Notes under the pieces: model-generated | Databases searched by the model: none | The model's input: only the letters and a program-made list of their open reading frames with translations | What the model was told of the DNA's origin: nothing | Source of the DNA: a virus | Virus genome (UHGV): UHGV-0349885 | Strand: one strand, 5' to 3' | Length of the DNA: 19,119 nt | Made by a program: the position numbers and the translations under genes | In this document: in pieces, positions 1 through 19,119 of the stretch | Numbering within the stretch: position 1 is the first letter of the stretch | How the letters are laid out: the number at the start of each line of letters is the position of its first letter

Positions 1-1
1 G

Positions 2-100
2 ATGGCTGAAAAATTATCCACCTGGAAGTTCATTCTTATCTGGCTGGTGTTTGTGATTATGGCCTCCGGTTATTTCATCGGTCAGATACGCTGGTGGTGA
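2..100 (+). CDS. Window-edge small hydrophobic ORF (MAEKLSTWKFILIWLVFVIMASGYFIGQIRWW); either a 32-aa membrane peptide or the C-terminal end of an upstream lysis-cassette gene
   Basis: In-frame ATG at 2 to TGA at 98-100, ending 1 nt before the Rz start at 102. Single hydrophobic stretch. True start may lie outside the window. Confidence 0.25.
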   Translation: MAEKLSTWKFILIWLVFVIMASGYFIGQIRWW

Positions 101-101
101 A

Positions 102-569
102 ATGAACCGCGTACTGTGCGTGGTCATCATTGCCCTGCTGGTGGCCTGTGGTGCGCTTAGTCTGGGGCTGAATCATTACCGTGATAACGCCATAACCTAC
201 AAAGAGCAGCGCGATAAAAAAGTCAGTGAGCTGGAGCAGGCAAATGCAACCATTACTGATATGCAGCAGCGCCAGCGTGATGTTGCTGCACTTGATGCCA
301 GATACTCGAGGGAATTAGCCGATGCGAGAGCTGAAAATGAAACTCTGCGCGCTGACGTTGCCGCTGGTCGTAAGCGCCTGCGGATCAACGCCACCTGCCC
401 CGGTACCGTGCGTGAAGCCCCCACCACCTCCGGCGTGGATAATGCAACCGGCCCCCGACTGGCAGACACCGCTGAACGGGATTATTTCACTCTCAGAGAG
501 CGGTTGATGCTGATGCAGAAGCAGCTGGAAGTGGCGCAGGAATATATCCGCACTCAGTGCCTGAAATAA
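102..569 (+). CDS. Rz: Rz-like inner-membrane spanin (i-spanin) of a lambdoid lysis cassette
   Basis: 155 aa with N-terminal TM segment (MNRVLCVVIIALLVACGALSL) and coiled-coil-rich periplasmic part; contains an embedded +1-frame Rz1-like ORF, the classic lambda Rz/Rz1 architecture. Confidence 0.85.
   Translation: MNRVLCVVIIALLVACGALSLGLNHYRDNAITYKEQRDKKVSELEQANATITDMQQRQRDVAALDARYSRELADARAENETLRADVAAGRKRLRINATCPGTVREAPTTSGVDNATGPRLADTAERDYFTLRERLMLMQKQLEVAQEYIRTQCLK
322..507 (+). CDS. Rz1: Rz1-like outer-membrane lipoprotein spanin (o-spanin), fully embedded in Rz in another frame
   Basis: ATG at 322 (alternative ATG at 337); signal peptide with lipobox LVVSAC followed by a proline-rich mature region (PPAPVPCVKPPPPP), entirely inside Rz. 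Confidence 0.8.
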   Translation: MRELKMKLCALTLPLVVSACGSTPPAPVPCVKPPPPPAWIMQPAPDWQTPLNGIISLSESG

Positions 570-785
570 GTTTTGCTGATGCGCGGTATTGTCGCCGTAT
601 CCCCGCATTAACAGAGACCGCAGCCCGACCGGGAGACTCCTCTGCGCGAGTGTGCGGGGATAATCAAAAACGATACACACCGGGGTTTACCGCGTTAACG
701 GAGCGCGGCGTTGTCCCCTCATAGTCGCCTGTCCGGTGCGATAGTGGAAGAAACTGGACTACATTGAAAATGATAACCATTATCG

Positions 786-985
786 TTTTTGCGGGTCCTT
801 TCCGGCGATCCGGGCCGTTACGGGGCGGCGACCTCGCGGTTTTTCACTATTTATGAAAATTTTTCAGGGAAAATCGTGTCGGTACTTCTCGAATATAACT
901 TTTTGTTTTTTTTTATATTGCATCCGTAAAGGTCCGACATGAAAGTGTCCGAAAATGCCTTTTTCTGGCGTTTTCATGTCGGGCC
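786..985 (+). other. Prophage cos site (lambda-type): cosQ-like GGGTCCTTTCCGG at 793-805, cosN GGGCGGCGACCT at 823-834, I2-like CGCGGTTTTTCACTATTTATGA, then cosB with inverted repeat CCGACATGAAA (934-944) / TTTCATGTCGG (972-982)
   Basis: Near-identical to the lambda cos junction as recalled from memory (acgggtcctttccgg...ttacg|gggcggcgacctcgcgggttttcgctatttatga); lies immediately upstream of the Nu1-like gene, as in lambda. Confidence 0.85.
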
Positions 986-1010
986 TTGTATTTGATAATG
1001 GGTTGTTTTC

Positions 1011-1559
1011 ATGAAGGTTAATAAAAAGAGGCTTGCCGAAATTTTCAACGTGGACCCGCGGACGATTGAACGCTGGCAGTCTCAGGGACTCCCTTGCGCC
1101 TCCAAAGGTAGTAAGGGCATTGAATCTGTATTTGATACTGCCATGGCAATTCAGTGGTATGCGCAGAGGGAAACTGATATCGAAAACGAAAAGCTCCGCA
1201 AAGAACTGGACGATTTGCGTGCGGCAGCGGAGTCAGATTTACAACCCGGCACCATTGACTATGAACGCTACCGGCTCACAAAAGCGCAGGCAGATGCGCA
1301 GGAACTGAAAAATGCCCGTGAAGACGGAGTAGTGCTGGAAACTGAACTGTTTACCTTCATTCTGCAACGTGTGGCACAGGAGATTTCGGGGATACTTGTG
1401 CGTGTGCCGTTGACATTACAGCGTAAATATCCGGACATTTCACCATCACACCTTGATGTGGTGAAAACTGAAATCGCGAAAGCCTCCAATGTTTCAGCTA
1501 AGGCCGGTGAAAACGTGGGCGGGTGGATCGATGATTTCAGACGCGCAGAAGGCAGCTAA
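1011..1559 (+). CDS. Nu1: Terminase small subunit, lambda Nu1-like
   Basis: 182 aa; N-terminus [28 protein letters not shown] closely matches the lambda Nu1 N-terminal winged-HTH (MEVNKKQLADIFGASIRTIQNWQEQGMP, from memory); directly downstream of cos; 3' end overlaps the next gene's start as in lambda. Confidence 0.9.
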
Positions 1560-2513
1560 TGCAGCCGGTGCGATAGCAACAGGGCTTTTATCTCTCATTA
1601 TTCCTGTTCCACTGACGACAGTTCAGTGGGCCAATAAACATTATTACCTTCCTAAAGAGTCGTCTTATACCCCGGGGCGGTGGGAAACACTGCCGTTTCA
1701 GGTTGGCATCATGAACTGTATGGGCAACGATTTGATTCGCACTGTTAACCTGATTAAATCTGCCCGTGTTGGTTATACAAAGATGTTGCTGGGAGTGGAG
1801 GCTTATTTTATTGAGCATAAATCACGCAACAGCCTTCTTTTTCAGCCCACGGACTCAGCTGCTGAAGATTTTATGAAATCTCATGTTGAGCCAACGATAA
1901 GGGAGGTTCCTGCGTTGCTGGAGCTGGCTCCATGGTTCGGAAGAAAACACCGCGATAATACGCTCACCCTGAAGCGTTTTTCCTCCGGTGTGGGTTTCTG
2001 GTGTCTGGGGGGAGCGGCAGCAAAAAACTACCGTGAAAAATCCGTGGATGTGGTCTGTTATGACGAGCTTTCCTCGTTCGAACCGGATGTTGAAAAAGAG
2101 GGTTCGCCAACCCTGCTGGGGGATAAACGTATTGAGGGCTCTGTATGGCCCAAATCCATTCGCGGCTCGACTCCTAAAATCAAAGGCTCCTGCCAGATCG
2201 AAAAAGCCGCTAACGAGTCGGCACACTTCATGCGTTTTTATGTGCCCTGTCCGCACTGTGGGGAGGAGCAGTATCTGAAATTTGGCGATGAGTCCACGCC
2301 TTTTGGGCTTAAATGGGAGAAGGACAGCCCCGAAAGCGTTTTCTACCTCTGTGAGCATCATGGCTGCGTGATCCATCAGTCTGAACTGGACCAGAGTAAC
2401 GGGCGGTGGATCTGTGAAAACACGGGCATGTGGACCCGTGACGGCCTGACGTTTTTCAGCGCTGCGGGTAATGAAATTCCGCCGCCGCGCTCCATCACTT
2501 TCCATATCTGGAC
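1531..2513 (+). CDS. A: Terminase large subunit (lambda gpA-like), N-terminal 327 codons, interrupted by insertion; in the integrated state the frame reads on into element DNA to a stop at 2757
   Basis: ATG at 1531 overlapping the Nu1 end; strong similarity to lambda gpA ([20 protein letters not shown], Walker-A-like [41 protein letters not shown]); similarity stops at HIWT (about 2513) where the integrase-proximal element sequence begins. Confidence 0.85.
2503..2513 (+). repeat. attL core: left copy of 11-bp direct repeat CATATCTGGAC
   Basis: Identical 11-mer at 14392-14402; both copies encode H-I-W-T of the terminase at the points where terminase homology breaks and resumes. Confidence 0.75.
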
Positions 2514-2683
2514 TATGCAATCATTATCTTTCATTGCCGTTTCTTTTTGTGTTTCTTCTTATTCAATAAGTTGCGGTTTCTTCAATTGTGTGCATTGTTC
2601 CTTTTTTTTCGCTTTTTTATCGCCAGTATTCTGGCAAAAGGAACCAGCGCATGGACTAGAAAAATTTGTATTGGAGTGCTTGT

Positions 2684-3916
2684 ATGTCGGTGAAGCCTCT
2701 TACTGCATCAGAGGTAAAAAGCGCCAGGCCACGAGAGAAAGATTACGCTCTGTATGATGGGTTTGGGCTTTTGTTTTATGTGTCAAAAGCCGGTAGTAAA
2801 TCGTGGCGTTTTCGTTATGTACAACCTTTTACGAAGAAGCGGCAAACATACACTATAGGGCGATACCCGGATTTCACACTGGTTGAAGCCAGAGAAGAAC
2901 GCGATAAGCTGCGCAGATTGCTGGCACGGGATATAGATCCGTTATCATACCGGGCAGAAAAACGACTTGAGGCTAAAAGAAAGCACTTACAGACGTTTGG
3001 TGCTATTGCAATTGAATGGTTTAATTTTAAGAAAAAAGGTGATTTGCGGCTGTCGACTTTACAAACAATAGAGGAATTATTGAACAGACATATAATTCCT
3101 GTATTCGGAAATATGTACTTACATGATATGACCGCGCCAGTGGTTATTTCACTGCTTAATCAATTTTCTGATCGTAATGCTGTACTGGCTAAAATGCTGT
3201 CAAAAATTAATGAAATAATGAATTACTGTGTTAACTCTGGAGTGATTAAAAACAATCCGCTATCAACAATAAGAAAGGCATTTGTAATAAAAAAAGATAC
3301 ACCATTAAAAGCATTACCAGTTGAACGGTTATCAGAATTTTTGAACTGGTGGGAGACCACAAGTAATATCTCTATGAGATGCTCTCTTTTGTTCCAGATT
3401 GTCACTATGGTAAGACCATGTGAAGCAAGGGAGGCAAAATGGGAAGAAATTGATTTAGAAAATTGTATCTGGACAATTCCCCCTGAAAGAATGAAGTGTG
3501 GACGTGAACACGTAGTTCCGCTTTCACGGCAAGCCGTGGATATTTTAAGTGAAATGAATAAAATAAAATGTGGTAGCTATATATTTTTTTCTCCAAAGAA
3601 TCCGGGGAAAGCTATATCAAGCGTGTTGCGTCATAAGTGTTTCAGAGAGGGGCCATTTTATGGTGTTGCAACTGCTCACGGATTCCGGGCTATGTGGAGT
3701 ACGTTACTCAATGAAGAAGGGTTTAACCCAGATGTTATTGAGGCAGCATTGGCCCATAAAAGCGGCGATGCTATTCGTGATATTTATAATCGCTCAAAAT
3801 ATTTTGAGCAACGTAAGATCATGATGCAATGGATTGGTGATTTTGTTGATGATGCCAGAAAGGGAATTATCCGCCGTTCTGGTGGTCATCAGGGGCTAAA
3901 AGTAGTGAATATGTGA
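2684..3916 (+). CDS. int: Tyrosine site-specific integrase, P4-type
   Basis: ATG at 2684 with GGAG 8 nt upstream (ORF track begins at an upstream TTG, 2666). N-terminus MSVKPLTASEVKSARPREKDYALYDGFGLLFYVSKAGSKSWRFRY matches the P4-integrase N-terminal arm-binding domain; C-terminal region has HGFRAMW and RDIYNRSKY consistent with catalytic His/Arg/Tyr. Confidence 0.9.
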   Translation: MSVKPLTASEVKSARPREKDYALYDGFGLLFYVSKAGSKSWRFRYVQPFTKKRQTYTIGRYPDFTLVEAREERDKLRRLLARDIDPLSYRAEKRLEAKRKHLQTFGAIAIEWFNFKKKGDLRLSTLQTIEELLNRHIIPVFGNMYLHDMTAPVVISLLNQFSDRNAVLAKMLSKINEIMNYCVNSGVIKNNPLSTIRKAFVIKKDTPLKALPVERLSEFLNWWETTSNISMRCSLLFQIVTMVRPCEAREAKWEEIDLENCIWTIPPERMKCGREHVVPLSRQAVDILSEMNKIKCGSYIFFSPKNPGKAISSVLRHKCFREGPFYGVATAHGFRAMWSTLLNEEGFNPDVIEAALAHKSGDAIRDIYNRSKYFEQRKIMMQWIGDFVDDARKGIIRRSGGHQGLKVVNM

Positions 3917-3922
3917 GGCAAT

Positions 3923-4132
3923 ATGAGCACTAACGGCAATATTCTATTTACCAAAGACGTGATGGCAGAGCTTCGCTACGGTGCAATGAGTGCGTTTTAC
4001 GCTTTCATGAACGATGAAAAAAATAAATTTCCACGCCCCTTTAAGATTGGGCGACGCAACGCATGGCATCGTGATGATGTTGCATCGTGGCTGGAAAGAC
4101 AACGAAAACAAGCTAATGAATATCGTCAATGA
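3923..4132 (+). CDS. alpA: AlpA/Xis-family small DNA-binding protein (putative excisionase / transcriptional regulator)
   Basis: 69 aa, immediately after int, GAGG Shine-Dalgarno; sequence FTKDVMAELRYGAMSAFYAFMNDEKNKFPRPFKIGRRNAWHRDDVASWLE fits the AlpA/Vis/Xis HTH pattern; followed by a terminator. Confidence 0.7.
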   Translation: MSTNGNILFTKDVMAELRYGAMSAFYAFMNDEKNKFPRPFKIGRRNAWHRDDVASWLERQRKQANEYRQ

Positions 4133-4140
4133 TTGATATA

Positions 4141-4164
4141 CCCCGCGCAATGCGGGGTTTTTTG
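4141..4164 (+). terminator. Rho-independent terminator after alpA
   Basis: Hairpin CCCCGC-gcaat-GCGGGG (4141-4157) followed by TTTTTT. Confidence 0.7.
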
Positions 4165-4178
4165 TATATGAGGTAAAA

Positions 4179-4760
4179 ATGATGAATAAAAATATTGCCG
4201 TGACGGGCAAGGGTGACGCACGTCATGTGAAAAAAGTCTGTGATATTCGTGATCTGGTCGTTCTGCGCTTTGATGGCGTGAGCGTTCGCGTGGTGTATCT
4301 GAACGGCGATCCGTGGTTTGTTGCAAAGGATGTCTGCGCTGCGCTGGAACTGACCAATTCGCGTACGGCGTTGCAGATGCTTGATGATGATGAAAAGGGA
4401 GTAAATTTAACTTACACCCCCGGAGGAAATCAGAATATGAGCATTATCTCTGAGTCAGGTTTCTACAAACTAATAGTCCGCAGCCGCAAAGCAACGACGC
4501 CTGGCACATTTGCTCATCGTTTTAGTAACTGGGTATTCAGAAATGTGATACCGGGTATCAGAAAAACGGGGGCTTATGGTATCCCGTGGGGTGCATTACA
4601 GGATTTTTCCCGCCGCAAAGAGCAATATCAGATAAGTGCCAGCGAGAAGGGGAGGGCGCTACAGGCATGTAAGCGCAAAAAACGTGAACTGGAGGAAGAA
4701 GAAAAAAGGCTGATACGTGAATATCAGCCTGAGTTTTACTTTGGTGAGCGTATTCAGTAA
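4179..4760 (+). CDS. BRO-N / KilA-N domain protein (phage antirepressor-like)
   Basis: 193 aa; N-terminal region LRFDGVSVRVVYLNGDPWFVAKDVCAALELTNSRTALQMLDDDEKG ... IRKTGAY matches the conserved BRO-N antirepressor motif; GAGG SD; charged coiled-coil-like C-terminus. Confidence 0.75.
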   Translation: MMNKNIAVTGKGDARHVKKVCDIRDLVVLRFDGVSVRVVYLNGDPWFVAKDVCAALELTNSRTALQMLDDDEKGVNLTYTPGGNQNMSIISESGFYKLIVRSRKATTPGTFAHRFSNWVFRNVIPGIRKTGAYGIPWGALQDFSRRKEQYQISASEKGRALQACKRKKRELEEEEKRLIREYQPEFYFGERIQ

Positions 4761-5040
4761 CCACACGCGGTGCTGATTATACGGTACATCGTGTTAACCG
4801 AGAAGCTACCCACCAGCAAGGCAAAATCTTCTGCTAAAAAATGACATATGACCAGTCGTCCAGAAAGCATGAAATTTTACAAAAATGGAAAATGAAGATT
4901 TTTATTGTGCTAGTGGGTAAAAACAAAAAGCGCCCCGTTGCCGGAGCGCCCTTGCGAACAATTAACCTGCTGCGAAAAAATTGGATCAGTGCAAGGAAAT
5001 TATATCAACTGTGTGAAGAAGCGCCACAATTGCCGGATAA

Positions 5041-5073
5041 CAGGCAAAGAAAAGGCCACCTGTCACGGTGGCC
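5041..5073 (-). terminator. Minus-strand rho-independent terminator
   Basis: Perfect 7-bp stem GGCCACC/GGTGGCC (5054-5060 / 5067-5073) with 6-nt loop; on the minus strand it is followed by TTTTCTTTG; it lies downstream of the minus-strand regulator gene. Confidence 0.5.
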
Positions 5074-5392
5074 CTTCAACACAAATTGCGCGTTATCCCC
5101 AACGCATGAGCATCGCCAACAATGCCATATTTGCGGCTGGTGGGCAAAGCCTGAGCGATCCTGTGATTACAGGAACTACGGCATTGTCTCGGTTAGGTAG
5201 TGCTCAACTTTTTTTCAACTCTACATCGCAAGCACGCCGTAATAAATCGCCCTTATCGTTTGAGCAAAGACTATTTTTCTCAAAGCATGATATTAAGAGA
5301 AAGATTGTGATAATTAAAGCAACCATCATTGGTACATGTTTTTTTAATTTTAACATCTTTTACTCCTATGATTATCGCCATCGTTCTTCATG

Positions 5393-5590
5393 TTATGACG
5401 TGATTAATGATTTCTCGGATTCACTGGCCTTGCGCCGCTGGCGATATTCAACTTCTCGTTTTAATGCCGCAGTAACAAATTGCCCCGTACTTTCGCCAGG
5501 CATTTTTACCGCCTCAACATTGTTCATAACTTCATGCGGAACCCTTGCCGCAACGGTTTGTGATTTTGCGTTTACTGCTTTTGTCGCCAT
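5393..5590 (-). CDS. Small putative DNA-binding regulator (candidate repressor of the element; possibly ribbon-helix-helix-like)
   Basis: 65 aa, ATG at 5590 with GAGGGG SD; divergently oriented from the operator/promoter cluster at 5641-5692. Fold assignment is by eye only. Confidence 0.5.
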   Translation of the reverse strand: MATKAVNAKSQTVAARVPHEVMNNVEAVKMPGESTGQFVTAALKREVEYRQRRKASESEKSLITS

Positions 5591-5640
5591 GTGGTGTACC
5601 CCTCATAAAAAACAAATGCAGTATGCAGGAAAAAAAATAA

Positions 5641-5692
5641 GTGTTCAACACTTGACGTGTTTAACACCTGGGTTTAAATTGGTGTTCAACAC
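5641..5692. promoter_or_regulatory. Divergent promoter/operator region: three palindromic operators GTGTTCAACAC (5641-5651), GTGTTTAACAC (5657-5667), GTGTTCAACAC (5682-5692) overlapping a rightward sigma70-like promoter (-35 TTGACG 5652-5657, 17-bp spacer, -10 TAAATT 5675-5680)
   Basis: Three copies of an 11-bp perfect palindrome GTGTT-N-AACAC seen directly; they sit between the minus-strand regulator gene and the plus-strand early operon. Confidence 0.6.
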
Positions 5693-5789
5693 CTTGTTGG
5701 CGCAAGGTGCAGAAACGACGAAACCCGGCAGTGCGCTAACACTAACCGGGCTTCTAACCACCAACGATAGCGAAAGTATCGAGGCAGCT

Positions 5790-5993
5790 ATGAGAAATCA
5801 TACCACACACCCGCAAGGGCGGGACTCGCACGACCTGAATAAATACATCTGGCGTTTTATCGCCCTGAGCACGGCACAACCGCGCGTGATTACCATCGAG
5901 GCCACCAGCGAACAGGAAGCGCGTCAGCAATCTCCGGCTGGCTGCGTGATGGTATTCGCTGCCCGTATTCGCCAGGGGTCACATCATGCGTAA
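5790..5993 (+). CDS. Small early protein, Icd-like (P4 host cell-division inhibitor family) by motif
   Basis: ATG 5790 with GAGG SD 5 nt upstream; 67 aa; motif YIWRFIALS...RVITIEATSEQEARQQ...VFAARIRQG recalled as characteristic of Icd-like proteins of P4-type elements. Family assignment from memory only. Confidence 0.5.
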   Translation: MRNHTTHPQGRDSHDLNKYIWRFIALSTAQPRVITIEATSEQEARQQSPAGCVMVFAARIRQGSHHA

Positions 5994-6447
5994 AAACCGC
6001 TTGCAAAAAATTATCACGGGGCTGTATGCTTCCCCCGTCGCCCACATGGCGACCGGGTTTGACAGCCTGAATACATCTGGCGGACAGCCGCCCACATCCG
6101 ATAAGCGGTTTTTTTGTGTCCGTAAACCTACCCATACCCGCATTATGGCGGGGCGTAACGGGGGAGCCTTTGTGCTCGCTGGTTTCCAGATGACCAGTCT
6201 GTCAACCCTGTTACGTCTCGCCACCATGTTTGACAGCGTAGTAGCGAGACTCCTTAAAATTCATCTGGGAGCCTTTCACATGGCTGTATCCGCACGCCCT
6301 TATTTTGTCTGGCGCTTTATGCAGTGCCTGACAGACAGCATTGCAATATTCACCGTTACCGCTGCCACTGAGCGCGAAGCACGTGCACAGCTGCCGCACG
6401 CACATCTGATTTTTGTCGCCCGTATTCGTCAGGGGGTAGGCTTATGA
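5986..6447 (+). CDS. Icd/Ash-like paralog (153 aa) carrying the same C-terminal motif
   Basis: Start overlaps the previous stop; C-terminus YFVWRFMQCLTDSIAIFTVTAATEREARAQLPHAHLIFVARIRQG is a clear paralog of the 5790-5993 product. Confidence 0.5.
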   Translation: MRKNRLQKIITGLYASPVAHMATGFDSLNTSGGQPPTSDKRFFCVRKPTHTRIMAGRNGGAFVLAGFQMTSLSTLLRLATMFDSVVARLLKIHLGAFHMAVSARPYFVWRFMQCLTDSIAIFTVTAATEREARAQLPHAHLIFVARIRQGVGL

Positions 6448-6677
6448 GTCAGGAAATCACACTACAACAGGCAGCAGAACGCGCCCACCAAATCGAAGTT
6501 ATTTGCGCACTGGCAGAGGATTACCCTGGCATGATGACCGACAGCGAATCAGGGGCAATCATCGGCTTACTTAAACGCCTTAGCGGTGAGGTCTGCGTAT
6601 TCCTGAGCGATGAACAGGAAAGAAGAACGCTTATTTCTAACGAAAAAAAATGCGGAGGGGTACACCATGTGCAATAA
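6444..6677 (+). CDS. Hypothetical small protein (77 aa), translationally coupled in early operon
   Basis: ATG overlaps the preceding stop (ATGA); GGGGG SD upstream; no recognisable family. Confidence 0.5.
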   Translation: MSQEITLQQAAERAHQIEVICALAEDYPGMMTDSESGAIIGLLKRLSGEVCVFLSDEQERRTLISNEKKCGGVHHVQ

Positions 6678-6888
6678 CATCCGTCCGGACGCAGCAGCCG
6701 CCGCGCTCACTACGCTGATGCACGCGCTTATCGATATTGAATGCACTGCAGAGCTTGCGCAGGGAGAAGAACAGAAAGACCGGACACAGTTCGCCCTGGA
6801 ATGTATCCGATACATCGCAACGCGGTCGCTGAATGAAGCTAAAAATATTCTTGTTGCTGATTGTGAAAATGGGGGGGGTTATGCGTGA
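6667..6888 (+). CDS. Hypothetical small protein (73 aa from ATG 6667; ORF track offers an upstream start at 6610)
   Basis: Strong SD GGAGGGG 7 nt upstream of ATG 6667; stop overlaps the next start in the 8-mer ATGCGTGA. Confidence 0.45.
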   Translation: MCNNIRPDAAAAALTTLMHALIDIECTAELAQGEEQKDRTQFALECIRYIATRSLNEAKNILVADCENGGGYA

Positions 6889-7114
6889 TGATCGTTTTAA
6901 TTCCCTGAAACAGGAATTTTCCGGCGTTCCTGATGATGCGGCTGATGCGCTTTCGTCAATGCCAGAACTTATTAGAGCGGCTTTTTTCTTACTTTCCACG
7001 AGAGAATATAAATCAACGGGGCTTGATGTACTGAATATCGCCGCCGATTATGCGGAATATGTGGCAGAGGCGCGTTATAGAAGAAAATTTCCTGAGGATG
7101 TAAGCCATGCGTGA
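6881..7114 (+). CDS. Hypothetical small protein (77 aa, MRDDRFNSLKQEF...)
   Basis: ATG 6881 inside the overlap 8-mer ATGCGTGA; acidic and helical; no recognisable family. Confidence 0.45.
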   Translation: MRDDRFNSLKQEFSGVPDDAADALSSMPELIRAAFFLLSTREYKSTGLDVLNIAADYAEYVAEARYRRKFPEDVSHA

Positions 7115-7268
7115 TATTTACCACGAAACAATAGACCGCGCATTTCTTGCACTTTCTCACAGTGAAAACATGCTGGAAATATTGCGCATATGGCTTGAAA
7201 CACTTGGCGACAATGAACGCGACAAACAAAAAATCAAGAATTGCCACGGCATTAATAACGCTTCTTGA
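7107..7268 (+). CDS. Hypothetical small protein (53 aa, MRDIYHETIDRAFLALSHSENMLEILRIWLETLGDNERDKQKIKNCHGINNAS)
   Basis: ATG 7107 again inside an ATGCGTGA overlap with the preceding stop (7112-7114); translated by hand; competes with ORF-track 7147-7341, which needs a TTG start. Confidence 0.3.
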   Translation: MRDIYHETIDRAFLALSHSENMLEILRIWLETLGDNERDKQKIKNCHGINNAS

Positions 7269-7346
7269 GCCTGTAATAATGGAACTGCAAGAAATAGATC
7301 TATTGCACGACAGATATAAAGAACAGCACACCGGAGAATAAAAATA

Positions 7347-7646
7347 ATGAAACTTAAATATTCTGGCTTAACTGCCAGTGGCAACACTCACCCTAAATTT
7401 ACGCGCGGCGATATTTACCGCGACCAGTACGGCGGCACGGTAATGATTAAGGGCGTGGAAGAACGGCGCGTAACCTACCGCCGTGAAGGTTACGAATATG
7501 ATTGCGTGATGCCTGTTTATCAGTTCCGGCGTGATTTTTCTCTGGTACAGACCGCGCCGCATAACGTGTCCACCAGCAACGCCAGGGCACGGGCAAACAT
7601 CCAGAAGCTGAAAACCATGATTAACGGATTCAGGGGTAAAAAATGA
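7347..7646 (+). CDS. Hypothetical protein (99 aa) immediately upstream of and coupled to the primase gene
   Basis: ATG 7347 with GGAG upstream; stop overlaps the primase ATG (ATGA); no recognisable family. Confidence 0.5.
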   Translation: MKLKYSGLTASGNTHPKFTRGDIYRDQYGGTVMIKGVEERRVTYRREGYEYDCVMPVYQFRRDFSLVQTAPHNVSTSNARARANIQKLKTMINGFRGKK

Positions 7647-9397
7647 AACTGGCACCGAACGTAAAACAGCAGTCACGCGGCATAAAACACAAAGAAACAG
7701 AAGTCATTATTTTTGCGGGTAGTGATGCCTGGTCACACGCAAAACAATGGCAGGAACATGACGCGCGTATGGCCGGAGATAATGAGCCTCCTGTGTGGCT
7801 TGGGGAGCAGCAGTTATCCGAACTGGATAAGCTGCAAATTGTGCCGGAAGGCAGAAAATCCGTGCGCATATTCAGGGCCGGATATCTTGCGCCAGTAATG
7901 ATAAAGGCGATTGGTCAGAAGCTGGCGGCGGCAGGCGTACAGGATGCAAATTTTTACCCTGATGGTATGCACGGTCAGAAGGTGGAGAACTGGCGCGAAT
8001 ATCTGGCCCGTGAGCGCCAGAATCTTTCTGATGGTCTGGTCATTGAGCTTCCGGTAAAGCAAAAGGCGCAACTTTCGCAGATGGCGGACAGTGAGCGCGC
8101 GCAGCTGCTTGCCGATCGCTTTGATGGCGTTTGCGTACATCCTGAAAGTGAAATCGTTCACGTATGGCGCGGCGGGGTATGGTGTCCGGTCAGCACAATG
8201 GAACTTAGCCGCGAAATGGTGGCGATCTATTCAGAGCACAGGGCCACTTTCAGCAAGCGCGTAATCAATAACGCCGTGGAAGCGTTAAAAGTTATTGCCG
8301 AACCAATGGGCGAGCCGTCCGGCGATTTGTTGCCGTTCGCCAATGGTGCGCTTGACCTGAAAACGGGGGAATTTTCCCCGCACACGCCGGAGAACTGGAT
8401 CACCACGCACAACGGCATTGAGTACACGCCACCAGCACCAGGGGAGAACATCCGCGATAACGCGCCAAACTTTCATAAATGGCTTGAGCACGCAGCCGGA
8501 AAAGACCCGCGCAAGATGATGCGTATATGTGCCGCGCTGTACATGATTATGGCGAACCGGTACGACTGGCAGATGTTTATTGAGGCCACCGGAGACGGCG
8601 GGAGCGGTAAAAGTACATTCACACACATAGCCAGCCTTCTGGCAGGGAAACAGAACACGGTAAGCGCTGAAATGACATCGCTTGATGATGCTGGTGGACG
8701 TGCGCAGGTTGTCGGGAGTCGTCTTATCGTCCTGGCTGACCAGCCGAAATATACAGGCGAAGGAACGGGCATCAAGAAAATCACGGGCGGTGACCCCGTG
8801 GAAATTAACCCGAAATACGAAAAGCGTTTCACGGCGGTAATCAGGGCGGTGGTGCTGGCGACCAACAATAACCCGATGATATTCACCGAACGGGCCGGAG
8901 GTGTGGCACGTCGTCGCGTGATTTTCCGTTTCGACAATATCGTCAGTGAGGCCGAAAAAGACAGGGAGCTACCGGAAAAGATCGCGGCTGAAATCCCTGT
9001 CATTATCCGCCGATTGCTGGCGAACTTTACCGACCCTGAGAAGGCACGGGCTTTACTACTGGAACAGCGTGACGGTGATGAAGCTCTGGCAATAAAGCAA
9101 CAGACGGATCCGGTTATTGAGTTTTGCCAGTTCCTGAATTTTCTGGAGGAAGCGCGCGGCCTGATGATGGGGGGCGGTGGCGATTCAGTGAAGTACACGA
9201 CCAGGAACAGCCTTTACCGCGTCTATCTGGCGTTTATGGCATACGCAGGCAGGAGCAAACCGCTAAACGTAAATGACTTTGGCAAGGCTATGAAGCCAGC
9301 CGCGAAAGTTTACGGACATGAATATATTACGCGGAAAGTTAAGGGAGTAACGCAGACTAACGCAATAACAACAGACGATTGCGACGCGTTTTTATAA
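7643..9397 (+). CDS. Replication initiator: DNA primase / SF3-type NTPase (P4-alpha / D5 family C-terminal domain)
   Basis: 584 aa; Walker A EATGDGGSGKSTF, then RLIVLADQPKY and KKITGGDPVEINPKYEKRFTAVIRAVVLATNNNPMIF typical of the phage/plasmid primase P4-family C-terminal domain; the iteron origin lies directly downstream. Confidence 0.85.
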   Translation: MKLAPNVKQQSRGIKHKETEVIIFAGSDAWSHAKQWQEHDARMAGDNEPPVWLGEQQLSELDKLQIVPEGRKSVRIFRAGYLAPVMIKAIGQKLAAAGVQDANFYPDGMHGQKVENWREYLARERQNLSDGLVIELPVKQKAQLSQMADSERAQLLADRFDGVCVHPESEIVHVWRGGVWCPVSTMELSREMVAIYSEHRATFSKRVINNAVEALKVIAEPMGEPSGDLLPFANGALDLKTGEFSPHTPENWITTHNGIEYTPPAPGENIRDNAPNFHKWLEHAAGKDPRKMMRICAALYMIMANRYDWQMFIEATGDGGSGKSTFTHIASLLAGKQNTVSAEMTSLDDAGGRAQVVGSRLIVLADQPKYTGEGTGIKKITGGDPVEINPKYEKRFTAVIRAVVLATNNNPMIFTERAGGVARRRVIFRFDNIVSEAEKDRELPEKIAAEIPVIIRRLLANFTDPEKARALLLEQRDGDEALAIKQQTDPVIEFCQFLNFLEEARGLMMGGGGDSVKYTTRNSLYRVYLAFMAYAGRSKPLNVNDFGKAMKPAAKVYGHEYITRKVKGVTQTNAITTDDCDAFL

Positions 9398-9410
9398 TTT
9401 TTTGCAATGG

Positions 9411-9640
9411 CTGTCTACCCTGTCTACCTGAGTAAAGAAAAATACATTTAATTCAGTATATTAACTTAGGTAGACAGCCTTTTTTCACTGTCTACCTACT
9501 ATCTACCCTCTCTACCTGATTTTACCTGAATCAGACAGGGAGGTAGATACGGGGTAGATAGTGGATAAAAGCACTCTACCCCGCTGAAAGCCGCGCCATT
9601 ACTGGCATGAGAGCCAGTAAGGTAGATAAGGTAGACAAGG
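9411..9640. repeat. Iteron-type replication origin: about 11 copies of TCTACC / GGTAGA (6 forward, 5 reverse) in AT-rich context
   Basis: Forward copies at 9414, 9423, 9491, 9502, 9511, 9575; reverse copies at 9469, 9542, 9553, 9621, 9630; immediately 3' of the primase gene, the usual ori position in PICI/SaPI-like elements. Confidence 0.75.
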
Positions 9641-9685
9641 GGAGGCACAACTCAAAACTTTTTAAACGAGGGGGTAAAAATAAAA

Positions 9686-9943
9686 ATGCGCACATCAGGA
9701 AAACTTAATAATCAGAAGAAGCAGCATAACCGCGCCATTGACCTTACAGAGCACTGGCTGAGAGTGGCGATAAAAATCATCGACCGCAACACGGGGGAAG
9801 GATACGCGAAAGCACATCCCGACCTGATAAGCGCATTCATGACCACGGCGGCGGCAAACTTTGCCACGCTGACAGAACGGGAGATTGCCGAAGCGGAACA
9901 GGTAACAACCATCAACGTTAAAACCGGAGAGGTGGAATCATGA
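9686..9943 (+). CDS. Hypothetical protein (85 aa)
   Basis: ATG 9686 with GAGGGGG SD; stop overlaps the SSB-like start; no recognisable family. Confidence 0.5.
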   Translation: MRTSGKLNNQKKQHNRAIDLTEHWLRVAIKIIDRNTGEGYAKAHPDLISAFMTTAAANFATLTEREIAEAEQVTTINVKTGEVES

Positions 9944-10362
9944 CAGCACAGATAGCAGCTTACGGGCGGCTGGTGGACGACCCGCAGGTAAAACAGACCA
10001 GCAAGGGCACACCAATGACGCTGGCACGTATGGCGGTATCGTTGCCATGTAGTCAGGCGCAGGATGGGCAGGCTACGTTATGGCTATCGGTGATGGCATT
10101 TGGCAGACAGGCCGAAGCACTGGAAAGGCACCGCAAGGGTGAACTCCTGAGCGTGGCGGGTAACATGCAGATCAGCCAGTGGACTGGGCAGAACGGAGAA
10201 ACGCGGCAGGGCTGGCAGGTTATCGCAGACAGTGTAATCAGTGCGCGAACGGCGCGACTGGGCGGCAAAAAAGGTCAACTGGGCCAGGCTACTGACGCGC
10301 TGAACAGGGCAAAACAACAGGCGGGGAATGATGATCCGTACGGGGATAACATACCGTTTTAA
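9940..10362 (+). CDS. ssb: Single-stranded DNA-binding protein (SSB-like)
   Basis: 140 aa; OB-fold-like N-terminal region aligns by eye with E. coli SSB (LVDDPQVKQTSKGTPMTLARMAVS / LWLSVMAFGRQAEALERHRKGELLSVAGNMQISQWT); C-terminal acidic tail ends DDPYGDNIPF, like the SSB DDDIPF tail. Confidence 0.8.
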   Translation: MTAQIAAYGRLVDDPQVKQTSKGTPMTLARMAVSLPCSQAQDGQATLWLSVMAFGRQAEALERHRKGELLSVAGNMQISQWTGQNGETRQGWQVIADSVISARTARLGGKKGQLGQATDALNRAKQQAGNDDPYGDNIPF

Positions 10363-10377
10363 GCGACGAGTGACAGA

Positions 10378-10400
10378 AGCCGGAGCAATCCGGCTTTTTT
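10378..10400 (+). terminator. Rho-independent terminator after ssb
   Basis: Stem GCCGGA/TCCGGC (10379-10384 / 10389-10394), loop GCAA, T-run 10395-10400. Confidence 0.65.
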
Positions 10401-10448
10401 ACGGGTCCTCCTGGCGGGGTGGGCCTGAACACGGGGCGGGAGGCGCGG
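10401..10448 (+). other. Degenerate cos-like remnant (cosQ-like ACGGGTCCTCCTGG ... ACGGGGCGGGAGGCGCGG) lacking an intact cosN 12-mer
   Basis: Aligns with the cosQ/cosN region of the three intact cos sites, but GGGCGGCGACCT is replaced by GGGCGGGAGGCG; preceded by the same terminator-then-cosQ arrangement as at 12818-12857. Confidence 0.4.
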
Positions 10449-10580
10449 AAAAAAGCGCATTTTTGTGATTTTATCGTCATCATCATCATGAGCGTAATTT
10501 ATTGTTTTTAATTGTTTTGATGCAAAAAAGATGATGGTTGTGGTTAATTTTTGTTCGACATCTTTGCAGGCAGATAAAAA

Positions 10581-10616
10581 AGCCCGATAAGGTCAGAGGT
10601 GGCTTATCGGGCTTTT
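10581..10616. terminator. Strong hairpin with flanking A- and T-runs (possible bidirectional terminator)
   Basis: Perfect 11-bp stem AGCCCGATAAG/CTTATCGGGCT (10581-10591 / 10603-10613), preceded by AAAAAA and followed by TTTT. Confidence 0.5.
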
Positions 10617-10692
10617 GCATATGAGGCTTTTTGGTGCACTGACACACATGATCGGGATAATCATTTCATAATTTGCAACACAACTCAATATC

Positions 10693-10742
10693 ATTGCACA
10701 AAATGCAATACTGATTATAATCAGAGCTGGATGAACATCCAG
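10693..10742 (+). promoter_or_regulatory. Candidate promoter of the element capsid operon with three palindromes: ATTGCA-N5-TGCAAT (10693-10709), TGATTATAATCA (10713-10724), CTGGATG-AA-CATCCAG (10727-10742); -35 TTGCAC 10694-10699, -10 TATAAT 10716-10721
   Basis: Consensus -10 with 16-bp spacer seen directly; palindromes overlap the -35, -10 and +1 regions; AAGAGGAA SD and ATG 10778 follow. Confidence 0.4.
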
Positions 10743-10777
10743 TTATGATTTTTTAAGTCAAAGAGGAATTTCTTACT

Positions 10778-10984
10778 ATGGCTGAAGAGAAAAAAGGCGG
10801 TGTTTCGGTGTACATAAGCCCCGACATCGTAAAGGCGCTCAAGGAACGCCACCAGCAGAACGTAAAAGCAGGCATTGCGGCAGGACTTGATCCGCTGGCG
10901 ATGGTTGAGCCGTCAACAGGCTGGCAGGTACGCGCCTATTTACGCGCGGCGCTGGGTATGAATCAGGTTCACGGGGGTGAATAA
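10778..10984 (+). CDS. Hypothetical small protein (68 aa), first gene of the element capsid module
   Basis: ATG 10778 with AAGAGGAA SD; stop overlaps the capsid-gene start (TAATG); no recognisable family. Confidence 0.5.
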   Translation: MAEEKKGGVSVYISPDIVKALKERHQQNVKAGIAAGLDPLAMVEPSTGWQVRAYLRAALGMNQVHGGE

Positions 10985-12039
10985 TGACAGGCAAAGCAAC
11001 GGCACTTAACACTAACCAGCTTTTCATGTACCTGAATCGCGGGGATATTGCGGATTTTAAATTCAACCCTCTGTTTACTACGCTGTTTTTCCCGAACGTG
11101 GCGACATTCAGCACGCAAAACATCATGCTGGATACCCTGGACATTGAAGAAGTCACCATGTCGGCGTTTTGTTCGCCTATGGTTGGCAGCCAGGTACAGC
11201 GCGATAAAGGGTACGAAACCAGCACAATTAAACCTGGCTACATGAAGCCAAAGCACGAAATCGATCCAACAAAAACCATCATGCGCATGGCTGGAGAAGA
11301 TCCGGCACAGCTTAACGACCCTACCTACCGCCGTATGCGCCTGATTACTGGCAACATGCGCCGCCAGGTAAACGCCATTAAAGCGCGCGTGGAATGGCTG
11401 GCGGTGAATGCGATAACGACCGGAAAAAACATCATTGAGGGCGAAGGCATAGAACGCTATGAAATCGACTGGAAAATACCGGAAAACTGCATCATAGAGC
11501 AGGCCAAGGGTAAAAAATGGTCCGAGCAGGATAAAGACATGCACGACCCAATCTATGACATCGAGCTTTATGCTGATCAGGCTGGTTGCCCCGCAAACGT
11601 CATGATTATGGGCGCTGAGGTATGGCGCACGTTACGCAGCTTTAAAAAATTCCGTGAGCTGTACGATCTTTCCCGTGGTTCAGAGTCCGCCGCCGAACTG
11701 GCCTGTAAAAACCTGGGCGAAGTGGTGAGCTTTAAAGGCTATCTGGGCGATATTGCCCTTATCGTCTATTCCGGCAAATACACTGACAGCGACGGCACAG
11801 AAAAATATTTCCTTGAGCCTGATTTGCTGGTTCTGGGCAACACCAACAATAAAGGGCTGGTGGCCTATGGTGCGATTATGGATCAGGACGCAGTAAGAAC
11901 GGGCGCAACGCAAAACATGTTTTACCCGAAAAACTGGATTGGGGACGGCGATCCGGCGATTGAGTACGTGCAGACGCACAGCGCACCGCAGCCGGTTCCG
12001 GCAGATATTCGTAAATTTGTTACCGTCAAAATTGGTTAA
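10984..12039 (+). CDS. Major capsid protein homolog (lambda gpE-like), element-encoded and diverged from the prophage copy
   Basis: 351 aa; matches lambda gpE (from memory) at FKFNPLFTTLFF (lambda FKFDPLFLRLFF), PGYMKPKHEIDP (PGYVKPKHEVNP) and C-terminal YPKNW..GDPA...SAP; N-terminus differs from the prophage gpE start at 19064. Confidence 0.85.
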   Translation: MTGKATALNTNQLFMYLNRGDIADFKFNPLFTTLFFPNVATFSTQNIMLDTLDIEEVTMSAFCSPMVGSQVQRDKGYETSTIKPGYMKPKHEIDPTKTIMRMAGEDPAQLNDPTYRRMRLITGNMRRQVNAIKARVEWLAVNAITTGKNIIEGEGIERYEIDWKIPENCIIEQAKGKKWSEQDKDMHDPIYDIELYADQAGCPANVMIMGAEVWRTLRSFKKFRELYDLSRGSESAAELACKNLGEVVSFKGYLGDIALIVYSGKYTDSDGTEKYFLEPDLLVLGNTNNKGLVAYGAIMDQDAVRTGATQNMFYPKNWIGDGDPAIEYVQTHSAPQPVPADIRKFVTVKIG

Positions 12040-12050
12040 CGGGGGATTCT

Positions 12051-12386
12051 ATGGACACTCCATACATTGAGTTATTTGCAGGCAGTCAGCAGGTCGCCAC
12101 GACGCTGGTACATTTTGCCGCTGATGCTGGCGTTATTCAGGAATTTACCCCGCTGATGCTGGCGGACAATGGCGAGTTTAAGCCGTGGGATGGTAAGGAA
12201 TCTGGCAAGGCTGTTTATCTGACCTCGTACCCTGTGGACACGTCAAAGCAGAAATCAGCACAGTGTTACAAGACGGGGATATTCAATATTGCCGCCGTTA
12301 ACTGGCCTGAGAGCGTCGACACCGATGCGAAAAAATGCGCCGCCTTTGCGGGTTCTGGCGTATCCGTTCAGCCGCTGGCCCGATAA
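12051..12386 (+). CDS. Head decoration protein homolog (lambda gpD-like), element-encoded
   Basis: 111 aa; shares TPLML..WDG..YKTGxF..WPES..KK.AAFAGS with lambda gpD and with the prophage gpD at 18659-19006. Confidence 0.75.
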   Translation: MDTPYIELFAGSQQVATTLVHFAADAGVIQEFTPLMLADNGEFKPWDGKESGKAVYLTSYPVDTSKQKSAQCYKTGIFNIAAVNWPESVDTDAKKCAAFAGSGVSVQPLAR

Positions 12387-12398
12387 GCAGGGGGAACG

Positions 12399-12812
12399 AT
12401 GGCAACGAATGAAAGCATCATGACGCTACCGCTGGCGAGTAAATTTAAAGCCGAAGCGCGGGCAATGGCTGACAGAGGTTTATCAACCTATGAGGCCGTA
12501 TATCAACTAAACAAACTGGAAGAGCAGGACAAGCCGCGCGCTGATGCGATTATGGCGCTTGATGAATCTGGCGACTATCAGCCGCTGTTACGTGCAATGG
12601 CAAACGTGCCTTGTATCGATGTTGGTACGGCTAAAAGCATCCTTAGCATGACCATAGAGCAGGAACGTCCGAAGGTTGCGCCGGAACTTACTGCAGCCTT
12701 TGAAAACTTTATGGACATGCACAGCCCGCAAGCCGTATCAGCTGGCATGGCATACGATGGCAGAAACCAGGGCGATGACGGCGACATCGATCGCATACTG
12801 AAAACCATCTGA
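12399..12812 (+). CDS. Scaffold-like protein (Nu3 / gpC C-terminal-domain homolog), element-encoded; candidate capsid-size-redirecting scaffold
   Basis: 137 aa; C-terminus TAAFENFMDMHSPQAVSAGMAYDGRNQGDDGD parallels the prophage gpC-Nu3 C-terminus TALFEHFMANHSPAAVRGGVSQTSADGDAD; middle region resembles one of the internal repeats of the prophage protein. Confidence 0.6.
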   Translation: MATNESIMTLPLASKFKAEARAMADRGLSTYEAVYQLNKLEEQDKPRADAIMALDESGDYQPLLRAMANVPCIDVGTAKSILSMTIEQERPKVAPELTAAFENFMDMHSPQAVSAGMAYDGRNQGDDGDIDRILKTI

Positions 12813-12817
12813 GACAA

Positions 12818-12842
12818 GGCCGGAGAAATCCGGCTTTTTTTT
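12818..12842 (+). terminator. Rho-independent terminator after the element capsid module
   Basis: Stem GCCGGA/TCCGGC (12819-12824 / 12829-12834), loop GAAA, eight-T run 12835-12842. Confidence 0.65.
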
Positions 12843-12966
12843 ATGGGTCCTTTCCGGCATATGGACCCGTTACGGGGCGGCGACCTCGCGGGTTTTCGCT
12901 ATTTATGACGTTTTTCCGTGAAGGTGACACCACCACCACTTGATTAATATTTAACCATGCGGTTAA
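12843..12966 (+). other. Element cos site A (forward): cosQ-like GGGTCCTTTCCGG 12845-12857, cosN GGGCGGCGACCT 12875-12886, I2-like CGCGGGTTTTCGCTATTTATGA, divergent cosB with TTAACC-atgc-GGTTAA
   Basis: About 75-bp core near-identical to the prophage cos and to lambda cos; flanking cosB differs from the prophage cosB; lies directly upstream of the Nu1-like gene at 12976. Confidence 0.85.
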
Positions 12967-12975
12967 GGTAACATT

Positions 12976-13416
12976 ATGATTGATAAAGCTTGTTTTGTAA
13001 GTCAGCAGGAAATAGCTGAACATTTCAAGGTTAACAGAACCACTATTCGCGCATGGACCAAACAGGGGATGCCGTATCTTAATGCGGATCGCGGAAAGTC
13101 TGGCGGTTATCACATCGGGCATACATTGCTTTGGTCTTCAGGTAAAAGCCGTCTTGAGGCCATCAGATATCACGTAGAAACCAGTGCGCTGGAAAAAATT
13201 ATGTTTGCCAGGCTGCTTTCATCTGAGCGTGACGAGTACTCCAGTGAAGAAACAGAACATCGATTTGATGAAGGTTTGCAGATTTACGGCTATTCACCGG
13301 AAGATGTGAGCAAGGCACGAAATAAAATGGCTGGCTTTCTGGCTGGGTGGCGTCATGCCGTAAGCGTTCGCCGTGCCAGCATGGAACAATCAGTCGTTAC
13401 AGAACAGCAAAGTTAA
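12976..13416 (+). CDS. Terminase-small-subunit-like protein (Nu1 N-terminal wHTH homolog with unrelated C-terminus); candidate packaging-redirection factor
   Basis: 146 aa; N-terminus VSQQEIAEHFKVNRTTIRAWTKQGMPYLNADRGKSGG aligns with prophage Nu1 [34 protein letters not shown]; positioned just 3' of cos-A, as Nu1 is relative to cos. Confidence 0.7.
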   Translation: MIDKACFVSQQEIAEHFKVNRTTIRAWTKQGMPYLNADRGKSGGYHIGHTLLWSSGKSRLEAIRYHVETSALEKIMFARLLSSERDEYSSEETEHRFDEGLQIYGYSPEDVSKARNKMAGFLAGWRHAVSVRRASMEQSVVTEQQS

Positions 13417-13445
13417 AAATCACTTTCTGTTACGCCATCAAATAC

Positions 13446-13597
13446 GCAATACAACAACCACGTATTTTTTTAAAACTATTTGATTCAATTAGCATTTTTT
13501 TATTTTTAGCATCAAAAAAACACTATCAGGTTGTTGTATTGCTCTTTATTTTTACTTAGTTATCAAATGGATATGACAAACAATTAAACAACAACCT
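13446..13597. repeat. Perfect 14-bp inverted repeat GCAATACAACAACC (13446-13459) / GGTTGTTGTATTGC (13529-13542) around a 69-bp AT-rich spacer, plus a third ACAACAACC copy (13589-13597); candidate cosB R-elements of cos-B
   Basis: Repeats read directly from the sequence; they occupy the cosB side of the inverted cos-B in an R3 / AT-rich / R2 / R1-like layout. Confidence 0.5.
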
Positions 13598-13610
13598 CCC
13601 TCTAAAAAAG

Positions 13611-13680
13611 CTCATAAATAGCGAAAAACCGCGAGGTCGCCGCCCCGTAACGGGCCATAATTCCAGGAAGGACCCGACGA
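13611..13680 (-). other. Element cos site B (inverted orientation): cosN reverse-complement AGGTCGCCGCCC at 13634-13645, I2-like 13611-13633, cosQ-like GGAAGGACCC 13666-13675
   Basis: Reverse complement matches the cosQ-cosN-I2 core of cos-A and the prophage cos almost base for base. Confidence 0.8.
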
Positions 13681-13709
13681 CACCAGACTATCAGAGCGAT
13701 GGGGGCACA

Positions 13710-13991
13710 ATGACAGAAGCCGAACTACTGGGATTAATCCGCCGCGTTACCGGAATCAGCCAGCAGCATGACGAACAGGCCACACAGCCGGACAGCGTGA
13801 CAGCCGAAAATTACGCGCGTGTTGTTGCTGAGGTGATGCGCCGTGATGGTATCCAGCTTAATGATATGGATATGCGCAACATACGGATCCGCGTTCTTGA
13901 AATGCTGGCCTACAATCGCCGCGTGGCACTGTATCGTGAAACGGAGAAAATTACGTACCACTGGAAGAAGCCGGAGCGGTTACGGCGTTAA
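13710..13991 (+). CDS. Hypothetical protein (93 aa)
   Basis: ATG 13710; no recognisable family; followed immediately by the GTGAC repeat array. Confidence 0.45.
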   Translation: MTEAELLGLIRRVTGISQQHDEQATQPDSVTAENYARVVAEVMRRDGIQLNDMDMRNIRIRVLEMLAYNRRVALYRETEKITYHWKKPERLRR

Positions 13992-13997
13992 CTTGTG

Positions 13998-14041
13998 GTG
14001 ACATACCGTGACGGGAGTGACAACCAGTGACACACAGTGAC
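13998..14041. repeat. Array of five GTGAC(A) direct repeats at 9-10 bp spacing (starts 13998, 14008, 14017, 14027, 14037)
   Basis: Seen directly; helical phasing suggests same-face binding of one protein; the reverse complement TGTCACT resembles the lambda Int arm-type consensus (AGTCACTAT, from memory). Confidence 0.5.
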
Positions 14042-14391
14042 AAAAAAAGACGGTATTTAAATAGGGTGGGTGTTTAATACCCTAGGGGGATCGGAATCCC
14101 TACACCCCATTGCTTATGAGACCGCATTCCCCGTCAAATTTTTACACCCGCGAAATTAAAAAAATGCGTCACGCTGGTGGGTGTGATGCTGATATGGGGA
14201 TTTCCATAACCGAGATTAAGCAAAGAGCAAACTTGCCCCCTGTAGCCAAACATAGTAACCATCTAAGCCCCTTTTTTATCTTAATTTAGCTGATTTTTCC
14301 GTGTTTATACGGACTAGAATTTGTACCAAACGCAAAAGCGATGTCTTCTTTATTCCTTTAAATTCAATTTATTATCTTGCTTGTTTGCTTT

Positions 14392-14402
14392 CATATCTGG
14401 AC
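14392..14402 (+). repeat. attR core: right copy of 11-bp direct repeat CATATCTGGAC
   Basis: Identical to 2503-2513; terminase homology resumes exactly here (HIWTAYSPFTTWVQIV). Confidence 0.75.
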
Positions 14403-15348
14403 GGCGTACAGTCCGTTCACCACCTGGGTACAGATTGTCTATGACTGGCTGGATGCACTGAAAGATCCCAACGGCCTGAAAACCTTTGTGAACACCACGC
14501 TGGGCGAGACCTGGGAAGAGGCTGTGGGCGAAAAAATCGATCACCAGGTACTGATGGATAAGGTTGTGCGTTACACGGCGGCGGTGCCTGCCCGGGTGGT
14601 TTATCTGACGGCGGGCATTGACTCGCAGCGAAACCGTTTTGAGATGTATGTCTGGGGATGGGCTCCGGGAGAGGAAGCCTTTCTGGTGGATAAAATCATC
14701 ATTATGGGGCGTCCCGATGAGGAAGAGACGCTGTTACGTGTGGATGCGGCGATCAACAAAAAATACCGCCATGCAGACGGAACCGAAATGACTATTTCCC
14801 GTGTCTGCTGGGACATCGGGGGGATCGATGGCGAAATCGTTTATCAGAGGTCAAAAAAACACGGTGTTTTCCGGGTGCTGCCGGTAAAAGGCGCATCTGT
14901 CTATGGCAAGCCGGTGATCACCATGCCAAAAACCCGCAATCAGCGGGGCGTGTATCTGTGTGAAGTGGGGACGGACACCGCAAAAGAAATTCTCTATGCC
15001 CGTATGAAAGCCGATCCCACGCCTGTGGATGAAGCCACGTCGTATGCCATCCGTTTTCCTGATGATCCGGAGATTTTTTCGCAGACAGAGGCGCAGCAAC
15101 TGGTCGCGGAAGAGCTTGTGGAGAAGTGGGAAAAAGGAAAGATGCGTCTGCTGTGGGATAACAAAAAGCGGCGTAACGAAGCGCTGGACTGCCTGGTGTA
15201 TGCCTACGCGGCATTACGTGTGTCCGTGCAACGCTGGCAGCTTGATCTGGCTGTACTGGCAAAATCCCGGGAAGAAGAGACGACCCGGCCAACCCTGAAA
15301 GAACTGGCAGCGAAGCTGTCCGGAGGAGTGAATGGTTACAGTCGCTGA
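14392..15348 (+). CDS. A: Terminase large subunit (lambda gpA-like), C-terminal 315 codons downstream of the insertion; the ORF track extends it to an in-frame TTG at 14377 inside element DNA
   Basis: Colinear with lambda gpA C-terminal half (FHIWTAYSPFTTWVQIV, FVNTTLGETWE, YLTAGIDSQ, RVCWDIGGID, SKKHGVFRVLPVKGASVYGKP, EVGTDTAKE, KRRNEALDCLVYAYAALR); the N part plus this part total 642 codons, against lambda gpA 641 aa. Confidence 0.85.
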   Translation, partial: HIWTAYSPFTTWVQIVYDWLDALKDPNGLKTFVNTTLGETWEEAVGEKIDHQVLMDKVVRYTAAVPARVVYLTAGIDSQRNRFEMYVWGWAPGEEAFLVDKIIIMGRPDEEETLLRVDAAINKKYRHADGTEMTISRVCWDIGGIDGEIVYQRSKKHGVFRVLPVKGASVYGKPVITMPKTRNQRGVYLCEVGTDTAKEILYARMKADPTPVDEATSYAIRFPDDPEIFSQTEAQQLVAEELVEKWEKGKMRLLWDNKKRRNEALDCLVYAYAALRVSVQRWQLDLAVLAKSREEETTRPTLKELAAKLSGGVNGYSR

Positions 15349-15538
15349 ACTACAGGCGCTACGTCAGGCGCGCCTTGATTTATTAACCGGTAAACGGGTG
15401 GTGTCTGTCCAGAAAGATGGTCGCAGAATTGAATATACGGCGGCTTCTCTGGATGAGCTTAACCGGGCGATCAATGATGCGGAGTCGGTACTGGGGACAA
15501 CCCGACGTCGCCGTCGTCCGCTGGGAGTGAGGTTATGA
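15332..15538 (+). CDS. W: Head-tail joining protein, lambda gpW-like
   Basis: 68 aa; LLTGKRVVSVQKDGRRIEYTAASL ... RRRRRP matches lambda gpW ([24 protein letters not shown] ... QRRRGP, from memory). Confidence 0.85.
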   Translation: MVTVAELQALRQARLDLLTGKRVVSVQKDGRRIEYTAASLDELNRAINDAESVLGTTRRRRRPLGVRL

Positions 15539-17127
15539 AACGAACGCCTGTCCTGATTGATGTGAACGGCGTTCCGCTTCGTGAGAGTCTCAGCTACAAC
15601 GGGGGCGGCGCAGGATTTGGCGGGCAAATGGCGGAGTGGTTGCCACCGGCGCAGAGTGCCGATGCAGCCCTGCTGCCTGCGTTGCGTCTGGGGAATGCCC
15701 GGGCAGATGATCTGGTGCGCAATAACGGAATAGCGGCTAATGCGGTGGCTCTGCATAAGGATCACATTGTCGGGCATATGTTTCTGATCAGCTACCGTCC
15801 GAACTGGCGCTGGCTGGGGATGCGGGAGACCGCAGCAAAAAGCTTTGTCGATGAGGTGGAGGCGGCCTGGTCGGAATACGCCGAAGGGATGTTTGGCGAG
15901 ATCGACGTGGAAGGAAAACGCACGTTCACGGAATTTATCCGTGAAGGTGTGGGCGTTCATGCGTTTAACGGCGAAATCTTTGTGCAGCCGGTCTGGGATA
16001 CGGAAACCACGCAGTTATTCCGTACGCGTTTTAAAGCCGTGAGTCCGAAACGGGTGGACACGCCTGGACACGGTATGGGGAACCGTTTTCTGCGGGCCGG
16101 TGTGGAGGTCGATCGATATGGCCGTGCCGTCGCGTACCATATTTGTGAGGACGATTTTCCGTTCTCTGGTAGTGGACGATGGGAACGGATCCCGCGTGAA
16201 CTTCCCACCGGGCGTCCGGCCATGCTGCATATTTTCGAGCCGGTGGAGGACGGGCAGACCCGTGGGGCTAATCAGTTTTACAGCGTCATGGAACGGCTGA
16301 AGATGCTCGATTCCCTGCAGGCAACACAGCTTCAGTCGGCCATAGTGAAGGCGATGTATGCAGCGACGATTGAAAGTGAACTTGATACCGAAAAGGCCTT
16401 TGAATATATCGCCGGTGCGCCGCAGGGGCAGAAGGATAATCCGCTTATTAATATTCTGGATAAGTTCTCCACCTGGTATGACACGAATAGCGTGACGCTG
16501 GGCGGTGTCAAAATTCCGCACCTTTTCCCCGGTGATGATCTGAAACTTCAGACCGCGCAGGATTCAGACAATGGATTTTCGGCGCTTGAACAGGCGCTGC
16601 TGCGGTATATCGCCGCCGGTCTTGGCGTTTCCTACGAACAGTTGTCCCGTGATTACTCGAAGGTCAGTTATTCAAGTGCCCGCGCATCCGCCAATGAGTC
16701 GTGGCGCTATTTTATGGGGCGGCGAAAATTTATTGCGTCCCGGCTGGCCACGCAGATGTTTTCCTGCTGGCTGGAAGAGGCACTTCTTCGGGGGATTATT
16801 CGTCCGCCACGGGCACGTTTTGATTTTTATCAGGCGCGATCAGCCTGGTCACGGGCTGAGTGGATTGGAGCCGGAAGAATGGCCATTGACGGGCTCAAGG
16901 AGGTTCAGGAATCAGTGATGCGCATTGAGGCCGGACTGAGCACGTATGAGAAAGAGCTGGCGCTGATGGGCGAGGATTATCAGGACATTTTCCGCCAGCA
17001 GGTCAGGGAATCTGCAGAGCGGGAAAAAGCCGGACTCTCACGTCCGGTGTGGATAGCGCAGGCGTATCAGCAGCAGATAGCGGAGAGTCGCAGGCCGGAA
17101 GAGGAGACAACACCACGTGAGACGTAA
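15535..17127 (+). CDS. B: Portal protein, lambda gpB-like
   Basis: 530 aa, gene order W-B-C as in lambda, start overlaps the W stop (ATGA); size and position match lambda gpB (533 aa). Confidence 0.85.
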   Translation: MKRTPVLIDVNGVPLRESLSYNGGGAGFGGQMAEWLPPAQSADAALLPALRLGNARADDLVRNNGIAANAVALHKDHIVGHMFLISYRPNWRWLGMRETAAKSFVDEVEAAWSEYAEGMFGEIDVEGKRTFTEFIREGVGVHAFNGEIFVQPVWDTETTQLFRTRFKAVSPKRVDTPGHGMGNRFLRAGVEVDRYGRAVAYHICEDDFPFSGSGRWERIPRELPTGRPAMLHIFEPVEDGQTRGANQFYSVMERLKMLDSLQATQLQSAIVKAMYAATIESELDTEKAFEYIAGAPQGQKDNPLINILDKFSTWYDTNSVTLGGVKIPHLFPGDDLKLQTAQDSDNGFSALEQALLRYIAAGLGVSYEQLSRDYSKVSYSSARASANESWRYFMGRRKFIASRLATQMFSCWLEEALLRGIIRPPRARFDFYQARSAWSRAEWIGAGRMAIDGLKEVQESVMRIEAGLSTYEKELALMGEDYQDIFRQQVRESAEREKAGLSRPVWIAQAYQQQIAESRRPEEETTPRET

Positions 17128-18622
17128 TCTTTCACACATTATTGCCGCAGCATTCAATGAACCGCTGCTTCTGGAGCCCGCCTATGCGCGGGTTTTCTTT
17201 TGCGCGCTCGGGCGCGAGATGGGGGCAGCAAGTCTTTCGGTACCACAACAGCAGGTACAGCTTGATGCTCCCGGAATGCTGGCTGAAACGGACGAGTACA
17301 TGGCCGGAGGTAAACGACCGGCCCGTGTTTACCGGGTGGTGAACGGTATTGCGGTACTGCCGGTGACCGGCACGCTGGTGCACCGGCTGGGGGGGATGCG
17401 GCCATTTTCCGGAATGACTGGCTATGACGGCATTGTCGCCTGTCTTCAGCAGGCAATGGCAGATAGCCAGGTGCGGGGCATACTGCTGGACATTGACAGT
17501 CCGGGCGGGCAGGCCGCTGGCGCGTTTGACTGCGCTGACATGATTTACCGCCTCCGTCAGCAGAAGCCGGTCTGGGCACTGTGTAATGACACGGCCTGTT
17601 CTGCGGCCATGCTGCTGGCGTCGGCCTGCTCCCGACGGCTGGTTACCCAGACATCCCGTATCGGTTCCATTGGCGTGATGATGAGCCATGTCAGCTATGC
17701 CGGTCATCTGGCGCAGGCCGGTGTGGATATCACGCTGATTTACTCAGGGGCGCACAAGGTGGATGGCAATCAGTTTGAAGCGTTGCCGGCAGAGGTTCGC
17801 CAGGACATGCAGCAGCGGATTGATGCGGCGCGCCGGATGTTTGCCGAAAAAGTGGCGATGTTTACCGGTCTGTCTGTTGATGCAGTCACGGGAACAGAGG
17901 CCGCTGTTTTTGAAGGTCAGTCCGGCATTGAGGCCGGGCTGGCGGATGAATTAATCAATGCGTCGGATGCCATCAGTGTGATGGCCACGGCGCTGAACAG
18001 TAATGTCAGAGGAGGCACTATGCCGCAATTAACTGCAACGGAAGCCGCCGTGCAGGAGAACCAGCGAGTGATGGGGATCCTGACATGCCAGGAAGCGAAA
18101 GGACGTGAACAGCTTGCCACGATGCTGGCAGGGCAACAGGGCATGAGCGTTGAACAGGCCCGGGCGATTCTGGCCGCGGCGGCACCGCAGCAGCCGGTGG
18201 CATCCGCGCAGAGTGAAGCCGATCGCATTATGGCGTGTGAAGAAGCGAACGGTCGTGAACAACTGGCGGCAACGCTGGCGGCGATGCCGGAGATGACGGT
18301 GGAAAAAGCCCGCCCGATCCTGGCGGCTGCACCACTGGCGGATGCCGGGCCCTCGCTTCGTGATCAGATCATGGCCCTGGATGAGGCAAAAGGGGCAGAA
18401 GCGCAGGCTGAAAAACTGGCGGCCTGCCCGGGAATGACCGTGGAGAACGCCCGGGCTGTGCTGGCTGCGGGATCAGGTAAGGCCGAACCGGTCTCTGCAT
18501 CCACAACCGCCCTGTTTGAACATTTCATGGCGAATCATTCACCGGCAGCGGTGCGGGGTGGCGTGTCACAGACGTCAGCAGACGGTGATGCGGACGTGAA
18601 AATGCTCATGGCCATGCCATGA
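17117..18622 (+). CDS. C: Head maturation protease (S49/ClpP-like, lambda gpC-like) with in-frame C-terminal scaffold (Nu3-like) region containing three tandem repeats
   Basis: GTG start at 17117; N-terminus IIAAAFNEPLLLEPAYARVFFCAL matches lambda gpC (IASMAFNEPLMLEPAYARVFFCAL); protease-core motifs GIAVLPV.GTL and SIGVMMSHV; C-terminal three repeats of about 40 aa containing REQLA..LA...GM.VE.AR.ILAAA. Confidence 0.9.
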   Translation: MRRNLSHIIAAAFNEPLLLEPAYARVFFCALGREMGAASLSVPQQQVQLDAPGMLAETDEYMAGGKRPARVYRVVNGIAVLPVTGTLVHRLGGMRPFSGMTGYDGIVACLQQAMADSQVRGILLDIDSPGGQAAGAFDCADMIYRLRQQKPVWALCNDTACSAAMLLASACSRRLVTQTSRIGSIGVMMSHVSYAGHLAQAGVDITLIYSGAHKVDGNQFEALPAEVRQDMQQRIDAARRMFAEKVAMFTGLSVDAVTGTEAAVFEGQSGIEAGLADELINASDAISVMATALNSNVRGGTMPQLTATEAAVQENQRVMGILTCQEAKGREQLATMLAGQQGMSVEQARAILAAAAPQQPVASAQSEADRIMACEEANGREQLAATLAAMPEMTVEKARPILAAAPLADAGPSLRDQIMALDEAKGAEAQAEKLAACPGMTVENARAVLAAGSGKAEPVSASTTALFEHFMANHSPAAVRGGVSQTSADGDADVKMLMAMP

Positions 18623-18658
18623 AGTCAGTGCTGACCATCAATATGAGGTTTTAACAAA

Positions 18659-19006
18659 ATGGTGACGAAAACCATCACTGAACAGCGTGCGGAAGTACGT
18701 ATTTTTGCCGGTAATGATCCGGCTCATACCGCCACAGGCAGCAGCGGGATTTCTTCTGCAACACCGGCTCTGACGCCCCTGATGCTGGATGAAGCCACCG
18801 GGAAACTGGTGGTCTGGGATGGACAGAAAGCCGGTAGTGCGGTTGGCATACTGGTACTGCCGCTTGAAGGCACAGAGACGGTGCTGACCTATTACAAGTC
18901 GGGGACCTTTGCGACGGAGGCAATCCGCTGGCCTGACAGTGTGGATGAACACAAAAAGGCAAATGCCTTTGCCGGCACAGCCCTGAGTCACGCGGCTCTG
19001 CCGTAA
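18659..19006 (+). CDS. D: Head decoration protein, lambda gpD-like
   Basis: 115 aa; DPAHTATGSSG...TPLMLDEATGKLVVWDG...GILVLP...YYKSGTFATEAIRWPDS...KKANAFAGTA closely follows lambda gpD (from memory); GAGG SD upstream. Confidence 0.85.
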   Translation: MVTKTITEQRAEVRIFAGNDPAHTATGSSGISSATPALTPLMLDEATGKLVVWDGQKAGSAVGILVLPLEGTETVLTYYKSGTFATEAIRWPDSVDEHKKANAFAGTALSHAALP

Positions 19007-19063
19007 CACGTTATCAGGCCACCATGGTGACCTGACTGATTTCTGAATGAAAGGAACTGATTT

Positions 19064-19119
19064 ATGGGATTGTTTACGACCCGCCAGTTACTCGGTTATA
19101 CCGAACAAAAAGTGAAATT
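19064..19119 (+). CDS. E: Major capsid protein, lambda gpE-like (5' end only; continues beyond window)
   Basis: ATG 19064 with AAGGAA SD; MGLFTTRQLLGYTEQKVK parallels lambda gpE N-terminus MSMYTTAQLLAANEQKFKF; truncated by the window end. Confidence 0.7.
   Translation, partial: MGLFTTRQLLGYTEQKVK

Follow-up and report, generated by a model that had tools for sequence, protein, structure and literature searches.

The closest described relatives of the locus studied here are the helper-embedded PICIs (HE-PICIs), 491 of which were reported in prophage late genes by Tommasini, Mageeney and Williams (2023, NAR Genom Bioinform 5:lqad036; PMC10111431), with Eco567.11capE of E. coli NRG857c as the founder. 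Their targets include two TerL sites, A:Terminase_1:132 (aatatcacga) and A:Terminase_1:246 (ttaccaa/tcacgaa). [quoted passage not shown] Neither helper nor satellite virions could be recovered from the published model system, so such composites may not be productive, and off-target events have been documented for HE-PICI integrases. The same work discussed regulated gene integrity, or excision-restored genes, and has EcCICFT073 as the model Gram-negative PICI (PMC10111431).

Here we analyzed a stretch of 19,119 bases (the window) in which a satellite splits the large terminase gene of a prophage. We consider it highly probable that the satellite is a Gram-negative PICI, inserted by its own tyrosine integrase into codons 325-328 of the gpA-type terL of a phage-21-like lambdoid E. 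coli prophage in the orientation of the late operon, and that terL would be restored by its excision. A sequence-only reading had described a satellite with a P4-family integrase splitting a gpA-type terL, and this structural part of its interpretation held. Its claim to novelty, that no satellite was known to target the terminase gene of its helper, failed because the two prophage TerL sites above were already published. The lifestyle is therefore known; the integrase is a second lineage, and its site is absent from the PMC10111431 data to the extent that these were covered.

The Insertion Site and the terL Gene Rebuilt in Silico

The anatomy of the locus is given in Table 1. The insertion is precise: exactly two copies of CATATCTGGAC, the perfect 11-bp direct repeat that the sequence-only reading had placed at the terL junctions, were found in the window, against 0.00 copies expected from dinucleotide shuffles. 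The satellite has a GC content of 47.7%, versus 50.8% and 56.7% in its flanks.

Table 1. Features of the satellite and of the flanking helper prophage.
Feature	Position	Strand	Basis or remark
Helper cosN GGGCGGCGACCT, 177 bp 5' of terS	823..834	+	Exact lambda/phage 21-type 12-mer
Helper small terminase, Nu1-type TerS	1011..1559	+	Pfam Phage_Nu1, E=3e-81
Helper terL 5' part, codons 1-327 (ATPase domain) and first two bases of codon 328	1531..2513	+	Left flank of attL
attL copy of 11-bp identity block CATATCTGGAC	2503..2513	+	Repeat search
Satellite, helper-embedded PICI-type, 11,889 bp	2514..14402	+	Right core copy counted in
Candidate arm-type integrase site GGACTAGAA	2653..2661	+	+145 from attP core centre; putative binding
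Tyrosine integrase, 410 aa, P4-family arm domain	2684..3916	+	Pfam; co-oriented with terL
AlpA-like HTH protein, probable excisionase/regulator	3923..4132	+	Pfam and PHROG
First terminator-like hairpin 3' of terL 5' part	4140..4158	+	After alpA
Bro-N domain protein (Bro zone)	4179..4760	+	Pfam Bro-N, E=5e-20
C4/P4-CI-type immunity RNA (6141-6228) and a1b1 target (6024-6073)	6024..6228	+	Inside Icd-like ORF 5986-6447
Replication zone: DUF4222 protein (7347-7646), D5_N/DUF5906 primase (7643-9397)	7347..9397	+	Pfam
Single-strand DNA-binding protein	9940..10362	+	Pfam SSB
Late zone: lambda E-type major capsid protein	10984..12039	+	Pfam Phage_cap_E
Late zone: D-type decoration protein	12051..12386	+	Pfam HDPD
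Late zone (10984..12812): Nu3-like scaffold candidate	12399..12812	+	phrog_1999, C-terminal part of phrog_53
Satellite cos-like site 1, cosN 12875-12886	12838..12922	+	84% identical to helper cos 786-871
TerS-like/HTH protein, 146 aa, candidate packaging-redirection factor	12976..13416	+	Putative function
Satellite cos-like site 2, inverted, cosN complement 13634-13645	13604..13676	-
Candidate arm-type site GGACTAGAA	14311..14319	+	-86 from attP core centre
attR copy of 11-bp identity block CATATCTGGAC	14392..14402	+	Repeat search
Helper terL 3' part, third base of codon 328, codons 329-642, stop (nuclease domain)	14403..15348	+
Helper W-like head-tail joining	15332..15538	+	RefSeq annotation of identical AREA_492 region
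Helper portal	15535..17127	+	RefSeq annotation of identical AREA_492 region
Helper S49 protease	17117..18622	+	RefSeq annotation of identical AREA_492 region
Helper decoration protein	18659..19006	+	RefSeq annotation of identical AREA_492 region

Joining 1531..2513 to 14403..15348 in silico produced 1929 nt in frame, with a terminal stop only, encoding the 642 residues that had been predicted. This restorable ORF matched phage 21 TerL (also 642 aa) in one HSP over residues 1-642, with 98.4% amino acid and 98.1% nucleotide identity. Phage 21 also has the uninterrupted terL with the core at the same codons that the earlier reading had proposed to look for: its codons 325-328 hold the identical 11-mer, and the reconstructed attB matches phage 21 at all 70 nt. 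Pfam assigned GpA_ATPase to residues 46-293 and GpA_nuclease to residues 323-601 of the joined protein, both well above cutoff; with the split after codon 327, the break lies at the ATPase/nuclease domain boundary, in agreement with the proposal that it separates the Walker-A-containing N-terminal half from the C-terminal half. Both GpA domains and the colinearity with phage 21 TerL identify the product as a lambda gpA-type large terminase.

Could two terL halves from different prophages have been wrongly joined in assembly? The 5' half is indeed further from phage 21 than the 3' half (32 versus 5 mismatches), and nothing else favors such a chimera. The identical architecture occurs in the closed chromosome of E. 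coli AREA_492 and independently in TUM9812, and joining the halves keeps the frame and yields a colinear TerL. We therefore dismiss this explanation as already refuted.

In the integrated state, the terL 5' ORF reads on through 81 unrelated codons of the element to a stop at 2757. No nuclease-domain homology follows it inside the element; attP thus brings no replacement sequence and the target stays broken. In AREA_492, RefSeq labels the 5' part as a partial terminase pseudogene and the 3' part as a partial "terminase gpA endonuclease subunit". Wild-type TerL would be rebuilt if the element left by recombination that keeps a single copy of the core.

The Integrase, attP and Regulators

The integrase gene, which the sequence-only reading placed about 170 bp inside the left junction and called P4-type, has its ATG 171 bp in, and its product has Arm-DNA-bind_3, Phage_int_M and Phage_integrase domains. 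It is 99.5% identical to the TUM9812 integrase and 58% identical to the STEC-type terL integrase, and shares 27% identity (92 bits) with the 11capE integrase; it consequently falls below the cutoff of the published HE-PICI integrase clade, for which a score of 400 bits or more to the 11capE protein was required (PMC10111431). Its nearest relatives (best 120) each scored at most 119 bits against that protein, and in a neighbor-joining tree a long branch separates them from the 11capE-type clade.

The attachment sites differ as well. HE-PICIs have a doubled TGTATTGC motif in attP, whereas here GGACTAGAA is repeated instead, occurring twice in the reconstructed attP, at -86 and +145. The doubled clade motif tgTGTATTGCantgTGTATTGCa, expected near positions -81 and +132 relative to the centre of attP, had no match with up to three mismatches anywhere in the window. 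In support of the candidate site before int, GGGACTA(G/C)AA about 40-50 bp 5' of int is kept in loci L009 and L011-L014.

The AlpA-like protein matched phrog_66, "excisionase and transcriptional regulator" (E=2e-5), while its Pfam Phage_AlpA score of 20.3 bits is marginal, just below the 21-bit cutoff, and counts against our preferred explanation. No terminator-like site was found on the + strand between 2513 and the start of int. Both cores are intact, as are int and the alpA-like gene.

The Satellite Body and Shared cos Sites

The body of the element is of HE-PICI type, with homology in the primase (43-98%), SSB (79-84%) and MCP (55%). The EC28 portal-embedded PICI has a Bro protein 94% identical to that found here, a primase 98% identical and an SSB 84% identical; the 55% refers to the 11capE MCP. 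The immunity RNA region scored 72.6 bits for RF01695 and 46.8 bits for RF03163, both at or above the gathering score. The scaffold candidate is 36% identical to the C-terminus of the helper protease, and residues 7-47 of the TerS-like protein matched phrog_57, terminase small subunit (E=4e-8), with only weak HTH matches in Pfam.

Pfam and PHROG scans of the satellite ORFs found no portal, protease or TerL, and no Psu/Sid/Delta-type or capsid-size matches. The cos site is shared: the satellite has two copies of about 75 bp each, 84% identical to the helper cos, in which the 12-nt cosN is identical to that of the helper, itself positioned as the annotated phage 21 cos. The shared cos and the absent terL, portal and tail genes suggest that induction and packaging would depend on the helper.

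Occurrence in Other Genomes

In the AREA_492 chromosome the arrangement is the same throughout the 19,119 bases (99.5%), within a lambdoid prophage that looks complete: int/xis adjoin potC, and Q as well as lysis, head and tail genes are present. A comparison of the window with AREA_492 showed about 9 differences in the 11,889 positions of the satellite (99.9% conserved) and 33 in the adjacent 500 bp of terL (6.6%), as would be expected if a single satellite had recently moved from one helper allele to another. In TUM9812 the same codon is occupied by a different satellite (RepA-helicase); its terL is only 84-90% identical, and its own core, CACATCTGGAC, is present in both attL and attR.

The site is recurrent. 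Integrases of 57-73% identity target the homologous codons FHIW / SFWM in STEC E. coli, Salmonella, Enterobacter and Buttiauxella, and cores co-vary between attL and attR among the embedded relatives. Of 5,426 complete E. coli genomes, 2 had the terL junction occupied by this subtype and 57 by the related STEC-type subtype; each junction query matched the terL half alone in about 1,870-1,930. At least 13 records common to both junction searches (e.g., strain 120899) had an empty site with the halves abutting. Sampled relatives lay in prophage late regions in 10 of 11 cases, and every embedded relative examined was co-oriented with the late operon.

This recurrence bears on whether the insertion is a dead end, a single accidental or off-target landing in terL that is now decaying, with neither regulated excision nor coupling. 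Such a view would accommodate the two occurrences of the exact subtype and the known off-target events of HE-PICI integrases. It would also suit three findings that count against our preferred explanation: the AREA_492 annotation marks a frameshift in one satellite ORF, helpers around some relatives are truncated (e.g., UK_Dog_Liverpool), and no attP junction was found in viral and metagenome contig collections. However, the use of a homologous codon in four genera with co-varying cores, the 57 further genomes with the sister subtype, the intact int, alpA-like gene and cores, the complete-looking helper, and a satellite so much more conserved between two strains than the adjacent terL make a dead end very improbable.

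A Proposed Cycle of Excision and Packaging

Under the explanation that we favor, the integrated helper would make only a truncated TerL, the ATPase domain with an 81-residue tail and no nuclease domain, so that helper and satellite DNA would be neither cut at cos nor packaged. Upon induction, the composite prophage would leave its site adjoining potC and replicate, the satellite being copied passively. Late transcription under Q antitermination would then continue past terS and the 5' portion of terL to reach int and alpA, with no terminator-like hairpin on the way, and Int and the AlpA-like factor could recombine the two CATATCTGGAC cores into an 11.9-kb circle and a scar-free wild-type terL. 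Once TerL is made, the helper terminase may package the satellite via its cos sites with their helper-identical cosN, and its own capsid, decoration, scaffold-like and TerS-like proteins would probably give the satellite an advantage in assembly and packaging. The coupling of helper packaging to satellite excision that the sequence-only reading proposed is plausible.

Alternatively, terL may be only a conserved landing pad that ensures a compatible helper. Excision would then be driven by the regulation of the satellite itself (C4-type RNA immunity, derepression by a helper protein) and not by late read-through, and the block of TerL would be a side effect. The satellite does have its own immunity RNA and regulators, and a near-identical body (97.6% over 5408-14045) was found with a different integrase as a conventional chromosomal PICI in tqsA, so embedding is not needed for function. 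We nevertheless think co-residence without a switch unlikely, given that every embedded relative examined is co-oriented with the late operon, that nothing resembling a terminator separates int from the 5' part of terL, and that both integrase lineages repeatedly choose late genes rather than any conserved prophage gene.

Comparison with Known Systems

Our element shares with the HE-PICIs a split late gene inside a prophage, in this case at terL codon 327/328 of a complete-looking lambdoid helper. In both, the target gene is disrupted by an attP without replacement sequence, cos is shared with the helper, and int, alpA and primase lie on the same strand as the interrupted late gene (+ here). 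Four zones follow in the same order: Integration (Int/AlpA-like), Bro (Bro-N and C4 RNA), Replication (DUF4222/primase/SSB) and Late (MCP/decoration/scaffold-like/TerS-like). The TerL targets of published HE-PICIs are of Terminase_1 type, whereas this one is gpA-type (GpA_ATPase/GpA_nuclease), and in the parts of PMC10111431 covered its site is none of the 14 (15) late-gene sites mapped. The core, the att-flank 13-mers and "GpA" are absent from the supplementary att alignments of that paper; as one spreadsheet was only partly covered, this absence is strong but not absolute.

A length of 11.9 kb (range about 10-15 kb), int and a marginal alpA at one end, a primase/replication module, helper-type late genes and the lack of both tail and lysis genes mark the element as a Gram-negative PICI. 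Fillol-Salom et al. reportedly described the redirection of helper packaging by such PICIs. Our element resembles them in size, in the order int-alpA-primase-capsid, in its presumed packaging at cos by a lambdoid helper and in having a TerS-like factor beside cos. Gram-negative PICIs occupy chromosomal genes and meet the helper only in trans, whereas this one sits inside the helper, breaking a gene that both partners need. A capsid-forming PICI (cf-PICI), which would bring a complete head module with portal, protease, terminase and connectors, was rejected, the head genes being MCP, decoration, scaffold-like and TerS-like only.

Satellite P4 has in common with our element the P4-family integrase arm domain, an Icd-like ORF, a C4/CI-type immunity RNA and a D5-type primase. 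It differs from P4 in having a lambdoid instead of a P2-like helper and in integrating outside tRNA genes; assignment as a P4-like satellite was rejected because of that helper and because the Pfam and PHROG scans returned no psu/delta/sid capsid-size module.

Sporulation skin elements and the Listeria comK phage are examples of genes restored by excision. As in such regulated gene integrity, a mobile element here splits a gene that precise excision would restore at a defined stage. Unlike in those cases, the split gene belongs to the helper phage, and the arrangement presumably serves the satellite and not the cell.

Disruption and in silico reconstruction of the helper terL

According to the sequence-only reading of the window, the terL gene of the helper prophage is split at a perfect 11-bp repeat and can be rejoined to 642 codons, and this was fully confirmed. 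The 11-mer CATATCTGGAC occurred exactly twice in the window, once at each junction (table), against a shuffle expectation of 0.00 copies. Deleting 2514-14402 in silico joined 1531..2513 to 14403..15348 as a 1929-nt ORF of 642 codons with a single terminal stop. The joined protein aligned in one piece over residues 1-642, at 98.4% identity, with the TerL of several lambdoid phages, phage 21 among them. The terL of phage 21, with which the joined ORF was colinear, also has 642 codons and carries the same 11-mer at codons 325-328, and the reconstructed attB was identical to phage 21 sequence over the 70 nt compared. Together, these data support the structural interpretation of an integrative satellite inside the helper terL. 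The limits of GpA_ATPase (46-293) and GpA_nuclease (323-601) in the joined TerL place the break, after codon 327, at the domain boundary. Mismatches to phage 21 numbered 32 in the 983 nt of the 5' half and 5 in the 946 nt of the 3' half.

In the integrated state (1531-2757), the terL 5' ORF extends through 81 codons of satellite sequence and overlaps the start of int. Given this read-on, an ATPase-only truncated TerL with a foreign tail could be produced.

Junctions and principal features of the satellite and its surroundings
Feature	Position	Sequence or evidence
Helper cosN	823	GGGCGGCGACCT
Left junction (attL side)	core 2503-2513	…CACTTTCCATATCTGGAC|TATGCAATC…
Right junction (attR side)	core 14392-14402	…TTGCTTTCATATCTGGAC|GGCGTACAG…
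Satellite attP, predicted junction		…GCTTTCATATCTGGACTATGCAATC…
Restored terL attB, predicted junction		…CTTTCCATATCTGGACGGCGTAC…
Integrase	2684-3916	410 aa; Arm-DNA-bind_3, Phage_int_M and Phage_integrase domains
AlpA-like HTH protein	3923-4132	20.3 bits against the 21-bit Pfam cutoff; matches phrog_66 'excisionase and transcriptional regulator'
Bro-N protein	4179-4760	
C4/P4-CI-type antisense RNA and a1b1 target	6024-6228, inside Icd-like ORF	Rfam, 72.6 and 46.8 bits
Replication genes		DUF4222, D5_N/DUF5906 primase, SSB
Late genes		lambda-E-type capsid, D-type decoration, Nu3-like scaffold candidate, 146-aa TerS-like HTH protein (12976-13416)
cos-like blocks	12838-12922 (+); 13604-13676 (-)	

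Occurrence in genomes

The window was matched over its whole length, at 99.5%, by the closed chromosome of E. coli AREA_492, in which the helper is a lambdoid prophage with int/xis beside potC, exo, regulators, replication genes, Q, lysis genes, terS, the split terL, and full head and tail modules. An assembly chimera was rejected on the evidence of closed genomes. Junction queries found attL and attR both occupied in two of 5,426 complete E. coli genomes, and a terL half alone was matched in about 1,870-1,930 of them; in the best of these half-only genomes the halves adjoin, so terL is uninterrupted there. The attL junction had no match in a one-genome-per-species collection. In TUM9812, the other genome with both junctions occupied, the satellite differs from that of the window in having a RepA helicase in place of the primase. 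Its integrase is 99.5% identical and occupies the same codon of a terL that is only 84-90% identical, with the core CACATCTGGAC in both attL and attR.

The window and AREA_492 differed at about 9 positions in the 11.9-kb satellite versus 33 in 500 bp of attL-adjacent terL, a distribution that suggests one satellite recently resident in two helper alleles and indicates that the helper flanks are mosaic around a conserved satellite. The differences clustered at 2001-2500 (33) and 14501-15000 (15). A small satellite ORF (~6610-7114) is frameshifted according to the AREA_492 RefSeq annotation.

Gene content and backbone of the satellite

The gene organisation is that of Gram-negative PICIs, and a gene-content scan of the satellite identified no portal, protease, TerL, tail or lysis genes. 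Assignments as a P4-like satellite or a cf-PICI were both rejected on gene content. The C4/P4-CI-type RNA and its target suggest RNA-based immunity control over the satellite's downstream genes, and similar control has been reported for some PICIs (PMC10111431).

The helper cosN recurs within two cos-like blocks of ~75 bp in the satellite. These blocks are inverted, lie ~760 bp apart and surround the TerS-like ORF. An inverted pair was also seen in the satellite of TUM9812, in that of CFIAFB20180511 (L003) and in a PICI in tqsA (L021, E. coli VTB96933v); it was absent from 11capE, the founder helper-embedded PICI (HE-PICI) of E. coli NRG857c, and from the satellite of ERL03-1416 (L009), and the PICI of EC28 has one cos. 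Candidate roles include bidirectional packaging, an invertible cassette and a decoy.

The body proteins resemble those of published HE-PICI types. The primase and SSB are 98% and 84% identical, respectively, to those of the portal-embedded PICI of EC28, and the MCP is 55% identical to that of 11capE. The replication and late zones (5408-14045) are 97.6% identical to the chromosomal PICI in tqsA, which has another integrase and is present in at least 10 complete genomes. Based on this match, the window's element looks like a common PICI backbone with an exchanged integration module, implying a recent exchange between chromosomal and helper-embedded lifestyles. In EC28 (E. coli; L002, 8120-20610) a related PICI splits the portal gene, and the terL of that lambdoid prophage is intact. 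The integrase of this PICI scores 471 bits against that of 11capE and so belongs with the published HE-PICIs.

Integrase lineage and its targets

Relatives of the integrase gene were found in about 100 complete E. coli genomes. Two of these were inspected, each at ~65% nucleotide identity; both split a gpA-type terL that follows a DUF1441 TerS, and the break occupies the homologous position (…SFWM|EG… with a TTGGATG core, versus …FHIWT|AY… in the window). This DUF1441/STEC-type junction was occupied in 57 of the 5,426 genomes, and the terL half alone was matched in ~470. In ERL03-1416 (L009, 950-13316) and in 56 further complete genomes, including many STEC, a sister satellite splits the gpA-type terL of DUF1441-TerS lambdoid prophages at the homologous codon. 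The L009-type satellite has a ClpP-MCP fusion gene resembling that of its helper. The split terL genes are annotated as pseudogenes, which may cause these prophages to be scored as defective.

In a search of 5.8 billion proteins, the 120 best integrase relatives (39-94% identity) all scored at most 119 bits against the 11capE integrase. Genomic context was read for eleven relatives, ten on gene-called contigs and one from RefSeq annotation. Among the gene-called contigs, those of Enterobacter, Buttiauxella and Salmonella had the integrase at the same codon of a gpA-type terL; other integrases lay directly 3' of, and co-oriented with, other late genes (Pa193_gp24, a truncated major capsid gene, a sheath-initiator, Terminase_2 plus a gap, DUF6651 and portal), and only one of the ten, from Pectobacterium, had a chromosomal context. 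The RefSeq case, seen in three E. coli genomes, is an integrase of 95% identity that lay in a phrog_1072 late gene with an altered core, TCTCTTTTGGAC in attL and TCTCTTTTGAAC in attR. In this type (L003, 12076-22894 of CFIAFB20180511; also PapRG-04-4 and SA53-3) the attP arms are near-identical to the window's, and the target is a 183-aa gene between head-tail joining and baseplate genes in another prophage type. This seems to be a case in which site specificity was switched recently, inside the terL-targeting subclade.

A rough NJ tree placed the terL-targeting integrases in one subclade, with the phrog_1072 switch nested inside, and a long branch between this integrase group and 11capE/EC28. 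These results point to a second clade of late-gene-targeting integrases. We lean, by a modest degree, towards a second lineage that is unrelated at clade level to the HE-PICI integrases and became late-gene-specialised independently. In this account its core subclade is directed at a single homologous position of gpA-type terL, the F-H-I-W codons where the ATPase and nuclease domains meet, in Nu1- and DUF1441-type lambdoid helpers of E. coli, Salmonella, Enterobacter and Buttiauxella, and neighbouring branches target capsid, portal, baseplate and other late genes.

Proposed mechanism and significance

The anatomy of the element, the restorable ORF, the recurrence of the site and the shared cos are observations. 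If 11capE and the late regulation of lambda are a guide, the composite prophage would first excise and replicate, and Q-antiterminated late transcription would read into int and alpA. No terminator-like hairpin separates int from the terL 5' part; the nearest one downstream lies past alpA, at 4140-4158. Excision of the satellite would then leave a scar-free terL. The excised attP of this subtype and of the STEC subtype had no match in IMG/VR viral or JGI metagenome contigs, so excision is something we infer. On the same basis, helper and satellite genomes would next be packaged by the helper terminase, with the outcome probably tilted by the capsid, scaffold-like and TerS-like genes that the satellite carries.

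A helper-embedded satellite ties satellite and helper together in cis: the helper's late programme cannot be completed until the satellite departs. If the second lineage is real, helper embedding is convergent and much wider than the 2023 survey implies, and terL, being required by both partners, is a preferred choke point. That survey was seeded with one integrase and so underestimates the phenomenon. Late-gene tropism probably arose more than once, or predates the published clade. In prophages of E. coli, STEC lineages among them, and of Salmonella, many 'pseudogenised' terminase genes may be conditionally intact rather than dead, which would change how prophages are scored as defective. The terminase and cos of phage 21 belong to classical genetics, making the system tractable for asking whether satellite excision gates packaging.

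Comparison with published HE-PICIs

Tommasini, Mageeney and Williams 2023 (PMC10111431) described HE-PICIs from 491 satellites, whose 14 sites are spread over nine lambda-cognate late genes; the mapped elements all share the late-operon orientation. In their 11capE induction time course, the composite came out and replicated first, and later satellite excision restored the capsid gene. Two of their sites are in TerL (A:Terminase_1:132 and A:Terminase_1:246). The earlier judgement that no satellite was known in a helper terminase gene was therefore wrong, and its claim of novelty fails; the switch-like coupling it proposed follows a logic already published, and for the window's element would apply by analogy. 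Our search of the openly accessible later literature for terminase-gene satellites or further late-gene-targeting integrases turned up nothing beyond the 2023 paper and publications that cite it.

The core, the flanking sequences (as six 13-mers) and 'GpA' were all absent from the supplementary files searched, the complete attL/attR alignments among them. The arm motifs, the L003-type core and the STEC-type flanks likewise had no relevant match in the att alignments; the single hit fell in an unrelated fis terminator. A doubled TGTATTGC motif in attP, called unique to the HE-PICI clade (PMC10111431), had no match in the window. The attP repeats here are GGACTAGAA at -86 and +145 and CTTTTTTATC at -126 and +104 from the core, and a GGGACTA(G/C)AA motif upstream of int is kept in relatives. 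The window's integrase is only 27% identical to that of 11capE (92 bits), whereas inclusion as an HE-PICI was set at 400 bits against the 11capE integrase (PMC10111431), and its target is a gpA-type TerL, in contrast to the Terminase_1 TerL of the two published TerL sites. Embedding itself, in terminase genes too, was already known; the window's element is a variant set apart by its different integrase lineage and by a conserved gpA-type terL site that the paper does not list.

What the first reader, a model, noticed from the sequence alone, without database searches (positions are those of the whole stretch)
2514..14391. Satellite architecture combining P4-type integration/replication with lambda-type cos packaging signals
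The inserted element has a P4-type integrase, AlpA/Xis, BRO-N antirepressor-like gene, an operator-controlled early operon with Icd-like genes, a P4-alpha/D5-type primase followed by an iteron origin, and an SSB. It lacks terL, portal, protease and tail genes. It carries lambda-type cos sites rather than the P2-type cos used by P4. This fits a phage-inducible chromosomal island exploiting a lambdoid helper, here the very prophage it sits in.
Basis: partly seen in the sequence, partly recalled or inferred. Interest (0 to 1): 0.75.

Follow-up and report, generated by a model that had tools for sequence, protein, structure and literature searches.

The report
Phage satellite embedded in helper's terminase gene
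An 11.9-kb phage satellite of the well-studied E. coli EcCICFT073 type sits inside, and splits, the DNA-packaging (large terminase) gene of a lambda-like prophage; this "helper-embedded" lifestyle is already described, but this insertion site and this integrase lineage were not found in the one published survey.

Summary
An 11,889-bp element, bounded by an 11-bp identity block CATATCTGGAC (2503-2513 and 14392-14402), splits the gpA-type terL of a phage-21-like lambdoid prophage. Joining the flanks restores an intact 642-aa TerL, and the empty site is common in E. coli.

It missed a lambda-E-type major capsid gene, a gpD-type decoration gene, a Nu3-like scaffold fragment, RppA and a C4 antisense immunity RNA.

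None of this is a new kind. The replication and packaging modules are 93-97% identical to the model PICI EcCICFT073, whose two cos sites and Rpp mechanism are published. Embedding in a helper late gene is the HE-PICI configuration of Tommasini et al. 2023.

What looks new is narrower. The integrase scores only 92 bits (27% identity) against the founding HE-PICI integrase, where that survey required 400 bits. It carries different putative arm motifs. Its site, at the start of the GpA nuclease domain, is not among the terminase sites I could find named in that paper. Sampled relatives at 43-100% identity sit in at least six prophage head or packaging genes.

Verdict: new member of a known kind. 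Mobility is untested.

The parts
823..834 (+). cosN of the surrounding (helper) prophage, with cosQ upstream and its own cosB leading to Nu1
   Evidence: Exact GGGCGGCGACCT; sequence context; alignment with the element's two cos sites.
1011..1559 (+). Helper small terminase (Nu1 type)
   Evidence: Phage_Nu1 3.4e-81. It aligns to lambda TerS residues 1-98 at 1.4e-36, with Y50 and E65 conserved.
1531..2513 (+). 5' fragment of the helper terL (gpA type, ATPase domain). The frame runs on into the element and stops at 2757
   Evidence: (annotated 'incomplete; missing C-terminus').
2503..2513 (+). attL identity block CATATCTGGAC
2653..2661 (+). GGACTAGAA, putative integrase arm-type site (P' arm), about 145 bp right of the core
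   Evidence: Only two exact copies occur in the window. GGACTA-type motifs lie at the same place upstream of int in relatives.
2684..3916 (+). P4-family tyrosine integrase
   Evidence: Pfam. 27% identity and 91.7 bits to the 11capE integrase. 23% identity to the EcCICFT073 integrase. The identical protein always follows Nu1 plus a terL 5' fragment.
3923..4132 (+). AlpA/Xis-like small HTH protein, followed by a strong terminator-like hairpin at 4140-4158
   Evidence: Phage_AlpA 5.1e-4, 20.3 bits against a cutoff of 21. Xis_Gifsy_1 0.0025. Hairpin.
4179..4760 (+). Bro-N domain protein
   Evidence: PF02498 4.9e-20.
5393..5590 (-). YlcI/YnfO-family small protein, transcribed divergently from the early operon; candidate operator-binding regulator
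   Evidence: NF041551 2.9e-16; phrog_949. The regulatory role is inferred from position only.
5641..5692 (.). Three palindromic operators GTGTTNAACAC overlapping a promoter-like TTGACG-17-TAAATT
   Evidence: 3 found, 0.04 expected.
5703..6447 (+). Two tandem Icd-like units containing the C4-type immunity RNA system: a1/b1 target at 6024-6073 and C4 RNA at 6141-6228
   Evidence: Rfam RF01695 72.6 bits (gathering score 45) and RF03163 46.8 bits (gathering score 46.7). Icd-like domain.
7347..7646 (+). DUF4222 protein, conserved just upstream of the primase in this PICI group
   Evidence: same arrangement in relatives.
7643..9397 (+). P4-family primase with D5-type SF3 helicase domains (replication initiator)
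9411..9640 (.). Iteron-type replication origin: about ten CTGTCTACC-like units in both orientations around an AT-rich core
   Evidence: Its position directly 3' of the initiator gene is as described for PICI origins in PMC6092414.
9940..10362 (+). Single-stranded DNA-binding protein
   Evidence: PF00436 4.7e-16.
10984..12039 (+). Lambda gpE-type major capsid protein homologue (counterpart of EcCICFT073 c1499)
   Evidence: Phage_cap_E 1.7e-50. 45% identical to the helper's own capsid protein.
12051..12386 (+). gpD-type head decoration protein (same RefSeq protein accession as in EcCICFT073)
   Evidence: HDPD 2.5e-17. 35% identical to the helper gpD. WP_000380877.1 appears in both records.
12399..12812 (+). 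137-aa protein resembling the C-terminal (Nu3/scaffold) end of the helper's gpC protease
   Evidence: 36% identity over 83 residues, 1e-10. phrog_53 'head maturation protease' positions 495-567.
12845..12975 (+). cos site on the + strand: cosQ, cosN at 12875-12886, and a satellite-specific cosB-like flank. Probable equivalent of EcCICFT073 cos1
   Evidence: It lies inside the block that is 97.2% identical to EcCICFT073. The assignment as cos1 is inferred.
12976..13416 (+). RppA (redirecting phage packaging protein)
   Evidence: 142/144 identical to EcCICFT073 RppA. 5.7e-31 to the RppC structure 6HLK.
13604..13680 (-). Second cos site, inverted (cosN 13634-13645); probable equivalent of EcCICFT073 cos2
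   Evidence: The same inverted pair is seen in EcCICFT073.
13710..13991 (+). 93-aa conserved protein of unknown function (phrog_1561)
   Evidence: also present in EcCICFT073.
14311..14319 (+). GGACTAGAA, putative integrase arm-type site (P arm), about 86 bp left of the core
14392..14402 (+). attR identity block CATATCTGGAC
14403..15348 (+). 3' fragment of the helper terL (nuclease domain), followed by gpW, portal, protease and gpD

Best explanation
Window 2503-14402 is an 11.9-kb cos-type phage-inducible chromosomal island of the EcCICFT073 family. It has swapped in a different integration module, and it resides inside, and co-oriented with, the large-terminase gene of a phage-21-like lambdoid prophage. 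[quoted passage not shown]

Likely cycle. Steps 1, 2 and 4 are inferred. Steps 3, 5 and 6 are shown for the near-identical EcCICFT073 modules in published work.
1. The element is kept silent by a C4-type antisense RNA and by a protein acting on the three GTGTTNAACAC operators.
2. On prophage induction, helper late transcription through Nu1 and the terL 5' fragment reads straight into int-alpA. No terminator-like hairpin was detected between them.
3. Int and AlpA excise the element.
4. Recombination at CATATCTGGAC rebuilds an intact terL, so neither partner can be packaged before the satellite is out.
5. The element replicates from its iteron origin using its own primase-helicase and SSB.
6. 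RppA heterodimerises with the helper's TerS. This takes terminase away from the phage cosB and directs it to the satellite's cos1. Satellite concatemers are then packaged into helper-built heads. Four copies come to 47.6 kb, which is about lambda length.

The role of the satellite's own capsid, decoration and scaffold-like genes is unresolved even for EcCICFT073.
For: - Precise insertion with a restorable terL, and a common empty site.
- Gene content.
- 93-97% nucleotide identity to EcCICFT073 from 6412 to 13996, including the inverted cos pair. RppA is 142/144 identical. The decoration and scaffold-like proteins share RefSeq accessions with EcCICFT073.
- The cosQ-cosN stretches align closely with the helper's cos.
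- The helper carries a full late region, and its TerS has Y50 and E65.
- Co-orientation with terL, and no terminator-like hairpin found between 2514 and 2684.
- The identical integrase is listed in 124 blocks of the assembly collection. All 10 places shown have it 1.1 kb after Nu1, in prophages with differing lysis modules and differing satellite cargo.
- Integrases at 73%, 65% and 57-60% identity in Enterobacter, Buttiauxella, Salmonella and IMG/VR contigs sit at the same terL position.
- Published mechanisms: two cos sites and helper TerS dependence (PMC6092414); Rpp-TerS redirection (PMC6739421); HE-PICI excision following helper induction (PMC10111431).
Against: - No experiment exists for this element. 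Excision, replication, packaging and interference are all inferred.
- RppA was tested with lambda and phi80 TerS, not with a 21-type TerS.
- The AlpA assignment falls just below Pfam's cutoff.
- The window carries a stop in a minus-strand ORF (about 5093-5356) that is intact in the AREA_492 record, and one small ORF is annotated as frameshifted there. Some decay is therefore possible.
- Only 2 of 5426 complete E. coli genomes carry this exact terL junction.
- In the published 11capE study no infectious particles were recovered.
Confidence: 0.85

Rival explanations
1. It is a P4-like satellite in the strict sense: a member of the P4 family that depends on a P2-type helper and merely happens to lie in a lambdoid prophage.
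For: The integrase has the P4-type arm-binding domain. The primase matches TIGR01613 'primase, P4 family'. A C4/CI-type immunity RNA and Icd-like genes are present, as in P4 and P1 immunity regions.
Against: No match to Psu, Sid or Delta appeared in Pfam, PHROGs or NCBIfam searches of the ORFs, nor in the RefSeq annotation. The cos sites are lambda type and match the surrounding prophage. The capsid genes are lambda E and D types. RppA targets lambda-type TerS. The late half is EcCICFT073.
Confidence: 0.03
2. It is an ordinary part of the prophage, either a mosaic segment or moron cluster or a decayed second prophage, rather than a discrete mobile satellite.
For: It carries phage-like genes (capsid, decoration, Bro-N, SSB) and lies wholly within a prophage. 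Automated tools would call it all one prophage.
Against: It has base-precise ends with an 11-bp identity block. The empty site is 100% identical in intact terL genes. A terminal int-alpA module points inward, and the GC content is distinct. The same modules sit at a chromosomal site next to phoQ in CFT073. The same integrase recurs at the same terL position in unrelated prophage backgrounds.
Confidence: 0.02
3. It is a dead-end or accidental insertion. A PICI landed off-target in terL, killed the prophage's packaging gene, and the composite is now a defective, immobile remnant with no adapted helper-embedded lifestyle.
For: HE-PICI integrases do make off-target insertions, and one relative here sits next to a LysR gene (L116). 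The terL junction is rare among complete E. coli genomes, 2 of 5426. The window shows a stop in one ORF that is intact in the near-identical record.
Against: The site recurs across many assemblies and several genera, with integrases 57-100% identical. The attP core matches the terL site exactly, and the insertion is always co-oriented with late transcription. int, alpA, primase, rppA and both cos sites are intact. The whole sampled integrase group targets late genes.
Confidence: 0.08
4. It is a capsid-forming PICI (cf-PICI) that builds its own heads and takes only tails from the helper.
For: It encodes a major capsid protein, a decoration protein and a scaffold-like protein.
Against: It has no terL, portal, protease or head-tail connector genes. 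cf-PICIs are defined by those genes (PMC10085698). EcCICFT073, with the same late genes, needs the helper TerS, and its packaged DNA was phage-sized.
Confidence: 0.02

Closest known systems
EcCICFT073, the model Gram-negative cos PICI of E. coli CFT073 (Fillol-Salom et al. 2018, PMC6092414; 2019, PMC6739421)
   Same: Same order of genes from the Icd-like region to the last ORF. Nucleotide identity is 95.7% over 6412-10268, 97.2% over 10576-13412 and 93.1% over 13604-13996. RppA is 142/144 identical. Both have two inverted lambda-type cos sites flanking rppA, an iteron origin after the primase, SSB, and E-type capsid and D-type decoration genes.
   Different: The integration module differs. The integrases are 23% identical, the alpA differs, and a Bro-N gene is present. 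EcCICFT073 sits at a chromosomal site next to phoQ, whereas this element sits in a prophage terL. The window lacks the PerC-family gene that follows SSB in EcCICFT073. The roughly 190-bp flank of the inverted cos (13412-13604) is not shared.
HE-PICIs, helper-embedded PICIs; founding member Eco567.11capE in E. coli NRG857c (Tommasini, Mageeney and Williams 2023, PMC10111431)
   Same: [quoted passage not shown] It shows the four-zone order: integration, Bro, replication, late. It carries its own capsid and decoration homologues. Gene order is syntenic with 11capE. Two co-oriented putative arm motifs flank the attP core at comparable distances, -86 and +145 here against -81 and +132 there.
   Different: The integrase scores 91.7 bits and 27% identity against the 11capE integrase, whereas the survey kept only matches of at least 400 bits. 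The putative arm motif is GGACTAGAA, not the doubled TGTATTGC. The target is the start of the GpA_nuclease domain of a gpA-type terL. The terminase sites I could find named in the paper and its supplement are all in Terminase_1-family genes (132 and 245/246), and this att core is absent from its attL and attR files.
Satellite phage P4
   Same: P4-family integrase and primase domains. An RNA-based immunity element of the C4/CI type. It carries the helper's cos type and depends on helper structural genes.
   Different: No match to sid, psu or delta was found. The cos is lambda type rather than P2 type. Packaging is redirected by Rpp rather than capsid size by Sid. The helper is a lambdoid siphovirus.
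Interrupted genes restored by excision of an integrated element ('regulated gene integrity'; active lysogeny)
   Same: A gene is split by an integrated element and rebuilt by precise excision at the moment it is needed (discussed for HE-PICIs).
   Different: The interrupted gene belongs to another mobile element, the helper phage, and the arrangement serves the satellite rather than the cell.

Membership tests
Gram-negative PICI (criteria of Fillol-Salom et al. 2018) | Size about 10-15 kb with specific att sites; int followed by alpA at one end, pointing inward | tested here: met
   11,889 bp between identity blocks. int at 2684-3916 is followed by a small HTH gene at 3923-4132. The AlpA profile match is marginal, at 20.3 bits against a cutoff of 21.
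Gram-negative PICI (criteria of Fillol-Salom et al. 2018) | Own replication initiator with the origin immediately 3' of it | tested here: met
   P4-family primase with D5 helicase domains. Iteron array at 9411-9640 directly after its stop codon.
Gram-negative PICI (criteria of Fillol-Salom et al. 2018) | No lysis, tail, portal or large-terminase genes | tested here: met
   ORF inventory, Pfam, PHROGs and the RefSeq annotation.
Gram-negative PICI (criteria of Fillol-Salom et al. 2018) | Helper-phage-dependent induction, packaging and high-frequency transfer; interference with the helper | not testable with these tools
   Needs induction and transduction assays. Shown only for the near-identical EcCICFT073 modules.
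EcCICFT073-type cos PICI with Rpp | Encodes an Rpp protein (TerS-like DNA-binding domain that heterodimerises with helper TerS) | tested here: met
   142/144 identity to RppA. 5.7e-31 to the RppC crystal structure sequence 6HLK.
EcCICFT073-type cos PICI with Rpp | Phage-like cosQ and cosN, but a cosB different from the helper's; two cos sites | tested here: met
   Two exact cosN 12-mers with conserved cosQ. Similarity to the helper's cos ends about 40 bp after cosN. The same inverted pair occurs in EcCICFT073.
HE-PICI (Tommasini et al. 2023) | [quoted passage not shown] | tested here: met
   terL is split at residue ~325. All key element genes are on the same strand as terL. Joining the flanks restores the ORF.
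HE-PICI (Tommasini et al. 2023) | Integrase belongs to the described HE-PICI clade (found as at least 400-bit TBLASTN matches to the 11capE integrase) | tested here: not met
   91.7 bits and 27% identity. Every sampled relative of the window integrase scores under 100 bits to 11capE, while the EcCICFT073 integrase scores 359. Cutoff taken.
HE-PICI (Tommasini et al. 2023) | Doubled TGTATTGC motif 81 bp upstream and 132 bp downstream of the attP centre | tested here: not met
   No TGTATTGC lies at those positions. Instead GGACTAGAA lies about 86 bp upstream and 145 bp downstream, with GGACTA-type motifs in relatives.
HE-PICI (Tommasini et al. 2023) | One of the 14 (15) mapped late-gene sites | tested here: not met
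   The terminase site names I found are Terminase_1_132 and Terminase_1_245/246. No GpA name and no CATATCTGG string occurs in the supplementary att files. Caveat: one supplementary table was truncated in the held copy, and I did not see the full list of 14 site names.
P4-like satellites | Capsid-size and helper-control genes sid, psu and delta; P2-type cos | tested here: not met
   No such family was hit for any ORF. No dedicated Psu, Sid or Delta profile search was run. The cos is lambda type.
cf-PICI (capsid-forming PICI) | Own terL, portal, protease and head-tail connector genes | tested here: not met
   Absent. Only capsid, decoration and a scaffold-like fragment are present.

The most novel reading that the evidence does not exclude
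The window's integrase represents a second lineage of P4-family integrases, separate from the published HE-PICI clade, that has specialised in prophage head and packaging genes.

Sampled members at 43-100% identity sit in:
- gpA-type terL, in E. coli, Enterobacter, Buttiauxella and Salmonella;
- a position just after a Terminase_2 small-terminase gene, presumably in another terL type;
- a Peptidase_S78 gene;
- a PF09950 major capsid gene;
- the gene next to a Pa193_gp24 gene;
- a DUF6651-adjacent gene;
- a 188-aa late gene (phrog_1072).

The nearest sampled outgroup, at 41% identity, is a chromosomal satellite.

Two integrases 95% identical, with near-identical arms, use terL (overlap CATATCTGG) and the phrog_1072 gene (overlap TCTCTTTTG). 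That looks like a recent retargeting event. If this holds, late-gene tropism evolved more than once, and embedding in the helper is a general, adaptive satellite strategy rather than a quirk of one clade.
Probability: 0.6. Interest if true: 0.5.

Novelty: new member of a known kind. Interest (0 to 1): 0.35.

Why it matters
The headline feature is not new. It is a textbook-like example of two published ideas joined together: the Rpp/cos piracy of EcCICFT073 and the helper-embedded lifestyle.

It has modest value in three respects:
- It adds the large terminase of lambda- and 21-type phages to the genes that satellites hold hostage. This is the enzyme both partners need for packaging.
- It indicates that helper embedding is not confined to the one integrase clade through which it was discovered, so published counts probably underestimate it.
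- It is a practical warning for annotation. Such composites are called as single "prophages with a broken terminase" and may be scored as defective when they could be fully inducible.

Tried and rejected
- tRNA scan of the window found none, so this is not a tRNA-targeted island.
- Search for the published HE-PICI arm motif TGTATTGC found only two exact copies, about 850-950 bp from attR and inside the cos2 flank, not at arm positions. I rejected them as integrase arms because relatives with other integrases share that region.
- A scan of one-genome-per-species contigs with an integrase alignment was swamped by generic P4-family integrases of 40% identity or less and returned no close relatives.
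- A single-protein scan of IMG/VR gave one locus. The alignment scan gave 12 useful loci.
- Pfam on the small early ORFs and on the 188-aa second target gene gave nothing.
- A literature search for HE-PICI work after 2023 found no paper describing this site. A search for newer work on the EcCICFT073 capsid genes found no functional assignment.
- I did not build a formal integrase phylogeny or predict any structure. Pairwise scores and genomic contexts were judged sufficient for the classification.
- I considered whether the two inverted cos sites were a novelty. They are not: cos1 and cos2 are described for EcCICFT073.

Full report
**1. What is in the window**

The window is a stretch of an E. 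coli lambdoid prophage. It is 99.45% identical over its full length to E. coli AREA_492, NZ_CP123335.1.

- The left part holds a lysis-module end, cos (cosN at 823-834), a Nu1-type small terminase (1011-1559) and the 5' part of a gpA-type large terminase.
- The right part holds the rest of terL (to 15348), then gpW, portal, protease/scaffold and gpD.
- Between them lies foreign DNA with lower GC, 0.34-0.43 at its left end.

**2. The insertion is precise**

The terL frame reads ...ITFHIWT and then diverges at 2514. It resumes at 14392 as FHIWTAYSP.... The sequence CATATCTGGAC is present at 2503-2513 and at 14392-14402.

Joining the flanks through it yields one open 642-aa TerL. GpA_ATPase spans residues 46-293 and GpA_nuclease spans 323-601. 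The element therefore sits at residue ~325, at the very start of the nuclease domain.

The reconstructed empty site occurs at 100% identity inside intact terL genes. 1918 of 5426 complete E. coli genomes have a match covering at least 80% of it. The segment is 97.6% identical to phage 21 terL. Lambda A differs from the 11-bp core by one base. The element is 11,889 bp long.

**3. Gene content, left to right, all on the terL strand unless noted**

- Integration: a P4-family tyrosine integrase, then a 69-aa HTH protein with a marginal AlpA match (20.3 bits against a cutoff of 21) and a weak Xis match, followed by a strong hairpin terminator.
- Bro zone: a Bro-N protein.
- Regulation: a divergently transcribed YlcI/YnfO-family gene. 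Three palindromic operators GTGTTNAACAC (5641-5692) lie over a promoter-like site, with 3 found against 0.04 expected. Two Icd-like units enclose a C4-type antisense RNA (6141-6228, 72.6 bits against a gathering score of 45) and its a1/b1 target (6024-6073).
- Replication: several small ORFs and DUF4222, then a P4-family primase with D5-type helicase domains. About ten CTGTCTACC-type iterons follow at 9411-9640, with 11 matches against 2.0 expected. SSB comes next.
- Late zone: a lambda-E-type major capsid protein (1.7e-50; 45% identical to the helper's) and a gpD-type decoration protein (35% identical to the helper's). A 137-aa protein resembles the C-terminal Nu3/scaffold end of the helper's gpC.
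- Packaging: a cos site on the + strand, RppA, a second inverted cos site, and a 93-aa conserved ORF.

There is no terL, portal, protease, tail or lysis gene. It omits the capsid, decoration and scaffold-like genes, Rpp and the immunity RNA.

**4. The cos claim**

The lambda cohesive-end 12-mer GGGCGGCGACCT occurs exactly three times in the window: once at the prophage's cos and twice in the element, at 12875 (+) and 13634 (-). Around each element copy the cosQ-cosN stretch, GGGTCCTT(T/C)C(C/T)GG...CCGTTACGGGGCGGCGACCTCGCGG(T/G)TTTTCGCTATTTATGA, aligns with the prophage's cos. Similarity stops where cosB begins. This is the published description of EcCICFT073: two cos sites with phage-like cosQ and cosN and a different cosB.

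**5. Identity with a known element**

Direct comparison with CFT073 (NC_004431.1, next to phoQ) gives 95.7% identity over window 6412-10268, 97.2% over 10576-13412 and 93.1% over 13604-13996. The same inverted cos pair is present. RppA is 142/144 identical. The decoration and scaffold-like proteins carry the same RefSeq accessions in both genomes.

For EcCICFT073 the following is published:
- The helper TerS is required.
- cos1 is needed for transfer, and deleting cos2 raises it.
- Packaged DNA is phage-sized.
- Deleting the capsid or decoration gene does not relieve interference.
- RppA binds TerS, blocks phage cos recognition and directs packaging to the satellite's cosB.

The helper TerS here aligns to lambda TerS residues 1-98 (1.4e-36) and keeps Y50 and E65, the residues whose mutation lets lambda and phi80 escape Rpp. 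I assign the + strand cos, which lies in the 97% block just upstream of rppA, as the likely cos1. This assignment is inferred.

**6. The embedded configuration is also known**

Tommasini, Mageeney and Williams (PMC10111431) described HE-PICIs. [quoted passage not shown] Their founding case is 11capE in a capsid E gene. For it they showed composite excision, then replication, then satellite excision. [quoted passage not shown] The window's element is syntenic with 11capE and fits their four-zone scheme. They also noted C4/isrK-type RNAs in such elements.

**7. What differs from the published HE-PICIs**

- Integrase. It is 27% identical (91.7 bits) to the 11capE integrase and 23% identical to that of EcCICFT073. 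The survey kept only integrases scoring at least 400 bits to 11capE. Every sampled relative of the window integrase scores under 100 bits to it.
- Arm motif. The published clade-specific doubled TGTATTGC motif, at -81 and +132 of attP, is absent. Instead GGACTAGAA occurs exactly twice in the window, co-oriented, about 86 bp before and 145 bp after the core. GGACTA-type motifs sit at the same place upstream of int in relatives.
- Site. The terminase sites I could find named in the paper are in Terminase_1-family genes. No GpA name and no CATATCTGG core occurs in its att files. One supplementary table was truncated in the held copy, and I did not see the full list of 14 site names.

**8. The site and the lineage recur**

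- The identical integrase is indexed in 124 blocks of the assembly collection. In all 10 places shown it lies 1.1 kb after a Nu1 gene, in prophages with different lysis modules and with varying satellite cargo.
- Integrases 73% (Enterobacter), 65% (Buttiauxella) and 59% (Salmonella) identical follow a Nu1- or DUF1441-type small-terminase gene at the same spacing. In the Salmonella locus a 333-aa GpA_ATPase fragment is annotated. In the other two the DNA before int still encodes the F-H-(I/V)-W codons of terL.
- Eight of nine IMG/VR loci at 57-60% identity follow a terL fragment ending ...RIASFWM. The ninth lies next to a LysR gene and looks off-target.
- More distant members are also in late genes. 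At 56% identity, a Peptidase_S78 gene. At 50% and 47%, just after a Terminase_2 small-terminase gene. At 51%, next to a Pa193_gp24 gene. At 50%, a PF09950 major capsid fragment. At 43%, next to DUF6651.
- A 41% relative in Pectobacterium is a chromosomal satellite.
- In complete E. coli genomes the terL junction is rare, 2 of 5426.
- Three further genomes carry a 95%-identical integrase with the same arms inside another late gene. That gene encodes a 188-aa phrog_1072 protein between the head-tail joining and baseplate genes. There the overlap is TCTCTTTTG instead of CATATCTGG. This looks like recent retargeting.

**9. Mechanism proposed**

Shown by sequence: the split and restorable terL, the co-orientation, the absence of a detected terminator between terL' and int, intact int, primase, origin, rppA and cos sites, and a complete helper late region.

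Taken from published work on near-identical modules: Rpp-TerS redirection, cos use and helper TerS dependence.

Inferred:
- Helper late transcription reads into int-alpA and triggers excision.
- terL is rebuilt only then, which delays all packaging until the satellite is free.
- About four genome copies (47.6 kb) fill a helper head.

The function of the satellite's capsid-related genes is open.

**10. Verdict**

The element is best filed as a new member of a known kind: an EcCICFT073-type cos PICI in the HE-PICI configuration. It differs by a terL target not found in the published survey and by an integrase lineage outside the published clade. Mobility is untested.

Noticed in passing
L111 (NZ_CP049201.1, E. 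coli PapRG-04-4) 15994-27147; also hits H37 and H38: An integrase 95% identical to the window's, with near-identical attP arms, is embedded in a different late gene. That gene encodes a 188-aa phrog_1072 protein between the head-tail joining and baseplate V genes, in a prophage with lambda-type head and P2-type tail genes. The overlap is TCTCTTTTG rather than CATATCTGG. That satellite carries a full Nu1-type TerS instead of Rpp.
   Followed up: partly
window 13451-13596: Three exact copies of GGTTGTTGT (0.20 expected) lie in the flank of the inverted cos site. This roughly 190-bp stretch (13412-13604) is the one part of the late region not shared with EcCICFT073. Two copies extend to GTTGTTGTATTGC, which resembles the TGTATTGC arm motif of published HE-PICIs. 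Function unknown.
   Followed up: partly
window 13995-14046: An array of five GTGAC units at about 10-bp spacing (TRF period 10) lies just after the last ORF. It is shared with relatives that have other integrases, but it falls outside the block shared with EcCICFT073. It may be a protein-binding array.
   Followed up: no
window 5093-5356 (-) and 6610-7114 (+): The minus-strand ORF annotated as intact in AREA_492 contains a stop codon in the window. A small early ORF is annotated as frameshifted in AREA_492. The window differs from that record by 101 mismatches and 4 gaps, so it comes from a close but not identical strain.
   Followed up: partly
window 1489-2757: The truncated terL frame continues 81 codons into the satellite and ends inside the integrase gene in another frame, overlapping the int start at 2684. 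Ribosomes translating terL' would arrive at the int start, so translational coupling is possible.
   Followed up: no
L006, L009, L011 at about 2288-3917 (prophages carrying the same satellite): Some helper prophages carry an extra gene pair between the lysis genes and Nu1. One matches Phage_P4_cII (PF26915). The other, on the opposite strand, is a Beta_protein (PF14350). This may be a moron or a defence cassette.
   Followed up: no
L116 (IMGVR_UViG_2737471855_000016) 1-1328: One relative of the integrase (58% identity, same arm sequence as its terL-embedded siblings) lies next to a LysR-family regulator gene instead of terL. This looks like an off-target integration.
   Followed up: no
window 10379-10400 and 12819-12840: Nearly identical hairpin terminators (GCCGGAG(C/A)AATCCGGCTTTTTT) close the replication block after SSB and the capsid block just before cos1. 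This suggests duplicated module boundaries.
   Followed up: no

What the first reader, a model, noticed from the sequence alone, without database searches (positions are those of the whole stretch)
2514..2757. Integrated state creates two separately translatable TerL halves
The N-terminal TerL reading frame continues 81 codons into element DNA (stop at 2757, overlapping the int start), which would yield a roughly 409-aa ATPase-domain protein with an element-encoded tail. The C-terminal half has an in-frame TTG at 14377 inside the element's right arm. If either half is expressed it could act as a dominant-negative or be a by-product; either way the junctions are in-frame rather than immediately terminated.
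Basis: inference. Interest (0 to 1): 0.45.

Follow-up and report, generated by a model that had tools for sequence, protein, structure and literature searches.

The report
Satellite element splitting a prophage terminase gene
An 11.9-kb phage satellite sits inside the large-terminase gene of an E. coli lambda-like prophage. The "extra" reading frames at its two junctions are accidental run-ons into non-coding attachment-site DNA, not designed proteins.

Summary
The terL frame runs 80 sense codons plus a stop (2515-2757) past the junction at 2513/2514 and overlaps int (ATG 2684). An in-frame TTG lies at 14377.

The element (2514-14402, 11,889 bp) is a helper-embedded PICI-type satellite. This configuration was described in 2023 (PMC10111431), but here the target site is new: gpA-type TerL, codons H-I-W-T 325-328. 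The integrase lineage also differs, at 27% identity to the 11capE integrase.

Deleting the element in silico gives an intact 642-aa terL that is 100% identical to empty sites in other E. coli genomes.

The long tail is not conserved:
- Two independent 1-nt indels cut it to 47 codons.
- Sister elements enter the same arm in another frame and stop after 18 codons.
- Relatives with 58-73% identical integrases, at the same TerL motif, stop within 1-7 codons.

TTG 14377 has no Shine-Dalgarno pairing, and 43% of shuffled sequences give an equivalent start.

My reading is that the N-terminal fragment is probably made as a by-product while the satellite stays integrated. The C-terminal half is probably not translated on its own. 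A dominant-negative role is untested and nothing here supports it specifically.

The junction ORFs themselves are of low interest. The new site and integrase clade are of moderate interest.

The parts
823..834 (+). helper prophage cosN (GGGCGGCGACCT)
   Evidence: identical to the lambda cosN sequence (own knowledge)
1011..1559 (+). helper small terminase (Nu1-like)
   Evidence: PF07471 Phage_Nu1 on the identical gene in related loci; PGAP 'terminase small subunit' in L001
1531..2513 (+). terL N-terminal half: codons 1-327 plus 2 nt of codon 328. Holds the GpA_ATPase domain, Walker A at residue 76, Walker B at 174 and the C-motif at 211-214.
   Evidence: Pfam PF05876, E 2e-57, residues 46-293; motif positions
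2503..2513 (.). attL core CATATCTGGAC. The extended match TT(C/T)CATATCTGGAC covers 2500-2513.
   Evidence: direct repeat with 14392-14402
2515..2757 (+). the flagged read-through tail: 80 sense codons plus TGA, in the terL frame, running over non-coding arm DNA and the first 74 nt of int
   Evidence: not conserved
2514..2683 (.). P' arm of the attachment site and int leader. It contains the arm repeat GGACTAGAAAAATTTGTATT (2653-2672) and the int SD GGAG (2673-2676). No sigma-70-like promoter or terminator was found.
   Evidence: a GGACTA motif is also conserved in the distant relatives L039-L043
2684..3916 (+). tyrosine integrase (P4-type, with Arm-DNA-bind_3 domain)
   Evidence: Pfam; exact sequence present in 124 assembly blocks, always downstream of Nu1 and the terL N-half
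3923..4132 (+). AlpA-like HTH (presumed excisionase/regulator), followed by a terminator-like hairpin at 4140-4158
   Evidence: Pfam PF05930, E 5e-4, just below the curated cutoff; hairpin
4179..4760 (+). Bro-N domain protein (Bro zone)
   Evidence: Pfam PF02498
6024..6228 (+). C4-type antisense immunity RNA (6141-6228) and its a1/b1 target (6024-6073)
   Evidence: Rfam RF01695 at 72.6 bits and RF03163 at 46.8 bits
7347..10362 (+). replication zone: DUF4222 (7347-7646), D5-type primase (7643-9397), iterons (9411-9519) and SSB (9940-10362)
   Evidence: primase is 43% identical to that of 11capE
10984..12812 (+). late zone: lambda-E-like major capsid protein (10984-12039), D-like decoration protein (12051-12386) and a Nu3/scaffold-like 137-aa protein (12399-12812)
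12875..13645 (.). two inverted cosN copies (+ strand 12875-12886, - strand 13634-13645) flanking a Nu1-like HTH gene (12976-13416)
13992..14391 (.). P arm of the attachment site. It contains GTGAC repeats (13998-14053), the arm repeat GGACTAGAATTTGTACC (14312-14329), the frame-closing TAA (14359-14361) and the in-frame TTG (14377-14379).
14392..14402 (.). attR core CATATCTGGAC
14403..15348 (+). terL C-terminal half (GpA_nuclease domain; catalytic-region motif TAGID at residues 397-401 of the restored protein)
   Evidence: Pfam PF20454, E 3e-72, starting at profile position 2; restored 642-aa ORF

Best explanation
Positions 2514-2757 are the P' arm of attL of an 11,889-bp PICI-type satellite. 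The satellite is embedded in, and co-oriented with, the gpA-type large-terminase gene of a lambdoid E. coli prophage.

A P4-type tyrosine integrase recombined the element's core CATATCTGGAC with the same sequence at TerL codons H325-I-W-T328. This is the start of a highly conserved TerL block, just past the Pfam ATPase domain.

The attP site carries no replacement coding sequence, so terL is simply cut. The ribosome that starts at the native terL ATG runs on through non-coding arm DNA until it meets a stop by accident. In this lineage that takes 80 codons (47 in indel variants). In sister lineages it takes 1-18.

The C-terminal half is left without a ribosome-binding site.

Inferred, not shown:
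- During helper induction, Q-antiterminated late transcription reads from terS and the terL N-half straight into int-alpA, because no promoter or terminator lies between them.
- The satellite then excises and regenerates an intact 642-aa terL. Terminase production would thus be delayed until the satellite is free.
- The TerL(1-328)+tail fragment is a transient by-product of the integrated state.
For: Insertion and precise boundaries:
- The element deleted in silico gives a 1929-nt ORF.
- The 500-nt junction is 100% identical to uninterrupted terL in 14 complete E. coli genomes. At least 80% of it is covered in 1878 of 5426 genomes.
- Restored ORFs are also intact in L001 (642 aa) and L003 (638 aa).

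Satellite identity:
- The gene order is int, AlpA-like, Bro-N, C4 RNA, DUF4222, primase, SSB, E-like capsid, D-like decoration, scaffold-like, Nu1-like HTH, plus helper-type cosN.
- The capsid protein is 55% and the primase 43% identical to those of the published HE-PICI 11capE.

Site-specific and recurrent insertion:
- The identical integrase occurs in 124 assembly blocks, always in the order Nu1, terL N-half, int.
- Helper N-halves differ at 0-159 of 983 nt.
- Integrases 58-73% identical, in Enterobacter, Klebsiella, Salmonella and E. coli, sit at the homologous TerL motif.

The tail is not selected:
- Independent 1-nt indels in L003 and L032 shift it to 47 codons.
- Three of the four substitutions in its first 23 codons are non-synonymous.
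- The same arm at another target is entered in a different frame and stops after 18 codons. 11capE stops after 9.
- Distant relatives stop after 1-7 codons.

C-terminal half:
- TTG 14377 has no SD pairing.
- The chance expectation for such a start is 43%.

Read-through into int:
- No promoter-like or terminator-like site lies between the terL N-half and int.

Published precedent (PMC10111431):
- Excision of 11capE follows replication of the composite.
- attP carries no replacement sequence.
- Integration-generated fusions of late-gene fragments with int were treated as annotation artefacts.
Against: - No expression, excision or packaging data exist for this element.
- No attP junction was found in complete E. 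coli genomes. The element was not found in phage records. Exact arm patterns found nothing meaningful in IMG/VR or JGI metagenomes.
- An 80-codon open run is only a 1-2% event in shuffles, and it is the commonest arm allele (11 of 13 loci). Most of those arms are identical by descent.
- The insertion point lies near the ATPase/nuclease boundary across the whole integrase clade. That could also be read as selection for a defined fragment.
Confidence: 0.8

Rival explanations
1. Decoy or dominant-negative fragment. TerL(1-328), with or without the tail, is made from the helper late operon. It keeps the TerS-binding N-terminus and the ATPase core but lacks the nuclease and portal-binding parts. 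It would therefore titrate TerS or poison terminase assemblies. That would depress packaging by the helper or by co-resident lambdoid prophages until, or even after, the satellite excises.
For: - Native RBS and start.
- Complete GpA_ATPase domain with Walker A, Walker B and C motifs.
- The insertion point is conserved across the integrase clade.
- N-half ORFs are free of stops in 13 of 13 loci.
- This terL type is present in about 35% of complete E. coli genomes, often in several copies, so targets would exist.
- In lambda, the gpA N-terminus binds Nu1 and the C-terminus binds the prohead (own knowledge).
Against: - Intact N-halves are equally expected for a reversible insertion.
- The tail varies freely between 1 and 80 codons.
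- The published HE-PICIs use 14 different positions in nine late genes, which argues that the purpose is disruption rather than a particular fragment.
- The conserved TerL block W327-Q338 explains the site choice by target conservation alone.
- The break lies about 35 residues beyond the Pfam ATPase domain and about 70 before the nuclease catalytic motif, so the fragment may not be a clean fold.
- Structure prediction failed.
Confidence: 0.1
2. Translational control of int. Ribosomes that continue from the terL N-half through the arm modulate Int synthesis. They could do so by occluding the int RBS (80-codon form, stop 72 nt inside int) or by termination-reinitiation (47-codon form, stop 27 nt upstream of the int ATG).
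For: - Geometry of the two alleles.
- No separate int promoter was detected.
Against: - The two alleles predict opposite effects.
- In the more distant clade members the stop lies 147-163 nt upstream of int, too far for coupling.
- No conserved arrangement exists.
Confidence: 0.05
3. Dead remnant. This would be an irreversible insertion in a decaying prophage, with both halves being pseudogene debris.
For: - PGAP annotates both halves as partial pseudogenes.
- No attP was found.
- The 2023 paper notes that many helpers look truncated.
Against: - Both halves are free of stops or frameshifts in every locus examined.
- int is intact and identical across 124 assembly blocks.
- The flanking late genes are intact.
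- The same element sits in helpers differing by up to 16%, which implies recent, repeated integration.
Confidence: 0.05

Closest known systems
Helper-embedded PICIs (HE-PICI; type element Eco567.11capE; Tommasini, Mageeney & Williams 2023, PMC10111431)
   Same: - A satellite of about 11 kb integrated inside, co-oriented with and disrupting a lambdoid prophage late gene.
- Zone order: int-alpA, then Bro/immunity RNA, then primase/SSB, then E-like capsid and D-like decoration.
- attP carries no replacement sequence.
- Helper-type cos.
- Capsid protein 55% and primase 43% identical.
   Different: - The integrase is only 27% identical (92 bits, against the paper's 400-bit cutoff).
- The HE-PICI-specific doubled TGTATTGC attP motif is absent.
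- The target is a gpA-type TerL. That target is not among the paper's 14 sites, whose gene-A sites are in Terminase_1-type TerL.
- The junction read-through is much longer: 80 or 47 codons, against 9 in 11capE.
Gram-negative PICIs such as EcCICFT073
   Same: int-alpA-primase backbone, cos packaging by a lambdoid helper, and capsid-related late genes (as described in PMC10111431).
   Different: Those elements sit in chromosomal genes apart from the helper. This one sits inside the helper's terL.
Regulated gene integrity / active lysogeny (for example, excision-dependent restoration of B. subtilis sigK or Listeria comK; own knowledge, and concept as cited in PMC10111431)
   Same: A gene is split by an integrative element and becomes functional only after precise excision.
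   Different: Here the split gene belongs to another mobile element (the helper phage), and the presumed beneficiary is the satellite.
Satellite P4
   Same: P4-type integrase domain architecture (Arm-DNA-bind_3 plus Phage_integrase), D5-type primase and C4/CI-type immunity RNA.
   Different: No Sid, Psu or Delta homologues were detected. It carries lambda E/D-type capsid genes and integrates into a phage gene rather than a tRNA gene.

Membership tests
HE-PICI (configuration) | Integrated within, and disrupting, a late gene of a prophage | tested here: met
   terL is split at codon 328. The flanks are cos, Nu1, W, portal, protease and D. The empty site is 100% identical elsewhere.
HE-PICI (configuration) | Key satellite genes co-oriented with the interrupted late gene | tested here: met
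   int, alpA, primase and the capsid gene are all on the + strand, as is terL.
HE-PICI (configuration) | attP carries no replacement sequence, so the target gene is inactivated until excision | tested here: met
   The arm continuation bears no similarity to TerL. Pfam GpA_nuclease matches only from the host-derived residues onward.
HE-PICI (integrase clade of PMC10111431) | Integrase a close relative of the 11capE integrase (at least 400 bits in the paper's survey) | tested here: not met
   27% identity, 91.7 bits.
HE-PICI (integrase clade of PMC10111431) | Doubled motif tgTGTATTGCantgTGTATTGCa at about -81 and +132 from the attP centre | tested here: not met
   The only match has 3 mismatches, lies at 13434-13453 on the - strand (the wrong place) and is at chance level, with 0.28 expected. 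The arms instead share GGACTAGAA..TTTGTA.
HE-PICI (configuration) | Excises after helper induction and restores the late gene | not testable with these tools
   Only inferred, from intact halves and precise empty sites. No attP junction in complete genomes.
Gram-negative PICI | Size of about 10-15 kb, with ordered int/AlpA, Bro, replication (primase/SSB) and late zones | tested here: met
   11,889 bp with the domain order listed in the parts table.
Gram-negative PICI | Carries the helper's packaging signal | tested here: met
   cosN GGGCGGCGACCT with 88-98% identical flanks, at 12875 (+) and 13634 (-), compared with the helper copy at 823.
cf-PICI (capsid-forming PICI) | Encodes a full capsid and packaging set: portal, protease, connectors, TerS and TerL | tested here: not met
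   Only the capsid, decoration, scaffold-like and Nu1-like HTH proteins were detected.
P4-like satellite | Sid/Psu/Delta capsid-size and transactivation genes | tested here: not met
   No such Pfam or PHROG hits among the element's ORFs.

The most novel reading that the evidence does not exclude
The insertion point, conserved across a whole integrase clade just after the TerL ATPase core, would be selected because the integrated satellite turns the helper's terL into a gene for an ATPase-only, TerS-binding fragment. During early late-phase expression this fragment would sequester helper (or co-resident prophage) TerS, or pair with the satellite's own Nu1-like protein. That would bias terminase assembly toward the satellite's cos sites once full-length TerL is restored. 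It would be a cis-encoded interference mechanism not known for any satellite.
Probability: 0.08. Interest if true: 0.65.

Novelty: new variant of a known kind. Interest (0 to 1): 0.3.

Why it matters
For the finding as written, the practical value is in annotation. These junction ORFs are artefacts of integration. Prodigal-type callers report the 408-aa fusion and then truncate int to 378 aa, while PGAP calls two pseudogenes.

For biology, the locus shows that the helper-embedded lifestyle is not confined to the single integrase clade described in 2023. A second, distantly related P4-type integrase clade targets a conserved motif of gpA-type TerL across Escherichia, Salmonella, Klebsiella and Enterobacter. 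It has a sister lineage retargeted to another late gene, with 20 fixed integrase substitutions and a changed attP core.

That pair is a compact natural system for studying how tyrosine-integrase site specificity shifts. Splitting the packaging motor gene itself is also the most direct way so far seen for a satellite to gate helper packaging on its own excision.

Tried and rejected
1. AlphaFold2 on an intact TerL homologue (P0126) with a 9-sequence alignment, to place the break in the fold. Mean pLDDT was 30.6, so the model is unusable. Sequence search of the PDB found no relative. Domain placement therefore rests on Pfam boundaries and motif positions only.

2. Exact-pattern searches for the arm junction:
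   - IMG/VR gave 1 chance hit.
   - GTDB representative genomes gave 7 chance hits in unrelated MAGs.
   - JGI metagenomes gave 0 hits.
   - None gave further examples. The examples came from the protein-identity index instead.

3. Search for a circular or excised form. No contiguous attP was found in complete E. coli genomes. The element is not present in the phage records searched.

4. Looked for the published HE-PICI doubled attP motif. It is absent.

5. Literature search for dominant-negative TerL fragments found nothing directly relevant. One T4 paper only shows that the isolated nuclease domain is about 13-fold weaker than full-length gp17.

6. Considered that the terL insertion is an off-target event of the commoner tail-gene lineage. 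Rejected for three reasons:
   - terL-site integrases form their own sublineage, 99.5-100% identical to one another and 94.5% to the other lineage.
   - The attP core differs.
   - More distant clade members also use terL.

Full report
**Observation**

The window is the late-operon start of a lambdoid prophage. It holds a lysis gene, cosN (GGGCGGCGACCT, 823-834), a Nu1-like terS (1011-1559), a gpA-like terL, W, the portal, the protease and D.

The terL frame (ATG 1531) reads …TTC CAT ATC TGG AC, and then its identity with the intact gene stops at 2513. The frame continues ACT ATG CAA … for 80 sense codons to TGA at 2755-2757. It overlaps int, whose likely start is ATG 2684, preceded by GGAG at 2673-2676.

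On the right, TAA at 14359-14361 closes the frame. TTG at 14377 opens it again, and the sequence TTT CAT ATC TGG ACG GCG TAC resumes terL. The fused product is 408 aa.

**What it is**

The sequence TT(C/T)CATATCTGGAC occurs at 2500-2513 and at 14389-14402. Removing 2514-14402 (11,889 bp) gives a 1929-nt ORF encoding a 642-aa TerL.

The 500-nt reconstructed junction is 100% identical to uninterrupted terL genes in 14 complete E. coli genomes. At least 80% of it is covered in 1878 of 5426 genomes. The occupied junction occurs in only 2 of 5426.

The insert encodes, in order:
- a P4-type tyrosine integrase
- an AlpA-like HTH
- a Bro-N protein
- a C4-type immunity RNA with its target
- DUF4222 and a D5-type primase, followed by iterons
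- SSB
- a lambda-E-like major capsid protein
- a D-like decoration protein
- a 137-aa protein 36% identical to the scaffold (Nu3) end of the helper's protease
- a Nu1-like HTH protein
- helper-type cosN

This is the organisation of a Gram-negative PICI.

**Known precedent**

Tommasini, Mageeney and Williams (2023, PMC10111431) described helper-embedded PICIs (HE-PICIs). These are PICIs integrated in, co-oriented with and disrupting prophage late genes. [quoted passage not shown] They showed experimentally that the composite excises and replicates before the satellite excises. They also report 14 cases where integration fused the late-gene fragment to int, and they treated these as annotation problems.

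The capsid protein here is 55% identical to that of their type element 11capE, and the primase is 43% identical.

Two of their family hallmarks are not met:
- The integrase is only 27% identical (92 bits, against their 400-bit cutoff).
- Their doubled TGTATTGC attP motif is absent.

Their supplements list gene-A sites only in Terminase_1-type TerL. They contain no gpA-type site and no copy of this core or these arms.

I therefore file this as the same configuration reached by a different integrase lineage at a new site. In their naming the site would be roughly A:GpA_nuclease:6-7, because the Pfam nuclease profile starts two residues before F324.

**Breadth**

- The exact integrase of the window is indexed in 124 assembly blocks. 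In all ten places shown it follows Nu1 and an uncalled terL N-half.
- The helpers' N-halves differ at 0, 30-39 or 153-159 of 983 nt. This means many independent insertions at the same codon.
- Integrases 73, 72, 59 and 58% identical are found in Enterobacter, Klebsiella quasipneumoniae, Salmonella (79 blocks) and E. coli (a cluster of 657 sequences). Each again lies directly after a truncated GpA_ATPase ORF, at the homologous F-H-(I/V)-W or S-F-W motif.
- A sister lineage with a 94.5% identical integrase is indexed in 259 blocks. It instead splits a 188-aa late gene of unknown function (phrog_1072) in a lambda-head/contractile-tail prophage. Its attP core is TCTCTTTTG(A/G)AC, and it has 20 fixed integrase substitutions (residues 75-328, about half of them in 144-205).

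**Is the in-frame state meaningful?**

Taken alone, an open run of at least 80 codons after the junction occurs in 1.3-1.8% of dinucleotide-preserving shuffles. Comparison removes the significance:
- L003 and L032 carry independent single-base indels in the arm, one in TTCAATTG and one in a T-run. Both shift the frame to a TAG after 47 codons. A third helper background with the 47-type tail is in the protein database (P0123).
- Within the first 23 codons, three of the four substitutions among relatives are non-synonymous.
- The sister lineage enters the same arm in another frame and stops after 18 codons. 11capE stops after 9.
- The four more distant clade members stop 1-7 codons after the junction.

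The arm thus evolves as non-coding DNA. It contains a repeat (GGACTAGAA…TTTGTA) shared with the other arm and conserved as GGACTA in distant relatives. These are presumably integrase arm-type sites.

On the right side, TTG 14377 has no anti-SD pairing (+1.7 kcal/mol, against -3 to -10 for the window's real genes). No upstream ORF could couple to it. An in-frame start before the first upstream stop arises in 43% of shuffles.

**Mechanism**

Shown:
- a precise, site-specific, recurrent insertion that cuts terL after codon 328
- both halves intact, with no stops in 13 of 13 N-halves and restored ORFs of 642 and 638 aa in L001 and L003

Inferred:
- No promoter-like or terminator-like site lies between the terL N-half and int. 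Helper late transcription should therefore run into int-alpA, as proposed for 11capE, and trigger excision. Excision would regenerate terL, so terminase can appear only after the satellite is free.
- While the element is integrated, ribosomes starting at the native terL site (SD -6.8 kcal/mol) should make TerL(1-328) plus an accidental, rather hydrophobic tail.
- Nothing indicates that this product is used.
- The site choice is adequately explained by target conservation. W327-Q338 is invariant among TerLs down to 61% identity, which gives a wide helper range.

**Rivals**

- A decoy or dominant-negative role for the N-terminal fragment is not excluded. The fragment keeps the TerS-binding end and all the ATPase motifs, and the site is conserved. 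No evidence is specific to this role, and the variable tail, together with the variety of HE-PICI sites in other genes, speaks against a designed fragment.
- Translational control of int by the run-on ribosomes is contradicted by the inconsistent stop positions: +72 nt, -27 nt, and -147 to -163 nt relative to the int ATG.
- A dead remnant is contradicted by the intact genes and the repeated recent insertions.

**Limits**

There are no expression or excision data. No attP junction or virion-derived copy was found. Structure prediction failed, so I cannot say whether residue 328 falls at a clean domain boundary. It lies 35 residues after the Pfam ATPase match and about 70 before the TAGID nuclease motif.

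**Verdict**

The junction ORFs are ordinary consequences of a satellite integrating inside a gene. The underlying element is a new variant of the known helper-embedded satellite kind, and that is the more interesting result.

Noticed in passing
window 12875-12886 (+) and 13634-13645 (-); helper copy 823-834: The satellite carries two copies of the helper's cosN (GGGCGGCGACCT, flanks 88-98% identical) in inverted orientation. They are about 760 bp apart and bracket the Nu1-like HTH gene (12976-13416). The same arrangement is in L001. No exact copies are in L002-L005. Two opposed cos sites in one small replicon are unexplained.
   Followed up: partly
L002 16006-27158, L004, L014-L023: A sister lineage (integrase 94.5% identical, arms about 90% identical) is embedded in a different late gene. 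That gene encodes a 188-aa phrog_1072 protein and lies between the head-tail joining and baseplate genes. The attP core is TCTCTTTTG(A/G)AC instead of TCATATCTGGAC. There are 20 fixed integrase substitutions (residues 75-328, about half in 144-205). In L004 the terL site in the same prophage is left empty. This looks like a recent switch of integrase site specificity.
   Followed up: partly
L038-L043 (Enterobacter, K. quasipneumoniae, Salmonella, E. coli): Integrases only 58-73% identical still lie directly after a truncated GpA_ATPase ORF, at the homologous TerL motif. This includes helpers with a DUF1441-type small terminase. The clade as a whole appears dedicated to gpA-type terL and is common: one cluster has 657 sequences.
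   Followed up: partly
window 12399-12812: A 137-aa ORF in the satellite late zone is 36% identical to the C-terminal (Nu3/scaffold) part of the helper's S49 protease gene product. Together with the E-like and D-like genes, this suggests a satellite-encoded capsid-remodelling set lacking portal, protease and TerL.
   Followed up: partly
window 13998-14053: Six GTGAC pentamers at about 10-bp phasing lie immediately after the last satellite ORF, in the P arm. They are candidate binding sites for an HTH protein (AlpA-like or Nu1-like).
   Followed up: no
window 6024-6073 and 6141-6228: Rfam C4 antisense RNA (72.6 bits) and its a1/b1 target (46.8 bits) lie inside the Icd-like/Bro zone. This matches the immunity-RNA arrangement reported for P4 and some PICIs.
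   Followed up: no
L034-L037 (same locus as window 1531-3916): Prodigal-type gene calls report the 408-aa TerL-tail fusion as a gene. As a consequence they shorten int to 378 aa or miss it. PGAP instead calls two terL pseudogene pieces. This is a systematic annotation artefact at such junctions.
   Followed up: yes
window 9411-9519 and 9615-9637: Repeats of CTGTCTACC/GGTAGACA type lie directly downstream of the primase gene. They probably form the satellite origin of replication.
   Followed up: no
window 4938-5993: A 351-aa ORF with a TTG start has only its last 90 residues matching a repressor/Icd-like PHROG. In L001 the same region is annotated as several short genes on both strands, and GC skew is negative over 5000-6500. 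The gene structure of this zone is uncertain.
   Followed up: no

What the first reader, a model, noticed from the sequence alone, without database searches (positions are those of the whole stretch)
5393..5993. Compact genetic switch: three identical palindromic operators between a small divergent regulator gene and the early operon
GTGTT-N-AACAC occurs three times within 52 bp (5641-5692), overlapping a near-consensus rightward promoter (-35, spacer and +1 positions) and a plausible leftward promoter for the 65-aa regulator gene. This looks like the element's master repressor-operator module controlling the Icd-like genes, small ORFs and primase.
Basis: partly seen in the sequence, partly recalled or inferred. 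Interest (0 to 1): 0.55.

Follow-up and report, generated by a model that had tools for sequence, protein, structure and literature searches.

The report
Satellite repressor-operator switch (RHH, three operators)
A 65-residue ribbon-helix-helix protein of the uncharacterised YlcI/YnfO family probably binds three 11-bp palindromes over the promoter of a phage satellite's replication operon, which would make it the repressor not yet identified for Gram-negative phage-inducible islands.

Summary
GTGTT-N-AACAC occurs exactly three times (5641-51, 5657-67, 5682-92) and nowhere else in 19 kb. The sites bracket a rightward promoter (TTGACG-17-TAAATT), and the first covers the -35 of a weaker leftward promoter.

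The 65-aa gene (5393-5590, minus strand) is a YlcI/YnfO-family protein, listed as function unknown in PHROGs. Its model has a ribbon-helix-helix (RHH) fold.

The main evidence is comparative. In about 35 related satellites the promoter scaffold stays fixed. The repeated sites change in step with residues 11-15 of the protein's predicted DNA-reading strand, giving about 12 specificity classes. Three predictions made from the protein sequence alone were met. Operator type follows the RHH N-terminal half, not AlpA and not the downstream genes. A ~200-bp swap between near-identical elements carries the RHH N-terminal half, both promoters and the operators together.

The element is a helper-embedded PICI inside a lambdoid terminase gene. 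The prototype EcCICFT073 carries the same module.

"Master" repressor is not shown. In EcCICFT073 AlpA overexpression alone induces replication, and here a C4 antisense-RNA cassette sits downstream.

Verdict: a new member of a known kind (P22 Mnt/Arc-like switch). No binding or expression data exist.

The parts
5393..5590 (-). Gene for the 65-aa YlcI/YnfO-family protein, predicted ribbon-helix-helix repressor. Residues about 10-17 form the predicted DNA-reading strand, followed by helix 19-28, the invariant GES turn (32-34) and helix 35-63.
5641..5651 (.). Operator 1, GTGTTCAACAC. It covers the -35 of the leftward promoter and abuts the -35 of the rightward promoter. This site is an extra one, at offset 53, seen with all three sites intact in the window, L002, L006 and L047 (L003 has a degenerate copy).
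5652..5680 (+). Rightward promoter P_R: TTGACG (5652-5657), 17-nt spacer, TAAATT (5675-5680). Expected +1 about 5687.
   Evidence: TTGA lies at offset 63-67 from the regulator's start codon in 33 of the 35 loci as listed; the other two, L042 and L043, were mis-anchored by the script and have TTGAC at about offset 64 by eye.
5657..5667 (.). Operator 2, GTGTTTAACAC, in the spacer of P_R. This is the canonical site present in nearly all relatives.
5682..5692 (.). Operator 3, GTGTTCAACAC, over the +1 of P_R. This is the canonical site present in nearly all relatives.
5620..5648 (-). Candidate leftward promoter P_L: -35 TTGAAC (5648-5643), 17-nt spacer, -10 CATACT (5625-5620). It sits back to back with P_R, with 3 bp between the two -35 hexamers.
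   Evidence: Read from the sequence. Not called by the scan. The -10 position matches the ACAGTAT(A) seen in most relatives.
5692..5789 (+). Structured 5' leader of the rightward operon: hairpin A 5692-5707, long hairpin B 5720-5754, conserved TCTAACCAC 5753-5761, hairpin C 5765-5781, and SD GAGG 5781-5784.
   Evidence: Alignment of 20 loci. RNAalifold: 17 pairs, 11 with compensatory changes.
5717..5789 (-). Candidate cis-antisense RNA (SymR-like) covering the SD and leader of the first icd-like gene. An extended -10-like TGGTATGAT lies at 5805-5797 on the minus strand. Hairpin B followed by a U-rich tail would be its terminator.
   Evidence: Rfam SymR hits below threshold at the same place in five sequences: window 29.8 bits; L011 36.4, L013 32.3, L009 28.5, L006 28.0. 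The gathering score is 61, so this is only a lead.
5790..5993 (+). First icd-like gene (67 aa), the first gene of the operon under P_R. The RefSeq CDS of 134 aa starting at 5589 is an over-extension across the switch.
   Evidence: NF033153, E 1.4e-19. The CFT073 orthologue is annotated at 66 aa from the equivalent ATG.
6024..6228 (+). Second control layer: c4-a1b1 target 6024-6073, isrK-like element with a terminator 6037-6115, and C4 antisense RNA 6141-6228. All lie inside the over-called 153-aa 'icd-like' ORF. The real second icd-like domain is about 6304-6447.
   Evidence: Rfam C4 72.6 bits (gathering 45), a1b1 46.8 (gathering 46.7), isrK 35.2 (below its gathering score of 50). NF033153 matches residues 107-149 of the ORF.
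5204..5356 (-). Small ORF (50 aa, with a lipobox-like LISC) 36 nt downstream of the regulator gene. It is possibly co-transcribed cargo and is not conserved in relatives.
   Evidence: The lipoprotein reading is inference from the sequence.
5180..5213 (+). Terminator-like hairpin with a T-run at the end of the int-alpA-Bro block, upstream of the switch.

Best explanation
The 65-aa ORF encodes a ribbon-helix-helix repressor of the YlcI/YnfO family. It acts as the immunity-type repressor of a helper-embedded Gram-negative PICI.

Proposed mechanism. Dimers read each 11-bp palindrome with their N-terminal beta-ribbon and N-terminal arm. Occupying operator 2 (promoter spacer) and operator 3 (+1) keeps RNA polymerase off P_R. 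That silences the leader, icd-like, C4, icd-like, small-ORF, DUF4222 and primase operon while the satellite is quiescent. Operator 1 lies on the -35 of the regulator's own promoter and gives negative autoregulation. In most relatives the equivalent site lies on the -10/+1 of that promoter.

Specificity sits in residues about 11-15 and the N-terminal arm. These have diversified together with the operators into at least a dozen immunity types, and they are exchanged as a ~200-bp cassette.

What is shown: the sites, their position relative to promoter elements, the fold, the covariation and the cassette swap.

What is inferred: binding, the sign of regulation, and the stoichiometry of one dimer per palindrome.

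Induction route (speculative). Either AlpA-driven transcription or Q-antiterminated helper late transcription enters from the left. It would run antisense through the repressor gene and on into the operon. Alternatively, a helper or satellite antirepressor removes the protein.

For: Architecture. In most of the related loci examined, TTGA(C) lies at offset about 64 from the regulator's start. One site follows directly after it and one follows the -10, and most loci also have a site on the regulator's own promoter.

Covariation.
- QT(V/L/I)AA pairs with GTGTTNAACAC.
- KKLEA pairs with GTGGCTGACAC.
- Q(S/A)LK(S/A) pairs with GTGGRCCACAC.
- K(R/K)(F/I)D(V/A) pairs with GTGTCNGACAC.
- QK(L/V)Q(A/T) pairs with GTGGAGTCCAC.
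- QKMSA pairs with CTGGGTGCCAG.
- QSVTA pairs with GTGTAAGACAC.
- QALRA pairs with GTGTAGACCAC.
Mean operator distance is 1.80 when residues 12 and 14 agree and 4.23 when they differ; 0 of 5000 permutations reach that gap.

Predictions made from the protein alone were met for P0041, P0047 and P0006.

Natural controls.
- L042 and L046 share 97% identical AlpA but have different operators.
- L042 and L043 share only 26% identical AlpA but have an identical RHH and identical operators.
- L038 and CFT073 share 95% identical AlpA but have different operators.
- L040 has the GTGTCCGACAC cassette in front of a KilA-N operon instead of icd.

Mosaic. Window against L042 is 93% identical at 5427-5456, 47-80% over 5457-5702 (lowest, 47-70%, over 5487-5673), and 90-100% from 5703 onward.

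No conserved partner gene follows the regulator.
Against: There are no expression or binding data of any kind.

The gene and the operators lie within 100 bp of each other and are co-inherited. The permutation test therefore overstates independence.

L027 and L031 share strand residues QKIQA yet have different sites. Their N-terminal arms differ, so the strand alone does not set specificity.

P_L is weak and was not called by the scan.

In EcCICFT073, which has the same module, AlpA overexpression alone gives runaway replication (PMC6092414). The repressor is therefore not dominant.
Confidence: 0.75

Rival explanations
1. The protein binds the palindromes but acts as a transient, Arc- or Cro-like modulator or a pure autoregulator. 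It would not be the maintenance repressor of the replication operon. Quiescence would then be set by the lack of AlpA and by the C4 RNA.
For: AlpA overexpression alone induces EcCICFT073, which carries the same module. A C4/a1b1/terminator cassette lies downstream here. One site always sits on the regulator's own promoter.
Against: The gene is divergent from the operon it would modulate, so it is Mnt-like rather than Arc-like. Two of the three canonical sites sit on the spacer and +1 of P_R in nearly every locus. The 11 other loci scanned have no C4, so C4 cannot be the general silencer.
Confidence: 0.15
2. The palindromes are bound by another factor, such as AlpA, the Bro-N protein, a product of the rightward operon, or a helper or host protein. 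The small ORF would then be unrelated to them.
For: No binding data exist. AlpA is the experimentally established regulator of these islands (PMC6092414).
Against: Operator type does not follow AlpA: 97% and 95% identical AlpAs go with different operators, and 26% identical AlpAs go with the same operators. It does not follow the downstream operon either: icd-like against KilA-N with the same operator, and near-identical icd-like genes with different operators. It does not follow host genus: Pectobacterium and Xenorhabdus each carry several types. Only the N-terminal half of the RHH tracks it.
Confidence: 0.05
3. The protein is the RHH antitoxin of a type II toxin-antitoxin pair and autoregulates its own operon.
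For: The best structural matches include the antitoxins CopA_SO, Rv0298, TacA, ParD and MazE7. A small ORF follows the gene in the window.
Against: No conserved downstream partner exists in about 30 loci, and many have no ORF there at all. The 50-aa ORF in the window matches no PHROG family. The sites are centred on the divergent promoter.
Confidence: 0.03
4. The repeat is a chance or structural feature with no regulatory role.
For: None beyond the absence of experiments.
Against: About 0.02 exact hits are expected and three are seen within 52 bp. The same three-site layout recurs with different sequences in about 35 loci.
Confidence: 0.01

Closest known systems
Phage P22 immI region: Mnt and Arc RHH repressors with O_mnt/O_arc on the divergent P_ant/P_mnt promoters (from established knowledge)
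   Same: A small RHH repressor gene is transcribed divergently from the operon it silences. The promoters are back to back. Symmetric operators sit in the spacer and at the +1 of the target promoter. The repressor regulates itself. The N-terminal strand and arm set specificity.
   Different: No detectable sequence similarity to Arc or Mnt. A single protein covers both positions that Arc and Mnt occupy separately. The target operon carries icd-like genes and a primase, not an antirepressor. The element is a satellite, not a phage.
Phage P1/P7 immI (C1-controlled promoter, c4 antisense RNA, icd, ant) and the P4 CI RNA/seqA system
   Same: C4 RNA, an a1/b1 target and icd-like genes lie in the same transcription unit downstream of a repressor-controlled promoter.
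   Different: The promoter's repressor is an RHH encoded next door, not C1. No ant gene was recognised downstream. The C4 cassette is absent from the 11 related loci scanned, so it is an add-on to the switch.
EcCICFT073 and other Gram-negative PICIs, and the helper-embedded PICIs of Mageeney et al. 2023 (PMC6092414, PMC10111431)
   Same: Same element type: int, alpA, Bro zone, primase/SSB, capsid and decoration genes. The decoration protein accession is the same as in CFT073. The element is integrated in, and co-oriented with, helper terminase gene A; that paper lists the site as A:Terminase_1:245. EcCICFT073 has the same YlcI/icd-like switch, with operators GTGGGCCACAC.
   Different: [quoted passage not shown] The CFT073 gene carries a late-added locus tag (C_RS30120).
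SaPI Stl / Gram-positive PICI Rpr master repressors
   Same: A divergent repressor gene sits next to the replication operon of a phage satellite.
   Different: Stl and Rpr are larger helix-turn-helix proteins relieved by helper-phage antirepressors (PMC6092414; the fold is from my own knowledge). No homology was found and no evidence of such relief exists here.
YlcI (DLP12) and YnfO (Qin) of E. coli K-12
   Same: Same NCBIfam and PHROG family, with the same strand-helix-helix sequence pattern.
   Different: The K-12 ylcI gene sits upstream of nohD, beside what I recognise from memory as the lambdoid cos region. I saw no repeated palindromes or divergent operon of this kind there. Its function there remains unknown.

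Membership tests
Ribbon-helix-helix (CopG/Arc/MetJ) superfamily | N-terminal strand followed by two helices in about 45 residues | tested here: met
Ribbon-helix-helix (CopG/Arc/MetJ) superfamily | Conserved G-x-S/T/N turn between the helices | tested here: met
   G32, E33 and S34 are invariant in 41 sequences.
Ribbon-helix-helix (CopG/Arc/MetJ) superfamily | Dimer forming a two-stranded antiparallel ribbon that enters the major groove | not testable with these tools
   Only a monomer could be modelled. The strand is extended but unpaired in the model.
Ribbon-helix-helix (CopG/Arc/MetJ) superfamily | Significant sequence match to an RHH family profile | tested here: not met
   No RHH Pfam family at E up to 0.1. 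Only weak hints among homologues: CB_ParB_C at 0.15 and PSK_trans_fac at 0.03. No PDB match by sequence or profile.
NCBIfam NF041551 YlcI/YnfO | Score above the curated cutoff | tested here: met
   59.2 bits against a cutoff of 30. Also phrog_949, E 1.7e-21.
Repressor-operator genetic switch | Repeated cognate sites overlapping core promoter elements | tested here: met
Repressor-operator genetic switch | Protein specificity determinants and operators change together | tested here: met
   About 12 classes, three predictions met, one cassette swap, and the AlpA and operon controls.
Repressor-operator genetic switch | Protein binds the sites and lowers transcription | not testable with these tools
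   Needs EMSA or footprinting and reporter assays.
Gram-negative PICI / helper-embedded PICI | int, alpA and P4-type primase co-oriented; 10-20 kb; flanked by an att repeat; inside and co-oriented with a helper late gene | tested here: met
   AlpA (E 5e-4, just below Pfam's cutoff), Bro-N, D5_N/primase and DUF4222. RefSeq context shows split terminase A fragments on both sides. An 11-bp repeat CATATCTGGAC lies at 2503-2513 and 14392-14402, giving an element of about 11.9 kb.
P1 immI-type c4-icd-ant operon | C4 RNA with a1/b1 target and an icd gene | tested here: met
   C4 72.6 bits (gathering 45), a1b1 46.8 (gathering 46.7). NF033153 hits two ORFs.
P1 immI-type c4-icd-ant operon | Antirepressor (ant) gene coupled downstream of icd | tested here: not met
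   The small ORFs from 6444 to 7114 scanned downstream have no Pfam or NCBIfam match to Ant. The next recognisable genes are DUF4222 and the primase.
Type II toxin-antitoxin (RHH antitoxin) | Conserved co-transcribed toxin gene | tested here: not met
   Downstream ORFs are absent or unrelated across about 30 loci.
SymR/SymE-type cis-antisense control (candidate, leader only) | Rfam SymR score at or above the gathering threshold | tested here: not met
   28-36 bits against 61, though the hits are full length and at the same place in five sequences.

The most novel reading that the evidence does not exclude
The YlcI/YnfO-type RHH is the missing maintenance repressor of Gram-negative PICIs, including the prototype EcCICFT073. 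It comes in a dozen or more exchangeable immunity types. It forms the first of three stacked layers on the replication operon: a protein repressor at the promoter, a SymR-like cis-antisense RNA over the first ribosome-binding site, and in E. coli elements a C4 trans-antisense RNA with a terminator. In helper-embedded copies the switch is flipped without an antirepressor. Antiterminated helper late transcription reads in from the interrupted terminase gene and runs antisense through the repressor gene.
Probability: 0.2. Interest if true: 0.7.

Novelty: new member of a known kind. Interest (0 to 1): 0.55.

Why it matters
[quoted passage not shown] This analysis gives a concrete candidate repressor with mapped operators. 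That candidate is also present in the model island EcCICFT073, so the question can be tested directly with existing strains.

It also assigns a probable function, sequence-specific RHH repressor, to a family listed as 'unknown function' (YlcI/YnfO, phrog_949).

The residue-to-base covariation table is a natural data set for RHH recognition rules and a source of orthogonal small repressor-operator pairs.

This immunity type alone occurs in 487 of 5426 complete E. coli genomes. A second type, P0041, is listed in 5351 blocks of the assembly collection.

Immunity types may determine which satellites can coexist or cross-repress in one cell.

Tried and rejected
Searches that found nothing useful:
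- Pfam on the protein and on 41 homologues, PDB phmmer and a PDB profile search gave no significant RHH hit.
- tblastn against 50,697 phage records gave no match, so the module appears to be satellite-borne rather than phage-borne.
- Literature searches for YlcI, YnfO and DUF3950 returned only gene lists. One 2026 paper lists it as a 'prophage-associated protein'.

Leads that did not carry over:
- The K-12 ylcI context is different, and I saw no comparable operators. The switch reading should therefore not be transferred to lambdoid YlcI/YnfO without further work.
- The HE-PICI arm motif TGTATTGC (PMC10111431) has two exact hits at 13446 and 13535. These are not at the published distances from the att core, and two hits are within chance. 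I did not pursue it.

Rivals rejected:
- The toxin-antitoxin reading.
- AlpA, or a product of the rightward operon, as the binder.

Other points:
- Four loci (L004, L005, L025, L026) have a truncated or rearranged intergenic region and were left out of the statistics.
- The anchoring script mis-set the operator for L042 and L043. This only weakens the test.

Full report
**Observation**

The pattern GTGTTNAACAC is present exactly three times, at 5641-5651, 5657-5667 and 5682-5692. Allowing one mismatch, it occurs only once more in the 19-kb window. About 0.02 exact hits would be expected by chance. The arms are identical; the central base is C, T, C.

A sigma-70-like promoter points rightward: TTGACG (5652-5657), 17 nt, TAAATT (5675-5680).
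- Site 1 ends one base before its -35.
- Site 2 fills its spacer.
- Site 3 covers the expected start, about 5687.

On the other strand I read a weaker promoter. Its -35 TTGAAC (5648-5643) lies inside site 1, followed by 17 nt and a -10 CATACT (5625-5620). The scan did not call it. It would serve the 65-aa ORF at 5393-5590 (minus strand), which has a good Shine-Dalgarno sequence.

**What the surroundings are**

RefSeq annotation of a 99.9% identical E. coli chromosome and domain searches show the following order: integrase, AlpA-like protein, Bro-N protein, then the switch. After the switch come two icd-like genes, small ORFs, DUF4222, a P4-type primase, SSB, a major capsid protein and a decoration protein.

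The whole element is about 11.9 kb. It is bounded by an 11-bp repeat, CATATCTGGAC, at 2503-2513 and 14392-14402. It sits inside, and is co-oriented with, the large terminase gene of a lambdoid prophage.

This is a helper-embedded PICI of the kind described by Mageeney et al. 2023 (PMC10111431). That paper lists a site A:Terminase_1:245.

**The regulator**

The 65-aa protein matches NCBIfam YlcI/YnfO (59.2 bits, cutoff 30). It also matches phrog_949, whose function is listed as unknown. It has no significant Pfam or PDB sequence match.

An AlphaFold2 model built on 41 homologues has pLDDT 83.9. It shows an extended N-terminus, helix 19-28, a turn with invariant G32-E33-S34, and helix 35-63.

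- Rv0298 and TacA2.
- AmrZ bound to DNA, and TacA3 bound to DNA.
- The omega repressor.
- NikR and ParD.

Foldseek found nothing. The fold assignment is therefore structural only and of moderate strength.

**Comparative test**

I collected 35 loci from one genome per species. I added 10 more loci by exact protein look-up and the prototype island EcCICFT073.

With the regulator's start codon as origin, TTGA(C) lies at about offset 64 in nearly all loci. One 11-bp site follows it directly, one follows the -10, and usually one lies at offset about 24 on the regulator's own -10/+1.

The sites within a locus are near-identical to each other, but they differ between loci. They change together with residues 11-15 of the protein:

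| Residues 11-15 | Operator |
|---|---|
| QT(V/L/I)AA | GTGTTNAACAC |
| KKLEA | GTGGCTGACAC |
| Q(S/A)LK(S/A) | GTGGRCCACAC |
| K(R/K)(F/I)D(V/A) | GTGTCNGACAC |
| QK(L/V)Q(A/T) | GTGGAGTCCAC |
| QKMSA | CTGGGTGCCAG |
| QSVTA | GTGTAAGACAC |
| QALRA | GTGTAGACCAC |

R16 is invariant. The outer bases are almost always GTG...CAC, and three of the four proteins with an MTR- or MSD-type N-terminal arm have CTG...CAG instead.

From my recollection of the Arc-operator structure, Arc's R-W-P-x-E-V segment lines up with R16-V17-P18-H19-E20-V21 here. That would place residues 12, 14 and 16 on the DNA-facing side of the strand. This alignment is from memory, not a tool result.

Operator distance averages 1.80 when residues 12 and 14 agree and 4.23 when they differ. 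None of 5000 permutations reach that gap. Because gene and sites are adjacent and co-inherited, this figure overstates independence.

**Stronger controls**

1. Three predictions made from the protein alone were met:
   - P0041, a very common E. coli type, has GTGGCTGACAC.
   - P0047 has GTGTCCGACAC.
   - Salmonella P0006 has the window's own three-site layout.
2. Operator type does not follow AlpA:
   - L042 and L046 have 97% identical AlpA and different operators.
   - L042 and L043 have 26% identical AlpA, an identical RHH and identical operators.
   - L038 and CFT073 have 95% identical AlpA and different operators.
3. Operator type does not follow the downstream operon:
   - L040 has the GTGTCCGACAC cassette in front of a KilA-N gene.
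   - The window and L042 have nearly identical leaders and icd-like genes but different operators.
4. Window against L042 is 93% identical at the 3' end of the regulator gene. Identity falls to 47-70% over 5487-5673 and returns to 90-100% from 5703 onward. This is a cassette swap of about 200 bp. It carries exactly the N-terminal half of the protein, both promoters and the operators.
5. No conserved gene follows the regulator, which argues against a toxin-antitoxin pair.

An exception: L027 and L031 share QKIQA but differ in operator. Their N-terminal arms differ.

**Layout in this window compared with relatives**

The window, Edwardsiella L002 and Salmonella L047 have lost the offset-24 site. 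They carry an extra site at offset 53, which is operator 1, on the -35 of the leftward promoter. Kosakonia L006 has all four sites. Either arrangement places one site on the regulator's own promoter.

**Other control layers in and next to the finding**

The roughly 100-nt leader (5692-5789) is conserved in 20 loci as three hairpins. Of 17 predicted pairs, 11 show compensatory changes. The ribosome-binding site lies in or next to the third hairpin.

On the opposite strand, the Rfam SymR model gives full-length hits below threshold at the same place in five sequences (28-36 bits, gathering score 61). An extended -10-like TGGTATGAT lies 7 nt upstream of the hit's start. On that strand the long hairpin is followed by a U-rich tail. 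A cis-antisense RNA over the first ribosome-binding site is therefore possible but unproven.

Just beyond the finding lie a c4-a1b1 target (6024-6073), an isrK-like element ending in a terminator (6037-6115) and a C4 antisense RNA (6141-6228). All sit inside an over-called 153-aa ORF. This resembles the P1 immI and P4 CI arrangements. The cassette is absent from the 11 related loci scanned, so it is an addition to the switch rather than part of its core.

**Relation to what is known**

Fillol-Salom et al. [quoted passage not shown] They report that AlpA is an activator whose overexpression alone induces EcCICFT073 excision and runaway replication (PMC6092414).

EcCICFT073 carries this same module. 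A YlcI/YnfO gene (C_RS30120, a late-added locus tag) is divergent from an icd-like gene, with GTGGGGGACAG, GTGGGCCACAC and GTGGGCCACAC at the canonical positions.

None of the papers found mention the gene's role.

The repressor reading is therefore new for this family and this element type. The AlpA result means the protein cannot be called 'master' without experiments.

The design is classical. The closest functional analogue is the P22 immI region, with Mnt and Arc on P_ant/P_mnt. There is no detectable sequence relationship to those proteins.

**Spread**

This immunity type alone is found at 90% identity or more, over at least 80% of 5393-5700, in 487 of 5426 complete E. coli genomes.

**Verdict**

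It is overstated on 'master', on 'near-consensus' and on the switch being the only control. I rate it a new member of a known kind, of moderate interest.

Noticed in passing
window 2503-2513 and 14392-14402; terminase fragments about 1489-2513 and 14392-15348: The ~11.9-kb satellite is inserted in, and co-oriented with, the large terminase gene of a lambdoid prophage. It is flanked by the 11-bp repeat CATATCTGGAC. This is a helper-embedded PICI at the terminase A site described in PMC10111431.
   Followed up: partly
window 5717-5789 (minus strand); also L006, L009, L011, L013: Rfam SymR gives repeated full-length hits below threshold (28-36 bits, gathering score 61), antisense to the leader and ribosome-binding site of the first icd-like gene. 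An extended -10-like TGGTATGAT lies 7 nt upstream. A cis-antisense RNA is possible.
   Followed up: partly
window 5692-5789 (plus strand): The leader is conserved as three hairpins and an invariant TCTAACCAC in 20 loci. Eleven of 17 pairs show compensatory changes. No Rfam family matches on this strand.
   Followed up: partly
window 6024-6228: A C4 antisense RNA, a c4-a1b1 target and an isrK-like terminator lie inside the ORF annotated as a 153-aa icd-like protein. The real icd-like domain is only the last 45 or so codons. The cassette is absent from the 11 related loci scanned.
   Followed up: partly
window 5589-5993: RefSeq annotates the first icd-like gene as 134 aa starting at 5589, so the CDS runs across the whole switch region. 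The CFT073 orthologue and the SD/ATG at 5781-5792 indicate a 67-aa protein starting at 5790.
   Followed up: yes
L049 8473-8851 (E. coli CFT073, NC_004431.1 1380473-1380851): The prototype island EcCICFT073 has the same YlcI/YnfO gene and a three-site switch of a different immunity type (GTGGGCCACAC). The gene carries a late-added locus tag.
   Followed up: yes
L038 3185-3364: A second, divergent RHH-like small gene (VSTHKNERRGNPPFQFRLDPDLREKMEKA...) lies in the same E. coli satellite. Leader-type hairpin-B-like and TCTAACCA sequences lie on its upstream side.
   Followed up: no
L040 and L041, 1467-2677: The RHH and operator cassette (GTGTCCGACAC type) sits in front of a KilA-N gene, with no structured leader. 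The cassette is therefore portable between different operons.
   Followed up: partly
window 5204-5356 (minus strand): A 50-aa ORF directly downstream of the regulator has a lipobox-like LISC and may be a small lipoprotein carried as cargo. RefSeq annotates a longer 87-aa ORF here in the 99.9% identical genome, so one copy may carry a frameshift.
   Followed up: no
window 14070-14080: A one-mismatch copy of the operator (GTGTTTAATAC) lies near the right end of the satellite. This is within chance expectation.
   Followed up: no
L003, L007, L013, L017, about 2.5-3 kb on the int side of the regulator: The int-alpA RNA motif (RF02996) scores above its gathering threshold in four related loci but not in the window.
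   Followed up: no

Follow-up and report, generated by a model that had tools for sequence, protein, structure and literature searches.

In Escherichia coli, the packaging of cos-PICIs is currently modelled on one terminase class (that of lambda, 80 and 21) acting together with Rpp. Cos sites in PICIs, pairs of such sites in one island, and PICIs embedded in their helpers are already known from the literature. EcCICFT073 carries two functional lambda-type cos sites (PMC6092414, PMC6739421), and deletion of its cos2 raises its transfer (PMC6092414). Rpp-dependent PICI cos sites share only cosQ-cosN with phages (PMC6739421, PMC9026076). The class of helper-embedded PICIs has been described (PMC10111431), and over 258 bp the HE-PICI 11capE matches the cos region of 50icd, its helper, at 90% identity (PMC10111431). 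As for the site itself, natural variation in cosN falls in bp 7-12, cosQ, the left half of cosN and the flanking CG being conserved, and lambda-like termination needs cosQ and cosN, does not need cosB, and crosses specificities (PMC4669245). On the cosB side, R3 lies at bp 50-65 in lambda and at bp 48-60 in N15, with R2 oppositely oriented (PMC4669245, PMC9026076).

Which phages spread the cargo of a PICI, virulence and defence genes included, depends on its helper range. Here we describe a PICI in which a further cos site, hereafter S1, follows ssb. Our literature search found no description of a cos site of a second terminase class in these islands, nor of a link between DUF1441 and PICIs; searches for the S1 core 12-mers returned only unrelated G-rich sequences, and searches for cos3 or multiple cos sites returned nothing relevant.

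The island and its surroundings

The window, by which we mean the whole stretch of 19,119 nucleotides that was analysed, is the late region of a phage-21/lambda-like prophage, with lysis genes, the phage's own cos, Nu1 (the prophage TerS, PF07471) and gpA (Table 1). Its gpA (terL) is interrupted by an 11.9-kb island, prophage homology running over 765-2513 and then again from 14388. The split of gpA at about 2513/14388 with a 16-bp overlap is that of a helper-embedded PICI, and the island is co-oriented with the late operon of the prophage. From the left, it encodes int, HTH, Bro-N, icd-like genes with a C4 antisense RNA, DUF4222, primase and ssb; there follow a 415-bp gap, which contains the S1 module, a 68-aa ORF, a lambda-E-like capsid protein, a D-like decoration protein and a 137-aa ORF; and the right end consists of a cos site on the plus strand, the 146-aa rpp, a cos site on the minus strand and a 93-aa ORF. 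The presence of int, an alpA-like HTH, primase, capsid and decoration homologues, rpp and cos, in a unidirectional arrangement and within the size range of 10-20 kb, places the island among EcCICFT073-like Gram-negative PICIs, and its right half is nearly identical to EcCICFT073, cos1 included.

Two observations concern the left part of the island. In the icd-like region (6024-6073 and 6141-6228) Rfam recognises a C4 antisense RNA (72.6 bits) together with an a1/b1 target element (46.8 bits), a combination that resembles P1/P7/P4-type immunity loci. The equivalent of the ORF at 6668-7114 is annotated as frameshifted in strain AREA_492 (RefSeq), and relatives (L003) have two separate small ORFs in this stretch.

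Table 1. Features of the window bearing on the cos sites of the island. Slashes mark the borders of the core 12-mer.
Feature	Position	Strand	Evidence or remark
Resident helper prophage's own cos: cosQ 793-799, cosN 823-834, 21-type cosB	793-1010	+	upstream of Nu1
att cores, 16-bp identity block TTTC(C)ATATCTGGAC at both junctions	about 2498-2513 and 14388-14403		
Host island, helper-embedded PICI in gpA of phage-21-type prophage	2514-14403	+	split gpA, att overlap
Intrinsic terminator of the island replication operon, after ssb, GCCGGAGCAATCCGGC plus T-run	10379-10400	+	fold -15.8 kcal/mol, z -3.7
cosQ GGGTCCT of second-class cos site S1	10403-10409	+	exact 7-mer
cosN-like core ACG/GGGCGGGAGGCG/CG	10431-10447	+	alignment to phage cos; left half and flanking CG conserved
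Predicted top-strand nick; predicted 12-nt 5' overhang 10434-10445, both by analogy with lambda	between 10433 and 10434		
cosB-equivalent of the DUF1441-terminase class	10448-10565	+	107/119 to Stx2_112808, 101/117 to VT1-Sakai
CGTCATCATCATCATG box (CATCATC)	10475-10490		bp 42-57 from predicted end of S1
Inverted GATGATG box	10528-10543		bp 95-110
GTTCGACATCTTT	10553-10565		
Strong bidirectional hairpin at junction of S1 module and capsid-operon leader	10576-10617	both	fold -25.6 and -20.8 kcal/mol on the two strands
Lambda-type cos1: hairpin 12819-12842, cosQ 12845-12851, cosN 12875-12886, Rpp-type cosB (GGTGACACCACCACCAC)	12819-12975	+	identical to EcCICFT073 cos1 over 120 nt
rpp (redirecting phage packaging protein), 146 aa	12976-13416	+	E = 5.7e-31 to RppC, PDB 6HLK
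Inverted lambda-type cos2: cosQ 13675-13669, cosN 13645-13634, own cosB-like side with GGTTGTTGT boxes	13446-13675	-	resembles phages only over cosQ-cosN

A cos site of another class after ssb

The original prediction read the DNA behind ssb as a hairpin, a cosQ and a disrupted, degenerate cosN containing ACGGGGCGG, and the hairpin, an exact cosQ and ACGGGGCGG (10431-10439) are indeed all present there. The terminator has a GCCGG/CCGGC stem with extensions and a T6 run that stops 2 nt short of cosQ, and the same ssb-hairpin-cosQ junction was found in 43 IMG/VR contigs. A spacer of 21 nt leads from cosQ to ACG, in keeping with the spacing of about 20 bp in lambda-like cos sites, and the GGGCGG left half and the CG dinucleotides flanking the nick sites are present as well. 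The right half departs from the lambda pattern: ACGGGGCGG is followed by GAGGCGCGGAAAAAAGCG where lambda and 21 carry CGACCTCGCGGGTTTTCGC, the 12-mer GGGCGGGAGGCG differs from lambda GGGCGGCGACCT at 5 of the 6 right-half positions, known variants differing at only 2-3 positions in bp 7-12, and is thus no close match to it, and CGCGG follows the left half-site after 10 nt in the window copy and after 12 in lambda.

BLAST searches against phage genomes gave a different picture of this core. Positions 10396-10565 (170 bp) are 88-91% identical to unannotated DNA of VT1-Sakai and Stx2-converting phages (90-94% by segment from cosQ), and 74-78% identical to mEp460, mEp213 and mEp043. The matched phage DNA always lies between Rz and terS, which is the canonical position of cos; for the mEp phages the match falls at the end of the record, directly in front of terS, the GenBank records of mEp460 and mEp213 being linearised at the terS ATG and not at cos. 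From cosQ to the core, 45 of 48 positions are identical to Stx2_112808, and identity continues over the following 117 bp (107/119), for which cos1 has no counterpart. The break in the mEp460_4F5 assembly is near the core, 5 nt away from the predicted nick and not at it, and is only suggestive of a physical terminus.

The cores of these sites form a graded series, from lambda/21 (ACG/GGGCGGCGACCT/CGCGG) through mEp213 (ACG/GGGCGGCGCGCT/CGCGG) and mEp460 (ACG/GGGCGGGAGCGG/CGCGG) to Stx2_112808 (ACG/GGGCGGGCGG CGCGG) and the window (ACG/GGGCGGGAGG CGCGG). In all 46 phage S1 copies a conserved left half is followed by a short, variable right half (GCGG, GCGGG, GTCGG or ACGG), and the right half varies in both sequence and length among phages and islands alike. 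Since this graded phage series fits the natural variability of cosN bp 7-12, the 12-mer that had been taken for disrupted is the native core of another cos class, ACG/GGGCGG/GAGG(CG)/CGCGG, to which the 46 phage copies conform.

This class goes with a terminase of its own. The TerS proteins of VT1-Sakai, mEp460, mEp213 and 606R10 belong to DUF1441 (PF07278) and not to Nu1; a comparison of Nu1 with DUF1441 gave no detectable similarity, and the Sakai-type TerL is 23% identical to 21-type gpA. In six enterobacterial genera an S1-type cos lies about 150 bp upstream of DUF1441 terS and terL, with a common signature: GGGTCCTCC, a GGNGGGGTGG spacer, ACG/GGGCGG, a variable right half, CGCGG, and a GTCATCATCATCATG box at a fixed distance. 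The window copy carries every element of this signature, with the inverted GATGATG box about 50 bp beyond. Between and after the two boxes its cosB-equivalent consists of an AT-rich spacer and the distal GTTCGACATCTTT, and both boxes are conserved in phages. Their layout resembles R3-I1-R2, and the boxes may be regarded as putative TerS sites. A contig scan with the pattern GGGTCCTCCYGGNGGGGTGG, which is short and GC-rich, placed 54 of 60 matches in unrelated high-GC genomes and left 6 usable enterobacterial loci.

We regard the homology of S1 to phage cos sites and its assignment to this class as essentially certain. Judged by its sequence, the segment 10379-10565 is the terminator of the ssb operon followed by a complete and sequence-intact cos, with cosQ, cosN core and cosB, of a class other than that of cos1 and cos2. 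The class is the one used by lambdoid phages with a DUF1441 TerS and a distantly gpA-like TerL, namely VT1-Sakai, several Stx2 phages and, more remotely, mEp460 and mEp213.

The right boundary of the module is sharp. BLAST coverage splits at about 10565/10576, the junction with the capsid-operon leader lies at 10565/10566, and the leader (10566-10777) is common to islands without S1. An Rfam search of the gap between ssb and the capsid genes found nothing. Two small ORFs on the minus strand over the module (10289-10489 and 10486-10647) have no Pfam match and were treated as spurious. The motif GGCGGGAGGCGCGGAAAAAAGCGCA is faintly like the 19-nt end of P2/P4, GGCGAGGCGGGGAAAGCAC; this lead was set aside for S1 once BLAST had given 90% collinear homology to Sakai-type phage cos DNA.

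A hairpin with a T-run ending 2 nt before cosQ precedes every forward cos, in phages and islands alike (760-792, 10379-10402 and 12819-12844 in the window; L004, L006 and L010-L013 elsewhere). These hairpins are GC-rich in islands and AT-rich in phages, and we know of no role for the conserved juxtaposition of hairpin and cosQ.

Distribution among islands and origin of the window copy

Two scans of IMG/VR yielded four recurrent island architectures. Class A, to which the window belongs, reads ssb-[S1]-capsid module-[lambda cos1]-(rpp or Nu1-like gene)-[lambda cos2, inverted]-hyp93, and class B differs in that an mEp460-type site, M1, takes the place of S1. Lambda-type cos sites are absent altogether from class C (ssb-[S2]-protease/capsid fusion-[S1]-hyp93), and class D reads ssb-[M2]-[M3]-DUF1441 gene-hyp93. 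In EcCICFT073 the S1 slot is filled by perC, and there is no third cos site. Islands of classes C and D likewise sit inside a helper, where they interrupt Sakai-type terL at about residues 330-337, and the island site M2 copies the own cos of the DUF1441-class helper over about 190 nt. Their make-up and embedding therefore indicate that there are islands packageable only via the S1-type cos class and living inside phages of that class. These islands provide the strongest indirect argument that such sites are working cos sites. The association with DUF1441 is thus seen in phages and in sister islands embedded in such terL genes, and the window island itself has no DUF1441 gene.

The window copy is composite. 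Its upstream part (ssb 3' end, hairpin, cosQ and spacer) is identical at 79 of 80 positions to the S2 context of a class C island (L122), and from the core onward it follows the S1 of sister islands, which places the crossover inside the cosN core. This suggests that the S1 module reached its present position by recombination between PICI modules, giving a hybrid S2/S1 site. Homologous recombination between tandem cos sites would produce such a hybrid, and so would a terminase that initiates at one cos and terminates at the other, followed by joining of the ends.

Several further features of these islands deserve mention. The capsid module is flanked by two cos sites in the same direction in all island classes (S1...cos1, S2...S1, M2...M3), spaced by about 2.4-2.5 kb in the window (10403-12886), in L010 (1490-4027) and in L122 (2921-5458), and by about 0.6 kb in L012. 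One class C island with S2 and S1 (L087, IMG/VR 2526164595_000015; sites at 2091, 10158 and 12697) sits in terL of a DUF1441-class prophage whose own cos is of the M2 type; embedded islands therefore do not always carry the cosB flavour of their resident helper. Islands with an mEp460-type cos encode a DUF1441 protein directly after it (L011, 4266-4751; L012, 4900-5385; class D contigs), 48-65% identical to phage TerS, which might act as a TerS of the satellite or as a counterpart of Rpp for the DUF1441 terminase class.

Is S1 a working packaging site?

We think it probable that S1 is a complete cos of the DUF1441-terminase class that can be used when a phage of this class is the helper. The TerS of such a phage would bind the CATCATC and GATGATG boxes in the island cosB, its TerL would nick S1 at ACG/GGGCGG, and island concatemers would be packaged rightward from 10434 into helper capsids. 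Because the cosB is of the phage's own type, Rpp should be dispensable at S1. If the helper is the resident 21-type phage, packaging of the island would instead go through cos1 and Rpp, and S1 would be silent or at most an unwanted point of cosQ-dependent termination. Cleavage at S1, the nick positions and the assignment of the boxes to TerS are predictions from comparison with phage sites, and present-day use of S1 for packaging is plausible and somewhat more likely than not.

The main alternative is that S1 is a cos by descent only: a non-functional remnant, brought in when a replication module of the class C kind (ssb-S2...S1) recombined with an EcCICFT073-like capsid/cos1/rpp module, and now decaying neutrally. 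We consider this possible, if doubtful. It would account for the hybrid S2/S1 structure and for the junction with the capsid leader at exactly 10565/10566. Consistent with it, the window copy lacks the distal block TTTCTTTACAAAAAA, which does not vary among phages and is retained by class C islands. A BLAST search found no second S1-like copy in the source chromosome, so no cognate helper is resident there, and EcCICFT073 transfers well without S1 (PMC6092414). Two further points speak against the first reading: the island encodes no DUF1441 protein, and the left half-site is 10 nt and not 12 from CGCGG. Against passive decay, the window copy agrees with every invariant column of 28 distinct phage alleles from cosQ to 10565 (about 165 bp), and the occurrence of M1 in the same slot of other islands looks like cassette exchange.

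The state of cosQ bears on both readings. In a scan anchored inside cosB, which left cosQ and the core free to vary, cosQ was intact in 46/46 phage S1 copies, in 16/16 islands with S1 as terminal cos and in 15 of 20 class A copies. The five lesions (GGGGCCT twice, GGGTTCT twice, AGGTACT once; 3 of 12 distinct alleles) thus occur in the layout of the window, versus 0/62 elsewhere (Fisher p = 0.0006 by copies, 0.011 by distinct alleles). One of the cosQ mutants, the tqsA-integrated lineage L003, occurs in many ExPEC and APEC genomes (hits H17-H26), a success that speaks for a remnant. On the other hand, most class A copies keep cosQ, and the lesions are concentrated in it and not evenly spread (2-3 events in 7 nt versus about 10 in about 185 nt, the numbers being small). 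The lesions therefore suggest that selection on the termination subsite is relaxed, or even negative, in this extra position. A possible mechanistic reason is that a 21-class terminase initiating at cos1 might terminate at S1, with 2.44 kb still to go to the following cos1, and would leave ends mismatched at 5 of 12 positions.

Extending the proposal that S1 is usable by DUF1441-class helpers, enterobacterial cos-PICIs may keep a portfolio of cosB flavours over two unrelated terminase classes (Nu1/gpA and DUF1441/Sakai-TerL), reshuffled at cos cores by recombination or two-site terminase cutting, with the recurrent knock-out of cosQ at the extra site being adaptive, as it would keep a lambda-class terminase that began at cos1 from ending too early at S1 and leaving mismatched ends. 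We offer this wider reading tentatively and with considerable reservation. Since such a portfolio would span both terminase classes, a single 12-kb island could be mobilised by helpers of either.

Relation to cos1 and cos2

The original prediction drew a parallel between S1 and the arrangement before cos1 (its cos-A). The two are related, and their hairpins are close paralogues, identical at 21 of 22 positions (10379-10400 versus 12819-12840; the cos1 hairpin folds at -14.3 kcal/mol, z -2.8). The cos parts are not close: identity is 34/51 (67%), over cosQ-cosN only, and downstream there is no similarity. A hairpin-free local alignment of 10401-10448 with cos1 scored 18, a value reached by 540 of 5000 shuffles and no better than chance, the outcome that was to count against the parallel. 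As this generic alignment was not significant, we used a motif-with-spacing test in its place. The window contains four instances of GGGTCCT-N17-24-ACGGGGCGG (793+, 10403+, 12845+ and 13675-) against 0.00 expected from 200 dinucleotide shuffles, which bears out a module of the terminator-cosQ-cosN type after ssb and leaves the case against the parallel half made. Because the hairpin-free alignment is at chance level, the likeness of S1 and cos1 comes down to cos subsites of one family and a terminator in common, and not to a recent duplication of the cos itself.

The idea that the module is an internal duplication of the cos-A module, with a cosN that then degenerated and was perhaps kept as a cosQ-only terminator for a lambda/21-type terminase, thus becomes very improbable. 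The near-identical hairpins and the exact cosQ and ACGGGGCGG agree with it, and a 21-type terminase could in principle terminate at S1, as lambda termination does without cosB and is not restricted by specificity (PMC4669245). Past the hairpin, however, S1 is much closer to DNA of phages of the other class (45/48 and 107/119) than to cos1, which with the S2/S1 hybrid structure already contradicts the duplication part; the similarity to phages extends 117 bp beyond the core, where cos-A has none, and the same supposedly degenerate core occurs in the phages themselves. Termination at S1 after a start at cos1 would, with its mismatched ends, presumably harm the island. Nor does a cosQ-only element fit, as the cosB-like 117 bp are the best conserved part and cosQ is the subsite that relatives sometimes lose. 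From the proposed relic of module duplication only the word relic retains some weak backing, in those cosQ lesions.

Finally, we judge it highly unlikely that the AT-rich, repeat-bearing segment 10450-10570 is no packaging site at all, being instead a replication origin or a regulatory region (terminator plus promoter/operator) of the capsid operon: its CATCAT/GATGAT and TTGTTTTTAATTGTTTT repeats, its AT-rich context between two operons, the genuine terminator in front and the location of PICI origins downstream of pri (PMC10111431) would suit this, but the segment is collinear and 90% identical with phage Rz-terS DNA, the lambdoid place of cos and not of ori, the leader shared with S1-less islands begins only at about 10576, a promoter scan of 10400-10570 found nothing, and the primase-proximal gap at 9398-9685 is a likelier position for ori.

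The other two island sites are of the lambda type, and their similarity to phages is confined to cosQ-cosN. Cos1 has the features of an Rpp-dependent site (cosQ at 12845 and cosN identical to those of lambda, the PICI-specific R3, ..GGTGACACCACCACCAC.., at bp 48-65, and rpp next to it), features that S1 lacks, having another core, another cosB and the capsid operon downstream. The cosB-like side of cos2 consists of GGTTGTTGT/ACAACAACC inverted boxes, and the same slot holds a lambda-like cosB in L013 and a 21-like one in L017; cos2 too therefore looks like a swappable specificity cassette.

Implications

If S1 works, islands of the EcCICFT073 family can also ride a second class of phages, Shiga-toxin-converting phages among them. 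The islands that carry only S1-type cos sites, some of them in terL of such phages, represent an unstudied branch that bypasses Rpp. The comparison also provides a sequence definition for the cos of DUF1441-terminase phages, which is now unannotated DNA in phage records, and it offers a possible reason why extra cos sites can be costly.

Comparison with known systems

The island shares with EcCICFT073 the order of primase, ssb, capsid, decoration, cos1, rpp, inverted cos2 and the 93-aa gene, and S1, like the cos sites of that element, is a PICI-borne cos with a terminator hairpin in front. The cost proposed here for an extra S1 echoes the higher transfer of EcCICFT073 after deletion of cos2 (PMC6092414). 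The two differ in that cos1 and cos2 of EcCICFT073 share only cosQ-cosN with lambda-type phages, cos1 being Rpp-dependent, whereas S1 copies a phage cos of the DUF1441 class through cosB.

In this respect S1 is closer to SaPIbov5-type cos SaPIs and to 11capE, satellites with a full phage-type cos including the TerS-binding side, which an unmodified helper terminase should recognise. Unlike in those systems, S1 does not derive from the embedding prophage, which is of the 21-type (Nu1/gpA), but from an unrelated terminase class, and the island that bears it also has an Rpp-dependent system directed at the resident class. The insertion itself conforms to described helper-embedded PICIs, being located in, and co-oriented with, the helper late gene A, for which Terminase_1:245/246 sites are listed (PMC10111431); the cos repertoire was not analysed in that work, whose text, when searched, mentions cos three times and neither cosQ nor cosN, and does not describe multi-class cos content.

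With the lambda-like cos sites (lambda, 21, phi80, N15 and Gifsy-1), S1 has in common a cosQ about 21 bp before the core, ACG/GGGCGG, the CG flank and, in phages, the position between Rz and terS. Its box at bp 42-57 lies near the position that R3 has in those sites, with a second, inverted box beyond. It differs from them in a right half changed at five of six positions, in CGCGG following after 10-11 nt and not 12, in the spacer signature of its class (GGGTCCTCC..GGGGTGG) and in a cognate TerS of the DUF1441 family in place of Nu1, and the termini of the S1 class are those predicted from sequence.

What the first reader, a model, noticed from the sequence alone, without database searches (positions are those of the whole stretch)
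10778..12812. Satellite encodes its own diverged capsid (gpE-like), decoration (gpD-like) and scaffold (Nu3-like) proteins but no portal, protease or TerL
The element has paralogs of three head-shell components that are clearly homologous to, but diverged from, the helper's copies (helper D at 18659, E at 19064, scaffold domain in C/Nu3). Their order (small ORF, E-like, D-like, scaffold-like) differs from lambda's D-then-E. An 11.9-kb genome cannot fill a lambda-size T=7 head as a monomer, so these may assemble or re-template a smaller shell on the helper portal and protease. Known systems redirect size with scaffold-like proteins (P4 Sid, SaPI CpmAB) or carry a full capsid module (cf-PICIs); a shell-only paralog set would be intermediate.
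Basis: partly seen in the sequence, partly recalled or inferred. Interest (0 to 1): 0.8.

Follow-up and report, generated by a model that had tools for sequence, protein, structure and literature searches.

The report
Satellite's own capsid-shell gene set
A small phage-parasitic island in E. coli carries its own diverged coat, cement and mini-scaffold genes; these genes are real, conserved and mostly already published (island EcCICFT073), and experiments show they are dispensable for transfer in the laboratory, so their role is still unknown.

Summary
Four coupled genes (10778-12812) encode a 68-aa protein, a lambda gpE-type coat (45% identical to the helper's E), a gpD-type decoration protein (35%) and a 137-aa homologue of the C-terminal scaffold domain of gpC/Nu3. 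The 11,889-bp satellite has no TerL, portal or protease.

This is not new. The element is a near-copy of EcCICFT073, the model Gram-negative PICI (c1498-c1501; D' and the 137-aa gene identical, E' 95%, RppA 99%). Here it sits inside the terL gene of a lambdoid prophage, the known "helper-embedded PICI" configuration. The coat has a crystal structure (PDB 3BQW).

Published work found no PICI-sized DNA band. Deleting c1499 or c1500 had no effect, and an island with c1498-c1501 replaced by cas9 still transferred.

My additions:
- The E'/D' pair is an old, satellite-only lineage. It is always ordered E'-then-D', lies under purifying selection and occurs in 11% of complete E. coli genomes.
- c1501 is Nu3-like.
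- No published test used a size-neutral island with the module intact.

The small-capsid idea is disfavoured but not excluded. The function remains open.

The parts
2503..14402 (+). The whole satellite: an 11,889-bp EcCICFT073-type PICI between 11-bp att cores (CATATCTGGAC), inserted in and co-oriented with the helper prophage's terL
   Evidence: att cores read. The TerL N-terminal part aligns to lambda gpA residues 18-331. The TerL C-terminal ORF contains the GpA_nuclease domain.
10620..10777 (+). AT-rich leader upstream of the capsid operon, holding a promoter-like site (10665-10694) and a small hairpin (10725-10744). It follows two terminator-like hairpins after ssb. The promoter is putative only.
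   Evidence: Sequence and consensus scan. The number of consensus matches is no more than chance for the region.
10778..10984 (+). orf68 (= c1498): a satellite-specific 68-aa protein, translationally coupled to E'. Function unknown.
10984..12039 (+). E' (= c1499): a lambda gpE-type HK97-fold major capsid protein of the satellite lineage
   Evidence: Pfam PF03864, E 1.7e-50. 45% identical to helper E, 43% to lambda E and 95% to CFT073 c1499. Matches PDB 3BQW at E 6e-230. dN/dS 0.06-0.20.
12051..12386 (+). D' (= c1500): a gpD/SHP-type head decoration (cement) protein
   Evidence: Pfam PF02924, E 2.5e-17. 35% identical to helper D and 36% to lambda D. Matches PDB 1TD0 at 5.6e-13. dN/dS 0.085-0.30.
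12399..12812 (+). Nu3' (= c1501): a free-standing homologue of the C-terminal scaffold domain of gpC/Nu3. It has two degenerate IMxLxEA...MTVxxAR repeats, a TxxFExFMxxHSP motif and an acidic/hydrophobic C-terminal helix.
   Evidence: The AF2 model is all-helical, with pLDDT above 80 for residues 1-90 and a less confident C-terminal third. dN/dS 0.21-0.40.
12816..12845 (+). Intrinsic terminator closing the four-gene unit. It is 95% identical to the terminator after ssb (10379-10400).
12838..12915 (+). Satellite cos copy, 82% identical to the helper cos at 786-863 and containing GGGCGGCGACCT. It lies immediately downstream of the module.
12976..13416 (+). RppA (= c1503): the protein that redirects the helper's small terminase to the satellite cos. 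It accounts for the packaging redirection and interference that the capsid module was proposed to explain.
   Evidence: 142 of 144 residues identical to CFT073 c1503. Function from PMC6739421.
17117..18622 (+). Helper gpC (S49 protease plus a Nu3-type scaffold C-terminus with three repeats). This is the comparator for Nu3'.
18659..19006 (+). Helper gpD
   Evidence: Pfam HDPD, E 5.7e-25.
19064..19119 (+). Start of helper gpE, cut off by the end of the window

Best explanation
The four genes form the conserved 'capsid morphogenesis' operon of a classical Gram-negative PICI. The island is an EcCICFT073 near-copy, here embedded in the terL gene of its presumed lambdoid helper.

The operon encodes a self-matched shell kit of an old satellite-only lineage: a coat protein E', its cement D' and, in E. 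coli lineages, a mini-scaffold Nu3' made of only the C-terminal domain shared by Nu3 and gpC.

Most likely mechanism (inferred, not shown): late in helper growth, E' polymerises with Nu3' into its own lattice on the helper's portal. The helper protease and terminase act on that shell, with the terminase redirected to the satellite cos by RppA. D' then cements the expanded, DNA-filled shell, and helper tails are attached.

These shells would be an extra, satellite-made supply of heads, probably phage-sized (T=7) and filled with multimers of the island (about 4 x 11.9 kb). They would be redundant with helper heads under laboratory conditions. This would explain why deleting the genes has no measured phenotype even though the genes are kept by selection.

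Shown here: homologies, gene order, absence of other head genes, lineage structure and purifying selection. Inferred: assembly into a separate lattice, its size, and use of the helper portal and protease.
For: A matched triad:
- E', D' and Nu3' are each homologous to the helper's E, D and gpC/Nu3 C-terminus, but only 45%, 35% and 36% identical.
- A decoration protein and a scaffold domain are needed only if E' forms a lattice of its own that expands and holds DNA. This follows from established lambda biology: gpD binds expanded shells, and Nu3 interacts with E, B and C (PMC3224144).

Lineage:
- Satellite E' proteins are 50-95% identical to each other across Escherichia, Salmonella, Edwardsiella and Serratia, but only 38-47% identical to phage E.
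- D' shows the same two-group split, and E and D identities co-vary (r = 0.90).
- No phage among 50,697 records has an E' closer than 60%.
- Every homologue at 49% identity or above lies in an int-alpA-primase island in the order E'-D'. The 43% homologue lies in a full lambdoid head module in the order D-E.

Selection: dN/dS is 0.06-0.20 for E', 0.085-0.30 for D' and 0.21-0.40 for Nu3'. All four ORFs are intact in 7 loci. The module is present in 598 of 5426 complete E. coli genomes.

No sign of altered geometry: E' is collinear with E, with 5 gap positions in 343 columns.

Phage-sized packaging: 4 x 11,889 = 47.6 kb against lambda's 48.5 kb. Published work reports phage-length packaging and no monomer band (PMC6092414).

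Operon structure: coupled starts, the operon's own terminator, and cos directly downstream.
Against: - No particle has ever been shown to contain E', D' or Nu3'.
- Deleting c1499 or c1500 changed neither transfer by the native CFT073 prophage nor lambda interference (PMC6092414).
- An island with c1499 replaced by cat transfers at up to 10^6 per ml with phage 80.
- An island with c1498-c1501 replaced by cas9 is still transduced (PMC10530653).
- Interference with lambda is accounted for by RppA alone (PMC6739421).
- E' would have to work with a portal and protease that co-evolved with an E only 45% identical.
- Nu3' is missing from the Salmonella and Edwardsiella islands and is replaced by an AlpA-domain gene in others. 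A dedicated scaffold is therefore not essential to whatever E'/D' do.
- The promoter and the timing of expression are not established.
Confidence: 0.4

Rival explanations
1. One reading: the kit builds or re-templates a smaller (T=4-like) shell on the helper's portal, sized for one 11.9-kb genome and excluding the helper genome.
For: - Another Gram-negative PICI with a coat homologue (PmCI172) does make small heads (PMC6092414).
- Nu3' is a truncated scaffold with fewer repeats than the helper's. This is formally like SaPI CpmB, which shares its C-terminus with the helper scaffold (my own knowledge of Dearborn et al. 2017).
- Gaps in the published tests. The strain table lists lambda and phage-80 lysogens only with the c1499::cat island, which has no E'. 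The tetA island has the module intact but is enlarged; its primers map the insertion directly after the c1501 stop at 12812. No size-neutral island with an intact module was tested.
Against: - With an intact module in CFT073, no PICI-monomer band appeared.
- Packaged DNA was reported as phage-sized.
- Using the T=4/T=7 DNA ratio of about 0.35 seen in P2/P4 and 80alpha/SaPI1 (my own knowledge), a T=4 lambda-type shell would hold about 17 kb. The 11.9-kb monomer would fill about 70% of it, and the tetA island would have fitted, yet neither was seen as a monomer band.
- A conserved D' argues for fully filled heads.
- E' shows no indels relative to E.
Confidence: 0.15
2. The proteins act on the helper's own capsid assembly. 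E' would co-assemble with helper E (as Ccm does in SaPIbov5), or Nu3' would compete with gpC/Nu3 for the coat (CpmB-like). The effect would be to interfere with particular helpers or non-helper lambdoid phages.
For: - The best-conserved stretch between Nu3' and the embedding helper's gpC is the TxxFExFMxxHSPxAV motif, so Nu3' could bind helper E.
- PICIs generally interfere with their helpers.
Against: - Deleting c1499 or c1500 did not relieve lambda interference.
- Deleting rppA restored lambda plaque formation, with titres nearly equal to those on the island-free host.
- A co-assembling minor coat would not need its own cement protein.
- E' shows no closer similarity to the E of its own embedding helper (47%) than to other phage E proteins (43-45%).
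Confidence: 0.15
3. The module has no role in particle formation. It would be either a dispensable 'adaptable module' kept by hitch-hiking, or serve an unrelated host or satellite function.
For: - Every published knock-out is without phenotype.
- The module has been used as a cargo slot (PMC10530653).
- The third gene is variable.
- The module is bracketed by near-identical terminators, which suggests cassette exchange.
Against: - dN/dS is well below 1 for all four genes.
- Full-length E'/D' pairs are retained down to about 50% identity across several genera.
- The module is present in 11% of complete E. coli genomes.
- Hitch-hiking does not preserve reading frames over that much divergence.
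Confidence: 0.2
4. The genes are the remnant of a second, decayed prophage head module, not part of a satellite.
For: The genes are phage-type, and RefSeq and PDB call them prophage proteins.
Against: - The genes lie inside an 11,889-bp unit with its own att cores, integrase, alpA, primase, ori iterons, cos and rppA.
- The same architecture recurs in all relatives.
- The order E'-D' is never found in the phage modules examined.
- The genes are under purifying selection.
- A 96.8% identical element is an experimentally mobilised PICI (PMC6092414).
Confidence: 0.02

Closest known systems
EcCICFT073 (E. coli CFT073), the model Gram-negative PICI; genes c1498-c1501 and rppA (c1503)
   Same: The module is 96.8% identical in nucleotide sequence. 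c1500 and c1501 are identical in sequence. c1499 is 95% identical and RppA 99%. Gene order, the cos position and the terminator are the same.
   Different: This copy has a different integrase and att site. It lies inside a prophage terL gene, whereas the CFT073 copy lies between roxA and phoQ. It also lacks the PerC-family gene found upstream of c1498 in CFT073.
Helper-embedded PICIs (HE-PICIs; PMC10111431)
   Same: [quoted passage not shown] That paper notes that capsid genes are the commonest late gene in Gram-negative PICIs (21 of 29 reference islands).
   Different: The paper's model element, 11capE, sits in gene E. It does not analyse a decoration or scaffold homologue ('decoration' and 'scaffold' each occur 0 times in its text).
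Capsid-forming PICIs (cf-PICIs, e.g. EcCIEDL933)
   Same: Both are satellites that encode their own major capsid protein and share int/alpA/rep-type left halves with classical PICIs.
   Different: cf-PICIs also encode TerS, TerL, HNH, portal, protease and head-tail connectors, and demonstrably make their own small heads. None of these genes is present here. Published trees separate PICI and cf-PICI capsid genes almost perfectly (PMC10085698).
SaPIbov5 Ccm and SaPI1 CpmB (capsid size redirection by a coat homologue or by an alternative internal scaffold)
   Same: Each is a satellite-encoded homologue of a helper shell component. Nu3' resembles CpmB in being a short helical protein related to the C-terminus of the helper scaffold.
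   Different: Ccm and CpmB act on the helper's coat protein and give small heads. Here a whole coat/cement/scaffold set is present, and no small heads or monomer-length DNA have been seen.
Lambda head genes C/Nu3-D-E (and phage 21 genes 5/6, shp, 7)
   Same: The protein families are the same (PF03864, PF02924, Nu3 C-terminal domain). The E' structure 3BQW has served as a molecular-replacement model for a distantly related phage major capsid protein (YSD1; PMC7385642).
   Different: The gene order is inverted (E'-D'-Nu3' against Nu3-D-E). The scaffold is reduced to 137 aa and detached from the protease. A satellite-only 68-aa gene is coupled in front. Identity to phage copies is 35-47%.

Membership tests
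Gram-negative PICI (EcCICFT073 type) | Integrase at the left end, followed by an alpA-type regulator, with the genes co-oriented | tested here: met
   The integrase has Arm-DNA-bind_3 and Phage_integrase domains. The 69-aa regulator hits Phage_AlpA at E 5e-4 with 20.3 bits, just under the 21-bit cut-off. RefSeq annotates it as an HTH regulator.
Gram-negative PICI (EcCICFT073 type) | Own primase/replicase with an adjacent iteron origin | tested here: met
   The primase has D5_N, DUF5906 and Pox_D5 domains (7643-9397). CTGTCTACC iterons lie at 9411-9517. Origin function was not tested.
Gram-negative PICI (EcCICFT073 type) | Small size (about 10-15 kb) with no tail, lysis, portal or large-terminase genes | tested here: met
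   11,889 bp. tblastn with head proteins finds only E, D and the gpC C-terminus. The RefSeq annotation lists no tail or lysis gene within the island.
Gram-negative PICI (EcCICFT073 type) | Packaging hijack by a helper-type cos site plus Rpp (or a TerS homologue) | tested here: met
   A cos copy at 12838-12915 is 82% identical to the helper cos. RppA is 99% identical to c1503.
Gram-negative PICI (EcCICFT073 type) | Induction, replication and high-frequency transfer that depend on a helper phage | not testable with these tools
   Shown experimentally for EcCICFT073, whose capsid module is 96.8% identical (PMC6092414). Not shown for this copy or its embedding prophage.
Helper-embedded PICI (HE-PICI) | [quoted passage not shown] | tested here: met
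   terL is split at the FHIWT codons. The N-terminal part is 72% identical to lambda gpA residues 18-331. The C-terminal part carries the GpA_nuclease domain. RefSeq marks both halves as partial.
Capsid-forming PICI (cf-PICI) | Encodes TerL, portal, prohead protease and head-tail connectors in addition to the coat protein | tested here: not met
   No similarity to lambda or helper A, B, C protease domain, W or FII anywhere in 2520-14390.
Capsid-forming PICI (cf-PICI) | Particles whose heads are made of satellite-encoded proteins | not testable with these tools
   No proteomic or EM data exist for this module. Published knock-outs show it is not required for transfer.
Capsid size-redirection systems (Sid, CpmAB, Ccm, TcaP) | Production of small heads and monomer-length packaged DNA that depends on the satellite gene | not testable with these tools
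   Published results for EcCICFT073 are negative: no monomer band, and phage-sized DNA. They were obtained with enlarged or E'-less islands.
Lambda gpE major capsid protein family (PF03864, HK97 fold) | Full-length match above the Pfam gathering score, and a solved HK97-like structure for the protein | tested here: met
   172.4 bits against a cut-off of 22.9. PDB 3BQW matches at E 6e-230 over residues 1-350, and lambda gpE 7VI9 at 2.1e-81.
Lambda gpD / phage 21 SHP decoration family (PF02924) | Match above the gathering score across the domain | tested here: met
   63.5 bits against a cut-off of 29.1. PDB 1TD0 matches at 5.6e-13 and 1C5E at 3.5e-9.
gpC/Nu3 scaffold C-terminal domain | Sequence homology to the C-terminal ~85-135 residues shared by lambda-type gpC and Nu3 | tested here: met
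   BLASTP to helper gpC residues 416-493, E 1e-10. Lambda Nu3 hits orf137's family at 2.7e-26, and helper gpC covers it fully at 1.6e-68. tblastn hits fall in annotated Nu3/scaffold genes. Direct BLASTP to lambda Nu3 finds nothing.
gpC/Nu3 scaffold C-terminal domain | Scaffold activity: binding the coat protein and being removed before DNA packaging | not testable with these tools
   The only support is an all-helical AF2 model. No solved Nu3 structure exists for comparison.
Phage head-tail connector (the NCBI name for orf137 relatives) | Similarity to a connector or adaptor family (gpW, FII, gp6-like) | tested here: not met
   No Pfam or NCBIfam hit. No similarity to helper or lambda W or FII. 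The name most likely derives from the old term 'head-tail preconnector' used for phage 21 gp5/gp6 and Nu3.

The most novel reading that the evidence does not exclude
Classical cos-type PICIs of enterobacteria would be 'shell-only capsid formers'. With a natural helper and an island of native size, E', D' and Nu3' would build satellite-made heads (possibly smaller ones) on the helper's portal. This would be a true intermediate between size-redirecting satellites and cf-PICIs. It would have been missed because every tested island was either enlarged (tetA) or lacked E' (cat or cas9 replacements).
Probability: 0.15. Interest if true: 0.75.

Novelty: already known. Interest (0 to 1): 0.35.

Why it matters
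About one in nine complete E. coli genomes, including CFT073, Nissle 1917 and O157:H7 strains, carries this module. Related pairs occur in Salmonella, Edwardsiella and Serratia. Even so, the role of the capsid genes of classical Gram-negative PICIs has no experimental answer.

Three results sharpen the open question and point to one clean experiment:
- The module is a selected, satellite-only coat/cement/scaffold triad.
- c1501 is a Nu3-type scaffold domain.
- The published negative tests never used a native-size island with the module intact.

If satellite-made shells exist, PICIs and cf-PICIs would form a continuum of capsid autonomy. PICI-based delivery vehicles, which use this module as a cargo slot, might be discarding a functional part. 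If no such shells exist, the finding stays an ordinary, already described feature.

Tried and rejected
- A peptide-pattern scan of one genome per species for E' relatives returned nothing usable. I used protein look-ups and their contigs instead.
- Direct BLASTP of orf137 against lambda Nu3 gave no alignment. Homology was established through profiles and the helper's longer gpC.
- A whole-library phmmer search with orf137 added only a few informative relatives: P0132, and a 195-aa stand-alone Nu3-like protein, P0133.
- No Nu3 structure exists in the PDB.
- I first suspected that the published 'c1501::tetA' marker disrupted the scaffold gene and so masked all phenotypes. Mapping the primers showed the cassette sits immediately after the stop codon at 12812, so c1501 is intact. 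I rejected that idea.
- What survives is narrower. The tetA island is enlarged, and the only lambda and phage-80 lysogens in the strain list carry the c1499::cat island.
- I considered the NCBI name 'head-tail connector protein' and rejected it.
- I considered recent capture from the helper as a 'backup copy' and rejected it. E'/D' are about equally distant (38-47% and 29-47%) from all phage copies examined, including those of embedding helpers.
Full report
**What is in the window**

The window matches E. coli AREA_492 at 100% over the finding. It shows a lambdoid prophage late region, with these genes:
- Nu1 at 1011-1559
- W at 15332
- the portal at 15535-17127
- the S49 protease/scaffold gpC at 17117-18622
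- D at 18659-19006
- the start of E at 19064

The prophage's terL gene is split by an 11,889-bp insert. The N-terminal part aligns to lambda gpA residues 18-331. The C-terminal ORF carries the GpA nuclease domain. An 11-bp core, CATATCTGGAC, is present at both junctions, at 2503-2513 and 14392-14402.

The insert has the full layout of a Gram-negative PICI:
- an integrase, an AlpA-like regulator and a Bro-N protein
- a D5-type primase followed by CTGTCTACC iterons, then SSB
- the four genes of the finding
- a cos copy (12838-12915, 82% identical to the helper cos at 786-863)
- an RppA homologue

- orf68 lies at 10778-10984.
- E' lies at 10984-12039 (Phage_cap_E, E 1.7e-50).
- D' lies at 12051-12386 (HDPD, E 2.5e-17).
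- orf137 lies at 12399-12812.

The genes are tightly packed. The orf68 stop overlaps the E' start, and a strong terminator at 12816-12845 closes the unit.

Against the prophage's own proteins:
- E' is 45% identical (2e-104).
- D' is 35% identical (3e-16).
- orf137 residues 49-131 are 36% identical to residues 416-493 of gpC (1e-10).

**The scaffold claim needed profiles**

BLASTP against lambda Nu3 finds nothing. Profile searches do:
- Lambda Nu3 residues 117-200 hit orf137's PHROG family (phrog_1999, 'unknown function') at 2.7e-26.
- The helper's gpC residues 365-501 cover that family end to end at 1.6e-68.
- orf137 hits the C-terminal end of the protease-scaffold family phrog_53.
- tblastn places orf137 on the 3' end of genes annotated Nu3 or scaffolding protein in 19 phage-21-like and lambda-like phages.

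The alignment shows two degenerate IMxLxEA...MTVxxAR repeats, a TxxFExFMxxHSP motif and an acidic/hydrophobic C-terminal helix. The AF2 model is all-helical.

A six-frame search of the insert with all lambda and helper head proteins finds only these three similarities. It finds no TerL, portal, protease domain, W, FI or FII.

**It is a known element**

The module is 96.8% identical to CFT073. There it lies in EcCICFT073, the model Gram-negative PICI. Compared with that island:
- D' and orf137 are identical in sequence to c1500 and c1501.
- E' is 95% identical to c1499.
- RppA is 99% identical to c1503.

The ISME J 2018 paper names c1499 a putative capsid protein and c1500 a head decoration protein. 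It lists c1501 (137 aa) without a function (PMC6092414). 'Capsid morphogenesis' is treated as a core PICI component (PMC10085698). The coat protein has a crystal structure, PDB 3BQW (E 6e-230). Insertion of such islands into prophage late genes, including gene A, is the published HE-PICI configuration (PMC10111431).

**What the published experiments say**

- In CFT073 the tetA-marked island amplified, but 'no PICI monomer band appeared'.
- Packaged DNA from a lambda lysogen was all phage-sized.
- Deleting c1499 or c1500 changed neither transfer by the native prophage nor lambda interference.
- Interference maps to c1503, RppA (PMC6739421).
- A synthetic island with c1498-c1501 replaced by cas9 was still packaged and delivered by phage 80 lacking its cos site (PMC10530653).

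The module is therefore dispensable for transfer in the laboratory.

I checked the constructs themselves. The tetA primers map the cassette directly after the c1501 stop at 12812, so the module is intact but the island is enlarged. The only lambda and phage-80 lysogens in the strain table carry the c1499::cat island, which has no E'. No test used a native-size island with the module intact.

**What I add: lineage and selection**

- No phage among 50,697 records has an E' closer than 60%.
- Protein relatives of E' from 95% down to about 49% identity all lie in int-alpA-primase islands in E. coli, Salmonella, Edwardsiella and Serratia. The order is always E' then D', and no portal, protease or TerL belongs to the island.
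- A 43% relative lies in a complete lambdoid head module ordered D then E.
- In an all-against-all comparison, satellite E' proteins share 50-95% identity and phage E proteins share 59-86%. The two groups share only 38-47%. D'/D behave the same way, and E and D identities co-vary (r = 0.90; the pairs are not independent).
- E' is no closer to the E of its own embedding helper than to other phage E proteins.
- Among close E. coli copies, dN/dS is 0.06-0.20 for E', 0.085-0.30 for D', 0.21-0.40 for orf137 and about 0.1-0.4 for orf68. One orf68 pair with only 7 substitutions gives 0.76. All reading frames are intact.
- The module occurs in 598 of 5426 complete E. coli genomes.

It is therefore neither a decaying prophage remnant nor a recent capture from the helper.

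The third gene varies between islands. It is Nu3-like in E. coli lineages, an AlpA-domain protein in others, and absent from the Salmonella and Edwardsiella islands examined. orf68 is satellite-specific: it has no hit in the phage records and no informative fold match.

**How it most likely works**

A coat protein that travels with its own cement protein and, here, its own scaffold domain points to a lattice made of E', not to a minor subunit slipped into the helper's lattice. gpD-type proteins bind only expanded shells and matter when the head is full. Nu3 is the lambda scaffold and interacts with E, B and C (PMC3224144).

I therefore favour satellite-made shells that assemble on the helper's portal, use the helper's protease, terminase (redirected by RppA) and tails, and are probably phage-sized. 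The reasons for phage size are:
- E' is collinear with E.
- Four island copies make 47.6 kb.
- No monomer-length DNA has been seen.

Such shells would be redundant with helper heads in the laboratory, which fits the silent knock-outs. This is an inference, with confidence 0.4.

The rivals are:
- action on the helper's own assembly (0.15)
- no role in particle formation (0.2)
- a decayed prophage module (0.02)

**Verdict**

The published descriptions I could read leave that gene without a function, RefSeq calls it hypothetical or 'head-tail connector protein', and PHROGs lists it as unknown. The old term 'head-tail preconnector' for Nu3 probably explains the connector name.

Its framing as a new intermediate class overstates the case. 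The element and its coat and decoration genes are published, the coat structure is solved, and the deletion experiment has been done. The function remains an open and testable question.

Noticed in passing
window 2503-2513 and 14392-14402 (terL halves 1489-2513 and 14392-15348): The satellite is inserted in, and co-oriented with, the helper prophage's large-terminase gene at the FHIWT codons, with an 11-bp att core. The helper cannot make TerL until the island excises. This is the published HE-PICI arrangement.
   Followed up: partly
window 12838-12915 vs 786-863: A 78-nt cos copy containing GGGCGGCGACCT, 82% identical to the helper cos. It lies about 25 bp after the capsid operon and before rppA, so the capsid genes would sit at one end of the packaged DNA.
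   Followed up: partly
window 10379-10400 and 12819-12840: Two terminators that are 95% identical (GCCGGAG[C/A]AATCCGGCTTTTTT) bracket the capsid module and its variable upstream region. This looks like the boundaries of an exchangeable cassette. CFT073 has a PerC-family gene in the upstream region, which this copy lacks.
   Followed up: no
window 9411-9517: Three CTGTCTACC-type iterons lie just downstream of the primase gene. They are probably the satellite replication origin.
   Followed up: no
L013:2292-9812 (Salmonella enterica contig AAEGCM010000006.1): A PICI with a lambda-type E'/D' pair is embedded in the tail-gene cluster of a P2-like prophage, whose coat protein belongs to a different family. 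If that prophage is the helper, E' could not be co-assembling with the helper's coat.
   Followed up: no
P0030 (463 aa): One relative is a single ORF carrying both the Phage_cap_E and HDPD domains, an apparent E'-D' fusion or read-through.
   Followed up: no
window 6610-7114: Two overlapping ORFs (6610-6888 and 6833-7114) correspond to a gene that RefSeq marks as frameshifted in the near-identical AREA_492 record. The window and that record differ by 1-2 bp of indels in this stretch.
   Followed up: no
PMC6092414 supplement (strain table and Table S6) mapped onto window 12753-12812: The 'c1501::tetA' marker used in most EcCICFT073 work sits immediately after the c1501 stop, between the gene and its terminator and cos. 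The lambda and phage-80 lysogens listed all carry the c1499::cat island. The published capsid-size and transfer tests therefore never used a native-size island with E' intact.
   Followed up: yes
L015:1-9394 (Edwardsiella tarda) and L007:1919-11783 (E. coli metagenome scaffold): Further helper-embedded islands with E'/D' pairs. One is inserted in a portal gene and one in gene E. Neither has a Nu3-like third gene.
   Followed up: partly

What the first reader, a model, noticed from the sequence alone, without database searches (positions are those of the whole stretch)
12843..13416. cos-A plus Nu1-like gene: conserved cosN/I2 core with divergent cosB suggests redirected packaging specificity
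cos-A shares an about 75-bp cosQ-cosN-I2 core with the prophage cos, but the cosB region where TerS binds is different: the prophage has CCGACATGAAA inverted repeats, cos-A has TTAACC/GGTTAA-type repeats. Directly downstream is a 146-aa protein whose N-terminal wHTH is homologous to Nu1 but whose C-terminus is unrelated. This is the layout expected if the satellite supplies a DNA-recognition subunit that steers helper terminase to its own cos.
Basis: partly seen in the sequence, partly recalled or inferred. Interest (0 to 1): 0.7.

Follow-up and report, generated by a model that had tools for sequence, protein, structure and literature searches.

The report
Known RppA/cos1 satellite packaging module
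This stretch is the already characterised packaging-hijack module of an E. coli phage satellite: a cos site with its own recognition sequence, followed by rppA, whose protein binds the helper phage's small terminase and redirects packaging to the satellite.

Summary
The sequence to its right is unrelated. A 146-aa ORF follows at 12976-13416.

The ORF is RppA. It is 142/144 identical to c1503 of the E. coli satellite EcCICFT073, and it matches the solved RppC structure (6HLK/6HN7) at E=5.7e-31. cos-A is EcCICFT073 cos1, with one base different in cosB.

Fillol-Salom et al. (2018, 2019) showed experimentally that RppA binds helper TerS. The complex no longer recognises the phage cosB and instead recognises the cosB of cos1.

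One refinement. A block at 12928-12947 (CACCACCACCACTTGATTAA) is invariant or nearly so, even where cosN differs. It overlaps the "R3-PICI" site proposed by Murialdo and Feiss (2022).

The prophage carries the phage 21 packaging module. The satellite sits inside its large terminase gene, a published configuration called a helper-embedded PICI.

Items I found no description of: the second, inverted cos carries a complete phage-type cosB of another specificity class, and Rpp-less relatives show the inter-cos segment in both orientations.

Verdict: real, correctly interpreted, already known.

The parts
12845..12851 (+). cosQ of cos-A (GGGTCCT)
   Evidence: Invariant in all 25 distinct Rpp-linked upstream regions and shared with the prophage cos and the inverted cos. 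The cosQ label follows Fig. S1A of PMC6739421.
12875..12886 (+). cosN of cos-A: the 12-nt cohesive-end sequence GGGCGGCGACCT, identical to lambda, phage 21 and the prophage copy
12887..12921 (+). Spacer between cosN and cosB (bp 13-47 from the nick), partly shared with phage cos sites (GCTATTTATGA)
12922..12947 (+). Candidate Rpp recognition element ('R3-PICI'). It covers bp 48-73 from cosN. The block 12928-12947 (CACCACCACCACTTGATTAA) is invariant or nearly so.
   Evidence: The block is conserved in 25 distinct loci with Rpp identity from 44% to 100%, including loci whose cosN differs. Murialdo and Feiss 2022 proposed R3-PICI at bp 48-65, with bp 55-63 identical in four islands. It lies inside the cosB region swapped experimentally.
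12951..12966 (+). It varies among relatives.
   Evidence: EcCICFT073 has ...ATGCAGTTAA. Other loci have TTAATC..GATTAA. It is absent from L029 and L031.
12976..13416 (+). rppA, encoding the redirecting-phage-packaging protein (146 aa)
   Evidence: 142/144 identical to EcCICFT073 c1503. Matches RppC (PDB 6hlk/6hn7) at E=5.7e-31. R21-T22 are present.
13417..13603 (-). cosB of the inverted cos (cos2), 28% G+C. It has three GGTTGTTGT elements at 13588-13596 (-), 13529-13537 (+) and 13451-13459 (-). Read from cos2 these run direct, inverted, direct, like R3-R2-R1.
   Evidence: The region aligns at 72-82% identity with the cos regions of phage contigs (six compared; those from contigs of known size are 41-50 kb), where a Nu1-family TerS gene follows.
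13604..13676 (-). cos2 core (cosQ-cosN) in inverted orientation, with cosN at 13634-13645
   Evidence: (I1, I2). It corresponds to EcCICFT073 cos2.
786..988 (+). Prophage cos, phage 21 type: core 786-863, cosN 823-834, R3 872-887, R2 929-944, R1 972-988
   Evidence: The 188 nt from cosN to the terS start are 187/188 identical to phage 21, whose record annotates the R sites.
1011..1559 (+). Helper small terminase (TerS-21 / Nu1 family), the presumed partner of RppA
   Evidence: Pfam Phage_Nu1 at E=3e-81. Identical to phage 21 TerS. 181/182 identical to the TerS of the CFT073 icd-side prophage.
2498..2513 (+). attL core of the satellite, inside prophage gene A (TerL)
14388..14402 (+). attR core of the satellite. 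The satellite spans 2514-14402 (11,889 bp).
   Evidence: Joining 1531-2513 to 14403-15348 gives an uninterrupted 642-aa gpA.

Best explanation
The region 12838-13416 is the cos1-rppA packaging module of an EcCICFT073-family phage-inducible chromosomal island (PICI).

cos-A keeps the helper-type cosQ and cosN, so the helper large terminase can cut and terminate there. In place of the helper's R3-I1-R2-R1 cosB, it has one short island-specific element at the R3 position. rppA begins 90 bp after cosN.

RppA has a Nu1-like winged-helix DNA-binding domain and its own dimerisation domain. It pairs with the N-terminal domain of the helper TerS in place of a second TerS. The mixed complex no longer recognises the phage cosB, so the helper is blocked. 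It does recognise the island cosB. TerS still brings TerL, so island concatemers are cut at cos-A and packaged.

Shown here: the identity of the protein, of cos-A and of the helper module.
Shown in the literature for a 99%-identical protein: TerS binding, helper blocking and cosB-dependent packaging.
Inferred: that the embedding phage-21-type prophage is the working helper, and that 12928-12947 is the base-specific contact site.
For: - Protein identity: 142/144 identical to RppA. Matches RppC structures 6hlk/6hn7 at E=5.7e-31 over residues 2-125.
- cos identity: cos-A equals EcCICFT073 cos1 apart from one base.
- Gene context: the same as EcCICFT073 (capsid, decoration, 137-aa protein, cos1, rpp, cos2, 93-aa protein), at 94-97% DNA identity.
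- Published experiments: RppA-TerS two-hybrid binding, TerS escape mutants, the RppC-TerS crystal structure, cos-plasmid transfer with and without RppA, cosB swaps and the R21A/T22A mutant (PMC6739421). cos1 deletion lowers transfer and a terS deletion abolishes it (PMC6092414).
- Helper compatibility: the window's TerS is identical to phage 21 TerS and 181/182 identical to the 21-type TerS of a CFT073 prophage. Murialdo and Feiss state that Rpps interact with the TerS-21 of CFT073 prophage 4.
- Contact residues: lambda TerS residues V3, I11, F12, A44, I47, Y50, A51 and E65, which contact Rpp or give escape when mutated, are unchanged in the window's TerS.
- Comparative: 12928-12947 stays constant across 25 loci while cosN and the palindrome vary.
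Against: - Nothing was tested experimentally on this exact element.
- Three TerS positions named in the papers differ from lambda: G13N, S43T and A55T.
- The invariant block overlaps a weak promoter-like match, GTGACA-16-AATATT at 12924-12951. Such matches are no more frequent here than in shuffled sequence, but conservation for rppA expression cannot be excluded.
- The embedded configuration is rare, in 2 of 5426 complete E. coli genomes, so it could be a dead end.
Confidence: 0.92

Rival explanations
1. RppA is functional, but the embedding phage-21-type prophage is not its productive helper. On this view the island is mobilised by other lambda/phi80-type phages, or through cos2 by phages of the GGTTGTTGT class. 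Insertion into gene A would then be an incidental or even disabling event.
For: - Only 2 of 5426 complete genomes carry this junction, while about 1850 carry the empty site.
- The cos2 cosB matches a different TerS class from the embedding prophage.
- TerS-21 differs from lambda at G13N, S43T and A55T.
Against: - The same TerS (181/182) belongs to a CFT073 prophage. CFT073 prophage 4, described as encoding a TerS-21, is the natural inducing helper of EcCICFT073.
- cosQ and cosN of cos-A match the prophage copy.
- In-silico excision restores gpA exactly.
- Helper-embedded PICIs were shown to excise after the composite element is induced (PMC10111431).
Confidence: 0.15
2. The 146-aa protein is mainly a MerR/BldC-like transcription regulator of island genes, and cos-A is only a captured phage cos used without any specificity change.
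For: Only generic HTH families match in Pfam and NCBIfam, all below their cut-offs: HTH_28, HTH_17, MerR_1 and BldC.
Against: - The protein is 99% identical to a protein whose packaging role was shown genetically and structurally.
- The cosB of cos-A has no phage R sequences.
Confidence: 0.02
3. RppA acts only by sequestering TerS (interference), and DNA recognition at cos-A is done by residual helper TerS rather than by the Rpp winged helix.
For: Purified lambda TerS binds DNA weakly and non-specifically. No direct Rpp-DNA binding assay is reported in the papers read.
Against: - The RppA R21A/T22A mutant keeps interference but loses promotion of island packaging.
- A phi80 chimera carrying the cos1 cosB was built and tested with and without RppA to test recognition of that cosB; the passage retrieved does not give its outcome.
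- The R3-position block is conserved together with the Rpp recognition-helix residues.
Confidence: 0.04

Closest known systems
RppA (c1503) and cos1 of E. coli PICI EcCICFT073 (Fillol-Salom et al. 2018 ISME J; 2019 Mol Cell)
   Same: - The protein is 142/144 identical.
- The cos1 sequence is identical except for one base in cosB.
- The flanking genes are the same, and a second inverted cos is present.
   Different: - The C-terminal tail differs: ...SVVTEQQS against ...SADTEQ (146 against 144 aa).
- The integrase and att site differ. This island sits in prophage gene A; EcCICFT073 sits in the chromosome next to phoQ.
- The cosB side of cos2 is unrelated.
RppC (PDB 6HLK) and the RppC-TerS(1-98) complex (6HN7)
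   Same: Same family, at 44% identity. The recognition-helix residues are conserved (S9-A14, R21-T23, R25-K29), as is the YGYSP motif in the dimerisation domain.
   Different: RppC is 153 aa and comes from another island. It binds lambda TerS more strongly than RppA does.
Lambda Nu1 and phage 21 TerS, with their cosB (R3-I1-R2-R1)
   Same: - A winged-helix N-terminal domain.
- The gene lies immediately downstream of cos.
- The recognition element sits about 50-65 bp from the nick.
   Different: - Rpp has no match to the rest of Nu1. Murialdo and Feiss argue that it lacks the C-terminal TerL-binding region.
- Its cosB has one element instead of three plus an IHF site.
Phage N15 cosB (single R3)
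   Same: A cosB consisting of one R3-positioned element, as Murialdo and Feiss point out.
   Different: N15 R3 is read by the phage's own TerS. Here a satellite protein paired with helper TerS reads it.
Helper-embedded PICIs (Tommasini, Mageeney and Williams 2023), e.g. 11capE in capsid gene E
   Same: The island lies inside a late gene of a lambdoid prophage and is co-oriented with it. Excision restores the gene. The island content is like EcCICFT073.
   Different: - The gene-A sites named in the parts of that paper I could read are in Terminase_1-family genes of Klebsiella. No entry for a GpA-type site or for this att core was found in the held supplements.
- The exact TGTATTGC motif is not at the expected attP positions.
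SaPI TerS plus Ppi (Gram-positive pac islands)
   Same: The outcome is the same: island DNA is packaged and the helper is blocked.
   Different: SaPIs use two proteins, their own TerS and an inhibitor of the phage TerS. Rpp does both jobs as one protein that needs the helper TerS.

Membership tests
Rpp (redirecting phage packaging) proteins | Sequence homology to RppA, RppB or RppC | tested here: met
   142/144 identical to RppA. E=5.7e-31 to RppC 6hlk. 44% identity in alignment A2.
Rpp (redirecting phage packaging) proteins | N-terminal winged helix with recognition-helix residues R21-T22 (needed for island packaging) | tested here: met
   Residues 19-27 read VNRTTIRAW, identical to RppA and conserved in RppC. 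PHROG 57 (TerS) matches residues 7-47.
Rpp (redirecting phage packaging) proteins | C-terminal dimerisation and TerS-contact domain (helices 3-6) | tested here: met
   Residues 1-139 are identical to RppA. The domain aligns with RppC through residue 125. No structure was computed here.
Rpp (redirecting phage packaging) proteins | Encoded next to an island cos that has helper-type cosQ/cosN but a non-phage cosB | tested here: met
   In all 33 loci with a full-length rpp, the gene has the same position and orientation between the 137-aa and 93-aa genes. In every locus that keeps the lambda-type cosN, that cosN lies 101 nt upstream of the rpp start.
Rpp (redirecting phage packaging) proteins | Binds helper TerS, blocks phage packaging and promotes island packaging | not testable with these tools
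   Shown for RppA of EcCICFT073. Here only the conservation of the TerS contact residues could be checked.
Gram-negative PICI (EcCICFT073 type) | Integrase, AlpA, primase/replication gene with adjacent repeats, size of about 10-20 kb, flanking att repeats, no terminase or tail genes | tested here: met
   - Integrase 2666-3916, AlpA 3923-4132, D5-type primase 7643-9397.
- Repeats at 9411-9517 (D7).
- 11,889 bp between the att cores.
- 94-97% DNA identity to EcCICFT073 over the replication and late zones.
Helper-embedded PICI (HE-PICI) | [quoted passage not shown] | tested here: met
   gpA is split at codon 328, between the ATPase and nuclease domains. The joined ORF is 642 aa and 98.1% identical to an intact gene. 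A complete genome shows the same arrangement.
Helper-embedded PICI (HE-PICI) | Doubled TGTATTGC motif about 81 bp upstream and 132 bp downstream of the attP centre | tested here: inconclusive
   Exact TGTATTGC occurs only at 13446-13453 and 13535-13542, inside the cos2 cosB and not near att. Degenerate copies (TGTATTGG, TGTATGTC) lie at about 2665-2686, read by eye.
Helper-embedded PICI (HE-PICI) | Integrase belongs to the HE-PICI integrase clade | not tested
Terminase small subunit, Nu1 family (PF07471) | Full-length Nu1 architecture, including the oligomerisation and C-terminal TerL-binding regions | tested here: not met
   Pfam Phage_Nu1 is not matched. Similarity is limited to about 36-45 N-terminal residues. 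The protein is therefore a TerS mimic, not a TerS.

The most novel reading that the evidence does not exclude
The two inverted cos cores may bracket an exchangeable and invertible packaging-specificity cassette.

- cos1 uses Rpp plus any TerS that Rpp can bind.
- cos2 is a complete phage-type cos whose R3-R2-R1 cosB is swapped between islands to match a particular helper TerS class. In this window it is the GGTTGTTGT class. In EcCICFT073 it is the CATGTCCGG class, which also occurs in a resident CFT073 prophage.
- An island would then have two helper ranges.
- Rpp-less relatives carry two phage-type cosBs, and their inter-cos segment occurs in either orientation.

This island may also mark a lambda-type gpA integration site that the published HE-PICI survey does not list. 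None of the four papers I read describes these points.
Probability: 0.35. Interest if true: 0.45.

Novelty: already known. Interest (0 to 1): 0.12.

Why it matters
The finding itself adds no new mechanism. It shows that Rpp-mediated terminase redirection can be recognised from sequence layout alone, which is a useful positive control for the scan.

The locus is still a compact natural example in which three things sit together:
- the helper's own cos and TerS (phage 21 type);
- the satellite's Rpp-dependent cos;
- a second satellite cos of a third specificity class.

The satellite also interrupts the helper's large terminase gene.

Two leads could interest people working on cos packaging specificity and satellite host range. 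Comparison of relatives narrows the candidate Rpp-binding element to 12928-12947. The cos2 observations suggest modular exchange of cosB.

Tried and rejected
- A genome-contig scan with an Rpp alignment returned only one distant Dokdonella locus. It was of no use for comparison, so IMG/VR and E. coli genomes were used instead.
- blastn of the cos2 cosB (13417-13610) against the phage collection found nothing. A spaced pattern search in viral contigs did find phage relatives.
- Rfam found no RNA family in 12700-14450.
- Promoter-like and terminator-like matches in 12700-13750 are no more frequent than in shuffles. The exception is the clear terminator at 12816-12837, which ends the upstream gene.
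- I considered whether the palindrome at 12951-12966 is the Rpp site. I rejected it as the primary candidate because it varies and is absent from the RppC-like loci.
- I considered whether the ORF on the opposite strand (12841-13122) is a gene. It has no family match and overlaps cos and rppA, so it is treated as spurious.
- I looked for inverted isomers among rpp-bearing islands and found none in 33 loci.
- I searched the HE-PICI paper's supplements for a GpA-type site or this att core and found nothing. One file was truncated when stored, so this is not conclusive.
- No structure prediction was run. At 99% identity to RppA and 44% to a solved structure it would add nothing.

Full report
**What is in the window**

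The 19.1-kb window is the late-gene end of a lambdoid prophage with a satellite inserted in it.

- Prophage genes, left to right: Rz, cos, Nu1, gene A, then W, B (portal), C (protease) and D.
- Gene A is split. Its ATPase half ends at 2513 and its nuclease half resumes at 14403.
- Between the halves lies an 11,889-bp element. It encodes an integrase, AlpA, a Bro-N protein, a D5-type primase, SSB, a lambda-E-like capsid protein, a D-like decoration protein and a 137-aa protein. Then come the region of the finding and a 93-aa protein.
- The same arrangement occurs in the complete genome of E. coli AREA_492, at 99.45% identity over the whole window.

**Checking the observation**

- The lambda cohesive-end sequence GGGCGGCGACCT occurs three times: 823-834 (+), 12875-12886 (+) and 13634-13645 (-). 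About 0.09 matches are expected by chance.
- The prophage copy and cos-A align at 82% over 78 nt, 786-863 against 12838-12915. This stretch covers cosQ (GGGTCCT), cosN and about 30 bp beyond it. To the right of that the two are unrelated.
- The prophage stretch from cosN to the start of its small terminase gene is 187/188 identical to phage 21. Its TerS is identical to phage 21 TerS.
- cos-A has the palindrome TTAACCATGCGGTTAA at 12951-12966.
- The 146-aa ORF starts at 12976, 90 bp after cosN.
- Its similarity to Nu1 is limited to the N-terminus. BLASTP gives 14/36 identical. PHROG 57 (TerS) matches residues 7-47 at E=4e-8. Pfam Phage_Nu1 is not matched.

**What it is**

- A search of solved structures gave RppC, "redirecting phage packaging protein C" (6HLK, and 6HN7 in complex with lambda TerS), at E=5.7e-31 over residues 2-125.
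- I fetched E. coli CFT073 and found the reference island EcCICFT073 next to phoQ. It has the same late-zone gene order.
- Its 144-aa protein between the two cos copies is RppA (c1503): the RppA residues printed in Fig. S1C of Fillol-Salom et al. 2019 match it. It is 142/144 identical to the window's protein; the only difference is the C-terminal tail.
- The upstream cos is the same as cos-A apart from one base, G in the window and A in CFT073, inside the palindrome.
- Figure S1A of Fillol-Salom et al. 2019 prints this upstream site as "cos1" and the inverted one as "cos2".
- The window's satellite is 94-97% identical to EcCICFT073 across the replication and late zones. It differs in the integrase end, in the stretch between rppA and cos2, and at the right end.

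**How it works**

The mechanism is published for a protein 99% identical to this one (PMC6092414, PMC6739421).

- EcCICFT073 has no terminase and needs the helper's TerS.
- Deleting cos1 lowers transfer. Deleting both cos sites abolishes it.
- RppA blocks lambda and phi80. Escape mutations map to TerS.
- RppA and RppC bind TerS in two-hybrid assays.
- In the RppC-TerS crystal, the Rpp winged helix takes the place of the second TerS DNA-binding domain.
- Expressing RppA lowers transfer of plasmids with a phage cos and raises transfer of plasmids with cos1. The effect follows the cosB region in swap constructs.
- RppA R21A/T22A still blocks the phage but no longer promotes island packaging.

The window's protein has R21-T22 and the whole recognition helix.

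Is the helper in this window compatible?

- Its TerS is 181/182 identical to the 21-type TerS of a CFT073 prophage.
- Murialdo and Feiss (PMC9026076) state that Rpps interact with the TerS-21 of CFT073 prophage 4, the natural inducing helper.
- In an alignment with lambda Nu1, positions V3, I11, F12, A44, I47, Y50, A51 and E65 are unchanged. G13, S43 and A55 are N, T and T.

The step I could not show is that the embedding prophage is the productive helper.

**Refining the cosB determinant**

I collected Rpp-linked loci from IMG/VR and from E. coli genomes. They gave 25 distinct upstream regions, with Rpp identity to the window from 44% to 100%.

- The block CACCACCACCACTTGATTAA (12928-12947, bp 54-73 from the first base of cosN) is invariant or nearly so.
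- This holds even in the six loci where the sequence at the cosN position is different (L026-L028, L031, L032, L034).
Some loci have TTAATC..GATTAA. It is imperfect in CFT073 and absent from L029 and L031.
- This agrees with Murialdo and Feiss, who proposed a single "R3-PICI" at bp 48-65. They noted that bp 55-63 are identical in four islands and compared the architecture with N15 cosB. In the window, bp 55-63 is 12929-12937.
- Caveat: a weak promoter-like match overlaps the block. Such matches are no more frequent here than in shuffled sequence.

**Context already in the literature**

- Here the att core is CTTTC(C)ATATCTGGAC, at 2498-2513 and 14388-14402.
- The insertion is at codon 328 of gpA.
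- Joining the flanks gives an uninterrupted 642-aa gpA, 98.1% identical to an intact CFT073 gene.
- Only 2 of 5426 complete E. coli genomes carry this junction. About 1850 carry the empty site.
- The gene-A sites named in the parts of that paper I could read are in Terminase_1-family genes. I found no GpA-type site or this core in the held supplements, one of which is truncated.
- The capsid (c1499) and decoration (c1500) genes were noted in 2018 and had no phenotype.

**Things outside the finding that I did not find described**

- Read from its own cosN, cos2 has three GGTTGTTGT elements arranged direct, inverted, direct, at roughly the positions of R3, R2 and R1.
- This 200-bp stretch aligns at 72-82% with the cos regions of six phage contigs; those from contigs of known size are 41-50 kb. 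There, a Nu1-family TerS follows, starting MAFLLNKSDMA and 36% identical to lambda Nu1.
- EcCICFT073 cos2 instead has CATGTCCGG elements. It is 87% identical over 153 nt to the cos of the CFT073 prophage on the potB side, whose TerS has yet another N-terminus.
- So cos2 looks like a complete phage-type cos of a specificity class that differs between islands. In this window it matches neither the embedding prophage nor lambda.
- Eight relatives lack rpp except for a 22-codon remnant. The two I examined in sequence (L043 and L053) carry both phage-type cosBs back to back between the inverted cos cores.
- In these two, the 512-bp inner segment is 99.6% identical but in opposite orientation, with identical flanks.
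- All 33 loci with a full-length rpp keep one orientation.
- Either homologous recombination between the inverted cores, or cutting at both cosN sites and rejoining, would give such inversions. Cutting leaves both ends of the inner fragment with the same overhang. This is inference.

**Verdict**

It rediscovers the RppA/cos1 system, so its novelty is "already known" and its interest is low. The cos2 and inversion observations are modest leads, recorded separately.

Noticed in passing
window 13417-13676 (- strand): The second, inverted cos (cos2) has a full phage-type cosB. It has three GGTTGTTGT elements arranged direct, inverted, direct, and is 72-82% identical to the cos regions of six phage contigs (41-50 kb where the contig size is known) whose TerS begins MAFLLNKSDMA. 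This class differs from lambda, from phage 21 and from the EcCICFT073 cos2.
   Followed up: partly
L003:43080-43345 (-) versus L003:3490-3740: The cosB of EcCICFT073 cos2 (CATGTCCGG repeats) is 87% identical over 153 nt to the cos of the CFT073 prophage on the potB side, whose TerS begins VATQTEVARH. The 2018 and 2019 papers called the island cosBs unrelated to phage cosB.
   Followed up: partly
L043:8955-9490 versus L053:9800-10335: These are Rpp-less relatives with two phage-type cosBs between inverted cos cores. The 512-bp inner segment is 99.6% identical but inverted between the two contigs, and the flanks are identical. Among seven such loci whose cosB strand could be read, four have one orientation and three the other. 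All 33 rpp-bearing loci keep one orientation.
   Followed up: partly
window 2498-2513 and 14388-14402; gene A at 1531-2513 and 14403-15348: The satellite is inserted at codon 328 of the prophage large terminase gene, between the ATPase and nuclease domains. In-silico excision restores a 642-aa ORF. Only 2 of 5426 complete E. coli genomes have this junction. This lambda-type gpA site was not found among the HE-PICI sites I could read in PMC10111431.
   Followed up: partly
L026, L027, L028, L031, L032, L034 (about 100 nt upstream of rpp): These Rpp-linked cos sites keep cosQ and the R3-position block but have a different sequence at the cosN position, for example GGGGGTACGTGTACGCGC. This suggests islands adapted to helpers with other cohesive ends while keeping the Rpp recognition element.
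   Followed up: no
window 12399-12812: The 137-aa protein upstream of cos-A matches PHROG 1999 (unknown function). It also weakly matches the C-terminal part of head maturation proteases (phrog_53 positions 495-567, E=1e-8). That is the region which yields the Nu3 scaffold in lambda. The island may therefore carry scaffold, capsid and decoration genes.
   Followed up: no
window 9411-9517: Repeats of CTGTCTACC-like units lie just after the primase gene. They are probably the island replication origin (family D7).
   Followed up: no
window 13446-13453 (-) and 13535-13542 (+): The only exact copies of TGTATTGC in the window lie inside the cos2 R-like elements, not near the att sites. TGTATTGC is the core of the motif reported at HE-PICI attP arms.
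   Followed up: no
window 6610-7114: Two overlapping ORFs (6610-6888 and 6833-7114) correspond to a gene annotated as frameshifted in AREA_492. The neighbouring genes are annotated there as Icd-like cell-division inhibitors.
   Followed up: no
window 2380-2680 versus H78-H80: Three other E. coli genomes share the satellite's left end (window 2509-2680) at 96% identity but without the gpA flank. This suggests the same integrase module at another site.
   Followed up: no

What the first reader, a model, noticed from the sequence alone, without database searches (positions are those of the whole stretch)
13446..13680. Second complete cos site in inverted orientation with its own, different R-element set
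cos-B (cosN at 13634-13645, reverse strand) is a full cosQ-cosN-I2 core pointing opposite to cos-A, about 750 bp away, so the two form a large inverted duplication around the Nu1-like gene. On the cosB side of cos-B lie three ACAACAACC-type elements (two as a perfect 14-bp inverted repeat, 13446-13459 and 13529-13542, around a 69-bp AT-rich spacer; one more at 13589-13597). That layout resembles lambda R3 / IHF site / R2 / R1 but with a different recognition sequence. No small-terminase gene reads away from cos-B. Possible meanings: a cos for a second helper type, a device allowing packaging in either direction, or a substrate for inversion by recombination between the cos cores.
Basis: partly seen in the sequence, partly recalled or inferred. 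Interest (0 to 1): 0.7.

Follow-up and report, generated by a model that had tools for sequence, protein, structure and literature searches.

The report
Second, inverted cos site of a phage satellite
The inverted second packaging site is real and matches the published "cos2" of E. coli phage satellites, but here its terminase-binding half is a complete copy of the packaging signal of a different group of lambda-like prophages, so it most likely lets the satellite be packaged by a second kind of helper phage.

Summary
The window holds three lambda-type cos cores. The one at 13634-13645 (- strand) is inverted, 759 bp from cos-A, and has three exact ACAACAACC elements on its cosB side.

The "Nu1-like" gene between them is RppA, 142/144 identical to EcCICFT073 c1503. 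So cos-A / rppA / cos-B is the published cos1 / rppA / cos2 module of EcCICFT073-family PICIs. The whole 11.9-kb satellite is a helper-embedded PICI inserted in the terL (gpA) gene of a phage-21-type prophage.

New here:
- The cosB half of cos-B differs completely from that of EcCICFT073 cos2.
- Counted from its cosN, the repeats lie at bp 50-58, 109-117 (inverted) and 187-195. This is the lambda R3 / I1 / R2 / R1 geometry.
- The same array, followed by a real terS gene, occurs in prophages of 220 of 5426 complete E. coli genomes.
- EcCICFT073 cos2 carries the cosB of another prophage class, found in 1141 of 5426 genomes and in the PhiR12 phages.
- Closely related modules occur in both orientations, so inversion across the cos cores has happened. 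It was not seen for this G-type module.

Best reading, inferred and untested: cos-B is an Rpp-independent packaging site for a second helper class.

The parts
13646..13680 (-). cosQ-proximal part of cos-B (cos2), the outer arm of the inverted repeat
   Evidence: Part of the 71-nt inverted repeat. It aligns with cos-0, cos-A and the equivalent region of phage cos sites.
13634..13645 (-). cosN of cos-B (GGGCGGCGACCT on the - strand)
   Evidence: Exact match. Identical to the lambda cohesive end.
13597..13633 (-). I2-like segment between cosN and R3 (bp 13-49 from cosN)
   Evidence: Mean column conservation is 0.93 across 40 unique G-type cos sequences. It aligns with lambda bp 13-45.
13588..13596 (-). 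R3-equivalent element (GGTTGTTGT on the - strand, bp 50-58 from cosN)
   Evidence: Exact 9-mer. It sits at the same position in phage cos sites that are followed by terS. Lambda R3 lies at bp 50-65 (PMC9026076).
13560..13566 (-). IHF-like core TTGATAA (bp 80-86), in the position of lambda I1
   Evidence: Invariant in all 40 unique G-type cos sequences although it was not part of the search pattern. That it is an IHF site is an inference from a partial match to the consensus.
13529..13537 (-). R2-equivalent element (ACAACAACC on the - strand, bp 109-117), inverted relative to R3
   Evidence: The 50-nt spacing from R3 is the same as in the phage sites.
13451..13459 (-). R1-equivalent element (GGTTGTTGT on the - strand, bp 187-195). 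Homology to phage cos ends just beyond it, at about 13446
   Evidence: It was not in the search pattern, yet its conservation is 0.997 against 0.80 for the adjacent spacer. In phages a terS start follows at bp 230-242; here the rppA 3' end follows.
12976..13416 (+). rppA (redirecting phage packaging protein), lying between the two cos sites
   Evidence: 142/144 identical to EcCICFT073 c1503. PDB RppC 6hlk, E = 5.7e-31. The ATG is at bp 102 from cosN-A, the distance reported for PICI-C (PMC9026076).
12845..12939 (+). cos-A = cos1. cosQ-proximal part 12845-12874, cosN 12875-12886, I2-like part, and the proposed R3-PICI (bp 48-65 = 12922-12939)
   Evidence: Almost identical to EcCICFT073 cos1. 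Published experiments show that the cos1 cosB confers Rpp-dependent packaging (PMC6739421). The R3-PICI position is a published proposal (PMC9026076).
12816..12837 (+). Intrinsic-terminator-like hairpin plus T run between the capsid operon and cos-A
   Evidence: Conserved in EcCICFT073 and NCTC86.
13710..13991 (+). Conserved 93-aa ORF flanking the cosQ side of cos-B
   Evidence: Present in all module variants. phrog_1561, unknown function.
2503..14402 (+). The whole satellite (helper-embedded PICI) that carries the module, bounded by direct repeats CATATCTGGAC at 2503-2513 and 14392-14402 inside the prophage terL gene
   Evidence: The prophage flanks are collinear with intact terL of CFT073 phage 4 at 97%, with a 14-bp overlap.
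823..834 (+). cosN of the resident helper prophage (cos-0), with phage-21-type R elements and Nu1 (1011-1559) downstream

Best explanation
cos-B is the 'cos2' of an EcCICFT073-family phage-inducible chromosomal island (PICI).

The packaging module of this family is a convergent pair of lambda-type cos sites with the specificity gene rppA between them.
- cos-A (cos1) has a satellite-specific cosB. It is read by the RppA-TerS heterocomplex, which hijacks lambda/phi80/21-type helpers. This is published experimental work.
- cos-B keeps the common cosQ-cosN-I2 core, but its cosB half is a complete R3 / IHF-like / R2 / R1 array captured from a different packaging-specificity class of lambdoid prophages. 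I call this class 'G-type' (GGTTGTTGT elements). Its TerS is related to N15 gp1.

Inferred mechanism: the unmodified terminase of a G-type helper binds these R elements, nicks cosN-B and packages the satellite concatemer leftwards, through rppA, cos-A and the capsid genes, without needing Rpp. The satellite can then use two helper classes.

The cosB half is an exchangeable cassette. EcCICFT073 has a 'C-type' cosB, this window has the G-type, and some relatives have both and no rpp. Because the two cores are inverted repeats, the segment between them can also be inverted. This has happened in relatives.
For: Shown here:
- The same architecture is present in CFT073, with cosN at 15559 (+) and 16298 (-) flanking rppA. 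RppA identity is confirmed.
- The cosB half of cos-B is unrelated to that of EcCICFT073 cos2.
- The repeat positions are bp 50-58, 109-117 (inverted) and 187-195. This matches lambda R3 / R2 / R1 in geometry and orientation.
- Of 76 IMG/VR cos sites with this array, about 55 are followed by a Nu1-family terS starting at bp 230-242. About 17 are PICI sites followed by a converging rpp or an rpp remnant.
- The phage version lies under 'terminase small subunit | terminase large subunit' annotations in 220 of 5426 complete E. coli genomes. The protein is a TerS (phrog_57/1790), 45% identical to N15 gp1.
- R1 and the TTGATAA core were not part of the search pattern, yet they are essentially invariant while the spacers vary.
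- The cosB of EcCICFT073 cos2 is likewise a genuine phage cosB followed by terS. It occurs in phages PhiR12_1-5 and in 1141 of 5426 genomes.
- Rpp-less modules carry C-type and G-type cosB facing each other.
- G- and C-type TerS lack the lambda Nu1 segment around residues 50-70, where the Rpp-escape mutations Y50, A55, E65 and D68-R70 map (PMC6739421).

Published:
- A cloned cos2 supports transfer.
- cos1, but not cos2, responds to RppA.
- Only lambda, phi80 and phage 4 were tested as helpers. None of them is C- or G-type (PMC6092414, PMC6739421).
Against: - No experiment shows that a G-type phage packages from cos-B.
- In EcCICFT073, deleting cos2 did not lower transfer by lambda or phi80; it raised it (PMC6092414). 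So cos2 is dispensable, or even costly, with the helpers tested.
- The helper this satellite is embedded in is 21-type, not G-type.
- No co-residence of G-type prophages with G-type PICIs was seen in the capped IMG/VR sample (inspection of genome ids). That test was weak.
- No isolated phage with a G-type cosB is present in the phage collection.
- R3 and R2 are invariant by construction, because the search pattern required them.
- That Rpp cannot bind G- or C-type TerS is inferred from an alignment only.
Confidence: 0.6

Rival explanations
1. cos-B is an inert by-product. It would be a scar of recombination between the satellite and a G-type phage at the shared cos core, carried along without function, or mildly deleterious.
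For: - Deleting cos2 in EcCICFT073 increases transfer by lambda and slightly by phi80, and cos2 does not respond to RppA (PMC6092414, PMC6739421).
- No terS follows it.
- The cosB half has clearly been swapped by recombination.
Against: - cosQ-proximal part, cosN, I2, all three R elements, their spacing and the TTGATAA core are intact in 44 complete genomes and in several IMG/VR contigs.
- R1 is conserved at 0.997 against 0.80 for the neighbouring spacer.
- An inverted second cos is kept in every module variant examined: rppA, terS or no gene between the sites.
- Homology to the phage stops exactly after R1, so the whole recognition array is retained and nothing else.
Confidence: 0.2
2. The convergent cos pair is primarily an invertible cassette. 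Recombination between the inverted cores, or terminase cutting of both cosN sites followed by re-ligation of the inner fragment, flips rppA and swaps which cosB faces which flank. The inner fragment would have two identical cohesive ends, so it could re-ligate either way. This would act as a switch of rpp expression or of packaging direction.
For: - A strain (NZ_AP022049.1) has the 727-bp inner segment 100% identical to the reverse complement of the EcCICFT073 segment, with collinear flanks and rppA on the opposite strand.
- 15 of 5426 complete genomes match the flipped arrangement, against about 24 C-type modules in direct orientation.
- Rpp-less modules occur in both orientations at 99.4-99.6% identity.
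- The crossovers map to the roughly 25-bp identical core that includes cosN.
Against: - No flipped copy of the G-type module of this window was found, against 44 direct copies.
- The 12 flipped genomes listed, of the 15 counted, share one allele, so they may represent one inherited event.
- There is no invertase gene nearby.
- There are no read-level data.
- The promoter scan gives nothing above chance, so the effect of orientation on rpp expression is unknown.
Confidence: 0.12
3. cos-B is an interference device aimed at G-type phages. It would be a decoy site that attracts their terminase and causes unproductive cleavage or competition for packaging, rather than a site that serves the satellite's own spread.
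For: - PICIs of this family interfere with helper packaging (PMC6739421).
- cos-B carries a full recognition array for a terminase that the satellite does not otherwise manipulate.
Against: - A complete cos in a replicating concatemer would itself be packaged, so decoy action and self-transfer are hard to separate.
- There is no evidence of interference with G-type phages.
Confidence: 0.08

Closest known systems
EcCICFT073 cos1 / rppA / cos2 packaging module (Fillol-Salom et al. 2018, PMC6092414; 2019, PMC6739421)
   Same: - Same gene order: capsid E-like, D-like, ORF137, terminator, cos1, rppA, inverted cos2, ORF93.
- cos1 and rppA are almost identical (RppA 142/144).
- The second cosN is on the opposite strand downstream of rppA.
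   Different: - The roughly 190-bp cosB half of cos2 is replaced. It has GGTTGTTGT-type elements here and CATGTCCGG-type elements in EcCICFT073.
- This element is inserted in a prophage terL gene instead of the roxA/phoQ chromosomal site.
- The papers state that no phage cosB could be identified at either site. Here both cos2 variants are matched to real prophage cosB-terS units.
Bacteriophage lambda cos (cosQ-cosN-I2-R3-I1-R2-R1) and the phage-21 / N15 specificity variants
   Same: - Identical 12-nt cohesive end and I2 region.
- R-type elements at bp 50-58, 109-117 (inverted) and 187-195, with an IHF-like core between the first two.
- The same logic of specificity classes defined by matching R sequence and TerS (PMC9026076).
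   Different: - The R sequence (GGTTGTTGT) differs from lambda (CGTTTCC) and phage 21 (CATGTCGG).
- R1 lies about 35 bp further out than in lambda.
- In the satellite copy no terS follows.
- The cognate TerS is closest to N15 gp1 (45%), yet N15 is reported to have only an R3 (PMC9026076).
Helper-embedded PICIs (Mageeney et al. 2023, PMC10111431)
   Same: [quoted passage not shown]
- Gene A is one of the reported target genes.
- The target gene is split and a short direct repeat lies at the junctions.
   Different: - That paper describes a single shared cos-like stretch and says the model element lacks terS. It does not describe the second inverted cos or its cosB type.
SaPIbov4 / SaPIbov5-type cos satellites of Staphylococcus
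   Same: These satellites carry helper-type cos sites in place of, or beside, a terS strategy. SaPIbov4 is cited as also having two putative cos sites (PMC6092414).
   Different: They belong to an unrelated cos family and unrelated hosts. No sequence comparison was made here.

Membership tests
Lambda-type cos site | 12-nt cosN cohesive-end sequence with the conserved flanking I2 segment | tested here: met
   Exact GGGCGGCGACCT at 13634-13645 (-). The following roughly 33 nt align with the lambda left end.
Lambda-type cos site | cosQ-side sequence upstream of cosN, needed for termination | tested here: inconclusive
   The 30 nt upstream are conserved with cos-0, cos-A and phage sites. The lambda cosQ element itself was not aligned, because only the left end of lambda was fetched.
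Lambda-type cos site | cosB with repeated TerS-binding R elements in R3 (bp ~50) / R2 (inverted) / R1 layout and an IHF site between R3 and R2 | tested here: met
   Three exact 9-mers at bp 50-58, 109-117 (inverted) and 187-195. A conserved TTGATAA core lies at bp 80-86. That it binds IHF is inferred.
Lambda-type cos site | Cognate terS gene immediately downstream of cosB | tested here: not met
   The converging rppA 3' end follows R1. In the matching prophages, terS starts at bp 230-242.
Lambda-type cos site | Cleavage and packaging by a terminase | not testable with these tools
   This needs transfer assays or end mapping. Published data exist only for the EcCICFT073 cos2 variant with lambda and phi80 (PMC6092414).
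EcCICFT073-family PICI packaging module (cos1-rpp-cos2) | rpp gene encoding a winged-HTH protein homologous to RppA/B/C | tested here: met
   99% identical to RppA. RppC structure 6hlk, E = 5.7e-31.
EcCICFT073-family PICI packaging module (cos1-rpp-cos2) | cos1 directly upstream of rpp, with a non-phage cosB | tested here: met
   Identical to EcCICFT073 cos1 over cosQ-cosN-cosB. The rpp ATG is at bp 102.
EcCICFT073-family PICI packaging module (cos1-rpp-cos2) | Second cos downstream of rpp in inverted orientation | tested here: met
   Window 12875 (+) / 13634 (-); CFT073 locus 15559 (+) / 16298 (-).
EcCICFT073-family PICI packaging module (cos1-rpp-cos2) | Same cos2 cosB sequence as the type element | tested here: not met
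   No similarity across window 13420-13610. The R-element type is different.
Helper-embedded PICI | Integration inside a prophage late gene, co-oriented with it, with a direct repeat at both junctions | tested here: met
   The terL halves lie at 1489-2513 and 14389-15348. The core CATATCTGGAC is present at both junctions. Collinear with an intact phage 4 terL.
Helper-embedded PICI | Integrase belonging to the specific clade described by Mageeney et al. | not tested
   Only the Pfam domains of the integrase were checked. No phylogeny was made.
Site-specific invertible DNA switch (Hin/Gin/Cin or Fim type) | Inverted repeats flanking a segment found in both orientations | tested here: inconclusive
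   Both orientations exist for C-type and rpp-less relatives. Only one orientation was found for this G-type module, 44 against 0.
Site-specific invertible DNA switch (Hin/Gin/Cin or Fim type) | Dedicated invertase or recombinase acting on the repeats | tested here: not met
   No serine invertase is present. The only recombinase is the tyrosine integrase at the far end of the element.

The most novel reading that the evidence does not exclude
The convergent cos pair is a modular, terminase-operated device. Each cosB half would be a swappable 'helper key', acquired by recombination with helper phages at the shared cosN core. Terminase cutting at both inverted cosN sites would release an inner fragment with two identical cohesive ends that can re-ligate in either orientation. 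This would be a recombinase-free flip that reshuffles which key, and whether rpp, is linked to which arm of the satellite.
Probability: 0.15. Interest if true: 0.8.

Novelty: new variant of a known kind. Interest (0 to 1): 0.5.

Why it matters
The purpose of the second cos site of E. coli PICIs has been unexplained since 2018. It is dispensable with lambda and phi80, and the authors could find no phage cosB in it.

Both known versions of its cosB half are exact copies of the packaging signals of common but little-studied prophage classes, found in about 21% and 4% of complete E. coli genomes. This gives a concrete, testable answer: the satellite would carry one Rpp-dependent site for lambda/21/phi80-type helpers and one plain phage-type site for a class that Rpp probably cannot hijack.

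It also:
- defines two new lambda-family packaging specificities (R sequence plus cognate TerS);
- shows that the packaging module evolves by cassette exchange and inversion at cosN;
- predicts which phages should mobilise these virulence-associated islands.

Tried and rejected
- Pfam on the 146-aa gene gave only sub-threshold HTH hits. Its identity came from PDB and from direct comparison with CFT073.
- blastn of the module against 50,697 phage records matched only the roughly 80-bp cos cores. Phage-type G cos-terS queries also found no isolated phage. The G class is therefore known only from prophages and IMG/VR contigs.
- Enterobacter phage MStein-2023a (H31) was fetched, but it is unannotated and was not pursued.
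- The promoter scan around rppA and the cos sites was no better than chance, 3 found against 2.1 expected. No claim is made about rpp transcription.
- No tRNA genes were found.
- I checked whether G-type PICIs and G-type phages occur in the same IMG genome by comparing contig ids. There was no overlap, but both scans were capped at 120 loci, so this is uninformative.
- I considered that cos-B might serve the resident helper. Rejected, because that prophage has phage-21-type R elements.
- I considered phi80 as the source of the EcCICFT073 cos2 cosB. Rejected, because only the PhiR12 phages match it over its full length.
- One protein alignment call failed on coordinates and one script failed on a file name. 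Both were redone.

Full report
**What is in the window**

The window is a lambdoid prophage interrupted by a satellite.
- Left flank: Rz at 102-569; a lambda-type cos with cosN at 823-834; Nu1 at 1011-1559; and the ATPase half of the large terminase gene from 1489.
- Right flank: the nuclease half of the same gene at 14377-15348, followed by W, portal, protease and a D-like gene.
- Both flanks are 97% identical to, and collinear with, prophage 4 of E. coli CFT073. Their ends overlap by 14 bp on that phage's intact terL.
- The insertion is bounded by the direct repeat CATATCTGGAC at 2503-2513 and 14392-14402, at about codon 325 of terL.

The 11.9-kb insert encodes a tyrosine integrase, AlpA, a Bro-N protein, DUF4222, a D5-type primase, SSB, a lambda E-like capsid protein, a D-like decoration protein and a 137-aa protein. 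This is the gene set of gram-negative PICIs. The position inside a prophage late gene is the helper-embedded PICI configuration described by Mageeney et al. (PMC10111431). Only one complete E. coli genome, strain AREA_492, holds the whole element.

**Check of the observation**

- The cohesive-end sequence GGGCGGCGACCT occurs three times: 823 (+), 12875 (+) and 13634 (-). The expectation is 0.09.
- The two satellite copies sit in a 71-nt inverted repeat, 86% complementary, at 12845-12915 and 13605-13675.
- All three cores align with each other and with the lambda left end through cosN and the I2-like stretch. They diverge from about bp 36 onwards.
- ACAACAACC occurs exactly three times in 19 kb, all within 146 bp next to cos-B. 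The expectation is 0.20, and no shuffle reached three.
- The 14-bp perfect inverted repeat and the 69-bp AT-rich spacer are as described.
- The third copy is at 13588-13596, one base off the stated position.
- No terS-like ORF reads away from cos-B.

**What the module is**

The gene between the two sites was called 'Nu1-like'. It is 142/144 identical to c1503 of CFT073, which is RppA. It also matches the crystal structure of RppC (6hlk) at E = 5.7e-31.

In CFT073 the same order is found: capsid, decoration protein, 137-aa ORF, cosN (+) at 15559, rppA, cosN (-) at 16298, then a 93-aa ORF. cos-A plus rppA of the window are almost identical to the CFT073 sequence. The rppA start lies at bp 102 from cosN-A, the distance given for PICI-C by Murialdo and Feiss (PMC9026076). 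So cos-A is the published cos1 and cos-B is the published cos2.

The published experiments show the following.
- Both cloned sites allow transfer by lambda and phi80.
- cos1 is required for transfer, and its cosB confers stimulation by RppA.
- Deleting cos2 does not reduce transfer; it increases it with lambda.
- Deleting both sites abolishes transfer.

The authors state that they could not identify a phage cosB at either site. They do not discuss orientation. The 2022 review does not mention cos2 at all. No other paper in the searchable library deals with cos2.

**What differs here**

Between the end of rppA and the I2 segment of cos-B (window about 13420-13610), the window and strain NCTC86 share no similarity with EcCICFT073. 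The cosB half of cos2 has therefore been replaced.

Counting from cosN-B on the minus strand:
- GGTTGTTGT lies at bp 50-58.
- ACAACAACC, the inverted form, lies at bp 109-117.
- GGTTGTTGT lies again at bp 187-195.

Lambda has R3 at bp 50-65 (PMC9026076). Read from the lambda left end fetched, R2 lies inverted about 50 bp further on and R1 has the orientation of R3. The geometry therefore matches, apart from an R1 about 35 bp further out.

**Does a phage family with these elements exist?**

Yes.
- 76 of them have GGGCGGCGACCT 37-39 nt upstream.
- In about 55 of these, a Nu1-family gene (MAFLLNKSDMA...) starts at bp 230-242 on the same strand. These are ordinary phage cos-terS units.
- About 17 are followed instead by a converging rpp or an rpp remnant. 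These are satellite copies like the one in the window.

Homology between satellite and phage copies ends right after the third element (GGTTGTTGTATTGC). The satellite therefore holds the whole recognition array and nothing more.

The phage unit lies under 'terminase small subunit | terminase large subunit' annotations in 220 of 5426 complete E. coli genomes. The protein falls in the terminase small subunit families phrog_57 and phrog_1790. Its closest characterised relative is N15 gp1, at 45%. No isolated phage in the GenBank collection has this cosB.

Across 40 unique sequences, the third element and a TTGATAA core at bp 80-86 are essentially invariant, although neither was part of the search pattern. 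The R2-R1 spacer averages 0.80.

**The EcCICFT073 version is of the same kind**

Read from its cosN, EcCICFT073 cos2 has CATGTCCGG at bp 50-58, CCGGACATG at bp 110-118 and a further CCGGACAT.
- The same array is followed by a terS (VATQTEVARHL...) starting at bp 196 in about 78 of 101 IMG/VR sites.
- It occurs in the isolated phages PhiR12_1 to PhiR12_5 at 96.6%.
- It occurs in 1141 of 5426 complete genomes.

So cos2 is, in both variants, a complete phage-type cos of a specificity class other than lambda/phi80/21. None of the helpers used in the published work belongs to either class (PMC6739421).

In an alignment, the G- and C-type TerS lack the stretch of lambda Nu1 around residues 50-70. 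This stretch holds the Rpp-escape mutations and part of the Rpp contact (PMC6739421). This suggests, but does not show, that Rpp cannot capture these proteins.

**Variants of the module**

Normalised to the flanking 137-aa and 93-aa ORFs, four arrangements were seen.
- cos1 - rppA - G-type cos2, 759 bp. Found in the window, NCTC86, eight IMG/VR loci, and 44 complete genomes in all.
- cos1 - rppA - C-type cos2, 739 bp. Found in EcCICFT073 and five IMG/VR loci.
- A 524-bp form without rpp, keeping only a 76-nt 3' remnant. C-type and G-type cosB face each other.
- In O157:H7, a convergent cos pair flanking a full 180-aa terS with yet another R sequence.

A convergent second cos is thus a constant of this satellite family. 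The cosB halves and the gene between them are exchangeable.

**Inversion**

I built the hypothetical flipped form of the window's module and searched the complete genomes with it. Fifteen genomes matched at 82% coverage.
- In one of them (NZ_AP022049.1) the 727-bp inner segment is 100% identical to the reverse complement of the EcCICFT073 inner segment.
- In that genome the flanks are collinear and rppA lies on the opposite strand to the capsid genes.
- Direct-orientation rppA modules number 68, of which 44 are G-type. That leaves roughly 24 direct against 15 inverted for the C-type.

The rpp-less form also occurs in both orientations. Four loci of each were found, with the inner 512 bp 99.4-99.6% identical in reverse and the left flanks 99-100% identical.

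Crossovers map to the roughly 25-bp identical core that includes cosN. No flipped G-type module was found, and the 12 flipped genomes listed, of the 15 counted, share one allele. The data therefore show at least two inversion events, not an active switch.

Two mechanisms fit. One is homologous recombination between the cores. The other follows from the chemistry of cos ends: cutting both inverted cosN sites leaves an inner fragment with two identical cohesive ends, which can re-anneal either way round. I could not tell them apart.

**Conclusion and weights**

- The identification of cos-B as the cos2 of an EcCICFT073-family PICI is secure.
- That its cosB half is a captured, intact recognition array of a separate prophage class is shown by sequence.
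- That it works as an Rpp-independent packaging site for that class, widening the helper range, is my preferred inference, with a confidence of about 0.6.
- The main rival is an inert or mildly harmful recombination scar (0.2). The published cos2 deletion phenotype supports it. The intact array, its conservation and the constancy of a second cos in all variants argue against it.
- An invertible-cassette role (0.12) and a decoy role (0.08) remain possible.

The feature is a new variant of a known kind. The arrangement itself is published. The G-type cosB, the match of both cos2 variants to real prophage cos-terS units, and the natural inversion isomers do not appear in the literature I could search.

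Noticed in passing
window 780-1010: There is a third lambda-type cos (cosN 823-834, +), belonging to the resident prophage. Its R elements are of phage-21 type: CGTGTCGG at about 869, CCGACATG at about 934 and CATGTCGG at about 975. Nu1 follows at 1011-1559. It has the same orientation as cos-A, about 12 kb upstream. A terminase starting here on an unexcised composite would therefore meet cos-A in the cutting orientation.
   Followed up: partly
window 2503-2513 and 14392-14402: The satellite splits the prophage large terminase gene at about codon 325. The direct repeat CATATCTGGAC lies at both junctions. The helper cannot make TerL until the satellite excises. Only one complete E. coli genome (AREA_492, NZ_CP123335.1) has the whole element at this site.
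   Followed up: partly
window 12399-12812: The conserved 137-aa ORF just upstream of cos-A matches the C-terminal part of phage head maturation protease families (phrog_53 positions 495-567, E = 1e-8). In lambda this part corresponds to the nested scaffold protein. The satellite may therefore carry capsid, decoration and scaffold-like genes together.
   Followed up: no
L239 (NZ_CP017438.1, E. coli O157:H7 strain 2159) 12275-13153: A PICI at the roxA/phoQ site has the same convergent cos pair but a full-length 180-aa terS in place of rpp. Its cosB has GGTTGGTGT/ACACCAACC-like elements. This is a satellite-encoded small terminase strategy within the same module frame.
   Followed up: partly
L013 8955-9490, L007 4192-4727 and similar IMG/VR loci: Some PICI modules have lost rpp, keeping only a 76-nt 3' remnant. 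They consist only of a C-type and a G-type phage cosB facing each other, 524 bp between the two cosN sites. They occur in both orientations.
   Followed up: partly
L238 (NZ_AP022049.1) 13235-13985: In the flipped EcCICFT073-type module, both cos copies carry the same cosQ-proximal variant (ggaattatggccc). This gives a longer perfect inverted repeat, about 46 bp, than in EcCICFT073. It may explain why this lineage inverted.
   Followed up: no
L020 1545-2290, L126 6144-6900: Two lambdoid packaging-specificity classes are common as E. coli prophages (220 and 1141 of 5426 complete genomes). Their R elements are GGTTGTTGT and CATGTCCGG. Their TerS proteins share a nearly identical C-terminal, TerL-binding half but have different DNA-binding domains. 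This indicates domain swapping between terS genes.
   Followed up: partly
window 9940-10362 versus L001 11121-11543: The satellite's SSB gene is intact in the window but is annotated as a pseudogene (internal stop) in the NCTC86 relative.
   Followed up: no
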